Shown here: one piece after another, positions 1 to 57,171 of the stretch
Position numbering within the stretch: the stretch's first letter is position 1
Layout: each line of letters opens with the position of its first letter
NCBI GenBank assembly: GCA_042577045.1
Contig: JBHPEK010000003.1
Span: 1-57,171 of the forward strand
Direction of reading: 5' to 3'
Length of the DNA: 57,171 bases
From: Patescibacteria group bacterium
GTDB lineage: Bacteria > Patescibacteriota > Minisyncoccia > JAHISW01 > Tagabacteraceae
The notes under the pieces: generated by a model
Databases searched by the model: none
Seen by the model: the letters and a program-made list of their open reading frames with translations, nothing else
Told to the model about the DNA's origin: nothing
Translations under genes and position numbers: made by a program

Positions 1-22
1 GTTTTGGTTTTATTTATCCACT

Positions 23-47
23 TGCGTCGACGTCCGACGTCGACGCA
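23..47. repeat. 25-nt perfect GC-rich palindrome TGCGTCGACGTC-C-GACGTCGACGCA, copy 1, 10 nt beyond the rpoC stop codon
   Basis: Read directly. The 12-nt arms are exact reverse complements. The same 29-mer TTGCGTCGACGTCCGACGTCGACGCAGGT recurs at 98-126. Confidence 0.9.
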
Positions 48-56
48 GGTGAGACA

Positions 57-3000
57 TTACTCTTTAGTGGCCTCTTTTTTCTCATCTGTATTCTTTTTTG
101 CGTCGACGTCCGACGTCGACGCAGGTTGGAGGCTTTTGAGGTCTTTGCGAAAACCGGTTCCAGCGGGGATGAGGTGTCCGATGATGACATTTTCTTTTAA
201 TCCTCTGAGGATATCTTTTCCGCCCTCTGTGGCTGTGGAAATCAAAACTCTGGAAGTGTCTTGAAAAGATGCTGCCGACAAGAAACTAGACGTAGTTAAA
301 GAAACTTTACTAATTCCCATGAGAAGTTGCTCTCCTACTGCTTCTTTACCACCAGTTTTTTTAATGCGCCTGTTTTCTTCAACAAGAATAGATTTTTCTA
401 CTATTTTATCTTTATTCAAAGAAGTATCACCTGAGGATTGGACTTTAAATCTAGAAAACATCTGCCTAACAATTACCTCTAGATGTTTCTTGCTAATAGA
501 AACTCCTTGAATAGCATAGACCCGACCAACTTCTTCCAAAATATAATTCTGGGACTTCTCAACACCGGCAAATTTAAACAATTCTTTCACGTCTATTGGC
601 CCATCTGTAAGAGCTTCTCCACCAGAAACCTTTTGACCCTTAGTTACCAAAACTCTTTTTCCAAAAGGAATTGCATATTCTTTTCCTTCTGTCTTTTTCT
701 CTTTTATTTTTGTCTTCTTTTTTGGATCTATTTTCTCTTCTGTCTTTTTGTCTATTTCTTCTATGTTTGGTAAAACAGTAATAATCTTGTCCCCGAGTGT
801 TTCCTCACTTGTTTTGTCTTCTTTAATATCAATAACCAAACCGTCTACTTCTGAAACAATAGCAGCATTAGCCGGAGTTCTCATTTCAAAAAGTTCCTCC
901 ACCCTAGGAAGACCCAGGGTAATATCCCCACCCTTAGCGGCCACACCACCAGTATGGAAAGTTCTCATTGTGAGCTGTGTTCCTGGTTCACCAATTGCCT
1001 GCGCAGCCACAATCCCTACAGCTTCGCCAAGTTTAACCACATCACCAAAACCAAGGTCATAACCATAACACTTCTGACAAAGACCCCAAGTTGACTGACA
1101 ACTCAATGGGGAACGAACTTGAATTTCTTCCACGCCCGACTCATCAATTAATTTAGCGTCTATTTCTGTAATTAGGTGACCTGCTTTTAAATTCAACTTG
1201 ATTAAATCTTTGGACAAAAATCTTCCTCTTATTTCAGATTCAAAGCTTCTGCCAAAAGTTTCGTCATCTGGTCTTCTTATTAAAATGCCCTCTTTCTCTT
1301 TACAATCTTCCTCTCCAATAACTACGTCTTGGGCAACATCCACCAAACGCCTTGTTAGGTAGCCGGCCTTGGCAGTTTTTAGAGCTGTGTCCGCAGTACC
1401 TTTTCTTGCGCCATGAGTAGAAATGAAGTATTCCAAAACATTAAGTCCTTTTTTATACGAAGAACGAATAGGGAAATCTATAATGCGTCCAGCTGGATTT
1501 AACACTAAACCCTTCATTCCAGCCATCTGACTAGTTTGCCCCCAAGAACCTCGAGAAGCAGAAGAAACCATACTGTAAACAGGACCAAAAGAATCTAGCC
1601 CTTCTGGAACCGACTCATCTACTTTCCTTTTTGCCTCTTGCCAAATAGTGATAGATTTTTGATAGCGCTCGTCCGAGGTCAAAAGCCCTTCATTGTATTG
1701 ATTATAAATTTCTTTTTCTTTTTCTTCGGCCTCTTTTAAGAAACCTTCTTTCTTTTTAGGTTCTTGGACATCGTTCATTCCCCAAGAAATTCCAGAAGTA
1801 GTAGCATATTGATATCCAAAAGCCTTTATTTTATCCAAAACATCTGGCGTAGCATCTACTCCAAAAGTTTTAATAAGTTCTTGAACAATGCTCGCCAATC
1901 TCTTTTTGGTAAATTCTTCATTAATAAAACCGAAAGTAGAAGGCAAGACACTATTAAATAAAAGCCGGCCAACAGTAGTTTCTATAATCTTTTCTCCTAA
2001 TGTTTTATATTTCGGAGAGTCTTTAACCATAACCTTGACTAGGGCCTGCAAAGCTACTTCCCCAAAGTCATAAGCAGTAATCGCCTCATTCGGACTAGAA
2101 AAATATTTTCCTTCCCCCTTAGATCCCTCTCTTATGCGAGTCATAAAAAAGCAACCCAGAACAATATCTTGAGAAGGATTAACAACTGGTTCCCCCGTTC
2201 GTGGTATCAATAAGTTTTTCACCGAAGCCATAATTTCACGAGCTTCCTCTTGCGCTTCTTTACCCAATGGAAGATGAACAGCCATCTGATCACCATCGAA
2301 ATCGGCATTGAATGCCGAACAAACCATAGGATGAACCTGAATAGCCTTGCCATCAATAAGAACTGGGCGAAAGGCTTGAATACCAAGTCTGTGCAAAGTC
2401 GGCGCCCTGTTGAGCAAAACATGCTTATCTTCAATAACATTTTCTAAAATCTCCCAAACTTCATCTCCCTTTTCATCTATCAATCTGTTTGCTCCACGAA
2501 CATTGTAGGCAAAACCCTTCTTAATAATTTGAGAAATGACAAACGGCCTAAATAGTTCTAAAGCCATATGTTTTGGTAAACCACACTGACCAAGCTTCAA
2601 GTCGGGACCCACCACAATTACACTACGTCCCGAGTAATCCACTCGCTTTCCAAGAAGATTCTGCCTAAATCTTCCTTGTTTTCCACGAAGCATATCCGCT
2701 AAAGACCGGAGTGGTCTCTTTTGCCATTGACTTACTGCGGCGCCCTGACTGCGACGAATAGAATTGTCAATCAAAGCATCAACAGATTCTTGAAGCATTC
2801 TTTTTTCATTTTTAACAATTACCTCTGGAGCATTAAGATCTAGAAGTTTTTTCAATCTATTATTCCTATTTAAAACTCTCCTATATAGGTCATTAACATC
2901 GGAAGTAGCATGTCGGCCTCCATCCAGTTGAACCATCGGACGAAGCGCTGGTGGTATAACTGGAATAACATTTAAAAACATCCACTCCGGTCTGATGTTT

Positions 3001-3782
3001 GATTTGCGCATCATTTTAACAAAAGCAAGTCTTTTGAGAATTTTCTTTTTATTCTGAACCGAGGAACCCTCGTATAGCTTCTCGAGTTTCTCGGCGATTT
3101 TTTCTAAATCAATTTTTTTACAAATATTATATAATGTTTCTGCTCCAGCTCCCGCTTCAAACACTTCTCCGTATTTCAAACTAAGACGCCTATACTCTAT
3201 TTCGTCAAAAACTTTATGAAGCACTATGTTGGACAATTCTTTTTCGGCAACCGAAAGAGCTGACTTCAAAGCAGCTTTATCTTCTTTATTTTTAAGTTTT
3301 TTAGATTTTAGCTTGTGTTCCTTTTTGAAAGCATTAAAAATTTCATTCTTTTCATCCTCATTTACCTTGGTCACAACATATCCAGCAAAATAAATTATCT
3401 TTTCTAAATCTGCAATAGACATATCTAGAAGTAAACCAATCCGAGAGGGAATTCCTCTCAAAAACCAGATATGAGCCACGGGGGCAGCTAAAGCAATATG
3501 TCCCATTCTTTCACGTCGAACAATGCTACGAGTTATTTCCACTCCACATTTTTCACAAACAATACCTTTATATCTAACCCTTCTGTATTTACCACAATAA
3601 CATTCATAATCTTTTTCCGGACCAAAAATTCTTTCATCAAAAAGCCCCTCTCGTTCTGGTCGTTGAGTTCTATAATTAATAGTTTCAGCTTTGGTCACTT
3701 CTCCATGTGACCACTCCAAAATATTCTCGGGTGAAGCGAGTTTTAGAATTATGGAATCAAAATCTGTAGTCTTAATGTTCAT
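57..3782 (-). CDS. rpoC: DNA-directed RNA polymerase subunit beta'
   Basis: 1241-aa ORF. It has the zinc-binding CYCGKY..C.KCGVE motif, the catalytic NADFDGDQMAVH motif and trigger-loop/bridge-helix regions. It overlaps the rpoB stop by 11 nt. Confidence 0.97.
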   Translation of the reverse strand: MNIKTTDFDSIILKLASPENILEWSHGEVTKAETINYRTQRPEREGLFDERIFGPEKDYECYCGKYRRVRYKGIVCEKCGVEITRSIVRRERMGHIALAAPVAHIWFLRGIPSRIGLLLDMSIADLEKIIYFAGYVVTKVNEDEKNEIFNAFKKEHKLKSKKLKNKEDKAALKSALSVAEKELSNIVLHKVFDEIEYRRLSLKYGEVFEAGAGAETLYNICKKIDLEKIAEKLEKLYEGSSVQNKKKILKRLAFVKMMRKSNIRPEWMFLNVIPVIPPALRPMVQLDGGRHATSDVNDLYRRVLNRNNRLKKLLDLNAPEVIVKNEKRMLQESVDALIDNSIRRSQGAAVSQWQKRPLRSLADMLRGKQGRFRQNLLGKRVDYSGRSVIVVGPDLKLGQCGLPKHMALELFRPFVISQIIKKGFAYNVRGANRLIDEKGDEVWEILENVIEDKHVLLNRAPTLHRLGIQAFRPVLIDGKAIQVHPMVCSAFNADFDGDQMAVHLPLGKEAQEEAREIMASVKNLLIPRTGEPVVNPSQDIVLGCFFMTRIREGSKGEGKYFSSPNEAITAYDFGEVALQALVKVMVKDSPKYKTLGEKIIETTVGRLLFNSVLPSTFGFINEEFTKKRLASIVQELIKTFGVDATPDVLDKIKAFGYQYATTSGISWGMNDVQEPKKKEGFLKEAEEKEKEIYNQYNEGLLTSDERYQKSITIWQEAKRKVDESVPEGLDSFGPVYSMVSSASRGSWGQTSQMAGMKGLVLNPAGRIIDFPIRSSYKKGLNVLEYFISTHGARKGTADTALKTAKAGYLTRRLVDVAQDVVIGEEDCKEKEGILIRRPDDETFGRSFESEIRGRFLSKDLIKLNLKAGHLITEIDAKLIDESGVEEIQVRSPLSCQSTWGLCQKCYGYDLGFGDVVKLGEAVGIVAAQAIGEPGTQLTMRTFHTGGVAAKGGDITLGLPRVEELFEMRTPANAAIVSEVDGLVIDIKEDKTSEETLGDKIITVLPNIEEIDKKTEEKIDPKKKTKIKEKKTEGKEYAIPFGKRVLVTKGQKVSGGEALTDGPIDVKELFKFAGVEKSQNYILEEVGRVYAIQGVSISKKHLEVIVRQMFSRFKVQSSGDTSLNKDKIVEKSILVEENRRIKKTGGKEAVGEQLLMGISKVSLTTSSFLSAASFQDTSRVLISTATEGGKDILRGLKENVIIGHLIPAGTGFRKDLKSLQPASTSDVDAKKNTDEKKEATKE
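99..123. repeat. Same 25-nt palindrome, copy 2, inside the rpoC C-terminal coding region (encodes ASTSDVDA)
   Basis: Identical to 23-47. It lies 76 nt away from copy 1, so the two copies are in different frames. Confidence 0.9.
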
Positions 3783-6700
3783 CTTCGTCTTTTTTATCTA
3801 AAATAACATTTAATGCTAACCCCTTTAATTCATTTACTAAAACATGAAAAGATGCTGGGATATTTGGATTTTTGAAGTCTTCTCCGCGAACAATAGCATC
3901 AAAAACACCTGTTCTTCCCAAAACATCGTCTGATTTTACAGTAAGCATTTCCTGTAAAGTGTGAGCTGCACCATGACCCTCTAAAGCCCAAACTTCCATT
4001 TCTCCAAACCTTTGGCCACCACCCTGCGCTTTACCACCAAGTGGCTGTTGGGTGATGAGGGAGTAAGGACCAATAGATCTCATATGCATTTTATCCTCCA
4101 CCATATGAATAAGTTTAAGCATATACATTTTCCCAACGGCAACTTTTTGTTCTAATTCATCCCCTGTTCTTCCATCAAATAATGTAAGCTTTCCATCTCT
4201 AGGATAACCAGCTGCCTCTAGCTCATTGGCAATTTCGTCTTCAGTTACTCCCACAAATGGTGGAGTAATAGCTGCGTATCCAAGTCGGTCGGCTGCCAAA
4301 CCAAGATGATTTTCCAAAACCTGTCCAAGATTCATTCTCCCAGCAATACCCAAAGGATTTAAAATGATATCAAGGGGGGTGCCATCTTCAAGATATGGCA
4401 TATCCTCTTCTGGTAAAATTTTAGAGATAACACCTTTATTTCCATGCCTTCCCGCTAGCTTATCTCCTACTGAAACTTTCCTAAGTTGGGCCAATTCAAT
4501 TTTTATTTCTTTAATTACACCAGTTTCCAACTTATCGCCTCTGTCTCGTGAAAACACCTTCACCCCAATTACTCTTCCACTTTTACCATGCTCTAACCTA
4601 AGAGAAGTATCTTTAACTTCCCTAGCCTTTTCTCCAAAAATAGCTCGGAGCAGTCTTTCCTCGGGAGTAAGTTCTACCTCTCCTTTTGGTGAAATTTTAC
4701 CAACCAAAATATCTCCAGCGCGCACTTCGGCGCCAATACGAATAATCCCATCTTCGTCTAAATCTTTTAGTTTTTCTTCGCCGATATTAGGAATATCGTA
4801 AGTGGTAATTTCTGGACCAAGCTTGGTGTCACGAACCTTGACCGAAAACTCTTCAATATGAACCGAAGTAAAGACATCATCTCTTACTAGTCGCTGAGAG
4901 ATAATTATGGCATCTTCAAAATTCGCGCCACCCCAAGAAAGAAAGGCTGCTAGAATATTCTTACCAAGCGCAAGACGACCATTGTTCGTAGAACTAGCGT
5001 CAGCCAAAACTTGGCCTTTTTTCACTTCTTCATTTAGATCCACTATTGGGCGGTGATTAATTAAAGTAAAATCATTTGACCTTAGGTAATTAATCAGTGG
5101 ATATTCATCTTCCTTGCCTTTACTATTTTTAACAACAATTTTATCTCCATCTACATATTTAACCTTTCCAGAATTTTTAGCCAAAACCAACCGTCCACTA
5201 TCGTGTGCTGCTTTTTCTTCCCAACCAGTACCAACCAAAGGAGCTTCTGGGTTTAAACACGGCACACCTTGTCTTTGCATATTTGAGCCCATCAAAGCTC
5301 TATTGGCATCATCATGCTCTAAGAAAGGAATTAAAGAAGTAGCCACACTAAATGCTTGCTGTGGAGAAACATCTATAAAATCTATCTCGTTTTTAGGAAC
5401 CACTCCCGGCTGAAGCTTAACTCTAGCTTCCACCATAGAGTCGAGTAATTTACCATTTTTATCATAATTGGCCCCAGCGTGAGCAATTTGATGCCGGCTT
5501 TCTTCAAAAGCATCCAAATATACTATTTCAGGGGTAATTTTTCCATTTTTAACTCGAAAATAAGGGGTTTCTATTATTCCATATTCATTAAGCTTGGCAT
5601 GAGACGCCAAATGAACCACTAAGCCAATGTTTGGACCTTCTGGTGTTTCAATTGGACAAATTCTTCCATAATGAGAAGCGTGCACATCACGCACCTCAAA
5701 ACCAGCGCGCTCGCGCGTAAGACCACCGGGGCCAAGCGCGGAAAGTCTTCGTAAATGCTCCAATTCAGAAAGAATATTTTCTTGACTCATAAACTGAGAC
5801 AATTGATTGGTGGCAAAATACTCCCGTACAATAGCTGAAAAAGGCCTTGCATTAATTAACCTGCTTGGGCTGGCCAACTCCGCTTCTTCAGTAGACATTC
5901 TATCTTGAATGGCTTTTTTCATTCTGGCCATTCCAACACGCAACCTGTCTTGAAGCATCTCTCCAACAACACGAATTCGTCTGTTTCCAAGATGGTCAAT
6001 ATCATCTGGCTCTGATTTTATATCATCATTTAGCTTGATTATCTCTGTAATAACAGCCACCAAGTCTTCTTTAGAAACTGTTTTTGACTGGTCTTTAATG
6101 TTTTCCATAGACAAATCAAGGCGCTGATTAAACTTATATCTTCCCACATTGGATAAATCATATCTTTCAGAGCTAAACATTGCCGAAAGGAGCTCTTGAG
6201 CGTTGGTTGCGGTTGCCAGTTCACCCGGCCTGATGCGTTTGAAAATTTCAATGTAGGCCTCTTCCGAATTGTGTGATTCGTCTTTTTCTAGAGTATTTTT
6301 TATATAGTCTATATCACCAACCTTGATATGTTTAAAAGCTTTTTTAATTTCTTCGTTCGTGGAAAAACCAAAAGCACGCAAAAGGGAAGTAACAGCCATT
6401 TTTCTCTTTCTATCCAATCGGACATAGAGAGCATTGTCCGATTCAGTTTCAATCTCTATCCAAGCGCCTCGGTTAGGAATAATTTTAGCGCCAAAGTTCT
6501 TTTTGCGCCTAAAAATATTCATTGTAAAGTAAACACCAAAAGAGCGTGTCAGCTGAGAAACTATAACACGCTCTACTCCGTTGATAACAAAAGTGCCATG
6601 ATCCGTCATCAGCGGAAGGTCCGATAGGAATATTTCTTGTTCCTTTACTTCACCCACAACCTTGTTCTCAAGACGCACATTTACCTTTAGGGGCGCTTCA

Positions 6701-6948
6701 TAAGACATGTTGTTGGCTTTGGCATAATATTCATCACATTTTGGTTCACCGATGGTAAACTCTAGAAATTCTAAATCAAACTCTTTTTCGGTATAATCTT
6801 TGATTGGAGAAAACTCTTTGAACAATTGCTTAAGACCTTCTGTTTTGAACCAATCAAAAGAATTCAGCTGGGTTTCTGTTAAATCAAGCCCATCAACAAT
6901 AGGTTCTTTGTACTTTGAAAAGTATTTTTTGGGACGTATTTTTTGCAT
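3772..6948 (-). CDS. rpoB: DNA-directed RNA polymerase subunit beta
   Basis: 1058-aa ORF with rpoB signatures such as GPNIGL, NMQRQ and HGNKGV, plus the ...RFGEMEVWALE segment near the C-terminus. It lies immediately upstream of rpoC. Confidence 0.97.
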   Translation of the reverse strand: MQKIRPKKYFSKYKEPIVDGLDLTETQLNSFDWFKTEGLKQLFKEFSPIKDYTEKEFDLEFLEFTIGEPKCDEYYAKANNMSYEAPLKVNVRLENKVVGEVKEQEIFLSDLPLMTDHGTFVINGVERVIVSQLTRSFGVYFTMNIFRRKKNFGAKIIPNRGAWIEIETESDNALYVRLDRKRKMAVTSLLRAFGFSTNEEIKKAFKHIKVGDIDYIKNTLEKDESHNSEEAYIEIFKRIRPGELATATNAQELLSAMFSSERYDLSNVGRYKFNQRLDLSMENIKDQSKTVSKEDLVAVITEIIKLNDDIKSEPDDIDHLGNRRIRVVGEMLQDRLRVGMARMKKAIQDRMSTEEAELASPSRLINARPFSAIVREYFATNQLSQFMSQENILSELEHLRRLSALGPGGLTRERAGFEVRDVHASHYGRICPIETPEGPNIGLVVHLASHAKLNEYGIIETPYFRVKNGKITPEIVYLDAFEESRHQIAHAGANYDKNGKLLDSMVEARVKLQPGVVPKNEIDFIDVSPQQAFSVATSLIPFLEHDDANRALMGSNMQRQGVPCLNPEAPLVGTGWEEKAAHDSGRLVLAKNSGKVKYVDGDKIVVKNSKGKEDEYPLINYLRSNDFTLINHRPIVDLNEEVKKGQVLADASSTNNGRLALGKNILAAFLSWGGANFEDAIIISQRLVRDDVFTSVHIEEFSVKVRDTKLGPEITTYDIPNIGEEKLKDLDEDGIIRIGAEVRAGDILVGKISPKGEVELTPEERLLRAIFGEKAREVKDTSLRLEHGKSGRVIGVKVFSRDRGDKLETGVIKEIKIELAQLRKVSVGDKLAGRHGNKGVISKILPEEDMPYLEDGTPLDIILNPLGIAGRMNLGQVLENHLGLAADRLGYAAITPPFVGVTEDEIANELEAAGYPRDGKLTLFDGRTGDELEQKVAVGKMYMLKLIHMVEDKMHMRSIGPYSLITQQPLGGKAQGGGQRFGEMEVWALEGHGAAHTLQEMLTVKSDDVLGRTGVFDAIVRGEDFKNPNIPASFHVLVNELKGLALNVILDKKDEDEH

Positions 6949-7192
6949 TTTATAACATTAAGCGCGATTAGACACGCAAGATGTAACAAAAACAGCCCAT
7001 TCTGTTTTTTGCTTCTTAAACGGGTCTAAATATTTTGTTATTTATTATCGAAATGAAATGGTGTAGTAGTATTAAACACCTTAAGCTCTATATTATGCTT
7101 TTAAAGCAGGTTTTTCAACCCTCCAAACTGTTGATAAACAACTTAGCACATTTTAATAAAAGTTGTCAATGGTTTATCTAATAACTAAAAAA

Positions 7193-7209
7193 GGAGCACA
7201 AGTGCTCCT
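7193..7209 (-). terminator. Hairpin GGAGCAC-AA-GTGCTCC flanked by A/T runs, downstream of the HAD gene
   Basis: Perfect 7-bp stem with T-tracts on both strands, 12 nt after the stop at 7221. Confidence 0.6.
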
Positions 7210-7220
7210 TTTTTTTTGAT

Positions 7221-7991
7221 TTAAAACTCCAGGTTGAAGAAATCATCCTCACTGCGGAGGGTGCAATGCAAGTAATCCGCGTGTTTTTCAAAATCACTGT
7301 CTGTTCCCAGCCCATGTTCCCAAATCACATTGGCAACAGATACTCCAGCGCGGATAGCGGCCTCAATATCATCTGGCATGTCGCCTATCATGAGCGTATT
7401 TTCAATGCCGACCCCAGTTTCCTGCATAATGTAATTTATGCCTTCGGGGTCGGGTTTTAGGTTTTTTACTGTTCCTGCCCCGACAACAACATCAAAGTAT
7501 TTTATCATGCTATTGCTAAAAAACTTTAAGACACTGTACTTGTGGCGATTTGAACAAATCGCCAGCCGATACTTTTCTGATAAATCGACTAAAAGATATT
7601 GCACCCACGGAAGAATATAAGAATGTTTATTTTCTACAGCGTAAAAAATCTTATTCATCTCTTCCTTTCTAGCCTCGGGAACACCCATTCTCTTCAGAGT
7701 ATCTTCCCAGTCCGGAGTCCACCAATCAAGAAACTCTTCAAGTGTTCGAAAAAATACCCGATAATCTTTATGCAAAAAAGTGATCATTGCTTTATAAGCC
7801 TCGAAAAGACCTTCCCGCGAAGCATGAACCAACACACCGTCCAAATCAAAGATGATCAATTTGTTGGTTGAGGGAGTCGGGTTATAGGGCTGGGGCCCTG
7901 GTTCAACAAGATAATTTTCGCCACAGCCGGGACATTTTTCGGTAATAGTTGGGGCTTCGTATCCGCAATTCACACACCTCGGTTTCGGCAT
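7221..7991 (-). CDS. HAD-superfamily hydrolase with N-terminal zinc ribbon
   Basis: CxxC...CxxC at the N-terminus (CVNCG..CPGCG). HAD motif I is FDLDGVL and motif IV is GDMPDDI. AGGAGG lies 5 nt upstream of the ATG. Confidence 0.8.
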   Translation of the reverse strand: MPKPRCVNCGYEAPTITEKCPGCGENYLVEPGPQPYNPTPSTNKLIIFDLDGVLVHASREGLFEAYKAMITFLHKDYRVFFRTLEEFLDWWTPDWEDTLKRMGVPEARKEEMNKIFYAVENKHSYILPWVQYLLVDLSEKYRLAICSNRHKYSVLKFFSNSMIKYFDVVVGAGTVKNLKPDPEGINYIMQETGVGIENTLMIGDMPDDIEAAIRAGVSVANVIWEHGLGTDSDFEKHADYLHCTLRSEDDFFNLEF

Positions 7992-8048
7992 TGGAACCTC
8001 CTATTGTCAAAGATAAATATTTACTTAATATATACCACAAAAGACAAC

Positions 8049-8543
8049 TCAAGTCAAGTTTAAATCTGGGTTATGCTTTCTTTCCTCGCCTATTGTACTT
8101 GCTGGTCCATGCCCTGGGTAGACTTTGAAATGATCTGGTAATTGAATCAATTTATCTAAAGATTCCTTCATCTTTATTTTATCGCTCCCCGGTAAATCTG
8201 TCCTTCCTACTGTATTTTTAAACAAGCAATCCCCAGAGAATACATTATCTTCAACAACAATAGAGATATCGTCTTTGCTATGCCCAGATGTTTCTATAAC
8301 TTTAAAATTATCAAATTCTTTTAATTCCTTGATATTAAAATGTTCTTTGATATCTTCTAGTGCGCGAACATGATCAAAATGCCAATGGGTTACAAAGATT
8401 CCCTTTGGCTTTAAATTTTTCTCTTCTATAAATTTTATTATTTTTTCAGCGTCATCCCCAGGGTCTATTATTATATTATTCACAATATAGCAATTCGTCC
8501 GCAATGACCCCACTTTGATAGTATAAACATTCAACATTAACAA
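8049..8543 (-). CDS. MBL-fold metallo-hydrolase (glyoxalase II-like)
   Basis: HWHFDH (HxHxDH) motif and a later GHS/GH motif pattern in a 164-aa ORF. Confidence 0.85.
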   Translation of the reverse strand: MLMLNVYTIKVGSLRTNCYIVNNIIIDPGDDAEKIIKFIEEKNLKPKGIFVTHWHFDHVRALEDIKEHFNIKELKEFDNFKVIETSGHSKDDISIVVEDNVFSGDCLFKNTVGRTDLPGSDKIKMKESLDKLIQLPDHFKVYPGHGPASTIGEERKHNPDLNLT

Positions 8544-8566
8544 ACATTATATCACAAAATAAAAAA

Positions 8567-8584
8567 ACAGAGGTTTCCCTCTGT
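8567..8584 (-). terminator. Rho-independent terminator-like hairpin ACAGAGG-TTTC-CCTCTGT
   Basis: 7-bp stem followed on the minus strand by a T-run (A-run 8560-8566 on plus). It lies 12 nt after the stop of the 8596-9093 ORF. Confidence 0.6.
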
Positions 8585-8595
8585 TTGTGTTTATT

Positions 8596-9093
8596 TCATT
8601 CCCCGTTCTCTTGTATTTGCAAAACTTTTTCTGCTTCTGCAATCGCGATCTTAAGTTTTGGCTTATCTTCTTCCATTTTTTTAAGCTTTTTCTTGCAAGC
8701 AACTAAATTCTCGTACGTCGCAAGCCACAACTCTAAATTGTGAGTAATTCCTATTTCAGAGGTTTCTATTTTTTCTCTCAAATTTAGACAAAGCTGATAG
8801 CTTATCGGTAAAGAAGGATCATAAATTTCAATAATTTTTTTCTCTGCTTTTTCTATAATTTTTTTATACCTGTATTCAGGAAGGCGTTTTTGCCATGAAG
8901 TTTTTGCTTCAGTCATACACAAAGCTACAACTGCACAAAAAATCATTCCAAAAAAAGCAATTTCCGAAGGTGACAGAAGTATACACGCAAATGTACCAAC
9001 TGCAAAACAACAAGTGATAAACGCTGCCATTTTGGGACTGTAATAAAAAAACTGCGCCAATACTCTTTGAAACCAATTCAATTCTTTTTCCAT
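8596..9093 (-). CDS. Hypothetical 2-TM membrane protein, paralogue of 11543-12064
   Basis: It shares KELNxFQ, WxKRLPEYRYKK and LExWL..Y motifs with the 11543 ORF. GGAGG lies 6 nt upstream of the ATG. Confidence 0.6.
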   Translation of the reverse strand: MEKELNWFQRVLAQFFYYSPKMAAFITCCFAVGTFACILLSPSEIAFFGMIFCAVVALCMTEAKTSWQKRLPEYRYKKIIEKAEKKIIEIYDPSLPISYQLCLNLREKIETSEIGITHNLELWLATYENLVACKKKLKKMEEDKPKLKIAIAEAEKVLQIQENGE

Positions 9094-9205
9094 TTCGTTC
9101 CTCCATATTTTATTATCAAAAAACCTTGCACTTTTTATAGCACAGATTATTCAAAAAAACAAGTATAAAAACCCAAACTAATACTCTAATTTCACTCCTG
9201 TTTTT

Positions 9206-9421
9206 TCAGCAATTTGGTGCATCCATCCGCTTTTTTGCATATGCGTCCACGGAAGATTGAAGAGATCTAAAATCTTGTCTTAATTCTTCAAAATATTCCT
9301 TCGTTACAAAAATATCAGTAAGTTCTTCCTTCGTTGCAAAATTTTCAATAATATCTTTTTTTGTAATAAAAACTTCTTTTTGAGCGTCTATTATTTTAGT
9401 TATATCTTCTTTCTCTAACAT
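9206..9421 (-). CDS. Hypothetical small protein (71 aa)
   Basis: ORF only. No SD is seen. It has an internally repetitive F(I/A/V)TKE pattern. Confidence 0.35.
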   Translation of the reverse strand: MLEKEDITKIIDAQKEVFITKKDIIENFATKEELTDIFVTKEYFEELRQDFRSLQSSVDAYAKKRMDAPNC

Positions 9422-9465
9422 ATTCTCATAATACTATTTATTAATTTGTGTTGCAAGTAAAAATA

Positions 9466-9650
9466 CCCAAAAAACGCCCTATTCTAGGAAAATATAGGCG
9501 TGTTTTCCTAGAATAAGCTAAAAAATGCCCGCCTCTCTTCCTTAGACATCTGCACGATACTCGATTTCGTGTAGTGTCGGCGGGTGGCAAACTTCTTGCC
9601 AAAGTAATATCCCAGTACTCCGGCGATTAGTACATATAAATAATTCATAG
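9466..9650. repeat. ~185-nt dispersed repeat, copy 1 (contains small ORF 9508-9648 and its 3' hairpin)
   Basis: Aligned by eye to 11225-11408. The 3' ~125 nt are nearly identical (1 mismatch, 1 indel). The 5' ~57 nt of the ORF are only about 70% identical. Confidence 0.85.
9508..9648 (-). CDS. Small hydrophobic/basic peptide, 46 aa (MNYLYVLIAGVLGYYFGKKFATRRHYTKSSIVQMSKEERRAFFSLF)
   Basis: Hand-translated; it is below the ORF-track cutoff. A second copy at 11266-11406 differs only by conservative changes. The stop codon sits inside an 11-bp hairpin (9482-9513). Confidence 0.45.
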   Translation of the reverse strand: MNYLYVLIAGVLGYYFGKKFATRRHYTKSSIVQMSKEERRAFFSLF

Positions 9651-9663
9651 ACTTAGTCCTTTT

Positions 9664-10449
9664 TTATTCGAGCCATTTTTTCTCTTGCTCCTCAATATTT
9701 TGAGGGAGAAAAGATTCGCTACTGGCATCACCAACAACGGGTCTTATTATATAAAGTCTTCTATTCTCGTTGTCGTAAAATACATCGTCTTTCCCGCTAA
9801 CTGTTTTAGGTCCTACAACAATTGCTGGTTCAAAACCAAGAATATCCGAGGATTCTGAAGACAACAATTTGATTGATTTAAGATAGTCTTCTTGATATCG
9901 ATCGTATTCCCAACGATCTTCACCAAAATAATTACCACCAATAATTCTAGCGTCAATGGTTCCATCCTCGCACCTTTTTTTTAATTCTTCTGTTCTCTCT
10001 CTTAGATCAGCCGCAAATTGCTTTTTGTCTTCTTCCTCCCTTAAAAAATGCTCCGGGTCTTGGTGGCTTAAGAAAGACACATTTTTACCAGTCTCCCTGT
10101 CTTTGCCGGTAACTATTATACCGGTACAATTTATGAAGTTGTGAGAAAACTTATCTTTATTATCTATAGTTGATATAACATACGAATGCTTTCCTCGGTT
10201 TTTAAACCCTTGTCTTTGTAGCTCCATTGGACTGCCAAAATAATCTACATTTGTTGTGCTGTTGTCTCTAGATTCATTGTTTATGGCATCTTCAATCTTG
10301 TTCAAGTGCGGAGAGTGAGAGTGTTTAAAATCAGCAAGAGTTCCTATGCAGGCCATAATGGGTTTAATGTCTGGCCTCAAGTACTCTGCTGTTTCAATTT
10401 TTTCAGACTCCTCTGAAGCTTCTTTTTTTGTTATAGGTCTTTCAAACAT
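9664..10449 (-). CDS. Hypothetical protein (261 aa)
   Basis: Long ORF in the gene-dense minus-strand context. No family recognised. Confidence 0.55.
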   Translation of the reverse strand: MFERPITKKEASEESEKIETAEYLRPDIKPIMACIGTLADFKHSHSPHLNKIEDAINNESRDNSTTNVDYFGSPMELQRQGFKNRGKHSYVISTIDNKDKFSHNFINCTGIIVTGKDRETGKNVSFLSHQDPEHFLREEEDKKQFAADLRERTEELKKRCEDGTIDARIIGGNYFGEDRWEYDRYQEDYLKSIKLLSSESSDILGFEPAIVVGPKTVSGKDDVFYDNENRRLYIIRPVVGDASSESFLPQNIEEQEKKWLE

Positions 10450-10551
10450 ATCTTTATTTTACCTACAAGTCATGCTAACGGCAAGCGTTGCGGGCGAGGC
10501 ACAAAACTAAATTCCATAAATTTATTTTTTATTCTAGCATTTATGCTGAGC

Positions 10552-10578
10552 CCTGCCCATTGGCAGGCAGGCTTGTTG
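10552..10578. repeat. GC-rich hairpin element CCTGCC-n-GGCAGG+CAGGCTTGTTG, intergenic copy
   Basis: It shares CCTGCC plus the exact 17-mer GGCAGGCAGGCTTGTTG with 24883-24910 inside the giant ORF. Confidence 0.75.
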
Positions 10579-10665
10579 AAGCACCCAACCAAGCCCTTTG
10601 CCAGAAAGAACAAAAGCCCACCTTTTTCAAGATGGGTTTTTTATTTTATTGGTGGGATTAGTTTT

Positions 10666-11043
10666 TTAACGATCAGTCATGAGCAGGATAAAATAAACTA
10701 ACATCGAGTCCGCTTCTCTTCTTTTTATAACACAAAAGCCAGTTTTAGAGTCACACCACAACAGTTGCCCTTTGACATCATGGCCAGCACCAATATGGAC
10801 TGTCTCCTTCATACGCGCATTGAATAATCGAACTTGCGCAGTGGTCATTACATCACGAGCTCTGTACACGTGAGCGGTTTTTCCCCCACGATACCTATCA
10901 AAATTCCACACGTCATCCTCTGACTCTTTTTCTCGAAAATAATCTTTTAAATCTCCGCCATCAAAAACAAAACAGAAACCTGTGGATGGAATTAAAAAGC
11001 TTAACACCAAACAAACACCAATTACCAAAAATGTTTTTTTCAT
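10666..11043 (-). CDS. Hypothetical secreted or membrane-anchored protein (125 aa)
   Basis: N-terminal hydrophobic signal-like segment. GGGGGAG lies 5 nt upstream of the ATG. Confidence 0.55.
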   Translation of the reverse strand: MKKTFLVIGVCLVLSFLIPSTGFCFVFDGGDLKDYFREKESEDDVWNFDRYRGGKTAHVYRARDVMTTAQVRLFNARMKETVHIGAGHDVKGQLLWCDSKTGFCVIKRREADSMLVYFILLMTDR

Positions 11044-11084
11044 AACAACTCCCCCTTTCAGTTTTTAAGCTACATTAGTTTAAA

Positions 11085-11114
11085 CAAAGAATAGCACCGA
11101 AGTGCTATTCTTTG
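11085..11114 (-). terminator. Hairpin CAAAGAATAGCAC-CGAA-GTGCTATTCTTTG
   Basis: Perfect 13-bp stem in the intergenic region. Confidence 0.5.
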
Positions 11115-11174
11115 TCAACACAAACCCTTTGCTAGAGAAAATAAAAACCCCGATATTTCTATTGGGGCTTGTTC

Positions 11175-11224
11175 CATCTGTGGGAGGCCCTGAGAGAGAT
11201 ACTATCTCTCTCAGCACACAGATG
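11175..11224. repeat. Composite nested palindrome (outer CATCTGTG/CACAGATG, inner TGAGAGAGATA/TATCTCTCTCA)
   Basis: Read directly. The left end resembles the CTGTGGGA REP stem. Confidence 0.6.
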
Positions 11225-11408
11225 CCCAAAAACGCCCTATTCTAGGAAAATATAGGCGTGTTTTCCTAGAATAAGCTAAAAAATGCCCGCCTCTCTTCCT
11301 TAGACATCTGCACGATACTCGGTTTCGTGTAGTGTCGGCGGGTGGCAAATTTCTTTCCAAAAAAATATCCAAGTATGCCGGCAATTAGTATGTATAGGTA
11401 TTTCATCT
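11225..11408. repeat. ~185-nt dispersed repeat, copy 2
   Basis: See 9466-9650. Confidence 0.85.
11266..11406 (-). CDS. Small hydrophobic/basic peptide, 46 aa (MKYLYILIAGILGYFFGKKFATRRHYTKPSIVQMSKEERRAFFSLF)
   Basis: Hand-translated paralogue of 9508-9648. Confidence 0.45.
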   Translation of the reverse strand: MKYLYILIAGILGYFFGKKFATRRHYTKPSIVQMSKEERRAFFSLF

Positions 11409-11455
11409 TTTTTATTTTACCAATTTTTGTATCAATTTAACAATCGAACCCCTTT

Positions 11456-11480
11456 CTGTGGGAAGTCCGACTTCCCACAG
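11456..11480. repeat. REP-like palindrome CTGTGGGAAGT-CCG-ACTTCCCACAG
   Basis: It has the same CTGTGGGA...TCCCACAG stem ends as the three palindromes around the RAYT gene at 20.3-21.1 kb. Confidence 0.7.
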
Positions 11481-11542
11481 ATACAGTGGGCGCAGAAACA
11501 CAAAAAAAATCCGCGAAGATCCGATCTCCGCGGGATATTGTT

Positions 11543-12064
11543 TTAGTAATTTGTTTCGTCTTCTAGCTTTGCTAAAAGAGTTTTGTTTTGGCTTGTCAAA
11601 AAGTCAATACTTGTAATGCTTTTTCGTCTTTCGTCTTGAATCTCGAAAATTTTATCTTGTTTGAGTTGCAATTGATGATAATCGTCCAGCCAGTTTTCAA
11701 GTAGTCCCAAGTCTTTCTCGGAAGAGACCTTCTGAAAAATAAAACTTAGGGCTGTTGCAAGAGTGCTTTCTTCGCCATTTTCTTTCTTTAGTTCTTTAAG
11801 AACCTCCCTTGCCAGAGCTGTTGCCTTTTTATATCTGTATTCAGGAAGGCGTTTTTTCCAGTCACCTGCAATAACAAAAATATATAAAAAGGCAAACGAA
11901 AATATTGTACCAAGAACATAAAACCACCTAAAACCAAACTCAACAATAGCCAGCCCGAACGTAGACGTACAAACAATACCAGCTATAAGCAAGAAATTAC
12001 TTATTTTTTGAGACTCCTGACCAAACCTTGCTATCGTTGTCTGAAAACTATTCAATTCTTTCAT
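11543..12064 (-). CDS. Hypothetical 2-TM membrane protein, paralogue of 8596-9093
   Basis: The start is moved to the internal Met (MKELNSFQ). AAGGAGG lies 5 nt upstream of that Met, and it aligns with the MEKELNWFQ start of the paralogue. The ORF-track start is 12088. Confidence 0.6.
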   Translation of the reverse strand: MKELNSFQTTIARFGQESQKISNFLLIAGIVCTSTFGLAIVEFGFRWFYVLGTIFSFAFLYIFVIAGDWKKRLPEYRYKKATALAREVLKELKKENGEESTLATALSFIFQKVSSEKDLGLLENWLDDYHQLQLKQDKIFEIQDERRKSITSIDFLTSQNKTLLAKLEDETNY

Positions 12065-12174
12065 TTCAACCTCCTTTTCAGTTGTCAAATTTATCTGCCT
12101 TGTACAGAAAACATTAAGCTATTTATAGCACAAGGATTTTAGTGAGTCAATTGAAAAGTGTTGCCCGCCATATA

Positions 12175-12203
12175 TTCCCCACGGTTCCCGGAACCGTGGG
12201 GAA
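12175..12203. repeat. 29-nt perfect palindrome TTCCCCACGGTTCC-C-GGAACCGTGGGGAA
   Basis: Read directly. The arms are 14 nt. Confidence 0.85.
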
Positions 12204-12287
12204 TTAATTACCAAGCCCCTTTTTAACACTTAAAACACCTAAACTACCCAAAACCAGCAGGGATTTGGGTAGTTTAGGCAAAAAAGT

Positions 12288-12311
12288 GGCCCGATCAAGC
12301 TTGATCGGGCC
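12288..12311 (-). terminator. Palindromic hairpin GGCCCGATCAAGCTTGATCGGGCC downstream of secF
   Basis: It lies 26 nt after the secF stop and is followed on the minus strand by a T-run. Confidence 0.6.
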
Positions 12312-12336
12312 TTGTAAAAAACCGCCTTTTTCCATC

Positions 12337-13209
12337 TTATTTTCTTTCCTGCCACTTATGCCAAGTAACCAGAAGTGGCGCTGCTAAAAATAAAGATGAA
12401 TATGTTCCAAAAATAATTCCCATAATCAGTGTCATTGTAAAATATTGTGTGGTGCTTCCACCAAGAACAAGCAAAGAGACAAGAACCAACAAAATGGCCA
12501 CAGAAGTTTTAATAGACCGGCTTCTCACCTGGCTCACACTTTGGCTAACACTGTCTTCAAAAGTTTTGCCCACTCCCCGTTTTAAATTCTCTCTCACTCT
12601 ATCAAAAACTACGATAGTATCATGTACAGAAAAGCCAAGAATAGTAAGCAAAGCAGTTACAAAAAGAATGTCCACCTCAACATGATAAAAATGTCCCAAC
12701 ACTGAAAAAATACCCACGGGAATAGTTACATCATGTACTAAGGCAACAATGGCGGTTAGTCCGTATTTCCAAGAAGAAACAGGGCGACCTGCCTTTCTAA
12801 ATGTCCAAGCAATAAAAAGAACAATCATTGCAATAACCAACACAATAGAAGTAAACGCTTTTCTAGTAAGTTCTTTACCAATCACTGGGCCAATAGAGTC
12901 GAATCTTTTCTCCTCCACATTACCCAATGCTCTTAACAAAGCCTGATGTTCGGCTTCGGTAATGTCGCGAAGTCGCAAAAGAAGGCCGTTTTCTCCGGTT
13001 GGTTGAACTAAAATACTTCCCAGCCCCAAATTTTCCAAATTGTTATTAACAATATCTACTACGGGTCTAGTTTGAAGATACTCAACTTCTAGAAGTGTCC
13101 CTCCTGTGAAATCTATTGCTGGATTTAACCCCCAAACCACGAAAGCAACGAGGCTGGCTAAAACCACTACTCCTGAAATTGTATAAAATATTTTACGATG
13201 TTTTATCAT
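12337..13209 (-). CDS. secF: Protein translocase subunit SecF
   Basis: 290 aa with the 6-TM SecF pattern. It overlaps secD by 4 nt (ATGA). Confidence 0.92.
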   Translation of the reverse strand: MIKHRKIFYTISGVVVLASLVAFVVWGLNPAIDFTGGTLLEVEYLQTRPVVDIVNNNLENLGLGSILVQPTGENGLLLRLRDITEAEHQALLRALGNVEEKRFDSIGPVIGKELTRKAFTSIVLVIAMIVLFIAWTFRKAGRPVSSWKYGLTAIVALVHDVTIPVGIFSVLGHFYHVEVDILFVTALLTILGFSVHDTIVVFDRVRENLKRGVGKTFEDSVSQSVSQVRSRSIKTSVAILLVLVSLLVLGGSTTQYFTMTLIMGIIFGTYSSLFLAAPLLVTWHKWQERK

Positions 13210-14501
13210 ATTCCCAATAAAAATTTAGCGATTTTACTTTCACCTTTAAGATTGGAGGCAATTAAGAATGTCCTCGTTACCGTATACGCAGAAAATAAAC
13301 TTATTAAAACACCTATTCCAAGAGTTAATGCAAATCCTTTTACAACACTTGTGCCAAACCAATATAAAATTGTCGACGTAATTAGGGTAGAAACATTGGA
13401 GTCTCGAATGGATGTCCATGCCCTTTGAAAACCCTCGGGCACGGAGGCGCGGAAAGTTTTGTCATTTTTCATCTCTTCTTTTATTCTCTCAAATATTAAA
13501 ATGTTGGCGTCCACGGCCACACCGACCGACAAAATAAATCCCGCAATGCCGGCAGCCGTAAGTGTGACGGGGATAAGCTTGAAAAACATTAAAACCACAG
13601 CGGCATAAATGACTAAAGACAAAATACCAAAAAGTCCCAAGGCTCGATAGAGCAAGAGAAGGAAAATGGCCACAGCTAAGATGCCAATAATCCCTGCGTA
13701 AATGCTACGATATAAAACTTCTTCCCCTAGGGATGCGCCAACGCTTTGCTGAGAAATAAGTTCAATTGGAATAGGTAGGGCTCCAGAGTTTAATCTTCGT
13801 ACTAAAGTTTTAGCTTCTTCAGGTGTAAATTGGCCGGTAATTTGCGCTTTACCTCCTGTAATTTCTTCCCGAACATTTGGCGCACTAATAACATCTCCAT
13901 CTAAATAAATGGCAAGAGGCTTGCCAATATTTTCTCGTGTAACTTTGGCAAATAAATCTCCTCCTTCTTTTGTAAATTCAATAGAAATTTCTGGTTCAAA
14001 GGTAGTTTGATTAAAATCTAGAAATGCTTTTTTAAGAAAACGGCCGGTGAGCTCTGTGGGGATAAAAGCATCCTGAACCAACGTCTCTGATGTAATTTCT
14101 ATGCTGGGGTTTTCTATTCTAAATTCCAAATAAGGTGTCTCTCCAATTAGGGCAATGGCGTCGGAGATATTTTTTATACCGGGAAGCTCTACGATAAGCC
14201 TATCTTCTGCGCCACTCTGCTGAATTTGAATGAGGGGCTCGGTGACGCCGAAAAAATTTACTCGGCGCTCGATAACATCACGAAGGCCAACCATGGCTTC
14301 CGAAACCTCTGACTTGTCTATGGATGAGGTATCCGCGCGATAAACAAGATGAATGCCACCCTGAAGATCTAGGCCAAGGCGAAATGGCACTTCTGGCAAG
14401 AAACCCTTAGCAAAATCTGGCAAAAAAGGTACTGCACCAAAATATGCAGCAAAAAAGCCCAGTAAAAATATGAAGATTGCTAGAAACCGTGTTTTAACCA
14501 T
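13206..14501 (-). CDS. secD: Protein translocase subunit SecD
   Basis: 431 aa with LGLDLQGG near the N-terminus, a periplasmic domain and a C-terminal 5-TM block. Confidence 0.92.
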   Translation of the reverse strand: MVKTRFLAIFIFLLGFFAAYFGAVPFLPDFAKGFLPEVPFRLGLDLQGGIHLVYRADTSSIDKSEVSEAMVGLRDVIERRVNFFGVTEPLIQIQQSGAEDRLIVELPGIKNISDAIALIGETPYLEFRIENPSIEITSETLVQDAFIPTELTGRFLKKAFLDFNQTTFEPEISIEFTKEGGDLFAKVTRENIGKPLAIYLDGDVISAPNVREEITGGKAQITGQFTPEEAKTLVRRLNSGALPIPIELISQQSVGASLGEEVLYRSIYAGIIGILAVAIFLLLLYRALGLFGILSLVIYAAVVLMFFKLIPVTLTAAGIAGFILSVGVAVDANILIFERIKEEMKNDKTFRASVPEGFQRAWTSIRDSNVSTLITSTILYWFGTSVVKGFALTLGIGVLISLFSAYTVTRTFLIASNLKGESKIAKFLLGI

Positions 14502-14597
14502 TGGTTTATATAATACTCAAAATTGAAAAAATGACAATGAAAAACACTGAAACACATAAGAACCTAGGTATATTCTTGGGTGTTTAGGTATTTTTAT

Positions 14598-15722
14598 TTA
14601 CGACCCTAAAAATTCTACAATTGGGTCTTTTTGAGAAAATCTTTGTGAGTGCCTACGAAAACCCATTAAAACACCCAATCCAGCAAATACAGTAAGCATG
14701 TGAGAGCCACCATAACTTAAGAAGGGCATGCTTAAACCTGTGATAGGTAGCACCCCCACATTCATCCCAATATGTAAAACAAAATGAATCATTAAAAATA
14801 TAGCAAGTCCAATTCCAAAAAGACGTTCAAAATTGGACTGACCAAAATAAGCAATTCGCAAAATTCTCCAGATCAAAAAACCAAAACAAGAAAAAATTAT
14901 CAGAACGCCAATAAATCCCCACTCTTCAGCAAAAGCTGAAAAAATAAAATCTGTTCTGTATTCTGGTAGAAAATTCAACCTACTTTGTGTACCATAACCA
15001 ATCCCTTTTCCCCACAATTGACCCGAACCAACTGCAATCATAGACTGTAATGCATTGTATCCTGCTCCTTGTGGATCATGATTTGGATTTAAAAAAGTAA
15101 GTATTCTATCTTTTTGATAATCTTTCAAAGCAAATTGCCAACTTCCTACAAAAACAATGGCAATTAAAACCAAAACGAGAATCAAATGTTTTTTACTTAT
15201 CCCTGAAACCATAATCATTCCTAGCCAAATTAAAACAAAAACCAATGATGAACCAAAGTCTGGCTGAAAAAATATGAGAATAGTTGGAATAAGAGCATAT
15301 AGACCAGAAACTATAATATGTTTAAATTGAGCAATTTCTATATGTCGTCTACTAAAATATTTGGCCAGCATCAAAATTAACAAAAGCTTAAGAGGCTCGG
15401 TTGGCTCTATTGAAAAAAAGAAAAAATTCAGCCAACGAGACGACCCCCTAGTAACTTGCCCAAAAAACAAAAGAGTCAACAAAACAACTACTCCAAAACC
15501 AAAAAGACCCAAAAGAAATCCACTTGTTTTTAAAAAACGCCAATCAATGTTACTGAAAACAAGAAAAACCAAAACGCCAAGAATAATCCAAATTATCTGA
15601 CGATTGAAAAAATAACTACTGCCTTCACCCAAGAAAGGTCTCATTGTAACGAGCCCCGCTCCGAGGAGCGGGGTAAATGTAAAAACCAAGAGCCAATCAA
15701 GATTGAAATATTTATTAATCAT
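14598..15722 (-). CDS. FtsW/RodA/SpoVE-family peptidoglycan polymerase
   Basis: 374 aa polytopic protein with typical SEDS segments (PDFGS, LPE..TDFIF, P.TG.P.PF.SYGGS). Confidence 0.9.
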   Translation of the reverse strand: MINKYFNLDWLLVFTFTPLLGAGLVTMRPFLGEGSSYFFNRQIIWIILGVLVFLVFSNIDWRFLKTSGFLLGLFGFGVVVLLTLLFFGQVTRGSSRWLNFFFFSIEPTEPLKLLLILMLAKYFSRRHIEIAQFKHIIVSGLYALIPTILIFFQPDFGSSLVFVLIWLGMIMVSGISKKHLILVLVLIAIVFVGSWQFALKDYQKDRILTFLNPNHDPQGAGYNALQSMIAVGSGQLWGKGIGYGTQSRLNFLPEYRTDFIFSAFAEEWGFIGVLIIFSCFGFLIWRILRIAYFGQSNFERLFGIGLAIFLMIHFVLHIGMNVGVLPITGLSMPFLSYGGSHMLTVFAGLGVLMGFRRHSQRFSQKDPIVEFLGS

Positions 15723-15724
15723 TT

Positions 15725-16525
15725 TTACTTAACCAAATCTACTCTAGTGAAAACCTTGCTAGAAGTGGGCTCTATTAAAAAAGAATTTGGCCAAGTAAAT
15801 GTGACGTCCTTGTTGCTTTCCGCAGAAATCCTGTCTATCTTTGTTGAACTAATTGCAACAGCATTTTCACTTTCATCATACAAAACTACCGTTACCAAAA
15901 CATTGTTTACAGGAAAAAGGGATTGATTCAACAAGCGCGCCCGTAAAAACGGAGAAGGGAAATTAGAAAAGTTTTTTTCTGAAACCACAATAGAAGATTT
16001 CTCTCCTTCCGTATATGCCCAAGAAGAGAGTTTTTCAATTTCTACAAATGCCCGCACCGCTTCTCTTTGATCGGTATTTATATTTGAAGAAAAGATTACA
16101 AATTTGTCTCTAGGATTTAAAAATGTCTGTCCTTCTTTGATGGCCAAAAGTACATTTTCGGCATCATAAATTTTGAATGTATATTTTAATAGAGGAAGCC
16201 CATAAAAAAGATTTGGATTTTCTATAAGAGCAGCTACATCATAAGTATTACTACTGGCCCTAAACACTCTCGTCCACAACGTAATGATTTCTTTCGGATC
16301 AACCACGCAAGGGGTACAAGAACCACCGCAATCTACCCCCTCTTCTTCCTGGTTCTGTTTTTCATCTGAACAATTTGGATTTGAAATTAAAGAAAAAATA
16401 ATCAAAATCACAGCAAATGCAACAACAAATAAAGCACCTAAAATTATAGATAATTGCTTCTTTGTGCGCCAATTTAATATCTTAATCATAGATTTATTAT
16501 ATATCAAAACACCCCATTTCGCCAA
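15725..16525 (-). CDS. Hypothetical membrane-anchored protein with Cys-rich segment (CGGSCTPC)
   Basis: One TM helix. It lies 2 nt upstream of the SEDS gene. The start may be the internal Met MIKILNW. Confidence 0.55.
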   Translation of the reverse strand: MAKWGVLIYNKSMIKILNWRTKKQLSIILGALFVVAFAVILIIFSLISNPNCSDEKQNQEEEGVDCGGSCTPCVVDPKEIITLWTRVFRASSNTYDVAALIENPNLFYGLPLLKYTFKIYDAENVLLAIKEGQTFLNPRDKFVIFSSNINTDQREAVRAFVEIEKLSSWAYTEGEKSSIVVSEKNFSNFPSPFLRARLLNQSLFPVNNVLVTVVLYDESENAVAISSTKIDRISAESNKDVTFTWPNSFLIEPTSSKVFTRVDLVK

Positions 16526-16552
16526 GAAACAGAGTGTTTGAATTAAATCCTT

Positions 16553-16664
16553 AAACCCGGCGGTTACCTACTTTCCCCCCAAAAGAGTATCATCGGTACT
16601 ACGATGCTTAACTTCCGAGTTCGGAATGGTATCGGGTGTGGCCATCGCGTCAAACCACCGGATT
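16553..16664 (-). rRNA. rrf: 5S rRNA
   Basis: The reverse complement reads CCGGTGGTTTGACGCGATGGCCACACCCGATACCATTCCGAACTCGGAAGTTAAGC...GTAGGTAACCGCCGGG, and the terminal helix pairs. Ends are uncertain by about 5 nt. Confidence 0.88.
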
Positions 16665-16686
16665 CAAAGATTCAATTTATTTTATA

Positions 16687-16702
16687 CAAGAATCGCACAT
16701 AA

Positions 16703-16715
<13 letters not shown>
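16687..16715 (-). other. 3' arm of the 23S processing stem (pairs with 20109-20137)
   Basis: 29 positions pair with 2 G-U wobbles and 1 mismatch when aligned by hand. Confidence 0.7.
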
Positions 16716-20108
<3,393 letters not shown>

Positions 20109-20122
<14 letters not shown>

Positions 20123-20137
20123 TATATGCAATTCTTG
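20109..20137 (-). other. 5' arm of the 23S processing stem
   Basis: See 16687-16715. Confidence 0.7.
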
Positions 20138-20286
20138 ATTGCTAAATTATCAAAGTTCTCTTAAGGATGTTCAAAATAAAAATCCGCCTTCCAAGGAAAG
20201 CGGCATCTAGAAACTAGACATGATAAAATCTATCCGCTTTCTTTTTCTAAAACTTTTAATATTTCTCGCATAATTTAAGTGTTTTT

Positions 20287-20314
20287 ATTATAGCTATACC
20301 TAAAAATAATGCAA
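20287..20314 (-). promoter_or_regulatory. Candidate sigma-70 promoter for the 23S-5S unit (TTGCAT-16 nt-TATAAT)
   Basis: Hexamers read on the minus strand, about 165 nt upstream of the 23S 5' end. Confidence 0.4.
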
Positions 20315-20337
20315 GGGCATAAACACAAATCTTCATT

Positions 20338-20362
20338 CTGTGGGAGATTGGATTTCCCACAG
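20338..20362. repeat. REP-type palindrome CTGTGGGAGAT-TGG-ATTTCCCACAG (REP1), 6 nt after the RAYT stop
   Basis: Read directly. It has one stem mismatch relative to REP2. Confidence 0.85.
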
Positions 20363-20368
20363 ATACTA

Positions 20369-21025
20369 CTATTCCATCAACAACTCCCTTAATTCCTCGA
20401 ATTTGTTTTTTGCTTTGTCTTTTACGCAACTTTTCAAAAATTCTTCATATTCATTATAGTTTGTAAGAGGCGTCCATTTGTATTGCTCAAGAAACTTTTT
20501 GGCCTTTTTCCAGTCCTTTACCCCTTCTTCTTTCCACCTTAACTCAAAAAGATCTAAGGGGTTTAAGTAAATATATTGTTTCAAATAATTTAAATATTCA
20601 TCTTTATCTATTAAAATTGCTTTAAACCTACCTTGAAAAAGCGAACCACTTCTTTCATGTTTTTGATTAAAATAAAGGGTAAAGCCGATTCCCAATTTCT
20701 GCATAAAATCGGAAATTCCTTTTTCTTCTAGTTGCTCGAGAATTAAATGGAAGTGATTGGGCATTAAACAACTACAATGTATTTTAATAACTGGCTCTCT
20801 ATCCTCAGCTTTTATTCTGTGGGAGATTGGATCTCCCACAGAAACCATTCCATCTTCCACGTTTACTCGACGAAAAAGATTTATTGAGGAGTTCTTGTCA
20901 TTGAAATCTCTAAGACTAAAAAGAAAACGATGATAATCCTTGTCGTCCATGAAAATATCACGTTTATCCACTCCACGATTAAAAACATGATAAAAATGGT
21001 TATTTGCAAATTGAAGTCTTTTCAT
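20369..21025 (-). CDS. Y1 HUH transposase, IS200/RAYT-like (REP-associated tyrosine transposase family)
   Basis: It has YHVFNRG, the HUH motif MPNHFHLIL, GSLFQGRFK and the tyrosine motif QYIYLNP. It is flanked by inverted palindromes. Confidence 0.8.
   Translation of the reverse strand: MKRLQFANNHFYHVFNRGVDKRDIFMDDKDYHRFLFSLRDFNDKNSSINLFRRVNVEDGMVSVGDPISHRIKAEDREPVIKIHCSCLMPNHFHLILEQLEEKGISDFMQKLGIGFTLYFNQKHERSGSLFQGRFKAILIDKDEYLNYLKQYIYLNPLDLFELRWKEEGVKDWKKAKKFLEQYKWTPLTNYNEYEEFLKSCVKDKAKNKFEELRELLME
20817..20841. repeat. REP-type palindrome CTGTGGGAGAT-TGG-ATCTCCCACAG (REP2), in frame inside the RAYT ORF (encodes SVGDPISHR)
   Basis: Perfect 11-bp arms. It maps to codons 62-70 of the ORF. 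Confidence 0.9.
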
Positions 21026-21053
21026 TATTTATATTGTACACCAATTTTCATTT

Positions 21054-21078
21054 CTGTGGGAGATCCAATCTCCCACAG
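21054..21078. repeat. REP-type palindrome CTGTGGGAGAT-CCA-ATCTCCCACAG (REP3), 29 nt upstream of the RAYT start
   Basis: It is the exact reverse complement of REP2, so its orientation is inverted. Confidence 0.9.
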
Positions 21079-21125
21079 AAACCTATTTATTTATTGGTAA
21101 ATATAAAACCCGCCAATGGCGAGTT

Positions 21126-21332
21126 TTATATAATTATCATTCTGTAAGCTTGTACTATATGTTTCATTGCAGAAAACAAATGGATCTTTACCATTTTTAT
21201 GTTTCCTCTACGAAAATGTTTAACGGCAGACATAGAAAAAATTAAAACAGCATCAATATGAAATACTGGGCCAACATATTTCCCAGTTAAACAATAATTC
21301 CTAAAAACATACATGTGCAATTTATTTAACAT
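21126..21332 (-). CDS. Hypothetical small protein (68 aa)
   Basis: AAGGAG lies 5 nt upstream of the ATG, and an imperfect hairpin follows the stop. Confidence 0.4.
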   Translation of the reverse strand: MLNKLHMYVFRNYCLTGKYVGPVFHIDAVLIFSMSAVKHFRRGNIKMVKIHLFSAMKHIVQAYRMIII

Positions 21333-21462
21333 TTAAACTCCTTATTTTCAAACAACTTTCTCTAATTTGTAACAATTTTAAATCAAAAAAACAACCCTCC
21401 TAACCAAAACAACCCCTCAACACAATATTGAAGGGCTGTTAAAAATACGGAACTATATCAAC

Positions 21463-22149
21463 CTAGTCTTCTGAAACGTCTCTTCGTAGTCTTTCAATTG
21501 TTTTACTAGCTGCATCTTTTCCTCCTAAACCAAAAGCCAAGCCACCAGCAATAGATAGCATAGCAATAAATCCAGTGAAAAGTGTTTGGACTAATGGACC
21601 AGCAATACCAAGCTGATAGAGGGCTGCCAAAAAGGCAAACACCCACACTGCCCACTTAGTCATTCCGCCAAGAAAATGAGCTGAGCCAAGTTTAGCCGCC
21701 TTGGCTGAACTGACAACAACTTTCTGTGATGCATCTGCCAAAAGAGCTGCCGCGAGCAAAATAAGAGCCGCCACAATAACATTAGGCAAATAAAGAAGAA
21801 CTACGTCCCTTAAAAATGCATTTACCTGATCAAGGCCCAAAATATCAACTGAGGCAACAAGAAATACAATCAAAAAGAACCATTTCACAAGATCTCCGAT
21901 AAAAAGCCCTGAGTTGAGACGCAAACCGCTTCGCGCTAGAGGTCCTTCAATGCCGGTTTTTTGCAAAACTTTGTCCACCTTGAAAAAACCAATAATTTGG
22001 CCAGCGAGTCGCCCTAGAGTAGATGCAATAATCCAACCAGCAATAAAAACAATTATTGCTAGTATTAGTTTGGGAGCGAAAGCTACAACACCCATCCAAA
22101 GAGATTGGAAAGAAGCCAACAATACATCGCTCCATGCTTGCATTACCAT
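21463..22149 (-). CDS. Polytopic membrane protein with repeated TM-helix modules (resembles the N-terminal conserved TM helix repeats of MscS-like proteins)
   Basis: 228 aa containing several similar hydrophobic helices each followed by a basic or amphipathic segment. The family call is by eye only. Confidence 0.6.
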   Translation of the reverse strand: MVMQAWSDVLLASFQSLWMGVVAFAPKLILAIIVFIAGWIIASTLGRLAGQIIGFFKVDKVLQKTGIEGPLARSGLRLNSGLFIGDLVKWFFLIVFLVASVDILGLDQVNAFLRDVVLLYLPNVIVAALILLAAALLADASQKVVVSSAKAAKLGSAHFLGGMTKWAVWVFAFLAALYQLGIAGPLVQTLFTGFIAMLSIAGGLAFGLGGKDAASKTIERLRRDVSED

Positions 22150-22259
22150 AAAATTTAATTAGTTATTTAATTACCAAAATTTTATCAGCAAAATCGACCC
22201 CCCCGCAAAACGGGTTTCATTTATATAATATCATATTTTGGAGCAAGTTTATTTAAAAT

Positions 22260-22270
22260 TGTGGATAACT
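22260..22270. promoter_or_regulatory. 11-mer TGTGGATAACT (contains a perfect DnaA-box 9-mer), copy 1
   Basis: Intergenic, about 110 nt upstream of the 22149 start. The identical 11-mer occurs at 38075-38085 (opposite strand) and 45457-45467. Confidence 0.5.
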
Positions 22271-22300
22271 ACTATATATAACAGACATTTTTAACGGACA

Positions 22301-23395
22301 TTATTTCTTTTTTCTTTTCTTTTTATATACCACGTGGAGTGGGTAAAACTCAAAATAGTCATCTTCGTCAAACCAAGCGCATTTGAAACTATAAAGCCGT
22401 AACCCCGTCAAGCGCGACAAGGCCAAAGCATAAATGGTTAATTGTTCAATTGGCTTATATTTTTTAGCGCTCGGCTTAAAATCCATAATATGGATCATTC
22501 CGTTTCTTAATTGGACAATATCAATATGTCCAGTAATCGTCCCTTCCTTGCCAACATCAAGAGGAACAATAAAATTAAGCATATTTTGAAAATGATCTAT
22601 GTCTTCCTTGTCCAAGACAACCGGCACTTCAACCGCCAAAGTCGTTGAGTCGCAAAACAATAAAAATTCCTGCAAAACCTCGTGACGTTTTTTATTATTC
22701 GACACAGCCTGCATAACAAATTTTGCTGTCTCTGTAGCTTTGTTTTCTTTTCTGGTAATTCTAACCTGGTCTAGGTCAAATTTCTTCTTAAAATCAGAGG
22801 CGCGAAACTTACTTTCAGTAAAAACTTTATGCGGACATTCAGCAATTATCAATTCCAAAAAACTTTTGATTGATTTCAGCTTATAATTTTTAAAATCTTC
22901 ATTCAAAAGCAAGTCTGTCTTCCATTTGTGATACATAAAATCATAAACTTGCTGGTGGAATAACCGATGTTCTGTGGTCATTTCTTTCAAATTAAATTCT
23001 TTATCGCTAATTTTTTTACTCAAATAATCCCGCATCCTAGCAAAAGGTGTTAAATATTCATATTGCTTTGTCCAATTTATAATAGTATTTGTAGAAATTT
23101 TTAAACCATAATCTTTGTTTATCTTTTCGCAAATCTCTTCCGGTTTTAAAAACTTATTATGCAAAACAAGGCTTTGTAAAATTATAGCGACTGGATATGT
23201 CTTACCTTTTGTAACCAAAGGAGTAAATTTTTTCTTACAATGGTTACAGTAAAAAACTTGTACTTTTTCATGCTTTTTTGCGCGAAAACCAGCCTTAACA
23301 AAACCAGATCCCTTGCAATACGGGCAGTGGGTTATGGTTTTGAGTCCAGCAACAGGAGGAAGGTTCTTTTTTCTTGTTATTATTTCTTTCCCCAT
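22301..23395 (-). CDS. Zn-ribbon + HTH (IS1 InsA-like N-terminus) fused to a PD-(D/E)xK (Cas4/RecB-like) nuclease domain
   Basis: The N-terminus has CPYC...C.HC and then an HTH-like STNTIINWTKQY. The C-terminus has GHIDIV...IHIMDFKP...QLTIYALAL (D, D/ExK and QxxxY motifs). It overlaps the upstream ORF by 16 nt. Confidence 0.55.
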   Translation of the reverse strand: MGKEIITRKKNLPPVAGLKTITHCPYCKGSGFVKAGFRAKKHEKVQVFYCNHCKKKFTPLVTKGKTYPVAIILQSLVLHNKFLKPEEICEKINKDYGLKISTNTIINWTKQYEYLTPFARMRDYLSKKISDKEFNLKEMTTEHRLFHQQVYDFMYHKWKTDLLLNEDFKNYKLKSIKSFLELIIAECPHKVFTESKFRASDFKKKFDLDQVRITRKENKATETAKFVMQAVSNNKKRHEVLQEFLLFCDSTTLAVEVPVVLDKEDIDHFQNMLNFIVPLDVGKEGTITGHIDIVQLRNGMIHIMDFKPSAKKYKPIEQLTIYALALSRLTGLRLYSFKCAWFDEDDYFEFYPLHVVYKKKRKKK

Positions 23396-23802
23396 ACCCT
23401 ATTCCATGCTTTTTTCAAGTTAAGAATTCTCAATTTTACACGCTGATACCTTTTTAAAATATCCGTCAATTCATCTTGTAGTCTTTCGCTATCAACTAAA
23501 GCGTTCAAAAAATCTATTTTAGCAACAATCATATTTACAATATATGCCGACTTCTCCATTTTACGAGACGTTGACTCCAAATCTGAAAACTTATCGCCAT
23601 AGCTTTCCACAATCAATCTTGGAACTTGCTTGGACATCTCTTTCAACTTGCCAATTTCCTCCATTAAATCTTTATCATTTTTATACTTAACCGGAATTTT
23701 CAAATTAAAAATCTCCGCAGACAATTTTGTAGTCTGCTGATATACCTCTAGGTCTCTAAAACTTTTTACTGGAGTTCTAACTCTGAATTTGTCATACATC
23801 AT
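23380..23802 (-). CDS. Four-helix-bundle protein (23S rRNA intervening-sequence protein / Avd family)
   Basis: The SFRDLEVYQ...L...I start is typical of the family, and the protein is about 140 aa. The start is set at the ATGATG pair preceded by GGGGGTGA. The ORF track begins at 23841. Confidence 0.65.
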   Translation of the reverse strand: MMYDKFRVRTPVKSFRDLEVYQQTTKLSAEIFNLKIPVKYKNDKDLMEEIGKLKEMSKQVPRLIVESYGDKFSDLESTSRKMEKSAYIVNMIVAKIDFLNALVDSERLQDELTDILKRYQRVKLRILNLKKAWNRVWGKK

Positions 23803-23890
23803 GTCACCCCCTATTGTAACAAATATATCCAAAAATGTCAACCTCTCTATTTTCCGCTCTCAATGCCAAGTTTTTGTTCCATATAATAAC

Positions 23891-24124
23891 TTACTCTTTT
23901 TCAATAGTATCAAGTCGAGCGTTAACACTATCAAACCCGTCTTCCATTCGCCTTTCAATTTTATCAAATCGTTTATCAACACCGTCAAAACGTTTGTCAA
24001 CTTGCTCAAAACGTTTATCAACACCGTCAAAACGTTTGTCAACTTGCTCAAAACGTTTATCAACACCGTCAAAGCCCTTCTTGACCATTCCTGCAAGTCC
24101 TTCAATTGTTGTTACTTTTTTCAT
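23891..24124 (-). CDS. Small coiled-coil protein with tandem heptads (VDKRF[ED][QG]) x5
   Basis: Of the overlapping ORFs, this frame gives a coherent heptad-repeat protein. The underlying repeat is a 42-nt (2 x 21) DNA tandem at about 23950-24070. Confidence 0.5.
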   Translation of the reverse strand: MKKVTTIEGLAGMVKKGFDGVDKRFEQVDKRFDGVDKRFEQVDKRFDGVDKRFDKIERRMEDGFDSVNARLDTIEKE

Positions 24125-24155
24125 AATTCTATTTTAACAAAATAGCAAAATTTGT

Positions 24156-27100
24156 CTAATCGGTTGGTGTAGTCGTAGCAACTGGTTCTGGTTCTGGTTC
24201 AATTATAACTTCTGGAGTCGTCGTCGCTTGAGATTCATCTTCTTCAGCTTCAGCCCCGATGCTTTCCAGAATCTCCGATTCTGTGAAAGATCGAGGGTCT
24301 TCGACCCCGCCAGGGGCGGGCGTCGGGAGTTCAGGTTCTTCGTTGGTTATTGTTTCTTGGTTATTGATTATTATCACCTCTCTTGTGGTGATCCCTGTGT
24401 TTCCAGCTTGATCTGTAGCGGTAAATGTTATTGTGTGAGTTGTGGTAGTTGAAGTGTCTAAACTAAGTTCGTTTGGATATATCTCTGGTCCATCGTTTAG
24501 AATTACTTTGTAACCTAGGTTGGTGTCTACATTATCTGTAATAGTGGCTCCCATGTCGCTGTAGGTGGCATTAAGATCTAGATTTGCAGGGTTGTTACCG
24601 AGCAACTCTATAACAGGCGGTTCAGAATCCGGGGAAACATCCGATGTCGAGGAGGAGTCTGTTTCGGACGACGGGAGCACATCGGATGTTGAGGAGGATT
24701 CAGTCGGGGTCGTCGTCGTAGATTCAAGCCCTGCGTTCAATAGCAATTCTTTTAGTTGTTCTTCATTTATACAAGTACTTCCAACACAAACCTCGTCATC
24801 TACAAAGAGACTTTTTACTGTCAATATCTTATCCCTCAACCACTCAAGAAGTGTATCAAAAATTGAAGTTGTACTTGGCACACCTGCCTGTCCGGCAGGC
24901 AGGCTTGTTGTGGTAAGTCCAACTTCAAGGGATTGAAGTCTTAGCTCTAAGTCGTCAATCTTTTTCTGCTGTTCTTGAACACCAGCCAAAACAAATGTTG
25001 TTAGTTTGTAGAGGTCTACACCTTTACCATCCAAACTTAAAATCTCTATCGGCGCTTCTTCGGCAATTAAACCTAATCGTAAAGGTGTTTGGTTATTGTC
25101 TCTTGTATCTTGGTCATTGAGATAGTTATACTTCGCTACTTTCATCTCTTTTATCTTGTCTAGCACGTCTGCCTTTTCTTCTTCATCAAGATACATAATG
25201 TCTTTCTTTGCTTCACGAGTAGAAATATTTACAAAACCTTCCGCAGCTACATCTCCAAGAACATGCAGTTTATATTCCGGAGTAGAAGTGCCTACCCCAA
25301 AGTCAGCTCCAATGCCTACATTTCCGTCCTCCCCAATGAACATAGAAGAAGCATCTACGTAATTGGATTGTCCAAGAATAATTAAGACTGAAATCCTGCC
25401 AGTTTTCCACCTCCCAGATTCTGAATCAAAAACCTCTTGAGTTTTGAGAGAGGGGTCGCTAGAAATAACATTATCTTCATTATCCTCTACAAATTCGAGA
25501 GGTGAGTTTTCGTCAAAATCTTCCATTGCAATACCCACAAATTCTTCCCCTTTCTCCGCTTTTTTTCCTACTCCTCTCAAAAGATTTGATAGAGAAATTT
25601 TATCGCCCGGTTCTATATTTCCATTCTCCAAAGTTATTTTAATTGGTACTCGACCAGTTAAAGCAATTCTTTCGGCATCATCTCCCTGATATTCTGCTCC
25701 CATTGTGAGATGAGGATTTGTAGAAACAGCACCTAAAATAGTGTTATTTTGAGCCGTACGGCATCTTGCTACCTTATTTGACTCAGATATAGAGCAAACA
25801 ATGTCACCAGGCTCTAGCGTTGATTTGCCTTCTGCAGATAAATTTACTTGCGCTACCTTAAACCACTCTGCTACGTCAACCGCTCCTCCACTTCGCGAAG
25901 TGGCATAAATATTTCCGTCAGTATTTGTTTGAGGACAAGATCCATCGGATAAAATACACACCTTTGCGCCACCATATACATCTAAAGTACGAACTGGACT
26001 CGTCGTGCCGATGCCGACGTTGCCGTTAGCATCAACTGTCATATCAATATTTGCTGCGCTTCTTGCTATATAAAATTTTCCTGCCACATGCCTCAAAACA
26101 GCATCACCGGCAACATCACCAGTAACAAGCTTATTAGAATCTGACGCTGCCCCTAAAAGAACTCCCTCGCTACTGCCTGTGTAATTTCCAGCAAAAGACG
26201 GGGAGTTATTACCTATCAAAATACTACCAGCGTATTGTGTAGTAGAATATACATCAAGTAGTGCCCCCGGACTCGTCGTCCCGATGCCGACGTTGCCGCC
26301 GTTGTCTATTGTCATTTGCTCCGTGCTGACCGTCCAAAAACTCATTTCATCTCCATCATGATTATAAACCACTCTACCTTGTGCAGGAGCGGCTTGACCA
26401 TCTCCGAAATATAAGTTACCTCTCTCGTCAGTAGCGGTCAAGATAGTAATGCCAGTTTGCCCACTTCCTTCTACTACAAATTCATCAGCATTTGTCCCTA
26501 GAGTTGAACCACCACCAGTACCTGTTTTAACATGAAAAGGTGCTAAAGGCCCCGTCGTCCCGATGCCGACGTTGCCGTTATCTAAAACCGTAAACTTTGG
26601 ACTATCATTGCTATCAGCTATGACAAACGCTCTTCCTGTGGTTGTGCCATCTCCCGTGATAGACAATTTACCCCACGGAGTGGTAGACCCGATGCCGACG
26701 TTGCCTGAACTCCCCTGTATGGTCATTATTGTAGATGGGGTAGTTGAACCTGCCATGAAAACTATATCTCTATCTAAACTTGTTCTTGGTTGCAGAACTA
26801 AATGTCCAAAAGCATCAAAAGGATAAGTCCCTCCATCTGTTCCGCTTCGATATATATATGGGCTGCCATCATTTGTTGGCACAGATTCTAAACCAGCTAA
26901 GAATTTTAATGATGAGCCAGTCCCTGATATTTGTATTGTCCCTTCAACATCTAACTTTGTATCAGGACTCGCCGTCCCGATGCCGACGTTGCCCGCAGTT
27001 GCGTCGACGAAAAAGACGTCCGACGACCCTGCTTCTCCGACCCTAAAGTCCCCATCCACGTCCAGCAGATATGCTGGACTGGTGGTCCCGATGCCGACGT

Positions 27101-30100
27101 TGCCGTTATCTGTAAGCCTCATGACTTGCGTTTGAGTTGCTCCTGTATCGGTGGTTGTTAAGAAATCCATATTCCAATCGCCACCTGCATTTGGTTCCAA
27201 ACGGATAGCGCCATACGGATTAGCTGCAGTATGACTTGAATCTGACCACGCTATTCCTCTATACACTCCCGCATTCCAAGGAGCTCCATTCATTGAGATT
27301 TTAATTACATCTTCATCGGTTGTTTGAGCATTATTACTTATTACCTCAAGTTTAGTATCTGGCCCGGTCGTTCCGATGCCGACGTTGCCGGAATAATTTA
27401 TGGTCATAACAGTGTTTGTATCAATATCTGATTGCACATTTGAATTACTGTCATTTGGATCAAGCGCAAATTGAAGTTGTCCTCGATTGCGGTTCGATTC
27501 AGTCATCTTAAAAAATATCCCGGCTTTTACATATGTGCTAGGCAATGCATAGTTACTGAGTAATATACCAGTATATGGAGTTCCTAAGCTGTTACTGGCA
27601 TTCAAGAGATGGATATATGAATTGTTGTTTACCGCCGTTGTTAAAATATGCGATGGATCAATCAATCCTATACCGACGTTGCCGCTACTTCTTTCTATCA
27701 CAAACGGAACTGTTTCGGCCGTATCGTCTTGAATTTCAAAATCACCAGTATCGTTTTCTATTTCTAATCTCCAAGAATTCCCTACTGTTCCAGCTCCTGT
27801 CATTTCAAGAATAACATCTCCTGCTCTATACAGGCTTAATGCCTTAGCATTTCCTGCCTCAATACTTAAAGTTGACAACGGACTCGTCGTTCCGATGCCG
27901 ACGTTGCCAGCACTTGTTATTCTCATCCATTCTGTTGGAACTTGGTCTAAAGCAGTTAGAAATGCCAAATAAGAATCACTAGTTGCCGAACTTAAATAAG
28001 TATCTTCCCTGCCAGCTATTATCGCACCAGCAGAAACTCCAGTAGTTTGAGAAAACTGAATGCGTGTTGTTTCGTCCGTAGAACCAGGTGCAGCTGAATT
28101 TAATAATTCTATATCAGTTGAGCCACCATCATTTGTCTGTCGAATATGTAAAATATGGTCTGGCGCCGCCGTCCCAATACCAACATGTCCATTACCATTC
28201 ACTCCACTCACCACAAAAGATGGAGTTGAGCTACCAGAGTTTGAAACTACAAATGAATTTGTTTCAGTTCCTTGTTCTACTGCCAAGAGACCCCACGGAC
28301 TCGTCGTCCCGATGCCGACGTTGCCCGCAGTTGCGTCGACGAAAAAGACGTCCGACGACCCTGCTTCTCCGACCCTAAAGTCCCCATCCACGTCCAGCAG
28401 ATATGCTGGACTGGTGGTCCCGATGCCGACGTTGCCGGCTGTCACCATGCTTTTAGTCGTATTATTTAGATCTATATAATAGTCGTAATCGCCAGAATCA
28501 GTGAGCGTCTTGCTGTATACCGTTCCGTTATAAGTATAATAATAACCGGTAGAAACTATATTACCACTAGCTCCCAAACTCCCTGTTACGTCTAAGTTGT
28601 AAGCCGGATTCGCCGTCCCAATCCCCACACTCCCCGTATCAGTGACAATAAACTGCGTGGTTGATGAGCCAATCACGAAAGGATTGGTTGCGCCCGGAGA
28701 GTTGACTGACAAGAGACCCCAAGGACTGGTACTCCCGATGCCGACGTTGCCGTCTGTTGTGATTCTCATACGTTCGGTTGGAGCAGTATCTGATGTAACA
28801 TTTCTTGTCGAAAAAAGTAAATCACCTTTTCCAAGAACATCCGCAGCTGTCCATTTTAAAGCAATTGAAGCAACCGCATTAGTGTTGGTGTCCCCAGCAG
28901 CAAAGTTCAAAGAAATATGCTCATTTATATATGGTCCATCTGCACTTATTATATTTAATACACCTTGAGAAAGATTACCGAGAGTAGCGTTACGATCTCC
29001 AATTACTAACAACTTACCTGTTGGCGCCTCCGTCCCAATCCCCACACTCCCGTTTTCTAAAACTATAAACTGCGTAGTTGACGAGCCAATTACGAAAGGA
29101 TTAATTCCGCCAGGAGAGTTGACTGACAGAAGACCCCAAGGACTCGTCGTCCCAATGCCGACTTTCCCACTATCTGGGTCAACCACTAATTGATTAGCGT
29201 TCGTTGTAGTTCCTACCCTAAACCCTCCGTCTACATCTAAAAGGTAAGCCGGACTCGTCGTCCCGATGCCGACATTGCCGGCTGTCACCATGCTTTTAGT
29301 CGTATTATTTAGATCTATATAATAGTCGTAATCGCCAGAATCAGTGAGCGTCTTGCTGTATACCGTTCCGTTATAAGTATAATAATAACCGGTAGAAACT
29401 ATATTACCACTAGCTCCCAAACTCCCTGTTACGTCTAAGTTGTAAGCCGGATTCGCCGTCCCAATCCCCACACTCCCCGTATCAGTGACAATAAACTGCG
29501 TGGTTGATGAGCCAATCACGAAAGGATTGGTTGCGCCCGGAGAGTTGACTGACAAGAGACCCCAAGGACTGGTACTCCCGATGCCGACGTTGCCGTTATT
29601 ATCGATTCTCATTACTTCTGTTATATCATCAGCACCTGCCCCCGCAGCAGTAGAGAAAGCAATTGCACCTCCTATACTTGAACCAGTAGGAGCAGCATCA
29701 TCTACCTCAAATAATATTCTAGCAGGAGTTGTGCCATAATCTGTTCCATCATGAGCCCTTCCATCAATCCGAAGAAGTTGGTCGTTATCATTTACCACAG
29801 TTCCTACACCACGAGCCTTTCGACCCTGTATAACAAACGGATATACGTCAGCCGTTGTTCGTTCCAGAATCATATCTACAGCATTCCCCATAACATGTAA
29901 AATACCCTGTGGACTCGTTGTGCCGATGCCGATGTTGCCGCTTGCGTCTATCCTAAATCTTTCCGTATAAATACTTAACGCATCGTCGTATTCTCCAAAA
30001 GCCAGACTTCCGAGAGTTGAGGAAGCATACATATGCTTAAGATCAGACCCGCCTGAGGAATCAGTGAGGATGAGTTGTGGAGCCGTCCCTGCACTGAGCA

Positions 30101-33100
30101 CTTGCAGTAAAGCTGCAGGTGTCGAAGTGCCGACACCAACGTTGCCCTTCAAGTACGCAGTACCACTGCCATCAATTTTAAAGAAATCTGTTCCCGCAGT
30201 ACTCTCAACTAAAAGAGAATTATCTGATGAATCAACGCCTGCAGTAATAAGCAAACCGCTACTCTGGCCGGCGGTAATGTCTAAATTTTGAATCGTAAAT
30301 GTTGGAGTAGAATTATTCGCAATGAAATTTGTAGCCGTGGCTATAAACTTACCACTACCGTCTATTGTGAATAGATCATTACCCGCAGTACTCTCAACTA
30401 AAAGAGAATTATCTGATGAATCAACGCCTGCAGTAATAAGCAAACCGCTACTCTGGCCGGCGGTAATGTCTAAATTTTGAATCGTAAATGTTGGAGTAGA
30501 ATTATTCGCAATGAAATTTGTAGCCGTGGCTATAAACTTACCACTACCGTCTATTGTGAATAGATCATTACCCGCAGTACTCTCAACTAAAAGAGATTTA
30601 TCTGATGTGTTGACGCCTGCAGTAATAAGCAAACCGCTACTCTGAGCATCATTAATATCCTGATTATTAATGTGTACCAGTGGATTAGATGAATTTGCAA
30701 CAAAATTTGGTGCAACGATATGAAGAATTTTACCTGGAGTCGTTGTCCCTAATCCTAATTCCCCATCTGTAGCATCATAGAAAAATCCATTGTAGTTAGC
30801 TCCTTCGGCAAACCTAACGTCGCCATCTACTTCTAAAACCGCTGCCGGACTCGTCGTCCCGATGCCGACGTTGCCGCCATTGAAATACGACGTTGCACCT
30901 GCATTAATATTCACTCCTGTGTCCCCATTACTATCATAAAACCAAGCAACACCATTGTTATCAGTACCTCCGATTGTAACAGACCCATATCCACTTATTC
31001 CTTGCTCATAGTCATCAACAACCAATCTTCCTCCATATAAATGTAATTGATGGTCTGGACTCGTTGTCCCGATGCCGACGTTACCGTCATTTGCTAAAAC
31101 CAATTGATCGATATTTTGAGCAGTAGAAGAGTATGTATATAATTTCATTATAGAAGGTACATAATTGCCAGCGGCCCCATCTTGTATTACATCAATAACA
31201 GCTCCTTTATCAAAATTATTTCCACTATCCACACCACGAAATTGGATAGCAGCTAAACTATCGCCATCTTGTGTCGTTGAAACTGTTCCTACAGTATCAC
31301 TATCAGAAGTTCTTAAAATTAACAATTGATAATCACCAGGAGCAGTAGCATAAGTAGTTCCATAAATAACTCCATCATCAGCAGATGTTACAACCTCAAA
31401 TTTACTACTCGGACTCGTCGTCCCGATGCCGATGTTGCCGTCGGATTGGATACGCACCTTTTCGCTTGCCGTTCCCGCTGTGGTTGGCATGAAAACTAAG
31501 TCACCTGTATTATCTGCTCCAGCCCTTACTCCTCCAATGTACCCCAACATACCAGACGCATTTACTGTCGAAGCATCATTGGTAGCATCAGCCATATCAA
31601 AGACAATACCTGAACCAAATCCATCAACCGCATCTCCCGTACTTTTGTGAACAAAATGTGCTCCAGCCCTCAAGGCATTTGTTATGGCTGTGCTCCTTTG
31701 GAACCAAAAATCTTCATACTCTGTTCCAGTAATGCTTAGTTTTCCAATTGGCGTCGTCGTCCCGATGCCGACGTTGCCGTCATGATTTATCCGCATCCTT
31801 TCCGTTGCTACTGCACTATCATCAGTTCCATCAGCTTTTATCTTAAATACCAAATAACCACCCTTAGCAGTAGCGGAATGGTCTTGCGAAGCGTAACCTT
31901 CAATTGAAACAGAAGCATCTACTGAACTTGCCTTATCAACTGCATCAAACATCAGTCGCCCTAAAAGGTTACCAGCTTCAGTTGTAGCATCAAATCTTTC
32001 AAGTAAAATATCTGCTGCATCTGTAACTACAAATTTACGATTTGGCGCCACCTTCCCGATGCCGACGTTGCCGTCATCTAACACCACCATTTTGGGGCTA
32101 TCATTACTATCTGCGACTAAAAATGCTCTCGTGGTATTGCCTGTTCCAGAGCTTGTAACGGCTAATACTGCAAATGGACTCGTCGTACCGATGCCGACGT
32201 TGCCGCCATTGTTAATGTAACTATCTGTTCCAGAGTCAGCATGAAATTGAATTTTTAATGCTCCCGAAGAATCCCTTATACCGAAATTACCATCCCCCGA
32301 ACCATCTGTACCCATATTTACAACCCTTACACCTGAGACAGCATTACTCAAAACAATCCCATCTGAACCATCTGTTGACTGTTCAACCTCTAATTCGAAA
32401 GAAGGCGTCGTCGTTCCGATGCCGACGTTGCCGTCTCCTGTAAATGTAACTCTATCACCATCCGTACCTTCTGTTCCATAAAATCTTAAATCATCACCAC
32501 TAGTGTAAATTTCGTATACATTAGCTCCACCCTTAGACAGTTGTAAATTGCCCCCGTTTACCCCATCTACACGTATCTGAGTAGTTCCGGCGGTACCACT
32601 AAACAATGCAGTGGGAAAAGCAGTACTTTCTACATGTAATGGGTGGTCCGGACTCGTCGTCCCGATGCCGACGTTGCCGTTTCCTAAGACTGTCACCAAT
32701 TCCGTCCCGAAATTATACAACTGAAAGACCGTTTCAGAAGCCCCCAATGCTTCCCAACCTGTCCCATCTTTTTTCGCACCAGCCATAAGTATTGCAGGAA
32801 TAGTATCAGTCGGGTCAGTATCGCCAATGATTCCATATATTTCTAAGCCACTATCGTCTGTGTCTGACAAACCCCAAATTGCCATTCCTCCTTGAGTCGC
32901 TTGTGCAACATTAAACTGCCCAAATGCATTTGTTGGTAATAGAGTTGTCATTCCATGAGCTACATCATTATCACTTAAAATAAGATTTCCATCAAAAACA
33001 TCCAACAACGCCCCTGGACTCGTCGTCCCGATGCCGACGTTGCCGTCTGAACCTTGGACAAAGAGAGCCGTTCCTGAATCCCAATTGATAGTCGTATCTG

Positions 33101-36100
33101 CATCTACACTCCCACCATTTATAATTACATTACCACCAGATGACACACTGAATCGTTCAACACCAGCGTTTTTAACAGCTAAAAGAGCTTCATCATTGTC
33201 ATTATCATTAGCATCTATTAAGACTCCTGCTCCATCGGTATCATCATTATCAAAAATCCCAGCCCACGCATTGGTATATGAACCCATAATGTGAAGCGCG
33301 GCGGCTGGTGCTGCTTTTCCTATCCCCACATTTCCTGAAAAATATCCAGCTCCGTGAACTGCAAACAGTTGACTTGGACTCGTCGTCCCGATGCCGACGT
33401 TGCCGTTGTTGTCAATCGTTACTACATCACTATTATCATAACCTCTTATAAATAATTTTTGGACATTAGCGTCATAAGTTAATCCAGCTTCAGCAGTATC
33501 GCCACTATCTCCAAACTGAAGTTCAGAATAACCCCCAACATCAGAAGTCAATCTGAATCTGGGATTTGTGTTTCTAATTTGCAAATCACTATCTGGACTC
33601 GTTGTGCCGATGCCGACGTTGCCGTTCGCATCCACTACCATAATTCCCTGATTAGTAGAAGAAGCTATCTGAAAAAATGGAATAGTTGCATCAAGGACAT
33701 TATTTATAACCAAACCGTATTTAGGCGTTGTTGTACCGATGCCGACGTTGCCCCATTGGTCTATTCTCATTCGCTCTCGGAGCACCATTGAACTCCATGT
33801 TTCTTGTGTGCCAAATGTAAGGTGTGACCCAAGACCATAGGCTGTCCCAGAAATAGCTCTGACATAAGCCGAGGTTCTATTACCTACATCCGCATCTCCA
33901 TTATAGAAATCTAATCCTCCAACCAAGACGCCGTTGTCCATGGTAGTATCTGAAGTGCCAAGCATTATTGTTGGCCCAGTAGCTTGGATAAGTGATAATT
34001 CCGTCATAGGCGTAGTCGTACCGATGCCGACGTTGCCGTTGGTAAATAAGAAATCACCTGTACCTGTTGTTTGGAAATCAATATCTGCGCCACTTACTTC
34101 ATTTAAAATATCCATATCTGAATTAGCAGCACTACCCCATCCTAAATAACCAAGACGAGTTCCATTATTCATTACTACTTCTAAAAATCCCGAAGCACTA
34201 ACACCATCAACTGTATCTTGCAATTGAATAACTGGCACTGCGTTATCTATATGCAAAGCCCGTTGTGGCGCCGTCGTCCCGATGCCGACGTTGCCGTCTG
34301 AACCTTGAACAAAAATAGAAGGTGTTGCTGAATTTGGAAAAACTATAAAATCACTATCAACTTGACCTTCATTAAATGTTATGTCAGAAGCACTTAAAGA
34401 CATCATTTTGTTATCACCAGTCCTTTCCCATATTGCAAACTCATCCCCATCACTTCCTATGTCAGCATAACCTTCGCTGTTTTCCATTCTTATTCTTGTT
34501 GAACCTGCTGTTGTTGTTAAGACATGAAGATTTTTTTGTGGACTCGTCGTACCGATGCCGACGTTGCCGCCACTTACTTGTAGAACCAATGGTACAGCAG
34601 CACCATCATAATTCCAAGACTGGACACTTCCATAGCTTTCAGCATCGTTTGCTGCGATATGAACAGCTACTCCAGAACTATCAGCGTCTTTTCTACCAAT
34701 TGTTACCCCAAACCCATCAGTTGGACTATAAAAATTAGCAATCTTTGTACTTGCCGCACCGACAACTTCTAATTTAGATAATGGACTCGTCGTCCCGATG
34801 CCGACGTTGCCTGTACTTGTGATTCTCATTCTTTCAAAAGTATAAGGAGAGGTATCATTGTTTGCGACTTCAAAAGCTAAATACCCATCAACATCATTGT
34901 CGTTACTGTTTTCCTTTTTGCCATGGATTTTAGCAAAATCAACAAGAGCCCCAGTAGTTATATATTTACCACCTAACGCAAGTGACCCACCCACATTAAT
35001 TGCCGCAGCATCACTAGTTGATATATATAAATTCCCATGGTCATTACTAACTGCACCAACTGCTATATTTGCACCGAGTACATGTAATAATTCCGCTGGA
35101 CTCGTCGTCCCGATGCCGACGTTGCCGGAACCACCATCTACAAAGAATTTACTCGTTCCTACTGAAAAGTCTGCTCCTATGGCGTGTGAACCAGTTGTAG
35201 TGGCATTTCCTGTTGTGGTAGCGTTTCCTGTAACACTCAGACTTCCTATCGTGGCAAGTGTGGCATTGAAATCCGCTATCGTCCCTAAGCTTGTTAATGA
35301 CGAAGCAACGACTGAACTACCTAAAGTTGTCGCTGAAAGAATATTGGCGTCATTGATTAGATAAACAGAGCCGGTTGGAATATTGATATTTCCCGTAGAT
35401 AGAGTTAATCCTCCACTGAAAGTAGATGTGGCATTGTTTCCAAGTATAGTAGTCGTCGCTGTTCCTCCAACATACAAAGTATCAAAGACTGAAAGTCTGG
35501 TTGTTGACGCTTGAACGAAAGCAAGAAGATCCGGAAGATCTAAAGTGACTGTTCCATCTCCGTCATCAGTTACAGTAAGTTCGTTTGCTGTGCCTGTTAT
35601 CCACGAATTGATATCTGTGTCTGTAATGATTTTGTTTGAGTCTAGAGAAAGAAGTCTAGACGCGTTTAGATTTTGCAGAGTAGTGTTGCGAGAGACAAGA
35701 AGATCGGTGGTGGAAGCAGTGGTAACGGTGACCATCGTAGTTGAGGCGTATGGAAAAGTAGAAGCCACAGTAGTAGATGTAGCGGTGTAATAGTTTGCTG
35801 AAATGTCTTGATTGAAAACTCCTCGTCCGTCCACGGCTAATTTGGCATATGGTGAAGTGGTTCCAATTCCCACATTCCCATCCGAACTAATAAATATTGT
35901 AGAAGTAGCTTGGGCTATACCACTATCATCTCCAATGATGAAGTTTCCTTTTGTTAGAGCAATGTCTGTTACTGAAATACTACCAGATGGAAAATCTACC
36001 CAAGATGTCGCTTGAAGACCTGTGGTTGTTAAATATGGAAGAGTTGAGGTAGATGTAGTAGTGGCTGTAAAATATGCAGAGACTGTTTCTCCGACAACAG

Positions 36101-37904
36101 ACAATTTGGCATATGGAGAGGTAGAACCAATACCGACGTTGTTATTGTATGAATCTACAAAAAGAGTGTTGGTGTCTACAATAAAATCATCATTGACGGT
36201 AGTGGTTGCGTTAAAGGTGGTAAGACCTGTGTAGTTTTGTGTTCCTCCCACGGAGAAGTTGCCGACCACAGACAAGTTTCCACCAACGGAACCCTCACCA
36301 GAAGTTGAAAATGTTTCTAAGTCTGCATTTCCTGAGACTATTGGTGTGGAGATAGTTGGTGTCGCTATGGTTGGTCGATTGATATAGCTGACTATTTGGG
36401 TTTGGGCTAGTTTTTGCGTATTAGATTCAAATTTTCTTAAAAGTTCTTTTTTAACATCTTCTACCTGAGACAAAAGGTGTAAATTTAAAGTATCTAATTT
36501 GGTATCAACTTCGGCCTCTGTTAATTCAGAAAGAATTTTTTCAACAGTATGCTCTACAACTGTTTGGGTAACTTTTACTCCTGATGTCTGTAAAAAGTCT
36601 AATTCTGACCTAATGTCTTTTATTAAATCCGTTTCTGTCTCTCCTATTCTTTCATCTTTTTCTTTATAAACAAAATTTTTGGTAGTTCTCTGCAACTCAT
36701 CAACCCACCCAAGAACTACTTCCTTCACATTATGCGGGAATAGTACATAGCTGTCCTTTATCTCTTTGGATACTATTCTTGTAAGATTTTTTGTTTTTCC
36801 AGCATACCCCTTAACCTCTCTCCCAAAATCAACAATATTTTCCGTCGTAACTTCTGCAAAATCCTTTGTTCCCTCAACAGCGTTTGATATTGTGGCTGAC
36901 CAGTTGGTATGAGAAACACTTAAACCATCTGATGTAAAACGAAAACTATCTTTGACCGGCGGATTCATAGCCAAAGCTATTTTAGATCGGACATTTTTCT
37001 CAACTTCTCTTAGCTCTATTTGTGGCAAGGAAACAATATCTAATGGGGCAATTTTAAGTCCGGCAATGTCGTCATTTGGAGAACCTACGACTTTGTAATA
37101 AATATCTATCTGTTTGTCGTAAACGATTTCCTGCAACTCACCCTTGTCTAGAAGATTTTTAAGACCAGAAATTTTTATATAGACAAAGTTAACTCCACCA
37201 TCAAACTTACTACTAACACCCAAAGAAATTTCTTCAAATCTGTTGGCAACTTTTTCACGTAATGCCAACGAATTCTGATAAAAACTTTTTCTATCCACAA
37301 ACGATTTTATTTTATAAGAAAAATTTTCTACACTGCGCATTGACCTTGCCAAAGGATTAGCAACAATGTCCAGGTTTTCCGCAAATGAAAAAATATTTTT
37401 TTGAGTATCATTAGTAAAACTTATCACCGAGTCTTTGGCGGAGGCTATAATTTTTTTAGAAAAATTTGAAAAACTAAATCCAGAAGCTTGAACCGTCGTG
37501 TAAAAAACAATGAGAGATAAAATTGCAAAAGAAGTGACAAAAATTTTCTTCCCACCAAAAACGTGGCTTCTAACTGGAACTGGAGCTGGAGGCTCTGGAG
37601 GCTCTTGAAGACCTTGAGGCTTTGGAAAAATTTTTTCAATTACCCCATTATTATTCTTGTATGCCTTTTCAACTTCTTTTTGATAATTTTCTATCCACTC
37701 TTTTTTTGTAAGCCATCTTTTTCCAACCCTTTCAGACTTTAATTTGCCTTGGCGACAAAGCAAACCCAAGTGATGTTGAGTGTATCCAAAGGATTTAGAT
37801 GCAACTTTTAACGAGATCAAATCCTCGTCTTTTTCAACACCATTGTCGGGACAAATTGGTGCATCTTCAACATTATGAATTTTTTGAATATCTGGCTTAA
37901 CCAT
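24156..37904 (-). CDS. Giant (4,582 aa) membrane-anchored surface protein: N-terminal HTH, 1 TM, coiled region, ~43 tail-fibre-like GNVGIGTTSP repeats, S74-type intramolecular chaperone domain, DUF5011-like Ig domain, acidic tail
   Basis: Uninterrupted 13.7-kb ORF. The HTH-like segment is aa ~28-72 (nt 37689-37823). The TM helix is aa ~121-139. The motif G-N-V-G-I-G-T-T-S-P-x-x-x-L-x-V recurs throughout. STREAKKDI...LGLIAEEAP...LAGVQEQQKKIDDLE lies at nt ~24925-25225. PPVIELLGNNPANLDLNATYSDMGATITDNVD lies at nt ~24355-24625. Confidence 0.9.
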   Translation of the reverse strand: MVKPDIQKIHNVEDAPICPDNGVEKDEDLISLKVASKSFGYTQHHLGLLCRQGKLKSERVGKRWLTKKEWIENYQKEVEKAYKNNNGVIEKIFPKPQGLQEPPEPPAPVPVRSHVFGGKKIFVTSFAILSLIVFYTTVQASGFSFSNFSKKIIASAKDSVISFTNDTQKNIFSFAENLDIVANPLARSMRSVENFSYKIKSFVDRKSFYQNSLALREKVANRFEEISLGVSSKFDGGVNFVYIKISGLKNLLDKGELQEIVYDKQIDIYYKVVGSPNDDIAGLKIAPLDIVSLPQIELREVEKNVRSKIALAMNPPVKDSFRFTSDGLSVSHTNWSATISNAVEGTKDFAEVTTENIVDFGREVKGYAGKTKNLTRIVSKEIKDSYVLFPHNVKEVVLGWVDELQRTTKNFVYKEKDERIGETETDLIKDIRSELDFLQTSGVKVTQTVVEHTVEKILSELTEAEVDTKLDTLNLHLLSQVEDVKKELLRKFESNTQKLAQTQIVSYINRPTIATPTISTPIVSGNADLETFSTSGEGSVGGNLSVVGNFSVGGTQNYTGLTTFNATTTVNDDFIVDTNTLFVDSYNNNVGIGSTSPYAKLSVVGETVSAYFTATTTSTSTLPYLTTTGLQATSWVDFPSGSISVTDIALTKGNFIIGDDSGIAQATSTIFISSDGNVGIGTTSPYAKLAVDGRGVFNQDISANYYTATSTTVASTFPYASTTMVTVTTASTTDLLVSRNTTLQNLNASRLLSLDSNKIITDTDINSWITGTANELTVTDDGDGTVTLDLPDLLAFVQASTTRLSVFDTLYVGGTATTTILGNNATSTFSGGLTLSTGNINIPTGSVYLINDANILSATTLGSSVVASSLTSLGTIADFNATLATIGSLSVTGNATTTGNATTTGSHAIGADFSVGTSKFFVDGGSGNVGIGTTSPAELLHVLGANIAVGAVSNDHGNLYISTSDAAAINVGGSLALGGKYITTGALVDFAKIHGKKENSNDNDVDGYLAFEVANNDTSPYTFERMRITSTGNVGIGTTSPLSKLEVVGAASTKIANFYSPTDGFGVTIGRKDADSSGVAVHIAANDAESYGSVQSWNYDGAAVPLVLQVSGGNVGIGTTSPQKNLHVLTTTAGSTRIRMENSEGYADIGSDGDEFAIWERTGDNKMMSLSASDITFNEGQVDSDFIVFPNSATPSIFVQGSDGNVGIGTTAPQRALHIDNAVPVIQLQDTVDGVSASGFLEVVMNNGTRLGYLGWGSAANSDMDILNEVSGADIDFQTTGTGDFLFTNGNVGIGTTTPMTELSLIQATGPTIMLGTSDTTMDNGVLVGGLDFYNGDADVGNRTSAYVRAISGTAYGLGSHLTFGTQETWSSMVLRERMRIDQWGNVGIGTTTPKYGLVINNVLDATIPFFQIASSTNQGIMVVDANGNVGIGTTSPDSDLQIRNTNPRFRLTSDVGGYSELQFGDSGDTAEAGLTYDANVQKLFIRGYDNSDVVTIDNNGNVGIGTTSPSQLFAVHGAGYFSGNVGIGKAAPAAALHIMGSYTNAWAGIFDNDDTDGAGVLIDANDNDNDEALLAVKNAGVERFSVSSGGNVIINGGSVDADTTINWDSGTALFVQGSDGNVGIGTTSPGALLDVFDGNLILSDNDVAHGMTTLLPTNAFGQFNVAQATQGGMAIWGLSDTDDSGLEIYGIIGDTDPTDTIPAILMAGAKKDGTGWEALGASETVFQLYNFGTELVTVLGNGNVGIGTTSPDHPLHVESTAFPTALFSGTAGTTQIRVDGVNGGNLQLSKGGANVYEIYTSGDDLRFYGTEGTDGDRVTFTGDGNVGIGTTTPSFELEVEQSTDGSDGIVLSNAVSGVRVVNMGTDGSGDGNFGIRDSSGALKIQFHADSGTDSYINNGGNVGIGTTSPFAVLAVTSSGTGNTTRAFLVADSNDSPKMVVLDDGNVGIGKVAPNRKFVVTDAADILLERFDATTEAGNLLGRLMFDAVDKASSVDASVSIEGYASQDHSATAKGGYLVFKIKADGTDDSAVATERMRINHDGNVGIGTTTPIGKLSITGTEYEDFWFQRSTAITNALRAGAHFVHKSTGDAVDGFGSGIVFDMADATNDASTVNASGMLGYIGGVRAGADNTGDLVFMPTTAGTASEKVRIQSDGNIGIGTTSPSSKFEVVTSADDGVIYGTTYATAPGDYQLLILRTSDSDTVGTVSTTQDGDSLAAIQFRGVDSGNNFDKGAVIDVIQDGAAGNYVPSIMKLYTYSSTAQNIDQLVLANDGNVGIGTTSPDHQLHLYGGRLVVDDYEQGISGYGSVTIGGTDNNGVAWFYDSNGDTGVNINAGATSYFNGGNVGIGTTSPAAVLEVDGDVRFAEGANYNGFFYDATDGELGLGTTTPGKILHIVAPNFVANSSNPLVHINNQDINDAQSSGLLITAGVNTSDKSLLVESTAGNDLFTIDGSGKFIATATNFIANNSTPTFTIQNLDITAGQSSGLLITAGVDSSDNSLLVESTAGNDLFTIDGSGKFIATATNFIANNSTPTFTIQNLDITAGQSSGLLITAGVDSSDNSLLVESTAGTDFFKIDGSGTAYLKGNVGVGTSTPAALLQVLSAGTAPQLILTDSSGGSDLKHMYASSTLGSLAFGEYDDALSIYTERFRIDASGNIGIGTTSPQGILHVMGNAVDMILERTTADVYPFVIQGRKARGVGTVVNDNDQLLRIDGRAHDGTDYGTTPARILFEVDDAAPTGSSIGGAIAFSTAAGAGADDITEVMRIDNNGNVGIGSTSPWGLLSVNSPGATNPFVIGSSTTQFIVTDTGSVGIGTANPAYNLDVTGSLGASGNIVSTGYYYTYNGTVYSKTLTDSGDYDYYIDLNNTTKSMVTAGNVGIGTTSPAYLLDVDGGFRVGTTTNANQLVVDPDSGKVGIGTTSPWGLLSVNSPGGINPFVIGSSTTQFIVLENGSVGIGTEAPTGKLLVIGDRNATLGNLSQGVLNIISADGPYINEHISLNFAAGDTNTNAVASIALKWTAADVLGKGDLLFSTRNVTSDTAPTERMRITTDGNVGIGSTSPWGLLSVNSPGATNPFVIGSSTTQFIVTDTGSVGIGTANPAYNLDVTGSLGASGNIVSTGYYYTYNGTVYSKTLTDSGDYDYYIDLNNTTKSMVTAGNVGIGTTSPAYLLDVDGDFRVGEAGSSDVFFVDATAGNVGIGTTSPWGLLAVEQGTETNSFVVSNSGSSTPSFVVSGVNGNGHVGIGTAAPDHILHIRQTNDGGSTDIELLNSAAPGSTDETTRIQFSQTTGVSAGAIIAGREDTYLSSATSDSYLAFLTALDQVPTEWMRITSAGNVGIGTTSPLSTLSIEAGNAKALSLYRAGDVILEMTGAGTVGNSWRLEIENDTGDFEIQDDTAETVPFVIERSSGNVGIGLIDPSHILTTAVNNNSYIHLLNASNSLGTPYTGILLSNYALPSTYVKAGIFFKMTESNRNRGQLQFALDPNDSNSNVQSDIDTNTVMTINYSGNVGIGTTGPDTKLEVISNNAQTTDEDVIKISMNGAPWNAGVYRGIAWSDSSHTAANPYGAIRLEPNAGGDWNMDFLTTTDTGATQTQVMRLTDNGNVGIGTTSPAYLLDVDGDFRVGEAGSSDVFFVDATAGNVGIGTASPDTKLDVEGTIQISGTGSSLKFLAGLESVPTNDGSPYIYRSGTDGGTYPFDAFGHLVLQPRTSLDRDIVFMAGSTTPSTIMTIQGSSGNVGIGSTTPWGKLSITGDGTTTGRAFVIADSNDSPKFTVLDNGNVGIGTTGPLAPFHVKTGTGGGSTLGTNADEFVVEGSGQTGITILTATDERGNLYFGDGQAAPAQGRVVYNHDGDEMSFWTVSTEQMTIDNGGNVGIGTTSPGALLDVYSTTQYAGSILIGNNSPSFAGNYTGSSEGVLLGAASDSNKLVTGDVAGDAVLRHVAGKFYIARSAANIDMTVDANGNVGIGTTSPVRTLDVYGGAKVCILSDGSCPQTNTDGNIYATSRSGGAVDVAEWFKVAQVNLSAEGKSTLEPGDIVCSISESNKVARCRTAQNNTILGAVSTNPHLTMGAEYQGDDAERIALTGRVPIKITLENGNIEPGDKISLSNLLRGVGKKAEKGEEFVGIAMEDFDENSPLEFVEDNEDNVISSDPSLKTQEVFDSESGRWKTGRISVLIILGQSNYVDASSMFIGEDGNVGIGADFGVGTSTPEYKLHVLGDVAAEGFVNISTREAKKDIMYLDEEEKADVLDKIKEMKVAKYNYLNDQDTRDNNQTPLRLGLIAEEAPIEILSLDGKGVDLYKLTTFVLAGVQEQQKKIDDLELRLQSLEVGLTTTSLPAGQAGVPSTTSIFDTLLEWLRDKILTVKSLFVDDEVCVGSTCINEEQLKELLLNAGLESTTTTPTESSSTSDVLPSSETDSSSTSDVSPDSEPPVIELLGNNPANLDLNATYSDMGATITDNVDTNLGYKVILNDGPEIYPNELSLDTSTTTTHTITFTATDQAGNTGITTREVIIINNQETITNEEPELPTPAPGGVEDPRSFTESEILESIGAEAEEDESQATTTPEVIIEPEPEPVATTTPTD
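24883..24910. repeat. GC-rich hairpin element CCTGCC-n-GGCAGG+CAGGCTTGTTG, copy embedded in the giant ORF (encodes TSLPAGQAG)
   Basis: It shares an exact 17-mer and the hairpin arms with 10552-10578. Confidence 0.75.
26965..27105. repeat. 141-nt intragenic repeat, copy 1
   Basis: It matches 28297-28437 with 1 mismatch by eye, offset 1332 nt (in frame). Confidence 0.85.
28297..28437. repeat. 141-nt intragenic repeat, copy 2
   Basis: See 26965-27105. Confidence 0.85.
28419..28753. repeat. 335-nt intragenic repeat, copy A
   Basis: It matches 29262-29596 with 1 mismatch by eye, offset 843 nt (in frame). Confidence 0.85.
29262..29596. repeat. 335-nt intragenic repeat, copy B
   Basis: See 28419-28753. 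Confidence 0.85.
30193..30570. repeat. Two identical tandem 189-nt (63-codon) units, with degenerate units on both sides (~30140-30760)
   Basis: CCCGCAGTACTCTCAAC... restarts at 30193, 30382 and 30571. The first two units are identical by eye. Confidence 0.9.
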
Positions 37905-38074
37905 AAGGTTTTATATCCTATATTTTACAGTAAAGTTAACAAAAAAAGTATAAGAAAATTTTTAAAAAACAAGCCAAAATCTTTTCAATTTCTTTTAAAT
38001 GAATATACTGCTAAACAATAGGCGTGAAACTCTGCGTGTAACAATACAAAAAAGCCCCAACTTAGGGCAAATTA

Positions 38075-38085
38075 TAGTTATCCAC
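38075..38085. promoter_or_regulatory. 11-mer AGTTATCCACA (reverse complement of TGTGGATAACT), copy 2
   Basis: It lies in the intergenic region between the wHTH gene stop (38095) and the giant gene start (37904). Confidence 0.5.
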
Positions 38086-38094
38086 AAATGACTT

Positions 38095-38679
38095 TTAGAA
38101 ACTTAACTTGTTCAATATTTTTTGATGAGGATAGTCTAAAATATCTCTTATAAATTTATCGCAAATATTTAAACGATAAACAAAATCAGATGTCTCAAAA
38201 ATGGCATAAGCAAGTTCTTTTCCAACTTCTGCTTCTACTTCTTTTAGAACTTTCTCAAGCAAATTTTTACGAATTTTATCACCAACGATTAAAATATCTA
38301 TCCTGCTAGCATCATTCTTAATAAAAATCCCAGACAAAACTATAAGCTTCATACGTCCCGCACTATTTGCCTTTTTTAAAAAATCTGTTTTTGAAAATGG
38401 AGTAGTGTCTAAAATTAATTCCTTCAATGGCTTTAGCATTGTAAAAGATTTATTTAAAACCCATCCTTCTACTTTCTTTTCATTCTTAGTAATTTTTTTC
38501 TTTCGTAAGAAATTAATATTCTTAAGTAAATTTATTTCTTTTCTAACTACTGTTATTTGCATCTTGGCACGCTCGGAAATATCTTTAATCGAAAAAACAC
38601 ATTCACCGTTCAACAAGAAAAGTCTTAAAATCTTAAGTCTTTCTTTTGAACCAAATAATTTTGATAAAACATTATCCAT
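38095..38679 (-). CDS. Winged-helix (ArsR-like) DNA-binding protein with an uncharacterised C-terminal domain
   Basis: The N-terminal RLKILRLFLLN....SIKDISERAKMQITVVRKEINLL pattern is typical of wHTH regulators. Confidence 0.6.
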   Translation of the reverse strand: MDNVLSKLFGSKERLKILRLFLLNGECVFSIKDISERAKMQITVVRKEINLLKNINFLRKKKITKNEKKVEGWVLNKSFTMLKPLKELILDTTPFSKTDFLKKANSAGRMKLIVLSGIFIKNDASRIDILIVGDKIRKNLLEKVLKEVEAEVGKELAYAIFETSDFVYRLNICDKFIRDILDYPHQKILNKLSF

Positions 38680-38701
38680 CTCATTAATAGTTTTAAAAAA
38701 T

Positions 38702-38736
38702 AAAAGGGTAATATATCACTAACATATTACCCTTTT
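38702..38736 (-). terminator. Hairpin AAAAGGGTAATAT-n9-ATATTACCCTTTT after rplL
   Basis: 13-bp perfect stem flanked by T-runs on both strands, 22 nt after the rplL stop. Confidence 0.7.
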
Positions 38737-38757
38737 ATTTTTTGTATCGCAAGTCGT

Positions 38758-39183
38758 CTACTTAACTTCTACCGTAGCTCCTGCTTCTTCCAATTTTTTC
38801 TTTAACTCTTCTGCTTCTTCTGGGCTCAAATTTTCTTTTATCATTTTAGGAGCACTATCAACCAATTCTTTGGCTTCTTTTAGACCCAGATCTAAAACCT
38901 CTTTGACAACCTTAATTACTTGAATTTTCTGATCACCAACAGCCTTTAACTCTACATTTTTTGGAACATCTTCGTCAGCACCCGCGTCAGAAGCAACTGC
39001 TTGCCCTGAACCTACCGAAGAAGCCATCATCTGCGCCGAAACACCAAACTTATCTTCTAAAATTTTAACTAATTCTGAAAGCTCTAGAACACTCATATTT
39101 TCTACTTGTTCAACGAGCGTTTTAAACTTTTCAGGAACTTCTACCGCAGTCCCCTTTTCTTCTTTTTTTATTTCTTCTGTCAT
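38758..39183 (-). CDS. rplL: 50S ribosomal protein L7/L12
   Basis: It has the L12 N-terminal dimerisation helix, an Ala/Gly hinge and a C-terminal domain ([10 protein letters not shown]...[10 protein letters not shown]). Confidence 0.95.
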
Positions 39184-39229
39184 AATAAATTTAGTTCTTA
39201 GTTCCTAGCCACTAGTGGCTAGTGGCTAA

Positions 39230-39748
39230 TTACTTGATTTGTCTTAACACGTTAATAAAGTCTCTAATTGGCGCCTGCAACACTCCGACCGTTTGTTGCT
39301 TAGGCGCATTAATAACATTTACAAACTGCCATATTAAAACTTCTCTTGTTGGCAATTGAGCAAGTTTAGAAATAACCCCACCATCAACAAAAGAATTTTC
39401 AAAAACACCTCCAAGTAAATCTAAAACCTTTTTATTCTTACTAAACTCAAAAAGTGACCTAATGGAAGCAAGCTCATCCCCTCCGCCCAAGGCGGAAAAA
39501 ACAAGAGCAATTTCCCCCTCAAGATTTGGTATCTCGCCTCCAAACTTAAAATCTTTTAAAACCTTCTTGGCTAGTGTTTTTTTAACAACAACATATTTGG
39601 CACCAGTGCCTCGCACCAAACCCCTAAGTTCTTGCGTCAAGGCAGAAGTTAAACCATGAAAATTAACAAAGATAATAACCTTAGATTTTTCCACTAAATC
39701 TTTTAAATCTTTTAAAATTTGTTCCTTTTTTTCTTTAGTTAAAGCCAT
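39230..39748 (-). CDS. rplJ: 50S ribosomal protein L10
   Basis: The L10-like sequence starts at MALTKEKKEQIL, an internal Met of the 39814 ORF. It lies immediately upstream of rplL. Confidence 0.9.
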   Translation of the reverse strand: MALTKEKKEQILKDLKDLVEKSKVIIFVNFHGLTSALTQELRGLVRGTGAKYVVVKKTLAKKVLKDFKFGGEIPNLEGEIALVFSALGGGDELASIRSLFEFSKNKKVLDLLGGVFENSFVDGGVISKLAQLPTREVLIWQFVNVINAPKQQTVGVLQAPIRDFINVLRQIK

Positions 39749-39855
39749 TGATTGTTTTTTAAGAAATAAATAATAAAAATAGCAGCTCAAATAGCCGCTA
39801 TTATTGTGTCTCAATAGGTCTTATGGAACGCCTATTTTCTGCGACTATTAATTAT

Positions 39856-39883
39856 AGTATAGTCACATTCTTTAAAAGGTCAA
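39856..39883 (-). promoter_or_regulatory. Candidate promoter TTGACC-16 nt-TATACT for rplJL, followed by a structured ~105-nt leader
   Basis: Hexamers read on the minus strand. The -35 overlaps the aminotransferase stop. The leader has two hairpins and could be an L10-leader-type element (not verified). Confidence 0.4.
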
Positions 39884-40779
39884 GTATTCTTTTTAAAGTA
39901 ATTTCTCCGATATTTCAAAAAGTCCTTTCTCAAACCAAGAGCAATATCTCCAATAGGAAATTTTTGGTCATTTATGTCAGTCACCGGCCAAACCAATTTG
40001 GTTGTAGAGGCAACAAATACCTCATCAGAATCAAGTAAATCCGATTCCCAAATAACTCCTTCTTCTACCTTATGTCCCCGTTTTTTAGCCAAATCAATCA
40101 CAACTCCACGAGTTACCCCGTGTAGTATATCGTTTAAGGCAGTTTTTATCATAACCCCATCGCCAATCTTTTGAACAATAAAGAAATTACCCGTAGAAGT
40201 TTCCAAAACCTGTTTTTTGTTTACATACAAAATATCACCAAAAATACGACCACCCCACCGAGAAGTAACAACTCGAGCAACAGAATAATTAATGTGCTTT
40301 GAATATGGAAAATCTCTTTGATATAAAACCTTCTTTAACTTCAAACCTTTAGACCTTCCAAACCTAGGAAGAGTAAAAGGAGAAGCCATAATATACAAGC
40401 TAGAGGAACCCACTGGGTTTAACCCATCTTCTGTGTGTCCGCCTGTTACATATACTCTTACCAAAGAATCTGAAAGTTTATTCTCTCTAAGAACCGATGA
40501 AATTTTATCTTTTAAAAAAGTCTTAAATTCAAAAGAAAGCCTTTCTGGTTCTCTTGGAAAAGGCAAGCACAGATTATTCATTGAGTCAGTTAAACGATCT
40601 AGGTGGTCATCCATATGAAAAACAACATTTTCCCTAGCTTCCATTACTTCAAAAACGGCCCAACCTCTCCAAATTAAATCCTTGAAAAGATTAATTGACG
40701 GCCAAATAGAAATATCTACCAAGCCAGAGTAGTCTTCATTTACCACATAACCAATCTCTCCCAATTCACTTAGGTTCAC
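39880..40779 (-). CDS. Class IV (branched-chain / D-amino-acid) aminotransferase family protein
   Basis: Fold-type IV pattern: a K..NY lysine motif (SKHINY), VYVTGG and GVTRG...EVF..ST. GTG start with AGGAGG 5 nt upstream. Confidence 0.78.
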   Translation of the reverse strand: MNLSELGEIGYVVNEDYSGLVDISIWPSINLFKDLIWRGWAVFEVMEARENVVFHMDDHLDRLTDSMNNLCLPFPREPERLSFEFKTFLKDKISSVLRENKLSDSLVRVYVTGGHTEDGLNPVGSSSLYIMASPFTLPRFGRSKGLKLKKVLYQRDFPYSKHINYSVARVVTSRWGGRIFGDILYVNKKQVLETSTGNFFIVQKIGDGVMIKTALNDILHGVTRGVVIDLAKKRGHKVEEGVIWESDLLDSDEVFVASTTKLVWPVTDINDQKFPIGDIALGLRKDFLKYRRNYFKKNT

Positions 40780-40788
40780 TTTTACCTC

Positions 40789-41442
40789 CTATTGTTTCAA
40801 AGAACTGTTGTATTCATTTAAAATATACTGCAAAAGCGGATTGTTGGGGTTGTTTCTTAAACCCTCTTCCAATATATCATCTGCTAAAGATTCCTTCTCT
40901 TTATAAGAATATATATAAAGCTCGTGAAGTTTCTGATAATTCATAATCATTTCGGGGTCATTGGTTATTGCCTTTCTGTAATTAATTTCAGAACGAGCAT
41001 AGTCTGGTAAATACAAGTGGTATAAATCTCCTAAATTATGAAAAGCTACTGACCCATGTGGCCGAATCAAACTAGCATATTCCCAAGCTTCTTGCACGCT
41101 TTTATAGTCTTCAGCTAGCTTAAAAAATAACCCTAATTGTAACCAATTTTGATAATTATCTAAGTCTTCTTTTAACTGTCCTCTAATATATTCAATATCT
41201 AAAATAGTTTGTTTCTTGGCTCCCTCTGACAGCTCGCTGTAAAAAATTATTTCTTTGTACAAATCAGGAATAGGAATTTCCTTATTTACTCCGACCTCCG
41301 GGGTTGATGTAGACGGAGTAGAAATAGTTTCTTCTAAACTAGAATCGTCCCTGTTTAAATCTTTATAAATAAACCAGCCAGACATACTGCTAATTGCCAC
41401 CAAAACAAGAATTAAATAAAATATTTTTTTCATAGTAGTCAT
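40789..41442 (-). CDS. Membrane-anchored TPR-repeat protein
   Basis: N-terminal TM helix followed by TPR-like W..LG..Y......A...Y..A periodicity. Confidence 0.6.
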   Translation of the reverse strand: MTTMKKIFYLILVLVAISSMSGWFIYKDLNRDDSSLEETISTPSTSTPEVGVNKEIPIPDLYKEIIFYSELSEGAKKQTILDIEYIRGQLKEDLDNYQNWLQLGLFFKLAEDYKSVQEAWEYASLIRPHGSVAFHNLGDLYHLYLPDYARSEINYRKAITNDPEMIMNYQKLHELYIYSYKEKESLADDILEEGLRNNPNNPLLQYILNEYNSSLKQ

Positions 41443-41489
41443 ACTACCCTGCCCGCTATGCTAGTGCAAGCGTTGCAGGCGGGCAAAAC

Positions 41490-41515
41490 AAAAGCCCCCT
41501 GAAAAGGGGGCTTTT
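41490..41515 (-). terminator. Hairpin AAAAGCCCCC-TGAAAA-GGGGGCTTTT after the 1192-aa gene
   Basis: 10-bp stem with a T-run, 28 nt after the stop at 41543. Confidence 0.7.
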
Positions 41516-41542
41516 GCCGAGCATCACAAGTACTCCAGTAAA

Positions 41543-44500
41543 TTAGTTTGCGCTTGTAAGAGTTTCGCTTCCCATGTTTGTTGAAGGTAATCCCAACAAA
41601 CCATAACCGTTTGTGTAGTCTTGGTCACTTGTAGCTATCGAGCTAGTCGTAGAATTAGGTGACCAGATAAAATCATCGTTTGTATCTGCATCTATTTCTG
41701 ACCCTTGAGCCATACTAATTGTAGGATAAGCAGCATCACCTAGAAGTTTAACTACAATGTTCTCTGTGCCAGTCTCGGTTTCTACACTAGCAACATTTGC
41801 TCTCAACTCGAAGTACCTAGTATCTCCGGCAGGAACTTCATAAGTAGTTGTAGCACTGCCATCTTCCATCCAAATTTGGATGTCTCCACCGCTTGGGGTG
41901 TCTGTTATAGCTGTTGCATATCTTGATTCAGCATTTAACAAACCAGTTGTAGAGAATGTAGTATCCTCGTTAGAGAAACTACTGTCTGTGAATGCGTACA
42001 ATCCATAGTTGGTTGTTGTTGCAGTCTTGGTTGATGAACTGATGTTAAATGTAAACTTGTACATATATGCATCTCCTGCATCATCTGCTGTAACACTAAA
42101 CCTATATATTGGAAGTGCAGAATCAGTTTGCAAAGTGTTTGAGTCCAAATCAACCTGAGCAAAAGTTGGGGATGACTTCATAATCCTGACACCAGTTGGG
42201 GTTACGTCGCTTGATGTACCATCAATTGTTTGTCCAGAAGATACACCCTTGCCATAGTTACCATTGGCACTTCCGTTTGAATCACCGTCGTAAGTAACTA
42301 TCAGTAAGTCACCCGATGCAATCAATGGACCAACAGTACCGGAAATTCCAGAAATGTTACCCTTAATTGTCATCGTCTTGGTTCCACCAGAAGGAACTCT
42401 AAACTTCTTTGTAGCAATCAGTGTAGATGTAGCGTAGTCGCTTGTAGAGAATTCTGCTGTGCCAATTTGACTAGATCCATCCCACAAAGTAACTTGCCTT
42501 CCAATTAAATCTAATGGTGTATTGGAAGCATTAGTACTCAACTGGAAATTAACCCTTTCAATGTCAATATCTTCGTTAACTGCAGCAAACTTCAATTTTA
42601 GAAGTGTAACTCCTGTAGCACCAGCAGATACAACTGTGTATCCAGGTGTAGAGTCGTCATCAACTGTGTATGTACCTTCAGCAGCAATTGTCATTGTTTG
42701 CCCAACACTATCGGTTTCAGATTCGGAAACATCCTGACCAGAAGTTATTCCGGTTGGTGTTGGATCTGAATCTGAGTCATAACCAAACTCAAAAGTGTCG
42801 TTAGCTGTAGCATTTCCAGCAACATCACACTTCAACGCTAATGTCTTTGAAGTTCCCTTAGGAATGACCAAAGTAGTGTCAAATGTGTAAGCTGTTCCTG
42901 AAGCAGCAGCCGTAGGACTTACAACATTGCTTCCTGTTATTAACTGTTCGCCTCCTTCCCACAAAGCACAATTACTCATTGTAGTTGGGTTTGCACTAGC
43001 ATCATACGCCAAAGGTAGAGAAGTCAAAGCGACATCTTCACCAGAGTTACCTGCGTCTAATACATAGTTTGCGAAATTAAATTCGTTTACACCAGCGATA
43101 ATAGTTTGAGATAGTGGCAAAGAAGAAACACTAATTGCCAATGCCCCAGCCTTAACCGTCATGGTGTTAGCTGTTACATCTCCCGTTGGAGCAGGTGTAA
43201 TTGTAACTCCGGTTGTCTGACCTGTTACAGTTGAAAAATCTGTGTCTGGTGTAGTAGAAGCTATGAAAGTATCATCACTTTCAAAGTTTGTAGACAACTT
43301 ACCTTTCAAAGTATAGAGCCCCTTTCCAACTGGGAAAGTAACTGTGTCTGTGAAAGTAATTGTAGTAACTAGAGCAGCACCTGTTGCGTCAACAGGACCA
43401 GCCACAATGCTTCCATTTGCGTCATACAAAGTAACATTGTCAATAGAAGTTCCAGTAGGTGTAGCACTTCCACCATTGTTGGTGATCATACCGTTGAACA
43501 CCATTTGCCCAACTGAAACTGGTTCACCTTTTACTTCAATGTGGAAACCACCCAATGGTTGATCAGAGACATTGATAGCAACATTCTGAGCTTCTACTGC
43601 CGTACCCTTGGAAACTGTAATGCTTCCAGCGGCTACGGTTACAACTGAAGCGTTATACCATGGCTGTGACGTAGCAAAACCCGTTCCTGATGTAGGAGGA
43701 GTCAAGCCATACTTATAAGTTTCTCCAGTTAGATAAAGGTCTGTAGTCTTGTAAAGATCAAAGGCAATTGTTCTTGCCGAACCACCGATAACGTCACCTT
43801 TAACATAAATTTCTTTAGAGAAACCTTTGTCAATAAGAATTCCACCACTAAATGTTGAGGTGTAATACTTACCATCGGAACTTACAATTGTGTCATAAGC
43901 AGTACCATCAATGTAAGTCTTTACATTTTCCATATCATCAGCACTTGCTGAGCCAGACTGATTCCACCTAATTGAGTGTAATCTTACTTTTTCAGCAGAG
44001 CCAGCTGTTATTCTTATGGAAGTAAATGTATAACCAGTTGTTCCTACTTCTTTATCAGCATCTGCATTTGGGTCAAGAGGCCCTCTTGCATTTGTGATAG
44101 AGCCTATTGTCAAAGTTTCGTTGATTGTTTGACTAGAGCCTGTGATAGGCAATAAACCATTTACAGTAGCTGAAGAATTTACAGTAATCAAAGAAAGATA
44201 ACCAGCTTGTCCAGCATTTGATGTAGAAGGAGCAGCAGACAATGCATTACCAACGATGGTCATTGTCCTTGTGCTTCCAGCTTTAACAACAAAGTCTTCA
44301 CTCAATGTTACTTGATGTGAAGAGTTCAAAGTTTTAGCTAGGCCAATCTGTATATCATTTTCATCAACTAATGCAACTCCGCTAAATGCGTCGTCATCCA
44401 AAAGGCCAGTCCTTTCTACCACAATACTGTCAACTGTTACGTCACCATCTGCTGATGCAGTAAAGTTAACTACTGTGAAAGGAACTCTTGTAGCCGCAAC

Positions 44501-45121
44501 CGGGAAAAGTCCCGCTCCTGGTTGTGTGCCCATAGTAACTGTCAAACCAGTTCCTACTGGAGTTGGAGTTGTTGTGTCTCCACCTGAAGTGTCTCCACCA
44601 GATGTATCACCACCACTCGTACATGTTCCGTAAAGAGCGTTCAATTTAGCCCTAGACATAGAACCAACATAACCAGTTCCCGCGCTAAGACCAATTGGGG
44701 TCAAAACTTCAGAAGCGTATTTGTCCTGAAACTTGATAACCGCACCTTTGGTCAAAGAACCGAAATACGATGACTCACTTCCAGAAGAACCAATACCAGA
44801 AGCTGCGACTTGAGTTGCTGAATCGGAGTTAAGAACTTTCTGAAGATTCATCACGTCAGCGCCCGTGTCTCCCATACTAAGATTGGTTGAGAAAGTGTAG
44901 CCACACACAGCACCTGAAGTTCCACCGCTTTGCAAACCAGAAAGTTGTGCTTGCAATGTTGAAATCATTGCTAACAAACTAGAGATCTGCGCTTGGAGTT
45001 CTTCAATTGTCTGCGCATGTACAGCTACTGGCATTAGGGCAGCTGCCCCAGAAAGCCACACAGCTGTTGTGACGCTTAGAAAAGCGGAAGTTAATCTTCC
45101 AGTCTTCTTGAATTTACTCAT
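41543..45121 (-). CDS. Large secreted cell-surface protein (signal peptide, coiled segment, peptidoglycan-binding domain, TSGGD linker, long beta-rich T/S/G/V region)
   Basis: The signal peptide ends ...AVHAQ. The segment GDTGADVMNLQKVLN...FGSLTKGAVIKFQ resembles PG_binding_1. The gene is noticeably more GC-rich than its flanks. Confidence 0.75.
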   Translation of the reverse strand: MSKFKKTGRLTSAFLSVTTAVWLSGAAALMPVAVHAQTIEELQAQISSLLAMISTLQAQLSGLQSGGTSGAVCGYTFSTNLSMGDTGADVMNLQKVLNSDSATQVAASGIGSSGSESSYFGSLTKGAVIKFQDKYASEVLTPIGLSAGTGYVGSMSRAKLNALYGTCTSGGDTSGGDTSGGDTTTPTPVGTGLTVTMGTQPGAGLFPVAATRVPFTVVNFTASADGDVTVDSIVVERTGLLDDDAFSGVALVDENDIQIGLAKTLNSSHQVTLSEDFVVKAGSTRTMTIVGNALSAAPSTSNAGQAGYLSLITVNSSATVNGLLPITGSSQTINETLTIGSITNARGPLDPNADADKEVGTTGYTFTSIRITAGSAEKVRLHSIRWNQSGSASADDMENVKTYIDGTAYDTIVSSDGKYYTSTFSGGILIDKGFSKEIYVKGDVIGGSARTIAFDLYKTTDLYLTGETYKYGLTPPTSGTGFATSQPWYNASVVTVAAGSITVSKGTAVEAQNVAINVSDQPLGGFHIEVKGEPVSVGQMVFNGMITNNGGSATPTGTSIDNVTLYDANGSIVAGPVDATGAALVTTITFTDTVTFPVGKGLYTLKGKLSTNFESDDTFIASTTPDTDFSTVTGQTTGVTITPAPTGDVTANTMTVKAGALAISVSSLPLSQTIIAGVNEFNFANYVLDAGNSGEDVALTSLPLAYDASANPTTMSNCALWEGGEQLITGSNVVSPTAAASGTAYTFDTTLVIPKGTSKTLALKCDVAGNATANDTFEFGYDSDSDPTPTGITSGQDVSESETDSVGQTMTIAAEGTYTVDDDSTPGYTVVSAGATGVTLLKLKFAAVNEDIDIERVNFQLSTNASNTPLDLIGRQVTLWDGSSQIGTAEFSTSDYATSTLIATKKFRVPSGGTKTMTIKGNISGISGTVGPLIASGDLLIVTYDGDSNGSANGNYGKGVSSGQTIDGTSSDVTPTGVRIMKSSPTFAQVDLDSNTLQTDSALPIYRFSVTADDAGDAYMYKFTFNISSSTKTATTTNYGLYAFTDSSFSNEDTTFSTTGLLNAESRYATAITDTPSGGDIQIWMEDGSATTTYEVPAGDTRYFELRANVASVETETGTENIVVKLLGDAAYPTISMAQGSEIDADTNDDFIWSPNSTTSSIATSDQDYTNGYGLLGLPSTNMGSETLTSAN

Positions 45122-45456
45122 AATAATTTTAATTAATATGCATGAGTTTAATTTGGCCTCGACTTTCCGCCTGGGGCGAAAAAACCAAACGTTTTACCTC
45201 ATGACTTTTAAACTATACACCTAATAAATTTCTTGAATATTGAACCCTTACAATACTCTCGGTTTCAAATTTTGAATTTTGATACGACCAAAAAACTAAA
45301 ACCAAAGATTGTCGACCGGGTTCTATATTGATTCAAAAATAAAATAAAATAAACTCTTAATTTTCAATGTACCACCCACACCTCAAATACATTCTAGCAC
45401 CCTGCATTTGCATATCTATATTATAATTTCGTTGTATTCAGCCTGCAAACATACTG

Positions 45457-45467
45457 TGTGGATAACT
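45457..45467. promoter_or_regulatory. 11-mer TGTGGATAACT, copy 3
   Basis: It lies in the intergenic region between the 212-aa wHTH gene stop (45540) and the 1192-aa gene start (45121). Confidence 0.5.
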
Positions 45468-45539
45468 TTTCTTAAAGATTATAACAACCAAATATAACGT
45501 CAACAGACAATAAAACAAAAGAACAAAAACATAAAATTG

Positions 45540-46178
45540 TCAAGCAATAAAGTATCTCCGCCACCGCTTATCACCTTGTTTTTTAAGTATTCCCCCCTTA
45601 ACCATACTCACTAAGTCTCTTTGGATTGTTTTCTCGCTAAATTCAGTAAAAACTGCAGATAATTCACCTATACTAACATCTTTTTTCTCCCTAATGATGT
45701 TCAAGATTTTATCCTTTCGTGAACTGTTTTTATTATGTCTGATAGCATTGTTCTGTCCATTAGAATGTCCGATAGGTTGTTTTTGCTTCGGCGGTTCGGG
45801 TAATTCTAGTGCGGATTCATCTAAATCAAGTTTTATAAAATGCTGTTTCTGTTTCTGCTTAGAAATGATGGTTTTGGCAGACCTATATTCATCGCCTAAA
45901 ATCTCAAAATTAACACTGGAAACGGTCTTACTTTCTTGGAACAAAGAAAGTAAAGCAACTAGCTGGTCAATCAAATTTTCTATCTTCTCAACTTTGCTAT
46001 TTTTTTCTAAAGTAGAGTCATTTTTCAAAGAAATTAAGACGCTAAAGATGATTACAGATTTTTCTCGAATTTCCCATTTCATAGGTTCTCTGTCAAGCAA
46101 AAGATCCGTAACCCGATAGACCGCCTCGGTTATTTTTTGAATTCTATCACAAATATATGCTAATTGATTGTTTGACAT
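45540..46178 (-). CDS. DNA-binding protein with a C-terminal DeoR-type winged helix
   Basis: The C-terminal KILNIIREKKDVSIGELSAVFTEFSEKTIQRDLVSMVKGGILKK matches the DeoR-type HTH pattern. The ATG is only 19 nt after the tRNA-Ile 3' end. Confidence 0.6.
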   Translation of the reverse strand: MSNNQLAYICDRIQKITEAVYRVTDLLLDREPMKWEIREKSVIIFSVLISLKNDSTLEKNSKVEKIENLIDQLVALLSLFQESKTVSSVNFEILGDEYRSAKTIISKQKQKQHFIKLDLDESALELPEPPKQKQPIGHSNGQNNAIRHNKNSSRKDKILNIIREKKDVSIGELSAVFTEFSEKTIQRDLVSMVKGGILKKQGDKRWRRYFIA

Positions 46179-46197
46179 AATAAATTTTATTGCCGAG

Positions 46198-46269
46198 TGG
46201 GCGTACCAGGGATCGAACCTGGGACCTCTATCTTATCAGGATAGCGTTCTACCACTGAACTATACGCCC
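46198..46269 (-). tRNA. tRNA-Ile (anticodon GAT), no encoded CCA
   Basis: Hand-folded cloverleaf: acceptor GGGCGTA/TACGCCC, D arm GTTC/GAAC, anticodon stem CTATC/GATAG with loop CTGATAA, and T arm CCAGG-TTCGATC-CCTGG. Confidence 0.9.
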
Positions 46270-46289
46270 TAACTTAATTTATAATACCA

Positions 46290-46319
46290 AAAGACCGTTG
46301 TTTTGCAACAACGGTCTTT
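46290..46319 (-). other. 13-bp perfect hairpin AAAGACCGTTGTT-TTGC-AACAACGGTCTTT between 16S and tRNA-Ile
   Basis: Read directly. It may be a spacer processing or attenuator structure. Confidence 0.5.
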
Positions 46320-46333
46320 ATGTAATAATACAC

Positions 46334-46349
46334 TTTATTTTGTTCCGTT
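46334..46349 (-). other. 3' arm of the 16S precursor stem (pairs with 48118-48134)
   Basis: 16 consecutive complementary nucleotides (AACGGAACAAAAUAAA / UUUAUUUUGUUCCGUU). Confidence 0.7.
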
Positions 46350-46449
46350 AGTCGAGATTTAGGGCTCATCGACTAAAACCCATATTCACAATATGCATAA
46401 AATGCAATTAGTGAAATCGGCCTAATTGTTTTGACGAAGAGTCAAAACG

Positions 46450-48048
<1,599 letters not shown>

Positions 48049-48117
48049 ATACTACCCCGATCTTGCGGGTCGGAGTAAAAAATCTTACACCACATTGAGA
48101 ATGGGTAAGATTTGAAT

Positions 48118-48134
48118 AAACGGAACAAAATAAA
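48118..48134 (-). other. 5' arm of the 16S precursor stem
   Basis: See 46334-46349. Confidence 0.7.
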
Positions 48135-48158
48135 ATATATTATCAATGTACACTATTT

Positions 48159-48186
48159 ATTATATTTTTTAATCGCTAAATGTCAA
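48159..48186 (-). promoter_or_regulatory. Consensus sigma-70 promoter TTGACA-16 nt-TATAAT upstream of 16S
   Basis: Both hexamers are perfect on the minus strand, about 110 nt upstream of the mature 16S 5' end. Confidence 0.6.
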
Positions 48187-48239
48187 GCCAGATACCAAAT
48201 ATAAAAAAGGTGCGACCGAAGTCGCACTTTATTTTTTTC

Positions 48240-48434
48240 TTAGACAAGCCTTCTTGCCTGCATTCCCATTTCTTTCCAATTATGATATCTATTTTTCATC
48301 ATTGTTTCTGCGTCTTTTTGGTTCTTTACTGCTACAATCTCATCATCTTTGTTCGGCGTAAAACCTGCTGTGCTATCTAAAAGTGCATACTTTCCATCCA
48401 AATCTACAATAACCCAATCACCACTTTGTGCCAT
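48240..48434 (-). CDS. Hypothetical small protein (64 aa)
   Basis: GGGAGG lies 5 nt upstream of the ATG. Confidence 0.5.
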   Translation of the reverse strand: MAQSGDWVIVDLDGKYALLDSTAGFTPNKDDEIVAVKNQKDAETMMKNRYHNWKEMGMQARRLV

Positions 48435-48479
48435 AACAACCTCCCTCTTTTTATTTTTCTTTTCCTCGATATACTAACC

Positions 48480-49415
48480 TTATTTTTTTAGAGCGTCAAG
48501 CTCAAAATAATCTTGAATTCCTAAATATGTCTGCTCTGCAAGACTTTCAAAAATTATAGCGCGTGCAGATGAATATACGAATTGCGTTTCATAAATATAC
48601 CCATATTCAATAAGCAAAGAGGCGCCTTTCCGAGAAGCATTAGACCCAATGGCAATAAGTTCGTGATCTTCAACAATAGTCTCTCTCTCGCCTGGAAAAT
48701 TACTTTTTGGAAAATAGTTTTCGAGTCTTTGCTTAATAGCGCTCGCCAAACCACTGCTTATCTTGTGGTTTGGCAAATGTCTTTCTGGTATGTAAATTAC
48801 AAAACCAGCGTACTCTCCAGACTGACCACGCGCCCGACTTGGATAATCATTAAAATGGACATGAATAACCAGATCAACATTATTATCATTTGCCCATTTA
48901 TTTATACCATAAAGGTTCAAAGAAACATTGTCAGCAGCTGGGTTGTGCTGAACTTTGTTTTCGGCAACAACAAAACCTTTGTCATTTAGAAAACTCATCA
49001 ATCTTTTCGAATAATCTCTAAAAGTACTTATCGCGCTCCATTTTCTGTCTAAATAATCCAAGAACCATCTACTGTATGCGCCATCCCTTTCTCTAATTAT
49101 AAAAGTCTCAAATTTGTTATCTTTTATTAAAATATCAAAAATCTCGTAAGCCATCTCTATATTCAAATCAGACTCTTTAATATTTTTAAAACTGGCGCCA
49201 AAAGAATTGTTATCATGCCCAGGAACAATCAAAATCTTTATTTTGTCTATTTCATATTTGTTCTGAAGATCTTGCTGGGTAATTTTTTCTTCGAAAATTT
49301 TAGAAAAAACAGCAGAAATAGCGCCTGTTCCAAAACCTACATAAGTTGCTCCATAACCAAGGAGGCCAAAAACAAAGAAAACAAAAATGCACAAAACAAG
49401 TCTTTTTATGCTCAT
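48480..49415 (-). CDS. N-acetylmuramoyl-L-alanine amidase (Amidase_3-like), membrane anchored
   Basis: It has ILIVPGHD, LVIHVHFND and LLIEYGYI blocks in the order expected for the zinc amidase fold, plus an N-terminal TM helix. Confidence 0.7.
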   Translation of the reverse strand: MSIKRLVLCIFVFFVFGLLGYGATYVGFGTGAISAVFSKIFEEKITQQDLQNKYEIDKIKILIVPGHDNNSFGASFKNIKESDLNIEMAYEIFDILIKDNKFETFIIRERDGAYSRWFLDYLDRKWSAISTFRDYSKRLMSFLNDKGFVVAENKVQHNPAADNVSLNLYGINKWANDNNVDLVIHVHFNDYPSRARGQSGEYAGFVIYIPERHLPNHKISSGLASAIKQRLENYFPKSNFPGERETIVEDHELIAIGSNASRKGASLLIEYGYIYETQFVYSSARAIIFESLAEQTYLGIQDYFELDALKK

Positions 49416-50524
49416 GTTGCTAGTGTATTAGTTTTACAGATATTTGCATATTCCAACGCGCTTGGACGAATTTTTCGCTCTAAAGTGTCGTAATTCATTT
49501 CAACCAAACCAAATCTCGGCCAATATTTTTTGTCCCATTCAAAATTATCTAGCAAAGACCAGTGAAAATACCCACGCACATCAACTCCATCTTGAATTGT
49601 TTTATGAACAAATCTTAAGTGATCTTTTATAAATTTCTCCCTTTTTTCATCCTTGGAATCAGCCAAACCGTTTTCTGTAATATATATAGGTAAGTTATAT
49701 TTTTTTAAATCTTTTAAAACATGGTAAATTCCTTCTGGGTAAATCTGCCAATTCATATCTGAAACTGGTAAACTTTTATTTTTTGGAAAAAGAAAAGATT
49801 TATAAAAATCCAAACCAATAAAATCCTGGTAATTTTTTATATTATTTAAAAACCAAAAATTCCACCACCAACTAATAAAGATTCCCTTAAGTCCTTGAAA
49901 ATAAAAATTATATTTAGCAATTCCAACCTGGTGCCTAGGTTCATTTGAGTGCAAAACACGATAAGCCAATTTATGTGCCTCAATTAATTTTTTCAAAACA
50001 CGAATATACTTGAAAACACTTTTTTTCTGCGGAGGCCAAATACCTTTTAAATATGAGTGTCCTGTATAAATCTGAGGTTCGTTTATGGTTATCCAAAATC
50101 TCACACTCGAAATAGATTGTGATATTTTTTGCACATATTTTTCAAAATATTTTGGAGCATCTTTATTCAACCACCCACCTTTTTCTGCCAACCAAACTGG
50201 CAAAGTCCAATGATACAAAGTAACAAACGGCTCAATCTCTCTTTCGCGTAAAGCATTAATAACTTTTTGGTAATGTTCAATTTCTTTTTCATCAAATTTT
50301 CCTTCCTCTGGCTCAATGCGCGACCATTCTATAGAAAATCGATGCGCGTTATGTCCCAAAGATTTAGCAATATCAAAGTCCTCTTCAAAACGGCTATAAT
50401 GATCACAAGCCATACCAGCATCAAGAAACGATGACCAGTCATTTTTTATACCACCCTCAACCTGATACGCACTCGTTGCCGAGCCCCAATAAAAATTTTC
50501 AGGAAACCTTAATTTCATAAACAC
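49412..50524 (-). CDS. Glycoside hydrolase family 1 (beta-glucosidase-like), unusually short (370 aa)
   Basis: It has FPENFYWGSATSAYQVEGG, the acid/base TINEP and the nucleophile ITENG. Confidence 0.85.
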   Translation of the reverse strand: MFMKLRFPENFYWGSATSAYQVEGGIKNDWSSFLDAGMACDHYSRFEEDFDIAKSLGHNAHRFSIEWSRIEPEEGKFDEKEIEHYQKVINALREREIEPFVTLYHWTLPVWLAEKGGWLNKDAPKYFEKYVQKISQSISSVRFWITINEPQIYTGHSYLKGIWPPQKKSVFKYIRVLKKLIEAHKLAYRVLHSNEPRHQVGIAKYNFYFQGLKGIFISWWWNFWFLNNIKNYQDFIGLDFYKSFLFPKNKSLPVSDMNWQIYPEGIYHVLKDLKKYNLPIYITENGLADSKDEKREKFIKDHLRFVHKTIQDGVDVRGYFHWSLLDNFEWDKKYWPRFGLVEMNYDTLERKIRPSALEYANICKTNTLAT

Positions 50525-50573
50525 ATTCTACCACCTACCACCACCTACTACAATAATTTAAAACAAAATATTC

Positions 50574-50608
50574 TTGTGAACACCGGGAGTAACACCGGGA
50601 GTTATCAT
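50574..50608. repeat. 35-nt direct repeat TTGTGAACACCGGGAGTAACACCGGGAGTTATCAT, left copy
   Basis: Identical to 51343-51377 in the same orientation. It contains an internal tandem AACACCGGGAGT x2. Confidence 0.9.
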
Positions 50609-50611
50609 AAC

Positions 50612-51313
50612 CTACTCTAAAAAACATATCTCTGAATCAAAATTTTCTTGAGCCCTCATGCTCCAATGTTTAATCTCATTTAAAAAATCCTTGGGTTTAG
50701 AATGATAAGTTCCTCCAAATCCATCATCAATAAATTTTCTAATTAAAGGATTTACAATGCCCGATTTAGTAAATATTCCAAGGCTTGACCATTGATACTC
50801 TTTAAGAAAATTTTTGGCGTTTGTCCAGTCCATAATCTCTCCTTCCCTCCATCCTAAATCAAAAAGGTCAAGCGCATTTCCATGAATATATGTCATAATA
50901 TGACTTGCTTGATTATCAAAAAGCATTGGCACCCCCTTAAAACGACCTTGAAAGAGACAACCTTTGCGATTATATTTTGTATTAAAATATTTAGCAAAAC
51001 TATTACATGTGCGTTGCATAACACGCGATATACCGTTTTCTTCTAGCTGTTCGACTAAAACATGGAAATGATCCGGCATCAGTATTAGAGCATAAAATTT
51101 AACCAACGGCTTTCCGTTGTTTAATATTTCACCCATGCGAACTGTAAATAAATCTCGACGCCAATTAACAGGTAATTGGGCAGTAGTGTTTACGGCAAAA
51201 AGTGTTTTCAGAAAATAAACACAATCTTGTTCCTTTATAAAAATTTTCTTACCCTCTACGGAACGATTACAAAGATGATAAATTTCATTGTTAACAAGTT
51301 CAAATTTTCGCAT
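50612..51313 (-). CDS. Y1 HUH transposase, IS200/RAYT-like, second divergent copy
   Basis: It has YHLCNRS, the HUH motif MPDHFHVLV, GCLFQGRFK and TYIHGNAL. It is collinear with the 20369-21025 protein. Confidence 0.75.
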   Translation of the reverse strand: MRKFELVNNEIYHLCNRSVEGKKIFIKEQDCVYFLKTLFAVNTTAQLPVNWRRDLFTVRMGEILNNGKPLVKFYALILMPDHFHVLVEQLEENGISRVMQRTCNSFAKYFNTKYNRKGCLFQGRFKGVPMLFDNQASHIMTYIHGNALDLFDLGWREGEIMDWTNAKNFLKEYQWSSLGIFTKSGIVNPLIRKFIDDGFGGTYHSKPKDFLNEIKHWSMRAQENFDSEICFLE

Positions 51314-51342
51314 ATCCTACATTATAGCCAAAATTCTAATTT

Positions 51343-51377
51343 TTGTGAACACCGGGAGTAACACCGGGAGTTATCAT
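51343..51377. repeat. 35-nt direct repeat, right copy
   Basis: See 50574-50608. Confidence 0.9.
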
Positions 51378-51386
51378 GGGGTTAAA

Positions 51387-52376
51387 CTAAAACGTGTTAA
51401 GTTTTTCTTTAACTAAGTTCCACATTTCTGGATGTCCTTGTTCTTTTAAGAAGAACCACCACTCAGCGCCCCAGAAATAAAAAGTATCAAAACCAGTCCC
51501 TTCTATATATTCCATCAACTCACCAAATCTTTCGGGTCCAAAAGATGCATATTGAGTCTCTAAATCTGCATCTTTCACCACCCCGTCAATCCAAGGCTCT
51601 GCTTGGAGCTCTGCAACAAAGACTGGTTTTTCGCCATAAAACATTTTCACCACAGACTGTCTTAGTCTAAAAAATGATGGCGGTAATGGATAAGTCCACT
51701 CACCAATAAACCTAGTCTGGACATGCCTATACAAAGTAGAGCCAAAAATATCTCCTCTTTTATAAGCTCTGAACCAGTCACCAAACTCTCCTCCGTCAGT
51801 AACAATAATCGGCTTGTCAGAAATTGAACGAACTAATTCAATTTCTTCGTCTAAAAGATTTCCATCTGCCTTGGGACAAATTCCAAATTTTAAAAAGGGT
51901 TCGTTCTCTACCTGCCACGCCCAAACCACCTGGTTGTCATCATACCTCTCCACTGTCGTCTTTATATAGTTTAAAAGTCTTTGATTATTGTATCTTGTAT
52001 CTTGGTTATTTATTATCCATTCGGGCTCATGACACTCTGGCCAACGAGGAACCTTTCTGCCAATTGCCAAAATAACTTTTGCGTTATTTTTATCAGCTGT
52101 TTCTAGCATCCAGTCTAACCAAGAAAAATTAAATTCTCCTTTCATGGGTTCAACCTCTTGCCAATAAACAGGGATTCTTATGTTTTTTATTTTTAAATCT
52201 TCCACGGTAGCATTAAACGACTCCTTCCAATCAACACCAAAATCTTCAGCCATTAACTTAGAAAAAGTTACTCCGAAACTTTTCACCTCCACGGCTGGTG
52301 TCTGCCAAACCAAAAAACAAACCACCACCACCAGAAGGCCCAAGAAAATAAATAAAATTTTTGCTATTTTTTTCAT
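51387..52376 (-). CDS. Clan GH-A (TIM-barrel; GH42/GH5-like) glycoside hydrolase, membrane anchored
   Basis: It has W.EVEP.KGEFNF..LD, then VILAIG...P.W, then WQVENEP, plus an N-terminal TM helix. Confidence 0.65.
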   Translation of the reverse strand: MKKIAKILFIFLGLLVVVVCFLVWQTPAVEVKSFGVTFSKLMAEDFGVDWKESFNATVEDLKIKNIRIPVYWQEVEPMKGEFNFSWLDWMLETADKNNAKVILAIGRKVPRWPECHEPEWIINNQDTRYNNQRLLNYIKTTVERYDDNQVVWAWQVENEPFLKFGICPKADGNLLDEEIELVRSISDKPIIVTDGGEFGDWFRAYKRGDIFGSTLYRHVQTRFIGEWTYPLPPSFFRLRQSVVKMFYGEKPVFVAELQAEPWIDGVVKDADLETQYASFGPERFGELMEYIEGTGFDTFYFWGAEWWFFLKEQGHPEMWNLVKEKLNTF

Positions 52377-52378
52377 TA

Positions 52379-53254
52379 TTAAAAAACCAAAAAGATAATA
52401 CCAGCAGAAATTAAAACAATACCTAGAATCTTTTTTATAATCGTTTTTGGGGCCAAAGATTCTTTAATGACATTTGGAAAAAAGAAGGATACCAAAGAAA
52501 CTATAATAAACACAACTCCATACTGTACCCCTTGCAAAGCATTAACAATAGACACAGATCCCAATTTAATAGAGTAATTTAAAAGAAAAAAGGAGCCAGC
52601 ACCAAGAGTTTTGTTGGCCACAAAGAATAAAAATAATTTTTTTGAATTTCTAAGCTTATTCCCCTTTAATTTTTTTCTAAAAGAATTAGAAAACAGTAAA
52701 AGCAAGGCAGGAAGTATCATACCAATTCTGGTCCAAACAAAACCATTCAAAAACGAACTGTCGAAATAAACCATTTTAAGGAAAAAATAGTTAAGAGCAA
52801 AAAATATTGCTGAAACAAAGACATACGCAGAAAAACTTTTTCCTTTGCCTGCAGAAAGTAAAAAACTTCCCAAAATTAAAAAGGCAAAAGCAACAAACCA
52901 AAAAACTGGAAGTTTTTCATCAAAAAACAAATAAGATAAAAATAAAATAATGATTGGAGAAATACCCCCAATCATGGAGGCTGCTCTTGAAATAGCGCCC
53001 TTCATCATTGATGAATACAAAAAGAAGATAGCAATAAAAAAACTAACTCCAGAAAGCAGAGCAACTAAAGTGGTTTTAAATGACAAGAAAGAAAAATCAA
53101 ACGGCCAAATTAAAAAAGCTACGGAATTTAAAATCCCAATAAAAAAAGTGTAAACCAGTGGACTTCTAGTTTTGTTTGAAACTAAAAACTTATCTACAAC
53201 AACAACAATTGCCGTTAAAAAATATGAAAGTATGGCAAAAAATAACCAAGTCAT
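52379..53254 (-). CDS. EamA/DMT-family transporter (about 10 TM)
   Basis: It has two similar 5-TM halves and is 291 aa. The family call is by hydrophobicity pattern only. Confidence 0.6.
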   Translation of the reverse strand: MTWLFFAILSYFLTAIVVVVDKFLVSNKTRSPLVYTFFIGILNSVAFLIWPFDFSFLSFKTTLVALLSGVSFFIAIFFLYSSMMKGAISRAASMIGGISPIIILFLSYLFFDEKLPVFWFVAFAFLILGSFLLSAGKGKSFSAYVFVSAIFFALNYFFLKMVYFDSSFLNGFVWTRIGMILPALLLLFSNSFRKKLKGNKLRNSKKLFLFFVANKTLGAGSFFLLNYSIKLGSVSIVNALQGVQYGVVFIIVSLVSFFFPNVIKESLAPKTIIKKILGIVLISAGIIFLVF

Positions 53255-53940
53255 GATTTAGAATTTTTTTTACGCCATTCTGCTATTTTTTTGTGATTTC
53301 CAGAAAGTAAAACTTTGGGTGTTCTGTATTTTTTACCATTATGCTCAAAAACTTCTGGACGGGTATAGTGAGGATATTCCAACCAACCACCCCTCTCTTT
53401 TGCAAGCATCAAGTTCCAATGAGATTCTTCTTGAAGAGATTCTAAACGAATAACCCCAGGAACCAACCGAGCTACGCTTGAAACAATAGCCATAGCCGCC
53501 ACTTCACCATCTGTAAGAACATACGGCCCAATAGACATTTCTTCAGCTTTTAATATTTTCTTAACTCGTTCGTCAACTCCTTCATAACGCCCACAAATCA
53601 AAAAAATATCTGTAAACTTGTTCGAATAATTGTGGGCTATTTTTTGATTAAACTGTTTCCCTTTTGCCGATAAAAGAATTGTTTTGTATTTAAAATTTTT
53701 CTTCTTTGTTTTCTTTATCGCACTATTTACCGCTCGAACAATCGGCTCAACTTTCATTACCATTCCAGCGCCACCACCAAACGGCTTTTCATCGGTTCTT
53801 TTGTGTTTATCTTTAGTAAACTTACGAATATCGTAAATTTTTATTTTAATCTTTTTGTTCTTTTGGGCACGCGCCAAAATAGAAACATTAAAATAGCTGT
53901 TCATTGCTTCTGGAAATATGGTAAAAACATGAAAAGTCAT
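53251..53940 (-). CDS. trmD: tRNA (guanine37-N1)-methyltransferase
   Basis: It has FHVFTIFPEAM, FGGGAGMVM, GRYEGVDERV and SIGPYVLTDGE. The start is moved to an internal Met (ORF track 53973). Confidence 0.9.
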   Translation of the reverse strand: MTFHVFTIFPEAMNSYFNVSILARAQKNKKIKIKIYDIRKFTKDKHKRTDEKPFGGGAGMVMKVEPIVRAVNSAIKKTKKKNFKYKTILLSAKGKQFNQKIAHNYSNKFTDIFLICGRYEGVDERVKKILKAEEMSIGPYVLTDGEVAAMAIVSSVARLVPGVIRLESLQEESHWNLMLAKERGGWLEYPHYTRPEVFEHNGKKYRTPKVLLSGNHKKIAEWRKKNSKS

Positions 53941-54012
53941 ACTCTTATTATAACAGAAAACCACCCACGACATAAAGTCGGGGCGGTTTTCTGTTGTTAT
54001 TTATAGATTAAA

Positions 54013-54342
54013 TTATAGCTTCAAATCATCTACAACCTCATCCATGCTCTTTTCTTCTACTGGAGCTGGATTAGGTCTTCCACCTTCTGGCTCTTCAATC
54101 TTCAAATTAACGCGAGCTTGGTTTTTTAATCCAACCACACGAAGAAGACTTCGAATCGCTTTAGCGGTATTTCCATTTCGGCCGATGATTTTACCCATAT
54201 CCACTTGGTCAATCTTTAGAGTTAACAAGACTCCCATTTCGTCAACTGTTCGCTCTACTTTTACAGCGCCAGGCTCATCAACCAATGACTTGACGACATA
54301 CTCAAGAAATTCTGCATCTTTAAACTTTTCTGCCATATTCAC
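54013..54342 (-). CDS. KH-domain RNA-binding protein (YlqC/UPF0109-like)
   Basis: It has a GKIIGRNGNTAKAIRSLL KH core and lies between rpsP and trmD, the conserved position. Confidence 0.85.
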   Translation of the reverse strand: MNMAEKFKDAEFLEYVVKSLVDEPGAVKVERTVDEMGVLLTLKIDQVDMGKIIGRNGNTAKAIRSLLRVVGLKNQARVNLKIEEPEGGRPNPAPVEEKSMDEVVDDLKL

Positions 54343-54418
54343 TTTCTGTTAACCAATAATTGTTCTCTTTTTCTTTTGTCGACCAACCCTAATTATTTAT
54401 CCTTATTATACACAAAAA

Positions 54419-54727
54419 TTAACCCCTGTCAACATCCTCTTTTGATTCTTCTTTCTTTTTGCTCTTTGCGGAAACGTTTAGTTTGCCCCCTTCAACTATC
54501 TTTTCCGAGACCAAAAGATTATGAACTGTGTCAGAAGTTTGTGCTCCTTTAGAAATCCAATATTTAATTCTTTCTGCATTAAGCTGAAAATTATTCTTGC
54601 GAGGATTACAAAAACCTAGTTTTTCTAAATACGCACCGCTTCTTGTTGCTTTTTTAGAATCAACAACAACAACCCTAAATGTAGGGTCGTGCTTTCTTCC
54701 AACTCTTGTCATTCTTATCCTTAACAT
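54419..54727 (-). CDS. rpsP: 30S ribosomal protein S16
   Basis: MLRIRMTRVGRKHDPTFRVVVVDS...G.Y.EKLGFCNP. Confidence 0.93.
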   Translation of the reverse strand: MLRIRMTRVGRKHDPTFRVVVVDSKKATRSGAYLEKLGFCNPRKNNFQLNAERIKYWISKGAQTSDTVHNLLVSEKIVEGGKLNVSAKSKKKEESKEDVDRG

Positions 54728-54763
54728 TGAATTTATTATATATAGAAGTCTAAAATAGTCAAA

Positions 54764-56815
54764 TTAAATGACAACTTCTTTTGCTTTATCTAGTTTTACC
54801 GACAAAAGACGGGAAATACTATCAGAGCCCATAGTAACACCGTACAAGACCCCGGCGATACCCATAATCTCCCTATTGTGTGTAATTAATACTAACTGAG
54901 TCTGCTCGCTGAGTTTCTTTAGCATTTCAGCATACTTTCTAGAATTAGCCTCATCAAGAGCAGCGTCAGTTTCATCCAAAATCAAAAATGGTGGGGGATT
55001 TACCTGAGAAACAGCAAATAACAAAGCAATAGAAGTTAGCGCTCTTTCGCCTCCAGACAACATATCTAGTGAACTAATTCGTTTCCGCGGTAAGCTAACA
55101 AAAATATCTATTCCTTCTTCCGAGGCCAATTCTTCATATTCATCTTCAGTTTTAAACTTTAAGTTTTTAATTTTTAATTCTGCCTTTCCTCCATCAAACA
55201 TTAATTCAAAAAATCTTTGGAACTCATTATTTATTTTCAAAATTCCGCTCTTGAAATCCGCACTTAACCTATTTTCCAACTGCTTAATTAACTCCCTCAA
55301 AGATTCTGCGGATTTTTTTAAGTCAGTCAATTCTGTTACTAAAAACTCATCCCGAGCTTTTATTTCCTCATACTCCCTAATCATCTCCTCTCCAATTCCA
55401 CCACTATCTTCTAGTTTTATTTTTATTCTCTCAATCTCCTTTCTTTCTGTCTCAGCCTCACCTGCCTCAAAATCAACCTCAATTTTCTTTAGCTTAATGT
55501 CTTCTTTAAGTATAGCTTCTGCCTCTTTCTTGTCTTGAAGAAGTCCATTTTTACGAACATTAATTTCTCTTTCCCTACTTTCCTTAATTTGAATAATATT
55601 TTTCAACTCATTTATTTTAATTTCATCCTGATACAAAGTTCTTTCCATACTTGAAAGTTTTTCGCTCTCAGTAGTCAACTGTACCTCTTCTTTTTTAACT
55701 CTTTCAAGTTCCACAATTAGTTTTTTGTGTTTCTTTTTTATTTCAGTCAAAAAGTCTTCCGACCCTGTATCTTTTTTTAAGAATAATTTGGTTTTTTCTT
55801 TAATTTCAAGCAAAATAATCCTTATTTTACCAACCTCTACCTCCTCCAAAGCTTTTTCCAACTCTTCTTCCAGAAAATCTATAAAACTAGCCATTTCTCT
55901 TAAATTAATCTGGGGCTTCTCTTTGGGTTGAGAAAGAATCCCCTCATATCTTCCAATCTCCCTCTCTAACTCATTAATTCTTCCGCTGACAAATACTCTT
56001 TCGTTTTTATCTTTTTTGAGCTTATTTAAAGCTTCTTTTTTTTCTTTAGATTTTGTAGTTGCTTCCTCCAAGATTTTTTTTAACTCAAATTTTTCTTTAG
56101 AGATCTCGCCCAGCTCCTTTTCAAAAAAGGACTCTGCTTTAGAAAAATAAGAAAAACAAAGTTCTTTTAGTTTTTCTTTTAACTCTGTCGCCTGGTATGC
56201 TTTCTTTACCTGCTTTTTTAAGAAATGAATATGTGGATGAATCTCTTTTCTTAAAGATTCTACCTGTGTCATATTTTCTCTCGCTTTAATTAATTTTCTT
56301 TCACCTTCTTCTTTTTTTAATTTATAAATTTTTAAGCCCAGAGAGTTCTCTATAATCTCTCGACGATATTTTGGAGATGAGTTCAAAATGTTGTCTGCTT
56401 CTCCTTGTCTAATAATGTGATGCCTCAACGTACCTGTCCCTTCTCTGCTTAAAAATTCCACCACGTCTTTCAATCGTGATGGGGTATCGTTGATGGAGTA
56501 TTCATTAACACCATCTCTAAAAACTGTGCGAGAGATGTGAACCTCATCATCTACCGATTTCTCAAAAACTAAAGAGACCGACGCTTTACCCATTTTAGAC
56601 GTTGCCGACGAACCATTAAAGATTAGATCTTCACCCCTTTTCCCCCTCAGGGTTTTAATAGACTGCTCTCCCAAAACCCAAGCCATGGCTTCAGCCACAT
56701 TAGACTTTCCAGATCCATTTGGTCCAACAATGGCAGAAACAGACCCCGAAAAACCCAAGATTACTGGCTTAGCAAATGATTTGAAACCGTGAATTTTAAG
56801 ACTTTTTAAGCGCAT
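54764..56815 (-). CDS. smc: SMC-family ATPase, short form (683 aa) without a recognisable hinge
   Basis: The N-terminus is MRLKSLKIHGFKSFA...GPNGSGKSNVAEAMAWVLGEQS. The C-terminus has LSGGERALTSIALLFA and LILDETDAALD. The middle is continuous K/E-rich coiled coil. It follows rnc, the conserved position. Confidence 0.8.
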   Translation of the reverse strand: MRLKSLKIHGFKSFAKPVILGFSGSVSAIVGPNGSGKSNVAEAMAWVLGEQSIKTLRGKRGEDLIFNGSSATSKMGKASVSLVFEKSVDDEVHISRTVFRDGVNEYSINDTPSRLKDVVEFLSREGTGTLRHHIIRQGEADNILNSSPKYRREIIENSLGLKIYKLKKEEGERKLIKARENMTQVESLRKEIHPHIHFLKKQVKKAYQATELKEKLKELCFSYFSKAESFFEKELGEISKEKFELKKILEEATTKSKEKKEALNKLKKDKNERVFVSGRINELEREIGRYEGILSQPKEKPQINLREMASFIDFLEEELEKALEEVEVGKIRIILLEIKEKTKLFLKKDTGSEDFLTEIKKKHKKLIVELERVKKEEVQLTTESEKLSSMERTLYQDEIKINELKNIIQIKESREREINVRKNGLLQDKKEAEAILKEDIKLKKIEVDFEAGEAETERKEIERIKIKLEDSGGIGEEMIREYEEIKARDEFLVTELTDLKKSAESLRELIKQLENRLSADFKSGILKINNEFQRFFELMFDGGKAELKIKNLKFKTEDEYEELASEEGIDIFVSLPRKRISSLDMLSGGERALTSIALLFAVSQVNPPPFLILDETDAALDEANSRKYAEMLKKLSEQTQLVLITHNREIMGIAGVLYGVTMGSDSISRLLSVKLDKAKEVVI

Positions 56816-56816
56816 C

Positions 56817-57171
56817 TTATTCTTCCCAGCCTTTCTTTTTTAGGGCATTTTCAGCGGCATTCATCTGAGCTTCTTGTTTGGACAAACCCTCTCCTGTGGC
56901 AATCAGCTCTTTTTCCAAATAAACACCTATTTCAAAATATTTTTTGTGGTCTGGCCCCGTCTCCTTTAAAACTTCATAGCTCGGTGTAATTCCGGTTGTC
57001 TCCTGAGCTCTTTCCTGAAATAGACTTTTGGCATCACACCACAGTTTATTATCCAAAACATCCTGCACATTAGAAGAAATATTTTTTAAAATAAAACTAT
57101 CTGCTTGTTCATACCCTTGGTCTAAATAAATTGCACCAATTACAGCTTCCACTGCATTGGCAAGAATTAGG
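56817..57171 (-). CDS. rnc: Ribonuclease III, C-terminal part (5' end beyond the window)
   Basis: The frame stays open to the window edge (..LILANAVEAVIGAIYLDQG). The C-terminal dsRBD has ..GPDHKK.F.....G.G.SK.EA...AA..AL. Confidence 0.85.
   Translation of the reverse strand, partial: LILANAVEAVIGAIYLDQGYEQADSFILKNISSNVQDVLDNKLWCDAKSLFQERAQETTGITPSYEVLKETGPDHKKYFEIGVYLEKELIATGEGLSKQEAQMNAAENALKKKGWEE

Follow-up and report, generated by a model that had tools for sequence, protein, structure and literature searches.

To our knowledge, nearly all described REP/RAYT systems come from Proteobacteria, and we know of no settled mechanism by which REPs are copied.

The closest described systems are the REPtrons, e.g. 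E. coli TnpA-REP (YafM, PDB 4ER8) and the RAYTs of Stenotrophomonas and Pseudomonas (PMC2817692, PMC3479197, PMC8266576, PMC5581495). In these, as at the locus reported here, a Y1 HUH enzyme with one catalytic tyrosine is encoded by a gene that is bordered by inverted cognate palindromes, copies of the palindrome are dispersed in the genome, and enzyme clade and palindrome family co-occur across genomes. The short, perfect palindromes also resemble group 3 REPs. Differences are found as well. The gene reported here, RAYT-A, has a cognate copy within its coding sequence at a conserved position. The RAYT-A hairpins do not carry the GTAG/CGTC tag, and the 5′ flank, GTAT or ATAT, is part of an extended palindrome. 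Eight divergent paralogues with private palindrome families of 6–13 copies are present in a genome of 0.58 Mb, whereas REPtrons show one gene and hundreds of REPs. RAYT-A encodes 218 aa with a Trp-rich C-terminal extension, as compared with 165 aa in TnpA-REP. RAYT-A orthologues are non-syntenic between genera, and the single-copy, vertically inherited habit of REPtron genes is not seen. The RAYT-A unit works like a REPtron but differs in three respects, as it has no GTAG tag, is not single-copy and scores below the NCBIfam equivalog cut-off.

Elements of the IS200/IS605 family (IS608, ISDra2, IS200 TnpA) encode the same fold and share the layout, with subterminal hairpins on both sides of the coding sequence that the enzyme reads as single-stranded DNA. 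Their left and right ends are distinct and imperfect, whereas the same perfect palindrome is found at both ends of RAYT-A. This genome also has isolated hairpins dispersed without a gene, and RAYT-A holds a copy internally. Identical multi-copy elements are absent (paralogues display at most 78% identity), and because no identical copies are present the RAYT-A unit is not an IS200/IS605 element.

REPs that lie in frame inside intact genes are known (Di Nocera et al. 2013, PMC3733652), as are the Rickettsia palindromic elements cited there. There, as here, short palindromic repeats are translated in frame in linkers or loops of intact genes, housekeeping genes included. What differs is that the host gene is the presumed mobilizing enzyme itself, that its internal copy keeps one position over a large family and co-evolves with the flanking copies, and that little or no net gain in length is seen in the RAYT gene or in GatA. 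The first-pass annotation of this DNA regarded a REP inside a RAYT gene as undescribed. This holds for the literature searched, since passages retrieved by search term from RAYT/REPtron papers make no mention of a REP inside a transposase gene. In-frame REPs are described in other genes (PMC3733652). Full-text literature searches yielded no paper on REPs in Patescibacteria or CPR.

The RAYT-A gene and its three palindromes

The window is the whole 57,171-nt stretch of DNA analyzed. It is contig C3 of a 579 kb genome of 24 contigs with ~37% G+C, whose homologues and relatives are Patescibacteria. The window was searched with the pattern CTGTGGGAGATNNNATCTCCCACAG, with up to 3 mismatches allowed and 100 shuffles as control. 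There are exactly three matches to CTGTGGGAGAT-NNN-ATCTCCCACAG, which start at positions 20338, 20817 and 21054; the shuffle expectation is 0.00. All three are inside 750 bp and are assigned to the minus strand, as is the 218 aa open reading frame RAYT-A (20369–21025). The stem at this locus is GGGAGAT-YSR-ATCTCCC, termed type A, and the perfect palindrome measures 27–31 nt when the flanking T/A pairs are included.

The upstream palindrome (21054–21078) is a perfect match, extends to a perfect palindrome at 21051–21081 and is situated 28 nt 5′ of the ATG; the first-pass annotation had recognized this copy but gave the distance as 29 nt. The downstream palindrome (20338–20362) shows one mismatch (ATTTCCC) and ends 6 nt past the stop codon. 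The internal palindrome (20817–20841, extended to 20815–20843) is again a perfect match and is in frame, with codons 20816–20842 read as S62-VGDPISH-R70. It lies between the YHVFNRG sequence (residues 12–18) and HFH (residues 91–93), 21 codons 5′ of the HUH motif. On the plus strand the loops are TGG in the downstream copy, TGG in the internal copy and CCA in the upstream copy; the flanking palindromes are mutually inverted and the internal copy is oriented as is the downstream one. The flanking pair with inverted loops was confirmed by the pattern search, and the third copy, translated as SVGDPISHR between YHVFNRG and the HUH motif, was confirmed in the 218 aa frame, both as originally annotated. 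As RNA, the internal copy gives a 13-bp stem, and the 101-nt stretch containing it has a folding energy of −30.6 kcal/mol (z = −3.8).

An extended −10-like box, TGTACAAT (TGnTAnAAT; 21033–21040, minus strand), with a putative promoter role separates the upstream hairpin from the ATG. Similar TGnTAnAAT-like boxes (TGTGTATAAT, TGTATATATAAT, GGTATATAAT, TGTGTATACT) are found between the upstream hairpin and the ATG in 7/7 loci of the close clade, and the spacing of hairpin to box is kept in all seven. Judged from the sequence, the upstream hairpin likely occupies the −35 side of a promoter. A scan for consensus promoters and terminators around RAYT-A is uninformative, with 7 found and 5.7 expected from shuffles. 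Since the scan does no better than shuffles, the promoter assignment rests on the box conserved in the 7 loci.

Several other features adjoin the unit. A terminator-like hairpin, AAAACCCGCC-AAT-GGCGAGTTTT (21101–21131, minus strand), recognized by inspection, appears to end an upstream membrane-protein gene and separates that gene from the RAYT unit. The downstream palindrome lies ~220 nt 5′ of the 23S rRNA gene. This gene contains a group I intron, and the 16S and 23S rRNA genes are unlinked.

The RAYT-A protein matches Pfam Y1_Tnp (PF01797) with 31.4 bits (cutoff 23, E-value = 2.4e-7). It scores 42 bits (E-value = 7.9e-11) against NCBIfam REP_Tyr_transpos (NF047646), below the cut-off of 80 bits; by these sequence scores it is related to the NCBIfam RAYT equivalog but falls outside the curated set. 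The HUH motif, H91-F-H93, is at 20747–20755 and the presumed catalytic Tyr151 (YIYLNP) at 20573–20575, both on the minus strand and both assigned from the sequence and an alignment of 35 homologues in which H91, H93, Y151 and N155 are invariant. Searches of PDB sequences with the protein and with the 35-sequence profile gave no meaningful match, and the fold search alone placed the protein. An AlphaFold model built from the same 35-sequence alignment has a mean pLDDT of 81. Its top PDB match is 4ER8, E. coli TnpA-REP with a REP hairpin (E-value = 2e-5, TM 0.65, rmsd 3.5 Å), followed by IS608, ISDra2 and IS200 TnpA; all of the top 25 PDB matches are TnpA-REP or IS200/IS605 TnpA. The model displays the Y1 HUH fold, i.e. 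an RRM-like fold with the HUH motif on the central strand and a single presumed catalytic tyrosine on a later helix.

The model has its lowest confidence (pLDDT ~60) in the stretch that includes the palindrome-encoded residues 62–70. The first-pass annotation had proposed that a structure model be used to locate this segment relative to the active site. It is predicted to follow helix 28–40 and a small beta-hairpin and to precede strand 80–87, with the HUH strand 91–98 next, and appears to sit in a variable, poorly ordered surface linker. By analogy with TnpA-REP (PMC3479197, PMC8266576), the enzyme would be expected to recognize type-A hairpins. Flanking hairpins of at least 10 pairs are present at 104 of 131 homologous genes.

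Palindrome families and host genes in the genome

The genome contains eight RAYT-like paralogues. No pair is more than 78% identical, so there is no recent duplicate. At least seven palindrome families are present with 6–13 copies each, ~51 elements altogether. Copies of five of the families flank a paralogue at either end; type C is found after the stop codon of the 78%-identical paralogue on contig C1. Type A has 7 copies genome-wide and its sister, type B, has 13; the genome census proposed with the original annotation thus finds the element repeated elsewhere, and the RAYT/REP-type arrangement claimed there (Y1 HUH enzyme, inverted cognate flanking palindromes, dispersed copies) is borne out. 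In the window, a dispersed type-B palindrome, cognate to the RAYT-B paralogue on C1, is at 11456–11480, and a composite type-C element (11178–11221) belongs to the same intergenic cluster. The hairpins are preceded on the 5′ side by GTAT, ATAT, GTTT or TTTT, and these bases lengthen the palindrome by pairing with ATAC/ATAT on the 3′ side. An ATG directly follows about 10 of 27 hairpins. Its reading as a true gene start was unsupported in the cases inspected, and the ATG may be the extended palindrome ...CACAGAT followed by G.

The nearest paralogue, C1:50600–51253, is 78% identical to RAYT-A and is immediately preceded by a type-B palindrome, GGGAAGTC-S-GACTTCCC. A second type-B copy is in frame at exactly the codon of the RAYT-A copy and is read as AVSVGSPTSHIV. 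In the inner stem, type B differs from type A by paired compensating changes, GAT/ATC to AGT/ACT. The downstream copy of this paralogue is a different palindrome. A third paralogue, C1:14471–15214, is bracketed by another palindrome, with an in-frame copy just past the Tyr helix that is read as NYRDPISIV. Of the 8 paralogues, 5 have no internal copy or a decayed one.

The second RAYT-like paralogue of the window (50612–51313, minus strand, 233 aa) is 38% identical to RAYT-A. It has no cognate palindromes and is bracketed by identical 35-nt direct repeats at 50574–50608 and 51343–51377. A 10-bp hairpin at about HUH−10 was considered as a decayed copy and rejected, as the flanks carry no cognate copy. 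The first-pass annotation had used this paralogue to argue for an insertion in RAYT-A, with intervals of 66 and 74 residues. The YH-to-HUH interval is indeed shorter, 66 as compared with 75 residues, but the comparison does not stand as evidence for an insertion, the paralogue belonging to a different subgroup with a different flanking repeat.

Palindromes of types A, B and C also participate in other open reading frames. They are translated in frame within the gene for GatA, which was confirmed against solved GatA structures, and in NifS/IscS-like, glycosyltransferase-like and lamin-tail-like frames, named by reading their translations alone. One further copy is at the end of a small open reading frame. 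The GatA palindrome is found at the same codon, after D-x-T-S, in this genome and in G005 and G003, i.e. in three genera, and each copy carries the stem variant of its own genome. Other relatives show unrelated sequence of variable length at this site. Compared with Aquifex GatA (3H0L), the copy adds about one residue.

The internal copy in relatives of RAYT-A

RAYT-A has 3333 homologues at E < 1e-10. A peptide of the form S-V-G-x-[PSR]-x′-S-[HN]-[KR] is found at one alignment column in nearly all homologues of 55–78% identity. The residues x and x′ of the G-x-P-x′-S peptide co-vary as reverse-complement codons (D/I, S/T, N/I, H/M and Y/I in 25 homologues). The first-pass annotation held that the same peptide in orthologues lacking nearby REPs would speak against its proposal. 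Orthologues and the 78% paralogue do carry the peptide, but they carry it because the palindrome is there too, in a genome-specific variant. Of that proposal, the in-frame translation of a cognate copy stands, and a one-off insertion into the RAYT-A gene is not supported.

The layout of three hairpins was seen in the DNA of five loci from four other genera (L001, L003, L004, L087 and L088). Their stem variants are private to the genome and common to two or all three copies of the locus, e.g. the outer stem CTGTTGGA..TCCAACAG of L088 is present in all three copies. The downstream copy of L001 is a different palindrome. The internal copies of L087 and L088 display a T-G pair on the sense strand that stays paired as RNA. 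Members of the close clade, at 55–78% protein identity, differ in the inner stem only and agree in outer stem, codon phase and flanking residues. The orthologues are found in different gene neighborhoods between genera, with no synteny.

A cognate test was made in which the 21-nt core of each gene's flanking palindrome was searched in the interior of the gene at a match of at least 90%, kinship being ignored. Among GTDB genomes and the genome's own paralogues (set 1), the gene's own flanking palindrome was found in 25 of 59 genes and palindromes of other loci in 5 of 708 comparisons. A replication set of relatives from a metagenome scan, all at 53% identity or less (set 2), gave 18 of 50 genes for the own palindrome and 0 of 600 for palindromes of other loci. 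The internal cognate copy is thus present in ~40% of more than 100 related genes, and ~60% are without a copy at the 90% level. Among the 45 best matches listed, 38 are situated 16–29 codons before the HUH motif, five are 77–80 codons after it and two are at +14 and +23.

The original annotation also raised the question of whether the 8–9 residues are an insertion relative to homologues. The median YH-to-HUH linker measures 68 residues in genes with an internal copy and 65 in genes without, a difference of only 3, linkers as short as 61–62 residues also hold a copy, and the interval spans 58 to 79 residues across the family regardless of the palindrome. The near-equal lengths suggest that the palindrome mostly occupies a pre-existing linker.

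Presence and absence of the copy were mapped on a protein tree built after the linker columns were removed. There are 19 state changes as compared with 31.7±2.2 after shuffling, and none of 300 shuffles is as low. Presence of the internal copy is inherited, with repeated loss or gain. The copy is dispensable, because ~60% of homologues lack one at the 90% level and the tree requires at least 19 gains or losses. Its codon phase is non-random and follows clade and peptide class. In the close clade, where the comparisons are phylogenetically non-independent, the frequency of the same codon given the same residue is 0.80 inside the palindrome and 0.56 elsewhere.

Enzyme clade and palindrome also go together at the level of the genome. 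Five genomes of the same family with an A/B-clade RAYT contain 4–19 CTGTKGG-N11-CCMACAG palindromes. Three genomes of this family without an A/B-clade RAYT contain none (there is one non-palindromic chance match), and the reversed-pattern control gives 0 in all eight. The number of RAYT-like gene copies per related genome is 0–9. In G007 the RAYT-locus variant AAGTT is found, among the pattern matches, only at or beside that locus, which fits local homogenization but carries no information on function.

Origin and possible role of the internal hairpin

We consider it moderately probable that RAYT-A is a REPtron-like unit of a Patescibacteria-wide family, in which the internal hairpin descends with the gene and copy correction keeps it matched to the flanks. 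The unit would consist of a gene for a RAYT-type Y1 HUH single-strand DNA nuclease and three copies of its own 25–31-nt perfect palindrome, one at a promoter-like box, one in frame in the linker ~21 codons before the HUH motif and one past the stop codon. The internal copy would be inherited and not a recent insertion, since the 78% paralogue and orthologues from four other genera have it at the same codon and ~40% of distant homologues have a copy in this linker. Copy correction between the hairpins may proceed via template switching, gene conversion or enzyme-catalyzed strand exchange. Palindromes in variable linkers of other genes (GatA and the NifS-like and glycosyltransferase-like frames) follow the variant of their genome as well, so that the homogenizing process would be general and not specific to the RAYT gene. 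The nine palindrome-encoded residues are probably tolerated because the linker is variable and poorly ordered. With a hairpin inside the gene, both the DNA strands of the gene and its mRNA carry the presumed substrate hairpin of the enzyme. It is plausible that the internal and promoter-side hairpins would provide negative feedback on a potentially genotoxic nuclease.

The main rival, which we judge unlikely, is recurrent independent insertion. The enzyme would act preferentially in cis and repeatedly drop the current hairpin near or into its own gene, and only in-frame events in the one or two linkers that tolerate 9 additional residues would survive; the copies would be neutral, and a shared position would reflect tolerance and could mimic inheritance in place. 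Palindromes do enter coding sequences in this genome (the GatA, NifS-like, glycosyltransferase-like and lamin-tail-like frames), six genes including the C1:14471 paralogue have a second site 77–80 codons after the HUH motif, with two further sites in set 2, and the tree requires at least 19 state changes. REPs are also clustered near tnpA-REP in some REPtrons (PMC8266576). However, repeated additions of 27 nt are not seen in the linker lengths, with medians of 68 and 65 residues and copies in the shortest linkers of 61–62. Presence is strongly clustered on the tree, and in the close clade the outer stem, codon phase and flanking residues stay the same while the inner stem alone changes.

Rather unlikely as well is a selected autoregulatory site. 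Here the enzyme would have to recognize the internal hairpin on either the displaced strand of the DNA or the mRNA, the internal and promoter-adjacent copies together would throttle the synthesis of the enzyme, and selection, not copy correction, would keep the copies matched. This would agree with a copy that matches the flanks of its own gene and not those of other loci, with the conservation of synonymous sites in the stem, with the −10-like box next to the upstream copy in 7/7 loci, and with the strong RNA stem, which the sense-strand T-G pair of L087 and L088 leaves intact. TnpA-REP is tightly self-inhibited, although by other means (PMC3479197). Against this, ~60% of homologues and 5/8 of the genome's own paralogues lack the copy or have a decayed one, and HUH enzymes bind DNA hairpins, RNA binding being hypothetical. 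The GatA copy tracks the variant of its genome in the same way, where autoregulation cannot apply.

It is also conceivable, although we think it improbable, that the in-frame hairpin is a maintained third site, a protected archive of the substrate from which flanking and dispersed copies are regenerated while production of the enzyme is limited. A gene under purifying selection would shelter the hairpin, and the enzyme or template switching would regenerate first the promoter-side and terminator-side copies and finally the dispersed ones. Recognition of the hairpin in the gene's own DNA or mRNA would limit enzyme production. If so, the specificity of the enzyme would be physically tied to the sequence of its hairpin and the two would be passed on together, as a single unit, which would explain how dozens of private enzyme-hairpin pairs coexist and diverge in tiny genomes.

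A single, fairly recent in-frame insertion into RAYT-A that added 8–9 residues relative to an uninterrupted paralogue is very improbable. The paralogue at 50612–51313 is 9 residues shorter in the interval and the internal copy perfectly matches the consensus, but the two proteins share only 38% identity and that paralogue's subgroup has flanking repeats of another kind, and the length of the interval, 58 to 79 residues across the family, is independent of the palindrome. This reading is contradicted by the 78% paralogue and by orthologues from four other genera, all of which show the segment and its palindrome at the column seen in RAYT-A, with inner stems that have diverged. Selection for the peptide itself, whereby the protein would need the S-V-G-x-P-x-S-H-R loop and the DNA palindrome would be a by-product, can be given almost no weight even though the motif is recognizable across the close clade, as residues 2 and 4 of the G-x-P-x-S peptide co-vary exactly as reverse-complement codons, the same nucleotide sequence is found in non-coding flanks and unrelated genes, distant homologues have wholly different peptides that each mirror their own flanking palindrome, and the model gives the loop low confidence.

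Patescibacteria have a phylum-wide RAYT-like family that carries its own hairpin in the reading frame, at a fixed place, and changes it in concert with the flanks. Under copy correction with inheritance of the internal hairpin, the favored reading, three copies in 750 bp or less, at thousands of loci, would form a natural record of hairpin homogenization. HUH nucleases are used as DNA-tagging tools, and their recognition rules could be read from thousands of matched enzyme-hairpin pairs. The unit is also a testable candidate for self-limitation of a genome-cutting enzyme. The in-frame copies in GatA and other frames show that repeat DNA is tolerated within the reading frames of essential genes even in the streamlined genomes of the CPR.

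Setting of the RAYT unit and the ATG next to hairpins

The RAYT unit, consisting of the Y1 HUH enzyme gene RAYT-A and its type-A palindromes, is situated directly upstream of the 23S rRNA gene (window positions 16705–20117), which carries a group I intron at 17734–18017. The 16S rRNA gene (46451–48049) is found 26 kb away from the 23S gene. RAYT orthologues in other genera are flanked by other genes (rpsF-ssb-rpsR/ychF; glmS/secD), whereas here the neighbor is the 23S gene.

Genome-wide, an ATG, often as ATGAAR, is present immediately 3′ of approximately 10 of the 27 hairpins of the dispersed palindrome families, types A, B and C. In the stretch 20256–20337, the ATG adjoining the hairpin downstream of RAYT-A starts a hydrophobic open reading frame of 26 codons. 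Ahead of the 23S rRNA gene there is a TTGCAT-16 nt-TATAAT box close to consensus, and the reading frame overlaps with it. The presence of ATG after hairpins may be a mere consequence of the extended palindrome ...CACAGAT.

Other repeat elements in the window

Three different palindromes are found together in the intergenic region at 11044–11542, a group that looks like a small BIME-like cluster. These are a composite type-C element (11178–11221), with an outer stem CTGTGGGA...CACAG around the hairpin CTGAGAGAG...CTCTCTCAG, a type-B copy (11456–11480), and the singleton palindrome CCGCGAAGATCCGATCTCCGCGG (11511–11533).

The second RAYT-like paralogue in the window (50612–51313) has no bracketing palindromes; instead, a pair of identical 35-nt direct repeats encloses it, at 50574–50608 and 51343–51377. 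Each repeat contains a tandem 12-mer (ACTCCCGGTGTT x2), and two further copies of this tandem core are on contig C17, at 6535 and 9150. The 35-nt repeats with their tandem 12-mer may represent a non-palindromic counterpart of REP.

Repeat elements inside open reading frames

In some distant RAYT homologues (L090, L139 and L124) two inverted hairpins make up the in-frame internal element, a doublet 38–42 nt long with 18–19 pairs that encodes 14–15 residues. Thus a REPIN-like pair is also able to reside inside a RAYT gene.

Among the members of one bacterial family (the genome's own copy and L106–L112), GatA is hypervariable in the linker that follows D-x-T-S. This linker contains the palindrome in three genera, the genome's own being at C9:8725–8749; two other genera (L111, L112) display short tandem nucleotide repeats instead, and the remaining relatives unrelated sequence. 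To repeat DNA, the linker seems to offer a landing pad or a site where it is tolerated.

Load of RAYT paralogues and palindromes

The whole 0.58-Mb, 81%-complete genome carries eight divergent RAYT-like paralogues, on contigs C1, C3 (the window), C4 and C14, together with palindromes of at least seven private families, which add up to approximately 51 elements. Related genomes have 0–9 paralogues each, thus the load is high and very uneven.

What the first reader, a model, noticed from the sequence alone, without database searches (positions are those of the whole stretch)
24156..37904. Intact 4,582-aa gene: cytoplasmic HTH + single TM anchor + ~43 phage-tail-fibre-type repeats + internal S74 chaperone + Ig domain
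Seen: the 13.7-kb reading frame is unbroken, which is about a quarter of this window. The N-terminus (SLKVASKSFGYTQHHLGLLCRQGKLKSERVGKRWLTKKEW) looks like an excisionase/MerR-type HTH, and it is followed by one hydrophobic helix. The extracellular part is built from the G-N-V-G-I-G-T-T-S-P-x-x-x-L-x-V unit, which I know from phage tail-fibre/tailspike proteins that end in a peptidase-S74 intramolecular chaperone. Such a domain is present near the C-terminus. No capsid, terminase, portal or integrase gene is nearby, so this is a cellular gene rather than a prophage remnant. Inference: it may be a very long trimeric fibre anchored in the membrane of a small-genome, probably episymbiotic, bacterium. 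In that case it would be a candidate host-attachment organelle whose cytoplasmic end could bind DNA. I know of no characterised protein with this full architecture.
Basis: partly seen in the sequence, partly recalled or inferred. Interest (0 to 1): 0.78.

Follow-up and report, generated by a model that had tools for sequence, protein, structure and literature searches.

The report
Giant membrane-anchored fibre of a CPR bacterium
This is a real 4,582-residue gene of a tiny Parcubacteria-type (CPR) bacterium that most likely builds a very long, three-stranded, phage-tail-fibre-like surface filament rooted in the cell membrane by a previously undescribed but very widespread helix-turn-helix anchor, so it is a strong candidate for how such bacteria grip their hosts.

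Summary
The ORF 24156-37904 (-) is unbroken and encodes 4,582 aa. It has 43 G-N-V-G-I-G-T-T-S-P-x3-L units, one hydrophobic helix (aa 120-141), a Peptidase_S74 domain (aa 4228-4297) and a DUF5011 Ig-like domain (aa 4432-4512). The neighbours are housekeeping genes of a Parcubacteria-like CPR genome, and no phage genes are present.

The repeat unit is the "capping loop" of the trimeric beta-helix fibres solved for the Bdellovibrio MAT adhesins.

The N-terminus is new. It is a MerR/excisionase-like winged HTH followed by a TM helix. This module heads thousands of CPR proteins, and every long one examined is also a capping-loop fibre. It is therefore a lineage-wide fibre anchor rather than a peculiarity of this gene. 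Whether it binds DNA is untested.

The C-terminal cassette (S74 with an invariant Ser-Lys dyad, a coiled coil, then the Ig domain) also recurs across CPR.

One finding was unexpected. The motif is conserved at synonymous sites as a 29-nt core (27 copies). The same codon preferences occur in 31 other CPR loci, and blocks of 100% identity switch exactly at these cores. This suggests in-frame module shuffling. It also marks the only places where the assembly could be wrong.

The parts
24156..37904 (-). Complete giant gene: 4,582 codons plus a stop.
   Evidence: a single ORF with an ATG start and no internal stop.
37677..37823 (-). Cytoplasmic MerR/excisionase-like winged HTH (aa ~28-76, net charge +7).
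   Evidence: Family alignment A1 has invariant L, Y, Q, RQGKL, W, T, W and Y. HTH_17 is hit by 6 of 9 members. The AF2 model has pLDDT >90 with beta-alpha-alpha-beta-beta-alpha topology. Foldseek matches Xis, RdfS, BldC, TraN and RacA at prob 0.97-0.99 and TM 0.6-0.77.
37482..37547 (-). The single transmembrane signal-anchor helix (aa 120-141, KIFVTSFAILSLIVFYTTVQAS).
   Evidence: It is the only strongly hydrophobic window in the protein. It is modelled as a helix. Homologues have an equivalent helix at this position.
36225..37481 (-). Juxtamembrane region (aa 142-560) with no known domain. It ends in a predicted coiled-coil or neck segment before the shaft.
   Evidence: No Pfam hit. It is weakly conserved in CPR relatives such as P0004 (27% identity over 96% of the query). 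Related proteins carry an equivalent 'ITKIEPIKEITKE' plus heptad segment.
25995..36224 (-). Fibre shaft (aa 561-3970): 42 modules delimited by the capping-loop motif GNVGIGTTSPxxxL.
   Evidence: The sequence matches the solved Bdellovibrio MAT beta-helix fibres 8oml, 8ond, 8ojn and 8on4 (E 9e-8 to 2e-3). It matches the PHROGs tail-fibre families. The motif equals the MAT capping-loop consensus.
25996..35126 (-). 27 copies of the 29-nt core GGCAACGTCGGCATCGGGACGACGAGTCC. This is the motif conserved at synonymous sites.
   Evidence: One search finds 27 matches with up to 3 mismatches, 9 of them exact, where 0 are expected.
26965..29622 (-). Mosaic zone of recent module duplications. 26965-27104 equals 28297-28436 (100%). 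28408-28751 equals 29251-29594 (100%). The identity blocks switch inside the 29-nt cores.
   Evidence: This is also the stretch where a short-read assembly could have permuted or collapsed modules.
30161..30727 (-). 189-nt (63-aa) tandem repeat with 3 copies. The first two are 95-98% identical and the third is 71-86% identical to the first.
25335..25937 (-). Distal beta-rich 'tip' domain (aa ~3990-4190). In homologues it resembles the first part of Peptidase_G2 / phi29 gp12.
   Evidence: The segment is conserved in A2/A3. Peptidase_G2 is hit only in homologues: P0212 at 26.1 bits against a cut-off of 25, P0217 at 24.7 bits and P0165 at 20.8 bits. A profile search gives a weak hit to 3gqh at E 0.32. 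The AF2 pLDDT is 84-91 for the core strands.
25266..25325 (-). Last, degenerate capping loop (GNVGIGADFGVGTSTPEYKLHV) immediately before the S74 domain.
   Evidence: It aligns to the MAT capping loops and to the MYRF ICA in the profile search.
25014..25223 (-). Peptidase_S74 intramolecular chaperone (aa 4228-4297). The putative catalytic residues are Ser4228 (25221-25223) and Lys4233 (25206-25208).
   Evidence: Pfam hits. The Ser and Lys are invariant in 25 of 25 and 18 of 18 aligned CPR homologues. Pfam places aa 4229 at profile position 2, whereas the canonical S74 of P0019 starts at position 1 with SDIRLK.
24909..25013 (-). Coiled-coil helix after the S74 domain (aa ~4298-4332).
   Evidence: The AF2 model has helix 328-362 in the fragment. 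The profile search gives weak hits to trimeric coiled coils.
24612..24728 (-). Ser/Thr-rich linker (aa ~4393-4431).
   Evidence: Read from the translation. The model has low pLDDT here.
24369..24611 (-). Bact_surface_Ig-like (DUF5011) domain (aa 4432-4512).
   Evidence: Pfam scores 30.5-33 bits against a cut-off of 27. AF2 pLDDT is ~90. Foldseek matches Big_3, PKD, Rib and SraP Ig-like domains. A profile search hits 2kpn at 7e-7.
24159..24368 (-). Acidic Pro/Thr/Glu-rich C-terminal tail (aa 4513-4582).
38054..38068 (-). Terminator-like hairpin followed by a T-run between the upstream ORF and the giant gene. It implies that the giant gene has its own transcription start.

Best explanation
The gene encodes a type-II (N-in, C-out) single-pass membrane protein of a Parcubacteria-like CPR bacterium.

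Proposed assembly and structure:
- About 4,440 residues are exported unfolded through Sec.
- Once the C-terminus is outside, the S74 intramolecular chaperone trimerises. It zips three chains into a beta-helical fibre of the phage-tail-fibre / Bdellovibrio MAT type.
- The 43 G-N-V-G-I-G-T-T-S-P-x3-L units are the edge 'capping loops' that punctuate successive beta-helix modules.
- Extrapolating from MAT fibres (0.4-0.7 A per residue), the shaft would be roughly 150-250 nm long, comparable to the diameter of the cell.
- The invariant Ser4228-Lys4233 dyad then probably cuts the chain. This frees or loosens a 355-residue cap (S74, coiled coil, Ig domain) and exposes the distal tip (the G2-like beta domain plus the last beta-helix cleft) for binding host or prey surface glycans.

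The base of the fibre is held by three TM helices and three small, basic MerR/excisionase-like winged-helix domains on the cytoplasmic face. This HTH-TM module is the CPR-wide counterpart of the conserved N-terminal anchor domain of MAT proteins. It most likely docks all such fibres onto one shared cytoplasmic ligand. I lean to DNA/nucleoid (~40%) over a conserved protein partner (~30%) or a simple 'rivet' (~20%).

At the DNA level, the motif is kept as a 29-nt in-frame core. I think this core serves as a junction for recombinational shuffling, duplication and loss of modules.

Shown: the ORF, the domains, the homologies, the family distributions, the conserved dyad, the codon conservation and the mosaic blocks. 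Inferred: the topology, the trimer, the cleavage, the fibre length, the adhesive role, the HTH ligand and the recombination mechanism.
For: - ORF and repeats.
- Shaft: it is homologous to the solved MAT fibres beyond the motif itself. For example, aa 2032-2184 aligns with Bd2133 residues 11-162. The MAT paper defines the capping-loop consensus V-G-G/N-pi-x-x-P-x-x-x-L, shows S74 autocleavage at an SDxxxK motif, shows surface location and shows glycan binding.
- S74: it passes the Pfam threshold. The Ser and Lys are invariant in all aligned CPR homologues.
- C-terminal cassette: it is conserved in 89 database proteins, nearly all from CPR, named 'tail fiber domain-containing' or 'DUF5011 domain-containing'.
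- N-terminal module: a profile search finds 5,031 cluster representatives at E<=1e-3, 1,876 at <=1e-10 and 151 at <=1e-30, often with 2-3 tandem copies. At least 525 loci occur in GTDB species genomes, and the best 80 are almost all Patescibacteria. All 21 long (>850 aa) proteins examined that carry it contain 1-35 capping-loop motifs.
- HTH fold.
- Charge asymmetry: the HTH core has net charge +7 and the whole protein -276.
- Housekeeping context and CPR identity: there is a 23S rRNA group I intron and the 16S and 23S genes are unlinked. RpoB is 77-83% identical to Patescibacteria/Tagabacteria proteins.
- DNA cores and mosaic blocks.
Against: - No trimer model could be computed. The monomer model of the C-terminal region is poor (mean pLDDT 58).
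- The S74 Pfam score is only just above threshold, and the domain is internal rather than terminal.
- HTH_17 is below threshold for this protein, and the Foldseek E-values for the short domain are only 0.1-0.3.
- The charges immediately flanking the TM helix do not discriminate the orientation (+1 before, +3 after). No dedicated topology predictor was available.
- There are no expression, localisation or binding data for any CPR member, and I found no literature on them.
- The mosaic 100%-identity blocks could in part reflect assembly choices.
- The exact protein is not in the protein collection, although its neighbours are.
Confidence: 0.7

Rival explanations
1. Membrane-tethered transcription factor. 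The fibre senses host contact or tension, and the HTH then acts on DNA. It could act while tethered, as in ToxR/CadC, or after regulated proteolysis, as in MYRF (which also uses an S74 domain) or RIP systems.
For: The N-terminal domain has the fold of DNA-binding MerR/Xis proteins and is strongly basic. MYRF combines a DNA-binding domain, an S74 domain and a TM helix, and the C-terminal profile weakly matches the MYRF ICA (7dc3, E 0.017).
Against: Nearly the same HTH sequence (RQGKLKA..GRNW.TKKEW) sits on thousands of proteins with different ectodomains, and is often duplicated in tandem. Specific regulators would be expected to diverge in the recognition helix. Here the S74 domain lies on the opposite side of the membrane from the HTH and ~4,100 residues away, so its cleavage cannot release the HTH. 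No site-2-protease-type partner was seen in the window.
Confidence: 0.12
2. Structural envelope component. The fibre acts as a spacer, fibrous coat or S-layer-like palisade rather than a specific adhesin. It keeps distance, forms a glycocalyx-like brush, or protects against phages and predators.
For: The shaft is extremely long and highly acidic (net charge -276). The family is ubiquitous in CPR, with variable length and many paralogues. No recognisable lectin-type tip was found in this protein.
Against: The closest characterised relatives (MAT fibres, phage fibres and tailspikes) are receptor-binding proteins. The distal end carries conserved, specialised domains, and the module mosaicism resembles that of receptor-binding proteins.
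Confidence: 0.12
3. Assembly artefact. The giant ORF, or at least its module number and order, results from collapse or mis-joining of repeats in a short-read metagenome assembly.
For: Exact repeats of 140 nt and ~344 nt, plus a 189-nt tandem array, lie inside the gene. The identity blocks switch at shared 29-nt cores. Most database homologues are partial and cut by contig ends. The exact protein is not on record.
Against: Outside roughly 26.9-30.8 kb the modules are only 60-70% identical at the DNA level, so they are unique for an assembler. An open frame of 13.7 kb cannot arise by chance. Any rearrangement at the cores stays in frame. Independent genomes encode the same architecture at similar size (P0013 at 4,310 aa, P0019, P0071). 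Both ends of the gene are contiguous with unique housekeeping genes.
Confidence: 0.1
4. Phage-derived gene. It would be a remnant of a prophage, or a recently captured phage tail-fibre gene with no cellular function.
For: There are strong matches to the PHROGs tail-fibre families and an S74 domain. IS200-like transposase genes lie 3 kb downstream and elsewhere in the window. The GC content of the gene (41-46%) is above that of the flanks (33-39%).
Against: There are no phage structural, packaging or integration genes in 57 kb. The gene sits between rplL and the 23S rRNA gene on the same strand as all its neighbours. It has an N-terminal HTH plus TM anchor that is typical of CPR cellular proteins. 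Similarity to sequenced phages is only 26-29% identity over parts of the query. The higher GC content is explained by the Gly/Thr/Ala-rich composition.
Confidence: 0.03

Closest known systems
Bdellovibrio bacteriovorus MAT (mosaic adhesive trimer) fibres, S74 subgroup (e.g. Bd3182; structures 8oml, 8ond, 8ojn, 8on4, 8ol4; Caulton et al., Nat Microbiol 2024, PMC10769870)
   Same: Both are cellular (non-phage) surface fibres of a bacterium that lives on other bacteria. Both have a trimeric beta-helix shaft punctuated by the same capping-loop motif. There is direct sequence similarity (E down to 9e-8). Both have an S74 chaperone/protease after the shaft, mosaic modular evolution and a conserved N-terminal anchoring module.
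   Different: MATs are ~650-1,900 aa, have a cleaved signal peptide and a ~130-aa beta-rich N-terminal domain, and belong to a diderm. This protein is 4,582 aa. It is anchored by an uncleaved TM helix with a cytoplasmic winged HTH, has a ~420-aa juxtamembrane region, and continues for ~285 aa beyond the S74 domain (coiled coil, Cys hairpin, S/T linker, Ig domain). CPR members are not listed in that paper's survey.
Phage tail fibres and tailspikes with a C-terminal intramolecular chaperone (K1F/NF endosialidase, T5 pb1; Peptidase_S74)
   Same: Both have an S74 domain with a Ser-Lys dyad directly after a triple beta-helix. There are matches to the PHROGs tail-fibre families (3e-124). Folding from the C-terminus and self-cleavage is the accepted mechanism.
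   Different: This protein is not part of a virion. It is membrane-anchored, several times longer, and its S74 domain is internal and followed by an Ig domain. It is only 26-29% identical to proteins of sequenced phages.
MYRF (myelin regulatory factor) and its ICA domain
   Same: Both are single-pass membrane proteins that combine a DNA-binding-type domain, an S74-type trimerising autoprotease and the capping-loop feature. There is a weak profile match (7dc3, E 0.017).
   Different: In MYRF the DNA-binding domain and the S74 domain are adjacent and on the same side of the membrane, so cleavage releases the transcription factor. Here they lie on opposite sides of the membrane and ~4,100 residues apart.
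Bitopic proteins with a cytoplasmic N-terminal HTH (RodZ; ToxR/CadC), and small MerR/excisionase-fold DNA binders (Xis, RdfS, BldC, TraN, RacA)
   Same: The topology is the same: N-terminal HTH, one TM helix, external domain. The fold matches Xis/BldC/RacA (TM-score 0.6-0.77 normalised to the target). BldC and Xis bind DNA as head-to-tail arrays, which fits the tandem HTH copies seen in relatives. RodZ shows that such an HTH can instead bind a protein (MreB).
   Different: No curated family covers this module (HTH_17 and TIGR01764 are both below threshold). It is attached to giant extracellular fibres, and neither DNA binding nor a protein partner has been shown.
Trimeric autotransporter adhesins (YadA, BadA) and other giant bacterial adhesins
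   Same: They are functional analogues: very long, repetitive, trimeric surface fibres whose C-terminal element drives trimerisation and which mediate attachment.
   Different: They have an unrelated fold and unrelated sequence and are anchored by an outer-membrane beta-barrel. This protein has no matches to their families.

Membership tests
Peptidase_S74 (intramolecular chaperone of endosialidase type) | A match to PF13884 at or above the gathering score. | tested here: met
   23.1 bits against 22 on the whole protein and 26.5 bits on the C-terminal fragment. This is marginal, but many CPR homologues of the same cassette carry precomputed PF13884 hits.
Peptidase_S74 (intramolecular chaperone of endosialidase type) | A catalytic Ser-x4-Lys dyad (SDxxxK) at the start of the domain. 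| tested here: met
   S4228-T-R-E-A-K4233. The Ser and Lys are invariant in the alignments of 25 and 18 sequences. The register is fixed by the Pfam coordinates (aa 4229 = profile position 2) against P0019 (S2533 = position 1). BLAST places a 1-residue gap differently. Asp is replaced by Thr.
Peptidase_S74 (intramolecular chaperone of endosialidase type) | The domain lies at the extreme C-terminus and is removed by autocleavage. | tested here: not met
   About 285 further residues follow the S74 domain (the 355-residue post-cleavage fragment spans S4228 to the end), comprising a coiled coil, a linker and an Ig domain. Cleavage itself cannot be tested here.
MAT superfamily (Bdellovibrio mosaic adhesive trimers) | Repeated capping-loop motif V-G-G/N-pi-x-x-P-x-x-x-L on a beta-helical shaft, with sequence similarity to solved members. 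| tested here: met
   43 copies. phmmer hits to 8oml, 8ond, 8ojn and 8on4 range from E 9e-8 to 2e-3 and extend beyond the motif. The consensus comes from PMC10769870.
MAT superfamily (Bdellovibrio mosaic adhesive trimers) | A signal peptide followed by the conserved ~130-aa beta-rich N-terminal domain present in all 21 MATs. | tested here: not met
   The N-terminus is instead an HTH plus a TM anchor plus a region with no known domain. A homology search with aa 1-554 returned 8 hits, all sharing the conserved HTH-TM module; the only one carrying a source name is from Minisyncoccales, a CPR order. No direct comparison with a MAT N-domain sequence was made.
MAT superfamily (Bdellovibrio mosaic adhesive trimers) | Homotrimeric assembly along the whole fibre. 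| not testable with these tools
   Only monomer prediction was available. The monomer model of the C-terminal 547 aa has a mean pLDDT of 58.
HTH_17 / excisionase (MerR superfamily) DNA-binding domain | A match to PF12728 or TIGR01764 at the curated threshold. | tested here: not met
   This protein gives E 0.16 and 12.7 bits against a cut-off of 27. Among relatives, 6 of 9 hit with a best E of 3.3e-5. TIGR01764 scores 21.9 bits against 28.8 on P0003.
HTH_17 / excisionase (MerR superfamily) DNA-binding domain | The winged-helix fold: beta1-alpha1-alpha2-beta2-beta3(-alpha3). | tested here: met
   In the AF2 model the elements are E17-19, H20-27, H31-40, E46-48, E51-55 and H56-80, at pLDDT 92-95. 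The best-probability Foldseek hits are 8dgl, 4j2n, 6ama/6amk, 4p0z and 5i44, with rmsd 1.2-2.8 A. The E-values are weak (0.1-0.3) because the domain is short.
HTH_17 / excisionase (MerR superfamily) DNA-binding domain | Binds DNA. | not testable with these tools
   The only indirect evidence is the net charge of +7 and the tandem copies in relatives.
Bact_surface_Ig-like (DUF5011) | A match to PF16403 above threshold and an Ig-like beta-sandwich fold. | tested here: met
   30.5-33 bits against a cut-off of 27. pLDDT is ~90 and Foldseek matches Big_3/PKD/Rib domains.
Peptidase_G2 (phi29 gp12-type auto-chaperone) | A match to PF11962 in the pre-S74 'tip' domain. | tested here: inconclusive
   There is no hit for this protein at E<=1. 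Homologues of the same segment hit only part of the profile (positions 16-101 of 228): P0212 at 26.1 bits against 25, P0217 at 24.7 bits and P0165 at 20.8 bits. The hit to 3gqh has E 0.32.
Prophage / phage tail module | Neighbouring capsid, portal, terminase, tail or integrase genes. | tested here: not met
   Pfam scans of the 30 largest neighbouring ORFs found only housekeeping genes and IS200-like genes.

The most novel reading that the evidence does not exclude
The HTH-TM module and the 29-nt core together form a previously unrecognised CPR system for building and varying host-contact fibres.

(a) The conserved winged HTH physically couples the base of every fibre to DNA. It may even bind the direct-repeat 29-nt cores of its own gene while the 13.7-kb message is being transcribed, translated and inserted (transertion). 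Alternatively, it relays host contact to the nucleoid.

(b) The synonymous-site-conserved core, shared across CPR genomes, is a dedicated in-frame recombination joint. It lets modules be swapped within and between fibre genes, giving programmed variation of length and specificity, analogous to the cassette systems of vlsE or pilE.
Probability: 0.12. Interest if true: 0.88.

Novelty: new variant of a known kind. Interest (0 to 1): 0.62.

Why it matters
All cultivated CPR/Patescibacteria are obligate epibionts. Apart from type IV pili, the molecules that find and hold their hosts are essentially unknown.

This work links a large, unannotated class of CPR proteins to a fibre type whose structure, self-processing and adhesive role have been established experimentally in Bdellovibrio and in phages. 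These proteins are labelled in databases, if at all, as 'tail fiber domain-containing', 'DUF5011' or 'hypothetical'.

It also defines the anchor of these proteins: a winged HTH plus a TM helix that heads thousands of CPR protein clusters and appears to be undescribed. This yields concrete, testable targets for host-range determinants in CPR, and a sequence handle (the N-terminal module) for finding them in any genome.

Finally, it gives a possible DNA-level mechanism for their diversification, based on the conserved 29-nt joints. If the HTH really binds DNA, this would be an unusual direct link between an extracellular organelle and the nucleoid.

Tried and rejected
- **Pfam HTH call on the protein alone.** It was not significant, so I turned to family and structural evidence.
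- **Single-sequence PDB search of the C-terminal 612 aa.** It found nothing useful. The profile search did.
- **Foldseek of the C-terminal model.** It recovered only the Ig domain. The S74 and tip parts were modelled too poorly as a monomer.
- **Looking up the exact protein in public assemblies.** It is not on record. The neighbouring proteins are singletons from one 57,171-nt NCBI contig, so no names were obtained.
- **Context of relatives.** L081 is a frameshift-ridden long contig and L082 sits in a mobile-element-like neighbourhood. Neither helped to test synteny or length polymorphism.
- **Literature searches for CPR tail-fibre-like or HTH-anchored surface proteins.** Nothing relevant was found.
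- **RNA hairpin as the reason for the 29-nt conservation.** Rejected (z = -0.34).
- **'Optimal codon' explanation for the core.** Rejected as sufficient. The rare codons GGG and ACG are enriched 4-5-fold, and the Pro codon next to the core is unbiased.
- **Prophage origin.** Rejected on context.
- **A second copy of the HTH-TM module in the window.** None found.
- **NCBIfam.** No family covers the protein, the module or the neighbouring 1,192-aa ORF.
- **ORFs inside or next to the 23S gene.** No homing-endonuclease domain was found.

Full report
**1. The observation**

The window carries a single uninterrupted reading frame at 24156..37904 on the minus strand, with an ATG start and 4,582 codons. 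A frame of this length cannot stay open by chance. The start codon is supported by the N-terminal peptide MVKPDIQKI, which is shared with a database relative (P0002). A terminator-like hairpin at 38068-38054 separates the gene from the upstream ORF.

A strict pattern finds 41 copies of G-[NSKH]-[VI]-G-[IV]-G. A looser pattern that requires the downstream Pro and hydrophobic residue finds exactly 43, between aa 588 and 4213, spaced 23-251 residues apart.

Only one segment is strongly hydrophobic, at aa ~115-141.

Pfam confirms Peptidase_S74 at aa 4229-4284 (23.1 bits against a cut-off of 22, and 26.5 bits on the fragment). It also confirms Bact_surface_Ig-like/DUF5011 at aa 4432-4512 (30.5-33 bits against 27). 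PHROGs tail-fibre families match at 3e-124 and 9e-91.

The HTH is the one element that a direct HMM search did not confirm (HTH_17 E=0.16). It needed the further work described in section 4.

**2. Where the gene sits**

All substantial genes in the 57-kb window lie on the minus strand and are housekeeping genes. In coordinate order they are:

- rpoC, rpoB, a HAD hydrolase, an MBL-fold protein, secF, secD and ftsW/rodA
- 5S and 23S rRNA
- an IS200-like gene, an MscS-like protein and a PD-(D/E)XK protein
- the giant gene
- a small ORF, rplL, rplJ, an aminotransferase, a TPR protein and an orphan 1,192-aa ORF
- a DeoR-HTH protein, tRNA-Ile and 16S rRNA
- an amidase, glycosidases, trmD and smc

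 No phage structural, packaging or integration gene is present.

The 23S gene carries a group I intron, and the 16S and 23S genes are ~26 kb apart. Both features are frequent in CPR bacteria (my own knowledge). RpoB is 77-83% identical to proteins from Patescibacteria MAGs, and the named relatives are Tagabacteria, Pacebacteria, Giovannonibacteria and Niyogibacteria. The organism is therefore a Parcubacteria-type CPR bacterium.

The window is a whole NCBI contig. Its proteins are singletons in the 15-billion-protein collection, and the giant protein itself is not recorded there.

**3. What the repeats are**

A sequence search of the PDB with the whole protein hits four Bdellovibrio bacteriovorus 'cell wall surface anchor family' structures: 8oml, 8ond (Bd2133), 8ojn and 8on4, with E from 9e-8 to 2e-3. 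The alignments run through whole modules, not only the motif. For example, aa 2032-2184 aligns with Bd2133 residues 11-162.

These structures are the MAT (mosaic adhesive trimer) fibres of Caulton et al. 2024 (PMC10769870). They are intertwined trimeric beta-helices on the predator's surface whose edges carry repeated 'capping loops' with consensus V-G-G/N-pi-x-x-P-x-x-x-L. Thirteen of the 21 MATs end in an S74 domain that self-cleaves at an SDxxxK motif. One MAT binds prey glycans.

The unit G-N-V-G-I-G-T-T-S-P-x3-L is exactly this capping loop.

Similarity to proteins of sequenced phages is remote (26-29% identity to Pelagibacter and Synechococcus phage proteins).

Scaling from the published dimensions gives a shaft of roughly 150-250 nm for the ~3,650 residues between aa 560 and 4227. 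The reference values are ~550 A for Bd3182, which has 782 residues up to its S782 self-cleavage site (922 aa as encoded), and ~145 A for 370 residues of Bd2133. This is an extrapolation, not a result.

**4. The N-terminus**

A homology search with aa 1-554 returned eight proteins. One is named as from Minisyncoccales, a CPR order. All share a ~50-residue module followed, after a variable linker, by a hydrophobic helix. Their alignment (A1) has invariant L, Y, Q, R-Q-G-K-L, W, T, W and Y, and six of the nine sequences hit Pfam HTH_17 (best E 3.3e-5).

An AlphaFold model built on this alignment gives beta-alpha-alpha-beta-beta-alpha at pLDDT 92-95, followed by a transmembrane helix. Its highest-probability structural neighbours are the RdfS and Pukovnik excisionases, BldC, TraN and RacA. 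The probabilities are 0.97-0.99, the TM-scores 0.6-0.77 on the target, and the rmsd 1.2-2.8 A. The E-values are only 0.1-0.3 because the domain is short. So the fold is that of a MerR/excisionase winged helix, although the curated family thresholds are not reached.

A profile search of 1.84 billion cluster representatives found 5,031 proteins at E<=1e-3, 1,876 at <=1e-10 and 151 at <=1e-30. Many of them carry two or three tandem copies, and their lengths range from ~100 to 6,890 aa. The weakest of these matches will include ordinary excisionases.

A scan of GTDB species genomes confirmed at least 525 loci. The best 80 are almost all Patescibacteria MAGs: Parcubacteria, Nealson-, Pacei-, Wildermuth-, Portnoy-, Komeili-, Torok- and Gribaldobacteria. 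The exceptions are one Omnitrophica MAG and three MAGs labelled Gammaproteobacteria.

All 21 long (>850 aa) proteins that I retrieved with this N-terminus contain capping-loop motifs, from 1 to 35 copies. P0013 (4,310 aa; 3 HTH copies, TM, 35 motifs, an 'NLSTKDAKTGI' S74-type site and a C-terminal extension) is a near replica of the present architecture. P0019 (2,823 aa) has a canonical S74 scoring 79.8 bits. P0003 (910 aa) is a miniature version.

The HTH-TM module is therefore the standard base of CPR fibres. It takes the place of the conserved N-terminal domain of the Bdellovibrio MATs. Only one such module occurs in this window.

Topology was not tested with a dedicated predictor. The N-in, C-out reading rests on four points:

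- the absence of a signal peptide
- the folded basic HTH (net +7) against an ectodomain with net charge -276
- the single TM segment
- the extracellular nature of every recognisable C-terminal domain

**5. The C-terminal cassette**

A search with aa 3971-4517 found 89 proteins. Nearly all are from CPR (Niyogi-, Taylor- and Kaiserbacteria, Paceibacterota, Parcubacteria). Many are 'partial', being cut by contig ends, and carry names such as 'tail fiber domain-containing' or 'DUF5011 domain-containing'.

In the alignments A2/A3, the segment V-x-G-D-V-A-A-x-x-F-V-N-I-S-T-R-x-A-K-K-D-I ... P-L-R-L-G-L-I-A-E-E-A-P ... G-K-G-V-D-L-Y-K-L is almost invariant. Ser258 and Lys263 of the fragment (= S4228 and K4233 of the protein) are conserved in every sequence.

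The Pfam coordinates put aa 4229 at profile position 2. The canonical S74 of P0019 starts at position 1 with S-D-I-R-L-K. So S4228...K4233 corresponds to the catalytic SDxxxK, with Thr in place of Asp. A BLAST pairwise alignment shifts the register by one residue, so this assignment is likely but not certain.

A profile search of the PDB also touches the MYRF ICA domain (7dc3, E 0.017), MAT fibres (8ond, 1e-7) and an Ig-like Big_3 domain (2kpn, 7e-7).

After the S74 domain come, in order:

- a long helix (coiled coil)
- a short Cys-containing hairpin
- a Ser/Thr-rich linker
- the Ig-like domain, modelled at pLDDT ~90 and matching Big_3, PKD, Rib and SraP domains
- an acidic tail

Before the S74 domain lies a beta-rich domain (aa ~3990-4190). 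In homologues it resembles the first part of Peptidase_G2, the phi29 gp12 auto-chaperone: P0212 scores 26.1 bits against 25, and the others fall just below threshold. There is also a weak hit to 3gqh at E 0.32. For this protein itself the G2 assignment is inconclusive.

In several relatives this slot is occupied by a second, canonical S74 domain. The position in front of the conserved 'NISTR-S74 + coiled coil + Ig' cassette is therefore a variable tip.

If the dyad is active, cleavage would leave the fibre (aa 1-4227) in the membrane. It would free or loosen a 355-residue trimeric cap that carries three Ig domains. What this cap does after cleavage is open. It may be discarded, act as a transient protective cap as described for some phage fibres, or act as a secreted factor.

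**6. An unexpected DNA-level feature**

The motif is conserved at synonymous sites. At each of the first five codons, 31-33 of the 41 copies use the same codon: GGC AAC GTC GGC ATC. These are minority codons in the gene overall (GGC 23% of Gly, GTC 23% of Val, ATC 21% of Ile). The next four codons, GGG ACG ACG AGT, are each used by 22-26 of the 41 copies (ACG is 22% of Thr in the gene). The adjacent Pro codon is unbiased.

The 29-nt core GGCAACGTCGGCATCGGGACGACGAGTCC occurs 27 times with up to 3 mismatches, 9 of them exact. All copies lie inside the gene in the coding orientation, where none is expected by chance. The DNA between the cores is only 60-70% identical from module to module.

The bias is not private to this gene. 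I examined 33 ORFs from 31 other CPR loci, with 76 motif instances in total. The same codons are enriched in the motif relative to the rest of the same ORFs:

| Codon (position in motif) | Frequency in motif | Background in same ORFs |
|---|---|---|
| GGC (1st codon) | 71% | 29% |
| GTC | 50% | 16% |
| GGC (4th codon) | 58% | 29% |
| ATC | 47% | 18% |
| GGG | 49% | 11% |
| ACG | 45% | 10% |

Copies within one ORF are not independent, so these are descriptive numbers. Because rare codons are among those enriched, an 'optimal codon' effect is not enough. The core has no unusual RNA structure (z = -0.34).

Within the gene, blocks of 100% identity begin and end exactly in the cores. Segment 28297-28436 equals 26965-27104. 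From the next core, 28408-28751 equals 29251-29594.

I read the cores as in-frame joints at which modules are duplicated, lost or exchanged by homologous recombination. The comparison is with the short conserved repeats that flank cassettes in antigenic-variation systems such as vlsE (my own knowledge, offered as an analogy only). The alternative is that part of this pattern reflects how a short-read assembler threaded exact repeats. Either way, the frame stays open.

**7. Assembly caveat**

The only stretches where collapse or permutation is plausible are 26.9-29.6 kb (exact repeats of 140 and ~344 nt) and the 189-nt tandem array at 30161-30727. The rest of the gene is unique at the DNA level and is flanked by unique genes. 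Independent genomes encode equally large proteins with the same layout. The existence of the giant gene is safe, but the exact module count and order need long reads.

**8. Verdict**

Two corrections apply:

1. The shaft-plus-S74 design is already characterised in Bdellovibrio MAT adhesins.
2. The HTH-TM anchor is a general, CPR-wide module, not a unique fusion.

What appears to be new is the following:

- the extension of MAT-type fibres to CPR bacteria at four to five times the size
- the winged-HTH/TM anchor family, for which I found no literature and no curated model
- the conserved post-S74 coiled-coil/Ig cassette
- the synonymous-site-conserved 29-nt joints

The adhesive function, trimerisation, cleavage, topology and the ligand of the HTH are inferences. 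Direct tests are listed under decisive next steps.

Noticed in passing
window 16705-20117 (23S), 17734-18017 (intron), 46451-48049 (16S), 46197-46269 (tRNA-Ile), 16555-16662 (5S): The 23S rRNA gene contains a group I intron. At 3,413 nt it is ~490 nt longer than the model, so it holds at least one further insertion. The 16S gene (with tRNA-Ile) lies ~26 kb away from the 23S-5S pair, and the giant gene and the ribosomal-protein genes lie in between.
   Followed up: partly
window 38758-39814 (rplL, rplJ) versus 57-6948 (rpoC, rpoB): The usually contiguous rplJL-rpoBC cluster is split by ~32 kb. The intervening DNA contains the giant gene, the 23S/5S rRNA genes, secDF and ftsW, all on the same strand.
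   Followed up: no
window 20369-21025 and 50612-51313: There are two IS200-like (Y1 transposase) genes. One lies 3 kb downstream of the giant gene. They are the only mobile-element signatures in the window.
   Followed up: no
window 41543-45121: A 1,192-aa ORF has no Pfam or NCBIfam match and is a singleton cluster in the protein collection. It is an orphan large protein two genes upstream of rplJ.
   Followed up: partly
window 25996-35126; loci L001-L082: The capping-loop motif is conserved at synonymous sites as a 29-nt core (27 copies here). The same codon preferences, including the rare codons GGG and ACG, recur in 31 other CPR loci. No RNA structure explains it.
   Followed up: yes
window 26965-29622: Blocks of 100% DNA identity between distant modules start and stop exactly in the 29-nt cores, giving a mosaic pattern. 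This indicates either recent recombination at the cores or a place where the assembly may have permuted modules.
   Followed up: yes
related proteins P0107, P0042, P0162, P0212: Several CPR fibre proteins carry intein-like (Hint / Intein_splicing) insertions directly after a capping-loop motif (for example ...GNVGIGTTAPAAPLHVTGQCVTGDT...HNT). These are inteins inside surface-fibre genes.
   Followed up: no
related proteins P0166, P0167, P0175, P0177, P0190, P0195, P0197: Some relatives have two S74-type domains in tandem. A canonical 'SSxRFKxNI' S74 sits in the slot that the G2-like tip domain occupies here, followed by the conserved 'NISTR' S74, coiled coil and Ig cassette.
   Followed up: partly
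window 24001-36000 versus flanks: The GC content of the giant gene (41-46%) is clearly above that of the neighbouring genes (33-39%). This is probably a consequence of the Gly/Thr/Ala/Asp-rich composition rather than foreign origin.
   Followed up: partly
locus L082 (JGI 3300022539, contig Ga0247426_1000207): The 910-aa miniature relative P0003 lies next to a phage-type integrase, TIR-domain genes, a 1,068-aa Ig-domain protein and a TrwB/TraG-like coupling protein. Some family members may therefore travel on mobile elements.
   Followed up: no

Follow-up and report, generated by a model that had tools for sequence, protein, structure and literature searches.

A codon-frozen repeat in a giant fibre gene of a Patescibacteria group bacterium as a probable footprint of recombination between modules

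The window analysed here is the whole 57,171-nt stretch of contig JBHPEK010000003.1 from a Patescibacteria group bacterium. In the giant fibre gene that it contains, about 30 modules carry an identical GC-rich stretch of 27–29 bases, most likely because the modules recombine there. Sequence comparison within the gene and with its relatives points to concerted evolution between modules on a short homology island, of which the block would be the footprint; to this reading we assign a probability of roughly 0.6. So read, the block of the giant gene is a variation on a known process, concerted evolution.

Domain architecture and neighbours of the giant fibre gene

The genome comprises 579 kb at 36.7% GC in 24 contigs, including the one with the giant gene. 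The encoded protein has an HTH at its N-terminus, a segment predicted to span the membrane and approximately 40 fibre modules, together with an S74 intramolecular chaperone and an Ig-like domain. The features of the locus are as follows.

24156..37904, minus strand: giant fibre gene, 4,582 aa (open reading frame)
37662..37838, minus strand: N-terminal excisionase/MerR-type HTH, about aa 23–81 (tblastn, starts of other family genes)
25053..25220, minus strand: Peptidase_S74 (intramolecular chaperone), aa 4229–4284 (PF13884, 23.1 bits against a cut-off of 22)
23380..23841, minus strand: downstream 153-aa gene co-travelling with the nuclease (tblastn, 12 loci, adjoining the nuclease)
22301..23395, minus strand: downstream gene for an IS1-type zinc ribbon, HTH and PD-(D/E)xK nuclease (Pfam and NCBIfam)

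The product matches PF13884 and PF16403 in Pfam; with PF12728, which is annotated on many of its homologues, these make up the family architecture. Its S74 dyad region reads S-T-R-E-A-K, retaining the SDxxxK spacing with Thr in place of Asp, and a hydrophobic stretch downstream of the HTH was read as the putative membrane-spanning segment. Sequence matches in the PDB were to Bdellovibrio MAT fibres (8oml, 8on4, 8ond, 8ojn; E = 1e-5 to 6e-4). With an S74 domain, a repeated capping-loop motif and similarity to solved MAT fibres, the product is, as judged from its sequence, a predicted trimeric fibre of the MAT/S74 kind.

The MAT fibres of Bdellovibrio bacteriovorus have the capping-loop consensus V-G-G/N-pi-x-x-P-x-x-x-L (PMC10769870; 8OML, 8ON4, 8OND, 8OJN). 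An S74 domain and a repeated capping-loop motif are found in both systems, but the motif here is V-G-I-G-T-T-S-P-x-x-x-L, one residue longer from VG to P, and the giant protein is 4–5 times longer. Whereas the B. bacteriovorus fibres begin with a signal peptide followed by a conserved beta-rich domain, the giant protein begins with a predicted cytoplasmic HTH and membrane anchor. In a term search of the MAT paper (PMC10769870), 'nucleotide' was absent and 'recombination' was used solely for strain construction; a literature search for 'GNVGIG' gave no match.

The zinc-ribbon-HTH-PD-(D/E)xK nuclease gene occurs at 16 distinct loci out of about 135 (17 rows, with L139 and L219 duplicating a single record), in most cases on the same strand and just 3' of a fibre gene, and this linkage is seen in many lineages. 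It is a candidate accessory of the fibre genes. The frozen block does not need it, the nuclease being found in no more than 4 of the 61 related genomes. Pfam and NCBIfam searches with the 153-aa protein returned no match.

A repeated block with frozen codons

The capping-loop motif GNVGIGTTSPxxxL opens each of the approximately 40 modules, which are about 40–250 aa in size and, outside the block, have diverged to 25–30% protein identity. The sequence-only reading had counted about 43 repeat units by eye; the abundant repeat is real, and the exact number of G[NSKH][VIF]G[IV]G motifs in the open reading frame is 41. The blocks include the following.

25996..35126, minus strand: about 31 canonical H1 blocks, GGC AAC GTC GGC ATC GGG ACG ACG AGT CC, encoding GNVGIGTTSP at module starts
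26269..26297, minus strand: an exact 29-nt H1 block, given as an example, with its motif at aa 3870
29449..29477, minus strand: H2 block, a second recurrent haplotype, GGG AGT GTG GGG ATT GGG ACG
29023–29051 and 28606–28634, minus strand: further H2 blocks
35851..35879, minus strand: decayed AT-type block, GGG AAT GTG GGA ATT GGA ACC ACT TCA CC

A plus-strand core had been described as near-invariant in about 30 units, in agreement with the 32 copies of CCGATGCCGACGTTGCC found at two or fewer mismatches (25 exact) from 26008 to 35126. All 32 lie on a single strand and in a single frame, and shuffled sequence yielded 0 copies. The coding-strand 17-mer GGCAACGTCGGCATCGG has 27 exact copies in the giant gene and was not found in the remaining 23 contigs of the genome; the block is thus confined to this gene. 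The complete 29-mer occurs in 8 exact copies, rising to 27 at three or fewer substitutions. Two classes of copy can be distinguished by the changes at five core wobble sites: about 32 blocks have 0–1 change, and about 7 have at least four. The decayed AT-type block shows that the protein motif tolerates other codons in the same gene.

Comparison with codon usage across the genome (GGC 0.16, AAC 0.34, GTC 0.08, ATC 0.13, ACG 0.10) confirmed that the motif codons are atypical, as the same reading had proposed. H1 runs counter to the AT-rich usage of the genome, and preferred codons were rejected as the cause of the block, since its codons are among the genome's rarest. The claim that synonymous sites are conserved inside the motif and not in the flanks was also borne out: where identical residues were compared over unit pairs, the same codon was used in 0.62 of cases inside the block and 0.34 outside. 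Per-column codon homozygosity inside the block was 0.6–0.9, against an expected 0.28–0.55; at Pro+9, Leu+13 and Val+15, conserved in 29–40 of the 41 units, codon choice was at neutral expectation.

The frozen tract extends from the wobble base of codon −1 through codon +8, with the wobble bases C C C C C C / G G G / T. For codon −1, whose amino acid is variable, a final C is seen in 76% of units. The least fixed wobble is that of the sixth codon (Gly), which is GGG in 26 of 41. Glycine itself is frozen as GGC, GGC and GGG according to position (32, 32 and 21 of 36; chi-square p = 3e-12), and this use of different codons for one residue supports the earlier argument that protein-level selection alone cannot freeze the wobble bases. 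Codon context, in the form of a C-ending codon before a G-starting one, was rejected as a cause: the junction is if anything avoided genome-wide, and GNVG, NVGI, VGIG and GIGT carry AT-rich codons in other genes.

Selection of the codons for translation, through accurate or fast decoding of C-ending codons by G34-tRNAs or through a rare-codon folding pause in each module, is very unlikely. The run of 5–6 consecutive C-ending codons and the presence of tRNAs Gly-GCC, Asn-GUU, Ile-GAU, Thr-CGU and Gly-CCC would suit decoding, and the rarity of the block codons in the genome could slow the ribosome. Neither version, however, accounts for the position-dependent freezing of one amino acid (GGC, GGC, GGG here; GGA, GGT, GGT elsewhere), for the lack of bias at the equally conserved Pro+9, Leu+13 and Val+15, or for the C bias at the non-conserved residue −1. 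The frozen Ser codon is AGT and not AGC, and tRNA-Val(UAC) is the sole tRNA-Val found, so that the genome as assembled offers no tRNA that matches GTC. H1 is also found in genomes of 55–61% GC, where its codons are common, so a rare-codon pause cannot hold everywhere.

It is also hard to credit the block as a conserved hairpin, in mRNA or single-stranded DNA, that stabilises the 13.7-kb transcript or is recognised as a structure, and we consider this extremely improbable. The H1 core does fold to exactly GGC-AA-CGUCG-loop-CGACG-A-GUC, in which the loop contains the most variable wobble (Gly6) and two of moderate variability, and the middle of the stem contains the least variable (GTC). Covariation is nevertheless absent: G9 co-occurs with G21, and in 25% of the copies with C9 the partner base cannot pair. 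Folds of equal or greater stability were obtained for 20% of random synonymous recodings and for 38% of those matched in GC, and the structure is lost in H2 and of similar shape but weaker in H3 (−6.4 versus −8.5 kcal/mol). A structured RNA family was thus rejected, given the absence of compensatory changes, a stability ordinary among recodings and the lack of a match in Rfam. A genome search for a small RNA or rRNA segment complementary to the block gave no notable match of 10 nt or more.

Copied tracts and the proposed mechanism

Self-blastn of the giant gene revealed two copies of a 141-nt cassette.

28297..28437, minus strand: cassette copy A (gene nt 9468–9608)
26965..27105, minus strand: cassette copy B (gene nt 10800–10940)

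The copies are 99.3% identical, with both ends in H1 blocks (1/0/1/0 nt from cassette ends to blocks) and mutually unrelated flanks. In family genes (35 tracts, 140 ends), 41% of the ends of recently copied intragenic tracts were no more than 3 nt from a block, compared with 9% of random positions, and many tracts of 141–359 nt both begin and finish in blocks. This 4–5-fold excess supports the recombination hotspot suggested from the sequence. The gene is also mosaic, the best relative of each cassette (35–87% identity) sitting in a different protein. The array combines likeness among its copies, fixed variants of its own and tract ends in shared sequence, as in concerted evolution.

In the mechanism that we favour, amino-acid selection would hold constant the first two bases in each of nine consecutive codons, making this stretch the only place where modules, otherwise diverged, remain able to pair. 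Exchange between modules by homologous recombination and gene conversion would consequently begin and end there. Exchanges would copy or swap entire cassettes, and repair of short heteroduplexes would homogenise the nine wobble bases, giving a gene-specific frozen haplotype, here H1 (GGC AAC GTC GGC ATC GGG ACG ACG AGT). We infer that homogenisation proceeds by RecA-type short-homology recombination; the minimal efficient processing segment of E. coli is about 23–27 bp, which the 27–29 nt of block identity matches. Neutral conversion does not slow substitution of the whole array, so a further force that stabilises the majority haplotype must be assumed. Candidates are donor choice favouring perfect matches, GC-biased mismatch repair, or selection to stay recombinable.

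Haplotypes in other genes and lineages

In each of eight genes a major haplotype specific to that gene stands well above background codon usage, and wobble identity is 0.63–0.69 within loci versus 0.39–0.56 between them. Haplotypes are thus gene-specific and homogenised, as expected from the concerted evolution by gene conversion proposed in the sequence-only reading. The Gly codons of two family genes (L281, L282) are GGA/GGT/GGT (25/21/16 of 25; p = 2e-9 for L281), and those of a Roizmanbacteria gene are GGC/GGC/GGG (p = 8e-16). Haplotype H3 is carried by three family genes (L281–L283). A cassette with an orthologue in a Wolfebacteria gene (87% protein identity) has there the codons GGA AAC GTA GGT ATA GGT ACT, and most of the 30 blocks in the Wolfebacteria gene show a haplotype peculiar to that gene. 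Lineage-specific homogenised variants were found in the gene of one relative as GTG GGG ATT or ATA (5 blocks) and in that of another as GGC AAT GTG GGC ATC GGC (three times), with variant runs in genomes G007 and G026. A phage contig (L085) has the wobble pattern TTTTA at 9 of 13 sites. The other codons in phage contigs and in L281–L283 led us to reject a universal requirement of the protein motif for H1 codons. H2 recurs across lineages, its wobble pattern GTGGT being found at 20 sites in 16 loci versus about 1 expected.

H1 is present in 24 of the 61 related genomes, and any GNVGIGT site in 31. It is dominant in other families of the same class, and the exact 29-mer was found in more than 120 species at a local GC of 32–61%, DPANN archaea included. 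Given the dominance of the 29-mer in other families, phyla and archaea, conversion within genes is insufficient alone; we infer that, in the cellular fibre family, H1 is an old haplotype, retained in many lineages and replaced in some. The proteins closest to the giant protein share 24–35% identity with it over 1,051 aa. At the block at 26269..26297, a stretch of 36–37 nt is 100% identical to blocks from other families (L131/G025, L132/G021), and no nucleotide tract of more than about 130 nt shared with any of the fetched relatives is even 80% identical. Variants one step away from H1 total 2 at GTC, 6 at the first GGC and 13–36 at other sites. Some single-motif family proteins keep part-H1 cores, for example GGT AAT GTC GGC ATC GGG at a locus of 33% GC.

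Several of these observations stand against the homology-island reading. The same H1 occurs in very distant lineages despite their low protein identity and without long shared tracts; the uneven wobble constraint, with GTC and the first GGC least variable, is not predicted by simple conversion; and both the part-H1 cores of single-motif genes and the recurrence of H2 run counter to it.

Recent horizontal transfer from a GC-richer donor, with GC-rich blocks left as a remnant while the flanks diverged faster and without homogenisation, would fit the patchy distribution of the family (31 of 61 related genomes with any GNVGIGT site) and the resemblance of H1 to the natural coding of Patescibacteria of 50–57% GC. 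We regard it as scarcely credible. GC3 outside the blocks is 0.28, typical for the 36.7% GC genome, which implies that the giant gene is long resident, and synonymous sites 1–13 nt off the block are fully randomised, which differential divergence cannot yield. Recent transfer of whole genes was rejected on the absence of long tracts shared with the fetched relatives and a best protein identity of 24–35%.

The distribution of H1 bears also on purifying selection on the nucleotides themselves across phyla, with the block as a DNA or mRNA element bound by a conserved factor, for instance the N-terminal HTH of the family or the linked nuclease. The occurrence of one 29-mer across phyla and archaea despite 24–35% protein identity, the near invariance of GTC and the first GGC, the C at the wobble of codon −1 though its amino acid varies, and the H1-like cores of single-motif genes all agree with this, as does the presence of a DNA-binding domain in the family and of a nuclease module that travels with it. 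We nonetheless judge it unlikely. Whole family genes use other haplotypes (H3 in L281–L283), even at the 87%-identical orthologous cassette; phage relatives have AT-type blocks, and the giant gene itself contains about 7 decayed or H2 blocks. The HTH does not track H1 (genome G018 has the HTH without H1, and G025 has H1 without a detectable HTH) and was discarded as the binder. The nuclease is present in 4 of 61 related genomes versus 24 for H1, which likewise excludes it as a requirement for the block, and no complementary copy was found elsewhere in the genome. The earlier suggestion of a site for a DNA-binding factor thus gained no support, since orthologous cassettes have quite different nucleotides and HTH presence does not follow the haplotype.

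More speculatively, and doubtful in our estimation, H1 might be the shared recombination address of a fibre-cassette pool that crosses phyla, with H2 as a maximally different second version. Ultra-small symbionts and predators among the Patescibacteria, DPANN archaea, Omnitrophota and Bdellovibrionota would then keep the 29-nt word for in-frame splicing of cassettes, whether incoming or resident, at module boundaries, driven in some lineages by the linked nuclease and its small partner. If true, this would be natural nuclease-assisted cassette shuffling for giant adhesins.

Comparison with known systems

Concerted evolution of intragenic repeats by gene conversion or unequal recombination is known, for example, from bacterial repeat surface proteins and rRNA arrays. 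As in the textbook cases, copies here are more alike within a gene than between genes, variants are gene-specific and recent patches are discrete. Unlike in those cases, homogenisation is limited to one 27–29-nt island per module, the rest of the module having diverged, and one haplotype is common to several phyla and archaea.

In the T-even phage adhesins gp37/gp38, short motifs (His boxes, glycine-rich) reportedly serve as recombination points at which specificity segments are swapped. The giant gene resembles them in having variable segments between short conserved motifs and exchange junctions in the motifs. It differs in being a chromosomal gene of an ultra-small bacterium with about 40 motifs, each an S74/MAT capping loop, and in that synonymous-site conservation is quantified here and spans domains of life. 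Short conserved repeats also flank the cassettes of antigenic variation in Borrelia vlsE (direct repeats) and Neisseria pilE/pilS. Like these, the giant gene has short conserved nucleotide blocks that frame variable surface-protein cassettes and, as proposed here, may guide recombination; unlike them, it has all its cassettes in one reading frame, with no silent donor cassettes found and the block absent from the rest of the genome.

Giant fibre proteins probably serve host recognition by ultra-small symbiotic or predatory microbes. The homology-island reading offers a testable picture of their variation, in which modules would be exchanged at a 27–29-nt island held by amino-acid selection and kept identical by recombination. 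It would also be a clean case, found in nature, of conversion restricted to a stretch close to the shortest length that supports homologous recombination. The persistence of a single haplotype across domains of life would imply either a conversion bias in favour of the majority or GC-rich allele or a flow of cassettes between very distant lineages. H1 is, in addition, a simple sequence marker for finding such genes in Patescibacteria, DPANN archaea and other groups.

Other repeat-associated systems were considered and rejected. A diversity-generating retroelement target does not fit, as three RT genes lie on other contigs with their own nearby repeat pairs, none matching the giant gene. Shufflon-type site-specific recombination is contradicted by the single orientation of all 32 copies and the absence of an adjacent recombinase. 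For REP/RAYT, the block bears no relation to the local RAYT-associated palindrome TCTGTGGGAGAT...ATCTCCCACAGA and is confined to one gene. As a separate observation, the window contains REP/RAYT hairpin repeats.

Architecture of the giant fibre gene

The whole repeat region is enclosed in a single ORF, referred to here as the giant gene, in a host genome of 579 kb (24 contigs, 36.7% GC).

Features of the giant gene
24156-37904, (-): fibre ORF of 4,582 aa
37662-37838, (-): excisionase/MerR-type helix-turn-helix (HTH) at the start of the fibre, ahead of a predicted membrane-spanning segment
aa 4229-4284, near the C-terminus: Peptidase_S74 intramolecular chaperone (Pfam)
aa 4432-4512, near the C-terminus: bacterial Ig-like domain (Pfam)

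A search of 5.8 billion proteins returned more than 560 relatives of 2,500-7,900 aa, mostly from Patescibacteria, with a recurrent order of HTH_17 (PF12728), repeats, S74 and DUF5011/Ig-like domains; the best family identity to the giant protein was only 24-35% over 1,051 residues. PF12728, a DNA-binding domain, stands at the N-terminus of many members of this surface-adhesin family. In the repeat region, a 601-aa segment matched four solved Bdellovibrio mosaic adhesive trimer (MAT) chains (8oml, 8on4, 8ond and 8ojn; E = 1e-5 to 6e-4). In MAT fibres, capping loops of the consensus V-G-G/N-pi-x-x-P-x-x-x-L recur on the trimeric beta-helix modules (PMC10769870); GNVGIGTTSPxxxL in the giant protein is a close version of this loop, longer by one residue.

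A frozen block at the start of each module

The giant gene contains 41 G[NSKH][VIF]G[IV]G motifs, encoded by a block of 27-29 nt with the main haplotype GGC AAC GTC GGC ATC GGG ACG ACG AGT CC (H1). The sequence-only reading had described a GC-rich repeat conserved at the nucleotide level, and this was confirmed: its plus-strand core was found in 32 copies at ≤2 mismatches, all in frame and on one strand, compared with 0 in shuffles. The coding-strand 17-mer GGCAACGTCGGCATCGG occurs in 27 exact copies in the giant gene and is absent from the rest of the genome, while the full 29-mer occurs in 8 exact copies, and in 27 at ≤3 substitutions. The same reading had regarded the block codons as atypical and their synonymous positions as conserved, and both points held. 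The codons are rare genome-wide rather than preferred (GGC 0.16, AAC 0.34, GTC 0.08, ATC 0.13, ACG 0.10), and pairs of units shared the same codon at identical residues in 62% of cases inside the block versus 34% outside. The key internal control is provided by Pro+9 (40/41 units), Leu+13 (36) and Val+15 (29), which are conserved in the protein like the motif itself, with codons at neutral expectation.

The frozen tract extends from the wobble base of codon -1, which is C-ending in 76% of units despite a variable amino acid, to codon +8, with the wobble pattern C C C C C C / G G G / T. About 32 block copies carry 0-1 change at five core wobble sites, and about 7 carry at least four, mostly to AT-type codons or to those of a second haplotype, H2. 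Codon context was rejected as the cause, as a C-ending codon before a G-starting one has a below-average frequency, and so was peptide context, as GNVG, NVGI, VGIG and GIGT in other genes are written in AT-rich codons. C-ending/G-starting junctions are under-used genome-wide, GTC for example having a frequency of 0.06 before G versus 0.09-0.11 otherwise. tRNA-Val(UAC) is the sole tRNA-Val among the 32 tRNA genes of this 81%-complete assembly.

Block haplotypes are gene-specific

Family genes were sampled by protein similarity, so that the sample was blind to nucleotides. In each, one gene-specific block haplotype predominated, far in excess of what that gene's background codon usage would give. 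Two were H1-like; GGA AAC GTA GGT ATT GGT ACT (H3) is shared by a Wolfebacteria gene and two relatives, and others use GGC AAT GTG GGC ATC GGC or GGC AAT GTC GGC ATT GGG. The glycine codons are frozen position by position, which is the signature of a haplotype; an effect of tRNA or translation cannot yield position-specific codons for one amino acid.

Codons at Gly1/Gly4/Gly6 of the block, with chi-square p
Giant gene: GGC/GGC/GGG, p = 3e-12
Wolfebacteria gene (locus L281): GGA/GGT/GGT, p = 2e-9
Roizmanbacteria gene: GGC/GGC/GGG, p = 8e-16

The cleanest comparison of haplotypes is given by the giant-gene cassette GNVGIGTTSPAYLLDVDGDFRVGEAGSS..., which has 87% protein identity to a Wolfebacteria-gene counterpart. 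The blocks at the Wolfebacteria cassette read GGA AAC GTA GGT ATA GGT ACT ACA TCT, and synonymous sites of this pair are scrambled both inside and outside the block; H1 is thus dispensable for function.

H2, which shares none of the five core wobble bases with H1, is present in three blocks of the giant gene, where it lies at the inner boundary of a small 'WGLLSVN...FIV' cassette.

H2 blocks, GGG AAT/AGT GTG GGG ATT GGG ACG
29449-29477, (-)
29023-29051, (-)
28606-28634, (-)

Across 16 loci, H2 was counted at 20 sites, where about 1 would be expected. In a relative's gene, GTG GGG ATT or ATA is homogenised in five blocks, forming an H1/H2 hybrid, and phage contigs carry a homogenised local variant, TTTTA, at 9/13 sites.

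Copied tracts often end in blocks

Repeated tracts within the giant gene include the following.

28297-28437 and 26965-27105, (-): 141-nt cassette pair, 99.3% identical, with unrelated flanks
30161-30644, (-) (gene nt 7261-7744): tandem in-frame duplication of 189 nt, three copies, 86-95% identity

Identity of the 141-nt pair starts no more than 1 nt from one block and stops inside the next. Intragenic tracts (≥100 nt, ≥88% identity) were collected from the giant gene and from loci with at least three blocks in whole-genome fetches; 41% of the 140 ends of 35 tracts fell within 3 nt of a block, versus 9% of random positions, and many tracts of 141-359 nt both start and end exactly in blocks. 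The 189-nt duplication lies in a block-free stretch with its ends away from blocks, and therefore not all duplication in the giant gene is block-mediated. The best relative of each giant-protein cassette (35-87% identity) belongs to a different protein each time, a mosaic pattern that would be expected from cassette exchange.

The 27-29 nt of perfect identity come close to the shortest stretch that supports efficient homologous recombination in E. coli. Selection on capping-loop residues would fix positions 1 and 2 of nine codons in a row, and this scaffold would be the only site left at which diverged modules could pair. Module-to-module strand exchange would consequently begin and end there, moving cassettes, and repair of the short heteroduplex would homogenise the wobble bases. 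Sequence patterns point to these pairing, exchange and homogenisation steps as the most likely course of events. The gene-specific haplotypes and the tract ends in blocks support the main proposal of the sequence-only reading, concerted evolution or recombination at the block, and we place the probability that concerted evolution on a short homology island is the core explanation at about 0.6. The process itself is known, but its form here is unusual: a minimal-length homogenised island inside otherwise diverged giant-adhesin modules.

Distribution of the block beyond the giant gene

Viral contigs were scanned with a degenerate pattern that ignores wobble bases. GNVGIGT in their low-GC phage genes is written mostly as GGT AAT GTT GGT ATT GGA ACT; the block is no general property of the protein motif. 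The 17-mer was found at ≤1 mismatch in 23/60 related genomes of other genera, and a wobble-blind scan of the same 60 genomes gave H1 as the commonest encoding of the motif, at loci of 37-48% GC. An exact search with one genome per species returned the 29-mer in at least 120 records. Among the matches listed, local GC was 32-61%, and record labels included many Patescibacteria classes, DPANN archaea, Omnitrophota, Bdellovibrionales, one cultured Solidesulfovibrio and others. Four archaea-labelled bins carrying the 29-mer also contain the archaeal/eukaryotic ribosomal protein L31e, and one hit lies on contig C1 of a genome of ~0.5 Mb, whose block-bearing contig is 457 kb long. The Solidesulfovibrio record, a contig of the cultured sulfate reducer S. 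aerotolerans DSM 16695 (NODE_66; L236), and a low-GC stretch (local GC 34%) of a 268-kb contig in a Burkholderiales-labelled bin (L210) both hold the exact H1 29-mer; these two could reflect contamination, phage or real transfer. In the literature searched, we found no description of one haplotype persisting across phyla and domains.

Nucleotide similarity of the giant gene to every fetched relative was limited to 34-45 nt around the block, at 95-100% identity. Longer inter-genome tracts were few and at most ~90% identical, some spanning one small cassette block-to-block. Under neutral conversion an array as a whole accumulates substitutions no more slowly, and GC3 of the giant gene outside blocks is only 0.28, yet H1 persists; its persistence in an AT-rich genome and in very distant lineages is not explained by the conversion mechanism. 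Also outside its reach are the H2 recurrence, the partly H1-like cores of some single-motif family genes, and the uneven one-step variants of H1 (2 at GTC, 6 at the first GGC and 13-36 at other sites). Possible additional forces are a donor choice favouring perfectly matching copies, giving a majority bias; GC-biased mismatch repair, which as a general rule sits badly with AGT and with the AT-rich H3; selection for a continued ability to recombine; and real cassette flow between lineages.

Other candidate explanations and the downstream module

H1 is predicted to fold as GGC-AA-CGUCG-loop-CGACG-A-GUC. An RNA hairpin function was rejected, since compensatory changes were absent and 20% of random and 38% of GC-matched recodings were at least as stable; the block had no Rfam match. 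A complementary RNA was likewise rejected, the genome having no counterpart of the block, as was binding by the N-terminal HTH, since the HTH is present but H1 absent in one gene, and in another H1 occurs and no HTH could be detected. A link to a RAYT-like gene and to three reverse-transcriptase genes was also considered.

20338-21078: RAYT-like gene flanked by the palindrome TCTGTGGGAGAT...ATCTCCCACAGA, with a third palindrome copy in frame
Source genome (G000) C4:33557-34171, C17:7876-8502 and C6:26454-27050: reverse-transcriptase genes

The RAYT palindrome is unrelated in sequence to the block. A diversity-generating retroelement (DGR) was rejected, as the repeat pairs near the three reverse transcriptases do not match the giant gene; these pairs (93-190 nt, 83-89% identity) look like DGR template/variable repeats.

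Directly downstream of the giant gene lies a two-gene module.

22301-23841, (-): 153-aa protein without a family match and 364-aa IS1-type zinc-ribbon-HTH-PD-(D/E)xK nuclease

Among ~135 fetched loci, 12 distinct ones carried the 153-aa partner and 16 the nuclease (17 rows, two from one record), directly 3' of a block-bearing fibre gene and in the same orientation. The nuclease was present in only 4/61 related genomes, one copy lying 2 kb from blocks, and the module occurs too seldom to be the cause of the frozen block. Its linkage to fibre genes is strong. The loci span several Patescibacteria classes and other bins, including L193, L207, L255, L203, L197, L160, L175, L227 and L219, with the gene order either partner-nuclease or nuclease-partner.

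Follow-up and report, generated by a model that had tools for sequence, protein, structure and literature searches.

The window analyzed here, 57,171 bp in length, is the entire contig C3, one of 24 contigs in an assembly of 578,968 bp with a GC content of 34–39% and an estimated completeness of 81%. It carries a 16S rRNA gene (rrs) followed by tRNA-Ile, separate 23S and 5S rRNA genes, and at least seven open reading frames (ORFs) preceded by a Shine–Dalgarno (SD) site (Table 1). A small genome of 0.58 Mb, insertions in the rRNAs, unlinked rRNA genes (rrs and rrl), and the lack of ribosomal protein uL1 fit an organism of the CPR/Parcubacteria type. A profile search for uL1 (PF00687) found no match in the 81%-complete assembly, and at the rplK locus (C17:42-1808 of the genome under study, G000), the genes next to rplK, where rplA would be expected, are dCMP-deaminase-like and thymidylate-synthase-like. 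Within the 16S rRNA, an expansion of ~105 nt replaces the short form of helix 40 (~46812-46928, minus strand, between GACUGCC and GGAGGAAGG), and the 23S rRNA gene contains a group I intron (17734-18017, minus strand; Rfam RF00028, 55.4 bits).

Table 1. Features of the rRNA genes and of the SD-led genes in the window
Feature	Position	Strand	Remarks
16S rRNA	46451..48049	-	Rfam RF00177 SSU_rRNA_bacteria, 1379.8 bits, model positions 1-1533; single copy in assembly
Conserved AAGUCGUAACAAGG	46501-46488	-	Read from sequence; followed by helix 45
Helix 45, GGAA loop	46487-46464	-	Normal form; read from sequence
Non-canonical 3' tail, GAU-UUUAAUCAAAUCG and hairpin	46429..46463	-	Occupies the place of bacterial GAUCACCUCCUUA; without CCUCC
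Pre-16S processing stem, 3' arm	46335..46349	-	15-nt perfect complement to leader ~48117-48131
tRNA-Ile(GAU)	46197-46269	-	Downstream of rrs; ARAGORN and Rfam
23S rRNA	16705-20117	-	26 kb downstream of tRNA-Ile/rrs; Rfam
5S rRNA	16555-16662	-	Rfam
UUGACA-AU-AGGAGG	7997..8010	-	5 nt before ATG (7991) of HAD-family hydrolase 7224-7991 (Pfam)
GGAGG	9100..9104	-	6 nt before ATG (9093) of 165-aa protein, no Pfam family; UUGAUA variant upstream
GGGGGAG	11049..11055	-	5 nt before ATG (11043) of 125-aa protein, no Pfam family
UUGACA-6 nt-AAGGAGG	12070..12088	-	5 nt before ATG (12064) of 173-aa protein, paralogue of 9093 gene
UUGAAA-AU-AAGGAG	21338..21351	-	5 nt before ATG (21332) of ORF <70 aa
UUGAAA-CAAU-AGGAGG	40785..40800	-	5 nt before GTG (40779) of class IV aminotransferase 39883-40779
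GGGAGG	48440..48445	-	5 nt before ATG (48434) of ORF <70 aa; just upstream of rrs promoter region

After helix 45, the 16S rRNA continues as GGAU-UUUAAUCAAAUCG (with UUUAAUCAAAUCG at 46460-46448), where bacteria otherwise have GGAUCACCUCCUUA, and then as a 7-bp hairpin, UUUUGAC-UCUUC-GUCAAAA (46447-46429, minus strand). A sequence search of the 16S, its leader, and its trailer as far as tRNA-Ile found no CCUCC. This agrees with the preliminary description of the window, which had reported that the anti-SD (aSD) motif is absent from helix 45 to the precursor stem and on to tRNA-Ile; the precursor stem that it placed around rrs is likewise present as a 15-bp pairing of leader and trailer. In four metatranscriptomes, the contigs that covered conserved parts of 16S came from other organisms, and none covered the tail.

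To place this tail among its relatives, we compared 16S 3′ ends across 26 genomes from this class. Nine of them read GGAUCACCUCCUUUC, and 17, including G000, are without CCUCC. A homologous CCUCC-less tail recurs in separately assembled genomes from four genera of the family (G000 and three further genera, G003, G005, and G007), with a common architecture of a GGA-A/U-rich tail, a hairpin, AUUAGG, and two further hairpins. Since these four genera share one tail architecture, the loss of the aSD predates the family. We conclude with high confidence that the aSD has truly been lost from the 16S rRNA and that this loss is old, common to the whole family and to most of the class. The suggestion that the tail reflects an error of assembly or sequencing at the 3′ end of rrs is thereby refuted, and we give it practically no credence: the oddness of the tail is all that speaks for an error, and against it stand the homologous tails in four independently assembled genera, the varied aSD-less tails in 17 of the 26 class genomes (one of them closed), the position of rrs in the interior of a 57-kb contig, and the publication of such a loss for this group (PMC9297842).

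The loss itself is therefore already known, and our headline observation adds one more member. Tsurumaki, Saito, Tomita, and Kanai (2022, RNA 28:1041; PMC9297842) detected the aSD motif in just 48% of Parcubacteria; in the passages of that paper on which we draw, the lineages without this motif coincide in part with those that lack uL1, and SD helices are presumed absent from them. The organism studied here resembles those lineages, as they are described there, in its CPR-type genome, 16S end without CCUCCU, missing uL1, and rRNA insertions. Like the endosymbionts and other bacteria with a mutated or lost aSD that the same passages attribute to Lim et al. (2012) and Amin et al. (2018), it combines a reduced genome with a missing CCUCC core. 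What differs is that a minority of genes here keeps a canonical-looking SD, conserved among aSD-less genera and coupled to the element UUGA(A/C)A; mRNA leaders are not treated in those passages of PMC9297842. It is this residual, conserved SD with its upstream motif, beyond the published loss of the aSD, that makes up the less ordinary part of our results.

All seven SD sites listed in the preliminary description are real and lie on the minus strand, 4–6 nt from the start codon. To ask whether they stand out from background, we used a home-made gene set (the longest non-overlapping ORFs, with the first ATG as the start; 563 ORFs covering 89% of the genome). GGAGG or AGGAG was found at −17 to −4 of 11.4% of 555 ORF starts, compared with 0.4% in a control window at −67 to −54 and 1.8% in another at +20 to +33. 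AAGGAG occurred 37 times (0 and 3 in the controls) and AGGAGG 28 times (0 and 1), and GGAGGT, AGGAGG, and AAGGAG were the most enriched 6-mers before starts. GGAG formed a sharp peak at −14 to −10, with 9–20 genes per position and ~1 elsewhere, and the distance from SD core to start codon was 5–8 nt in 55 of 61 SD-led genes. Because SD motifs exceed the control windows genome-wide, the objection that the sites might be no more frequent than background fails. The SD-led genes are distributed over all of the large contigs.

If the 16S rRNA of this organism has no aSD, one could be supplied from elsewhere, and the preliminary description had named a fragmented rRNA or a second rrs copy among its explanations. 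Neither is supported. A profile search of all contigs returned a single SSU match, GATCACCUCC occurs nowhere in the assembly, and a second helix 45 was found neither in G000 nor in the closed, single-contig genome of an aSD-less relative, G025. All seven occurrences of CACCTCCTT lie on the strand opposite a CDS, the 23S gene, or a tRNA-Lys-like repeat. The word CCTCC appears 731 times in the assembly, and the intergenic instances are antisense copies of SD sites, terminators, REP-like hairpins, and tRNAs. We also searched the intergenic DNA of G000, G003, and G025 for an RNA that presents CCUCC(U) in a hairpin loop and saw nothing convincing; in G000 the search returned only tRNA-Arg(CCU) and antisense leader copies. 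The flank of dprA held only small terminator-like hairpins, with CCUCC paired within the stem. One candidate for an anti-leader RNA was rejected: the sequence at C5:38245-38330, CCUCCUUUAUCAA and then two hairpins, is not conserved in five family genomes and reads equally well as a promoter region on the opposite strand. In all, there is no sign that anything else in the genome supplies the missing aSD. A hidden aSD, whether a second rrs, a 3′ fragment, or a small trans-acting CCUCC RNA, could still read the SD sites if it were missing from the assembly. With completeness at 81%, a small trans-acting RNA may have escaped the assembly, and the canonical spacing of the SD sites would suit such a reader. 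However, the closed genome of G025, itself aSD-less, has the same subset of SD-led genes and, like G000, a single rrs with neither GATCACCUCC nor a second helix 45. With the hairpin-loop search empty in three genomes and the sole candidate not conserved in the family, we regard a hidden aSD as improbable.

The tRNA-Lys-like repeat mentioned above belongs to a small array at C13:1578-2060 of G000, where an intact tRNA-Lys(UUU) gene stands beside three tRNA-like copies that have the same insertion of ~24 nt in the anticodon arm. Two of these copies are partial repeats, and ARAGORN and Rfam call only the intact gene.

Because the aSD is lost and nothing else in the genome supplies it, core translation would not proceed by SD pairing, and the geometry of the remaining starts points to two other routes. 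Among operon-first genes without an SD, the pattern TAnnnT started at −13 and −12 in 26 and 39 genes, respectively, compared with ~8 at positions elsewhere, and TGnTAnnnT peaked at −15 (18 vs. ~1). None of 62 SD-led genes had TAnnnT at −13/−12. A clear case of leaderless geometry is dprA, which reads TTGACA, 16 nt, TAGAAT, 7 nt, ATG. With the −10 box ending 6–7 nt before the start codon, the message would begin at or beside the AUG, and operon-first genes would thus be mostly leaderless. Non-SD genes with an upstream neighbor on the same strand overlapped this neighbor or lay no more than 10 nt from it in 152 of 347 cases, and such downstream genes are probably translated by coupling over the overlap or the short gap (≤10 nt). 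On this geometry, initiation of the core genome without an SD, through predicted leaderless starts and coupling, appears well supported.

The SD-led genes form a distinct set. An SD leads 0.8% of the genes that have a homologue in each of the three comparison genomes and 29.5% of those that have a homologue in none. The same split is seen elsewhere in the class, at 0% vs. 26% in G003, 0.8% vs. 17% in G025, and 0.9% vs. 12% in G018, a relative that bears the aSD. The whole class is thus SD-poor in its core, whether the aSD is present or absent. Full or near-full analysis covered four genomes only. In one respect, then, the second explanation of the preliminary description, that this lineage initiates mostly without SD pairing and that its SD-led genes are recent imports, has held up: the SD-led share of the core is very small, −10 boxes lie 6–7 nt upstream of the ATG, and overlapping or abutting genes are many.

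Its other half, recent import, is a more difficult matter. According to this reading, the SD-led genes were acquired horizontally from SD-using donors, and GGAGG is a decaying relic without function. Much of the profile of these genes is as it would predict. A homologue in G003 was found for 21% of SD-led genes and 58% of other genes (p=4e-9), and in G025 for 4% and 56%, respectively. SD-led genes are richer in GC (39.6% vs. 36.3%) and have longer upstream gaps (median 91 vs. 25 nt). A Pfam scan of 47 SD-led proteins left roughly half without any family, and the matches included a split transketolase, an E1 dehydrogenase, three radical SAM enzymes, and an aldo-keto reductase; a GDP-mannose dehydratase, a class IV aminotransferase, and GNAT, HAD, and NUDIX enzymes; and LemA, Band7, a PEP-CTERM protein, a collagen-repeat protein, and thymidylate kinase. 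Many SD-led genes lie in a variable glycan locus or encode enzymes of an accessory-metabolism type. They are mostly accessory, comprising surface-glycan enzymes and small family-less proteins, but also tmk, and an accessory distribution together with higher GC is exactly what horizontal import predicts. The motif and its spacing of 5–8 nt match canonical aSD geometry, which fits an origin in aSD-bearing donors. Signal peptides are not enriched among the SD-led proteins (26% vs. 23%). The PEP-CTERM protein, of 236 aa (C1:55880-56587 of G000), has a C-terminal PEP-CTERM sorting motif (PF07589, 1.9e-7), which is more usual in exopolysaccharide-producing Gram-negative bacteria.

Import does not account as well for the behavior of the motif among orthologues. 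In G003, the SD was retained in 6 of 10 reciprocal-best orthologues, compared with a base rate of 8% (binomial 4e-5). Across the family genomes, a GGAG-type site stood at the start in ~17 of 25 orthologue instances from 11 gene families, namely tmk, DUF6899, the 368-aa, 193-aa, 422-aa, and 146-aa proteins, the aminotransferase, HAD, Band7, the transketolase pair, and one radical SAM gene. Spacers between the orthologues diverge in sequence and in length though the SD is kept. For example, the cluster of tmk, DUF6899, and the 368-aa gene is syntenic beside rplK in G000 and G003 and keeps its SDs, while its proteins are just 34–53% identical and the leaders are otherwise unalignable. The SD of the class IV aminotransferase in the window (the 40779 gene) is present in the G001, G003, and G005 orthologues. 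Other orthologues have lost it (transketolase, a radical SAM gene, and HAD in G003 and G002), as expected of a decaying relic.

A second motif, moreover, accompanies the SD of these genes. In G000, TTGA[AC]A lies upstream of the SD in 52% of SD-led genes, compared with 6% of other genes (p=7e-19), and in G003 the figures are 49% and 6% (p=1e-11). It lies 0–23 nt before the SD, within the leader, 12–36 nt past an upstream −10 box, and orthologues retain it also when an inserted hairpin separates it from the SD. The composite UUGAMA-SD pattern was counted 29 times in G000 with 0 in the control, and 8–40 times in each of the eight family genomes, with 0–4 in a reversed control; several aSD-less genomes outside the family also exceed the control. 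Counts of the pattern were high in family f1 and in G008, G027, G049, and G053, and low in G011, G018, G025, and G050. In the class at large, the excess of AGGAGG-N4-9-ATG over control had a median of ~+37 in 16 aSD-less genomes and +23 in nine aSD-bearing ones, although these class-wide counts are descriptions and not tests because the relatives are not independent.

Several ordinary accounts of the shared leaders were tried and rejected. UUGAMA as part of an RNA fold is at odds with a fold check, in which SD-led leaders were unstructured. As a −35 box with a −10 in or after the SD, it would have to be followed by a −10, and none follows; its distance to GGAG also ranges over 0–23 nt. Paralogy is not the source either: paralogue clusters hold only 14 of 68 SD-led genes, a proportion equal to that among other genes.

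Passive import therefore fits only in part, because it does not predict a conserved motif tied to a lineage-typical element. About two thirds of the orthologue instances from aSD-less genera retain the SD despite divergent spacers, the syntenic cluster by rplK among them; unrelated genes in two genera combine it with TTGA[AC]A; and aSD-less relatives have an excess of the motif that matches or surpasses that of the aSD-bearing ones. The accessory character and higher GC of the SD-led genes agree with that half of the earlier explanation, and the conservation of the motif and its link to the element do not. We consider import as the full account unlikely, while giving it real weight. One further observation bears on the origin of the motif: UUGAAAGGAGG comes close to being the complement of the CCUCCUUUC(U/A)A tails found in relatives with an aSD. 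This would suit genes that arose in aSD-bearing donors. Equally, given this near-complementarity, the composite motif may descend from an extended SD that was shaped while the 16S tail still existed.

An alternative of a different kind is that a new motif before the start has taken the role of the SD by pairing with the altered, A/U-rich 16S tail. A/U-rich words are enriched before starts, and UCAA, the complement of UUGA, occurs twice in the G000 tail. However, duplex energies of each genome's own tail with the region from −22 to −2 were no better than those with shuffled or far-upstream windows or those of another genome's tail, and the UCAA words are not conserved in the G003 and G005 tails, though G003 has the same UUGAMA motif. 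Such a replacement pair is very improbable.

We favor a reading in which the SD-led minority carries a conserved leader signal that functions without the 16S tail. These genes, ~10% of the total, would constitute a third class of starts, predicted to have an unstructured 5′ leader of ~30–40 nt with AAGGAGG 5–8 nt before the AUG and, in about half of them, UUGA(A/C)A 0–23 nt further upstream. The orthologue comparison indicates that this SD-type signal is under selection inside the aSD-less lineage, and a signal kept by selection in such a lineage would have to work without the 16S tail. Judging from these comparative sequence patterns, we think this probable. Its putative reader would be a factor besides the 16S 3′ end, acting in translation or in message stability; a protein or a trans-acting RNA seems most likely. 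CsrA was dropped as a reader, as no CsrA gene was found in the genome. The fuller proposal, that a lineage long without an aSD still selects AAGGAGG and UUGA(A/C)A on leadered, mostly accessory messages, where they are read by a factor other than the 16S tail, joins several such steps, and we put it forward tentatively, as somewhat less than an even bet.

Comparison with other bacteria helps to place this arrangement. In Actinobacteria and Deinococcus (“group C” of GeneMarkS-2), first genes are leaderless, leadered genes have an SD, and the aSD is normal. The genomes studied here have the same two mutually exclusive classes of start, those with a −10 box 6–7 nt upstream of the ATG and those with an SD in a leader. 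There, however, a normal aSD reads the leadered class, and this lineage is without one. In Bacteroidetes, including Flavobacteria, the aSD is present yet sequestered in the ribosome, with bS21 as part of the mechanism, and few genes keep SD sites. Core genes free of SDs, A-rich leaders, and a small set of SD-retaining genes are common to both. The Bacteroidetes keep CCUCC in their 16S, whereas here it is gone, and bS21 (PF01165) was found in none of the eight family genomes. Loss of bS21 as a correlate of aSD loss across the class was considered and set aside as weak, with bS21 present in six of nine aSD-bearing and five of 16 aSD-less genomes that are related and not independent.

If our reading is correct, the SD motif would have a second, aSD-independent use, in initiation, repression, or message protection. 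SD-like sites are conserved here, correctly spaced and tied to a second motif, where ribosomes cannot pair with them, and these tiny genomes would offer a natural test of the SD motif in isolation from the 16S tail and could reveal other recognizers of GGAGG. For gene callers, such genomes need a model with three classes of start: leaderless, coupled, and leadered with an SD.

We also recorded a number of smaller observations on these leaders and on the genome. A structured intergenic element is repeated at ~11100-11200 of the window and, in other contigs of G000, at C1 ~62030-62150, C6 ~15545, C9 ~4757, and C10 ~1750-1860. It has a long-range stem, GUGGGAGG/CCUCCCAC, around a CUGAGAGAG hairpin and an A-rich stretch, followed by a GAAAACC/GGUUUUC hairpin, and several of its copies adjoin SD-led genes. 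In G005, the unrelated leaders of the aminotransferase and HAD genes (L197 and L203) have TTGACA and the SD set apart by GC-rich hairpins that resemble each other (CCCCGC..GCGGGG). This insertion may be a REP-like element that the leader tolerates. Several SD-led genes of G000 and G004 (e.g., L207 and L208) have a −10 box followed by a recurring word, TATAAT-TGNAACAGAAT, which may mark the transcription start region of SD-led leaders. Both release factors look short at the N terminus: RF1 (PST motif, C2:65000-66000) and RF2 (SPF motif, C10:19600-20700) of G000 have open frames of 281 and 302 aa that match only the later part of the PCRF profile, and prfB, the RF2 gene on C10, is a single frame in which the usual programmed frameshift site is absent. 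Lastly, the words TTCGAA, CGAATT, and TCGAAT occur 9–10 times at −20 to −3 of ~10 genes of G000, with zero occurrences in both control windows.
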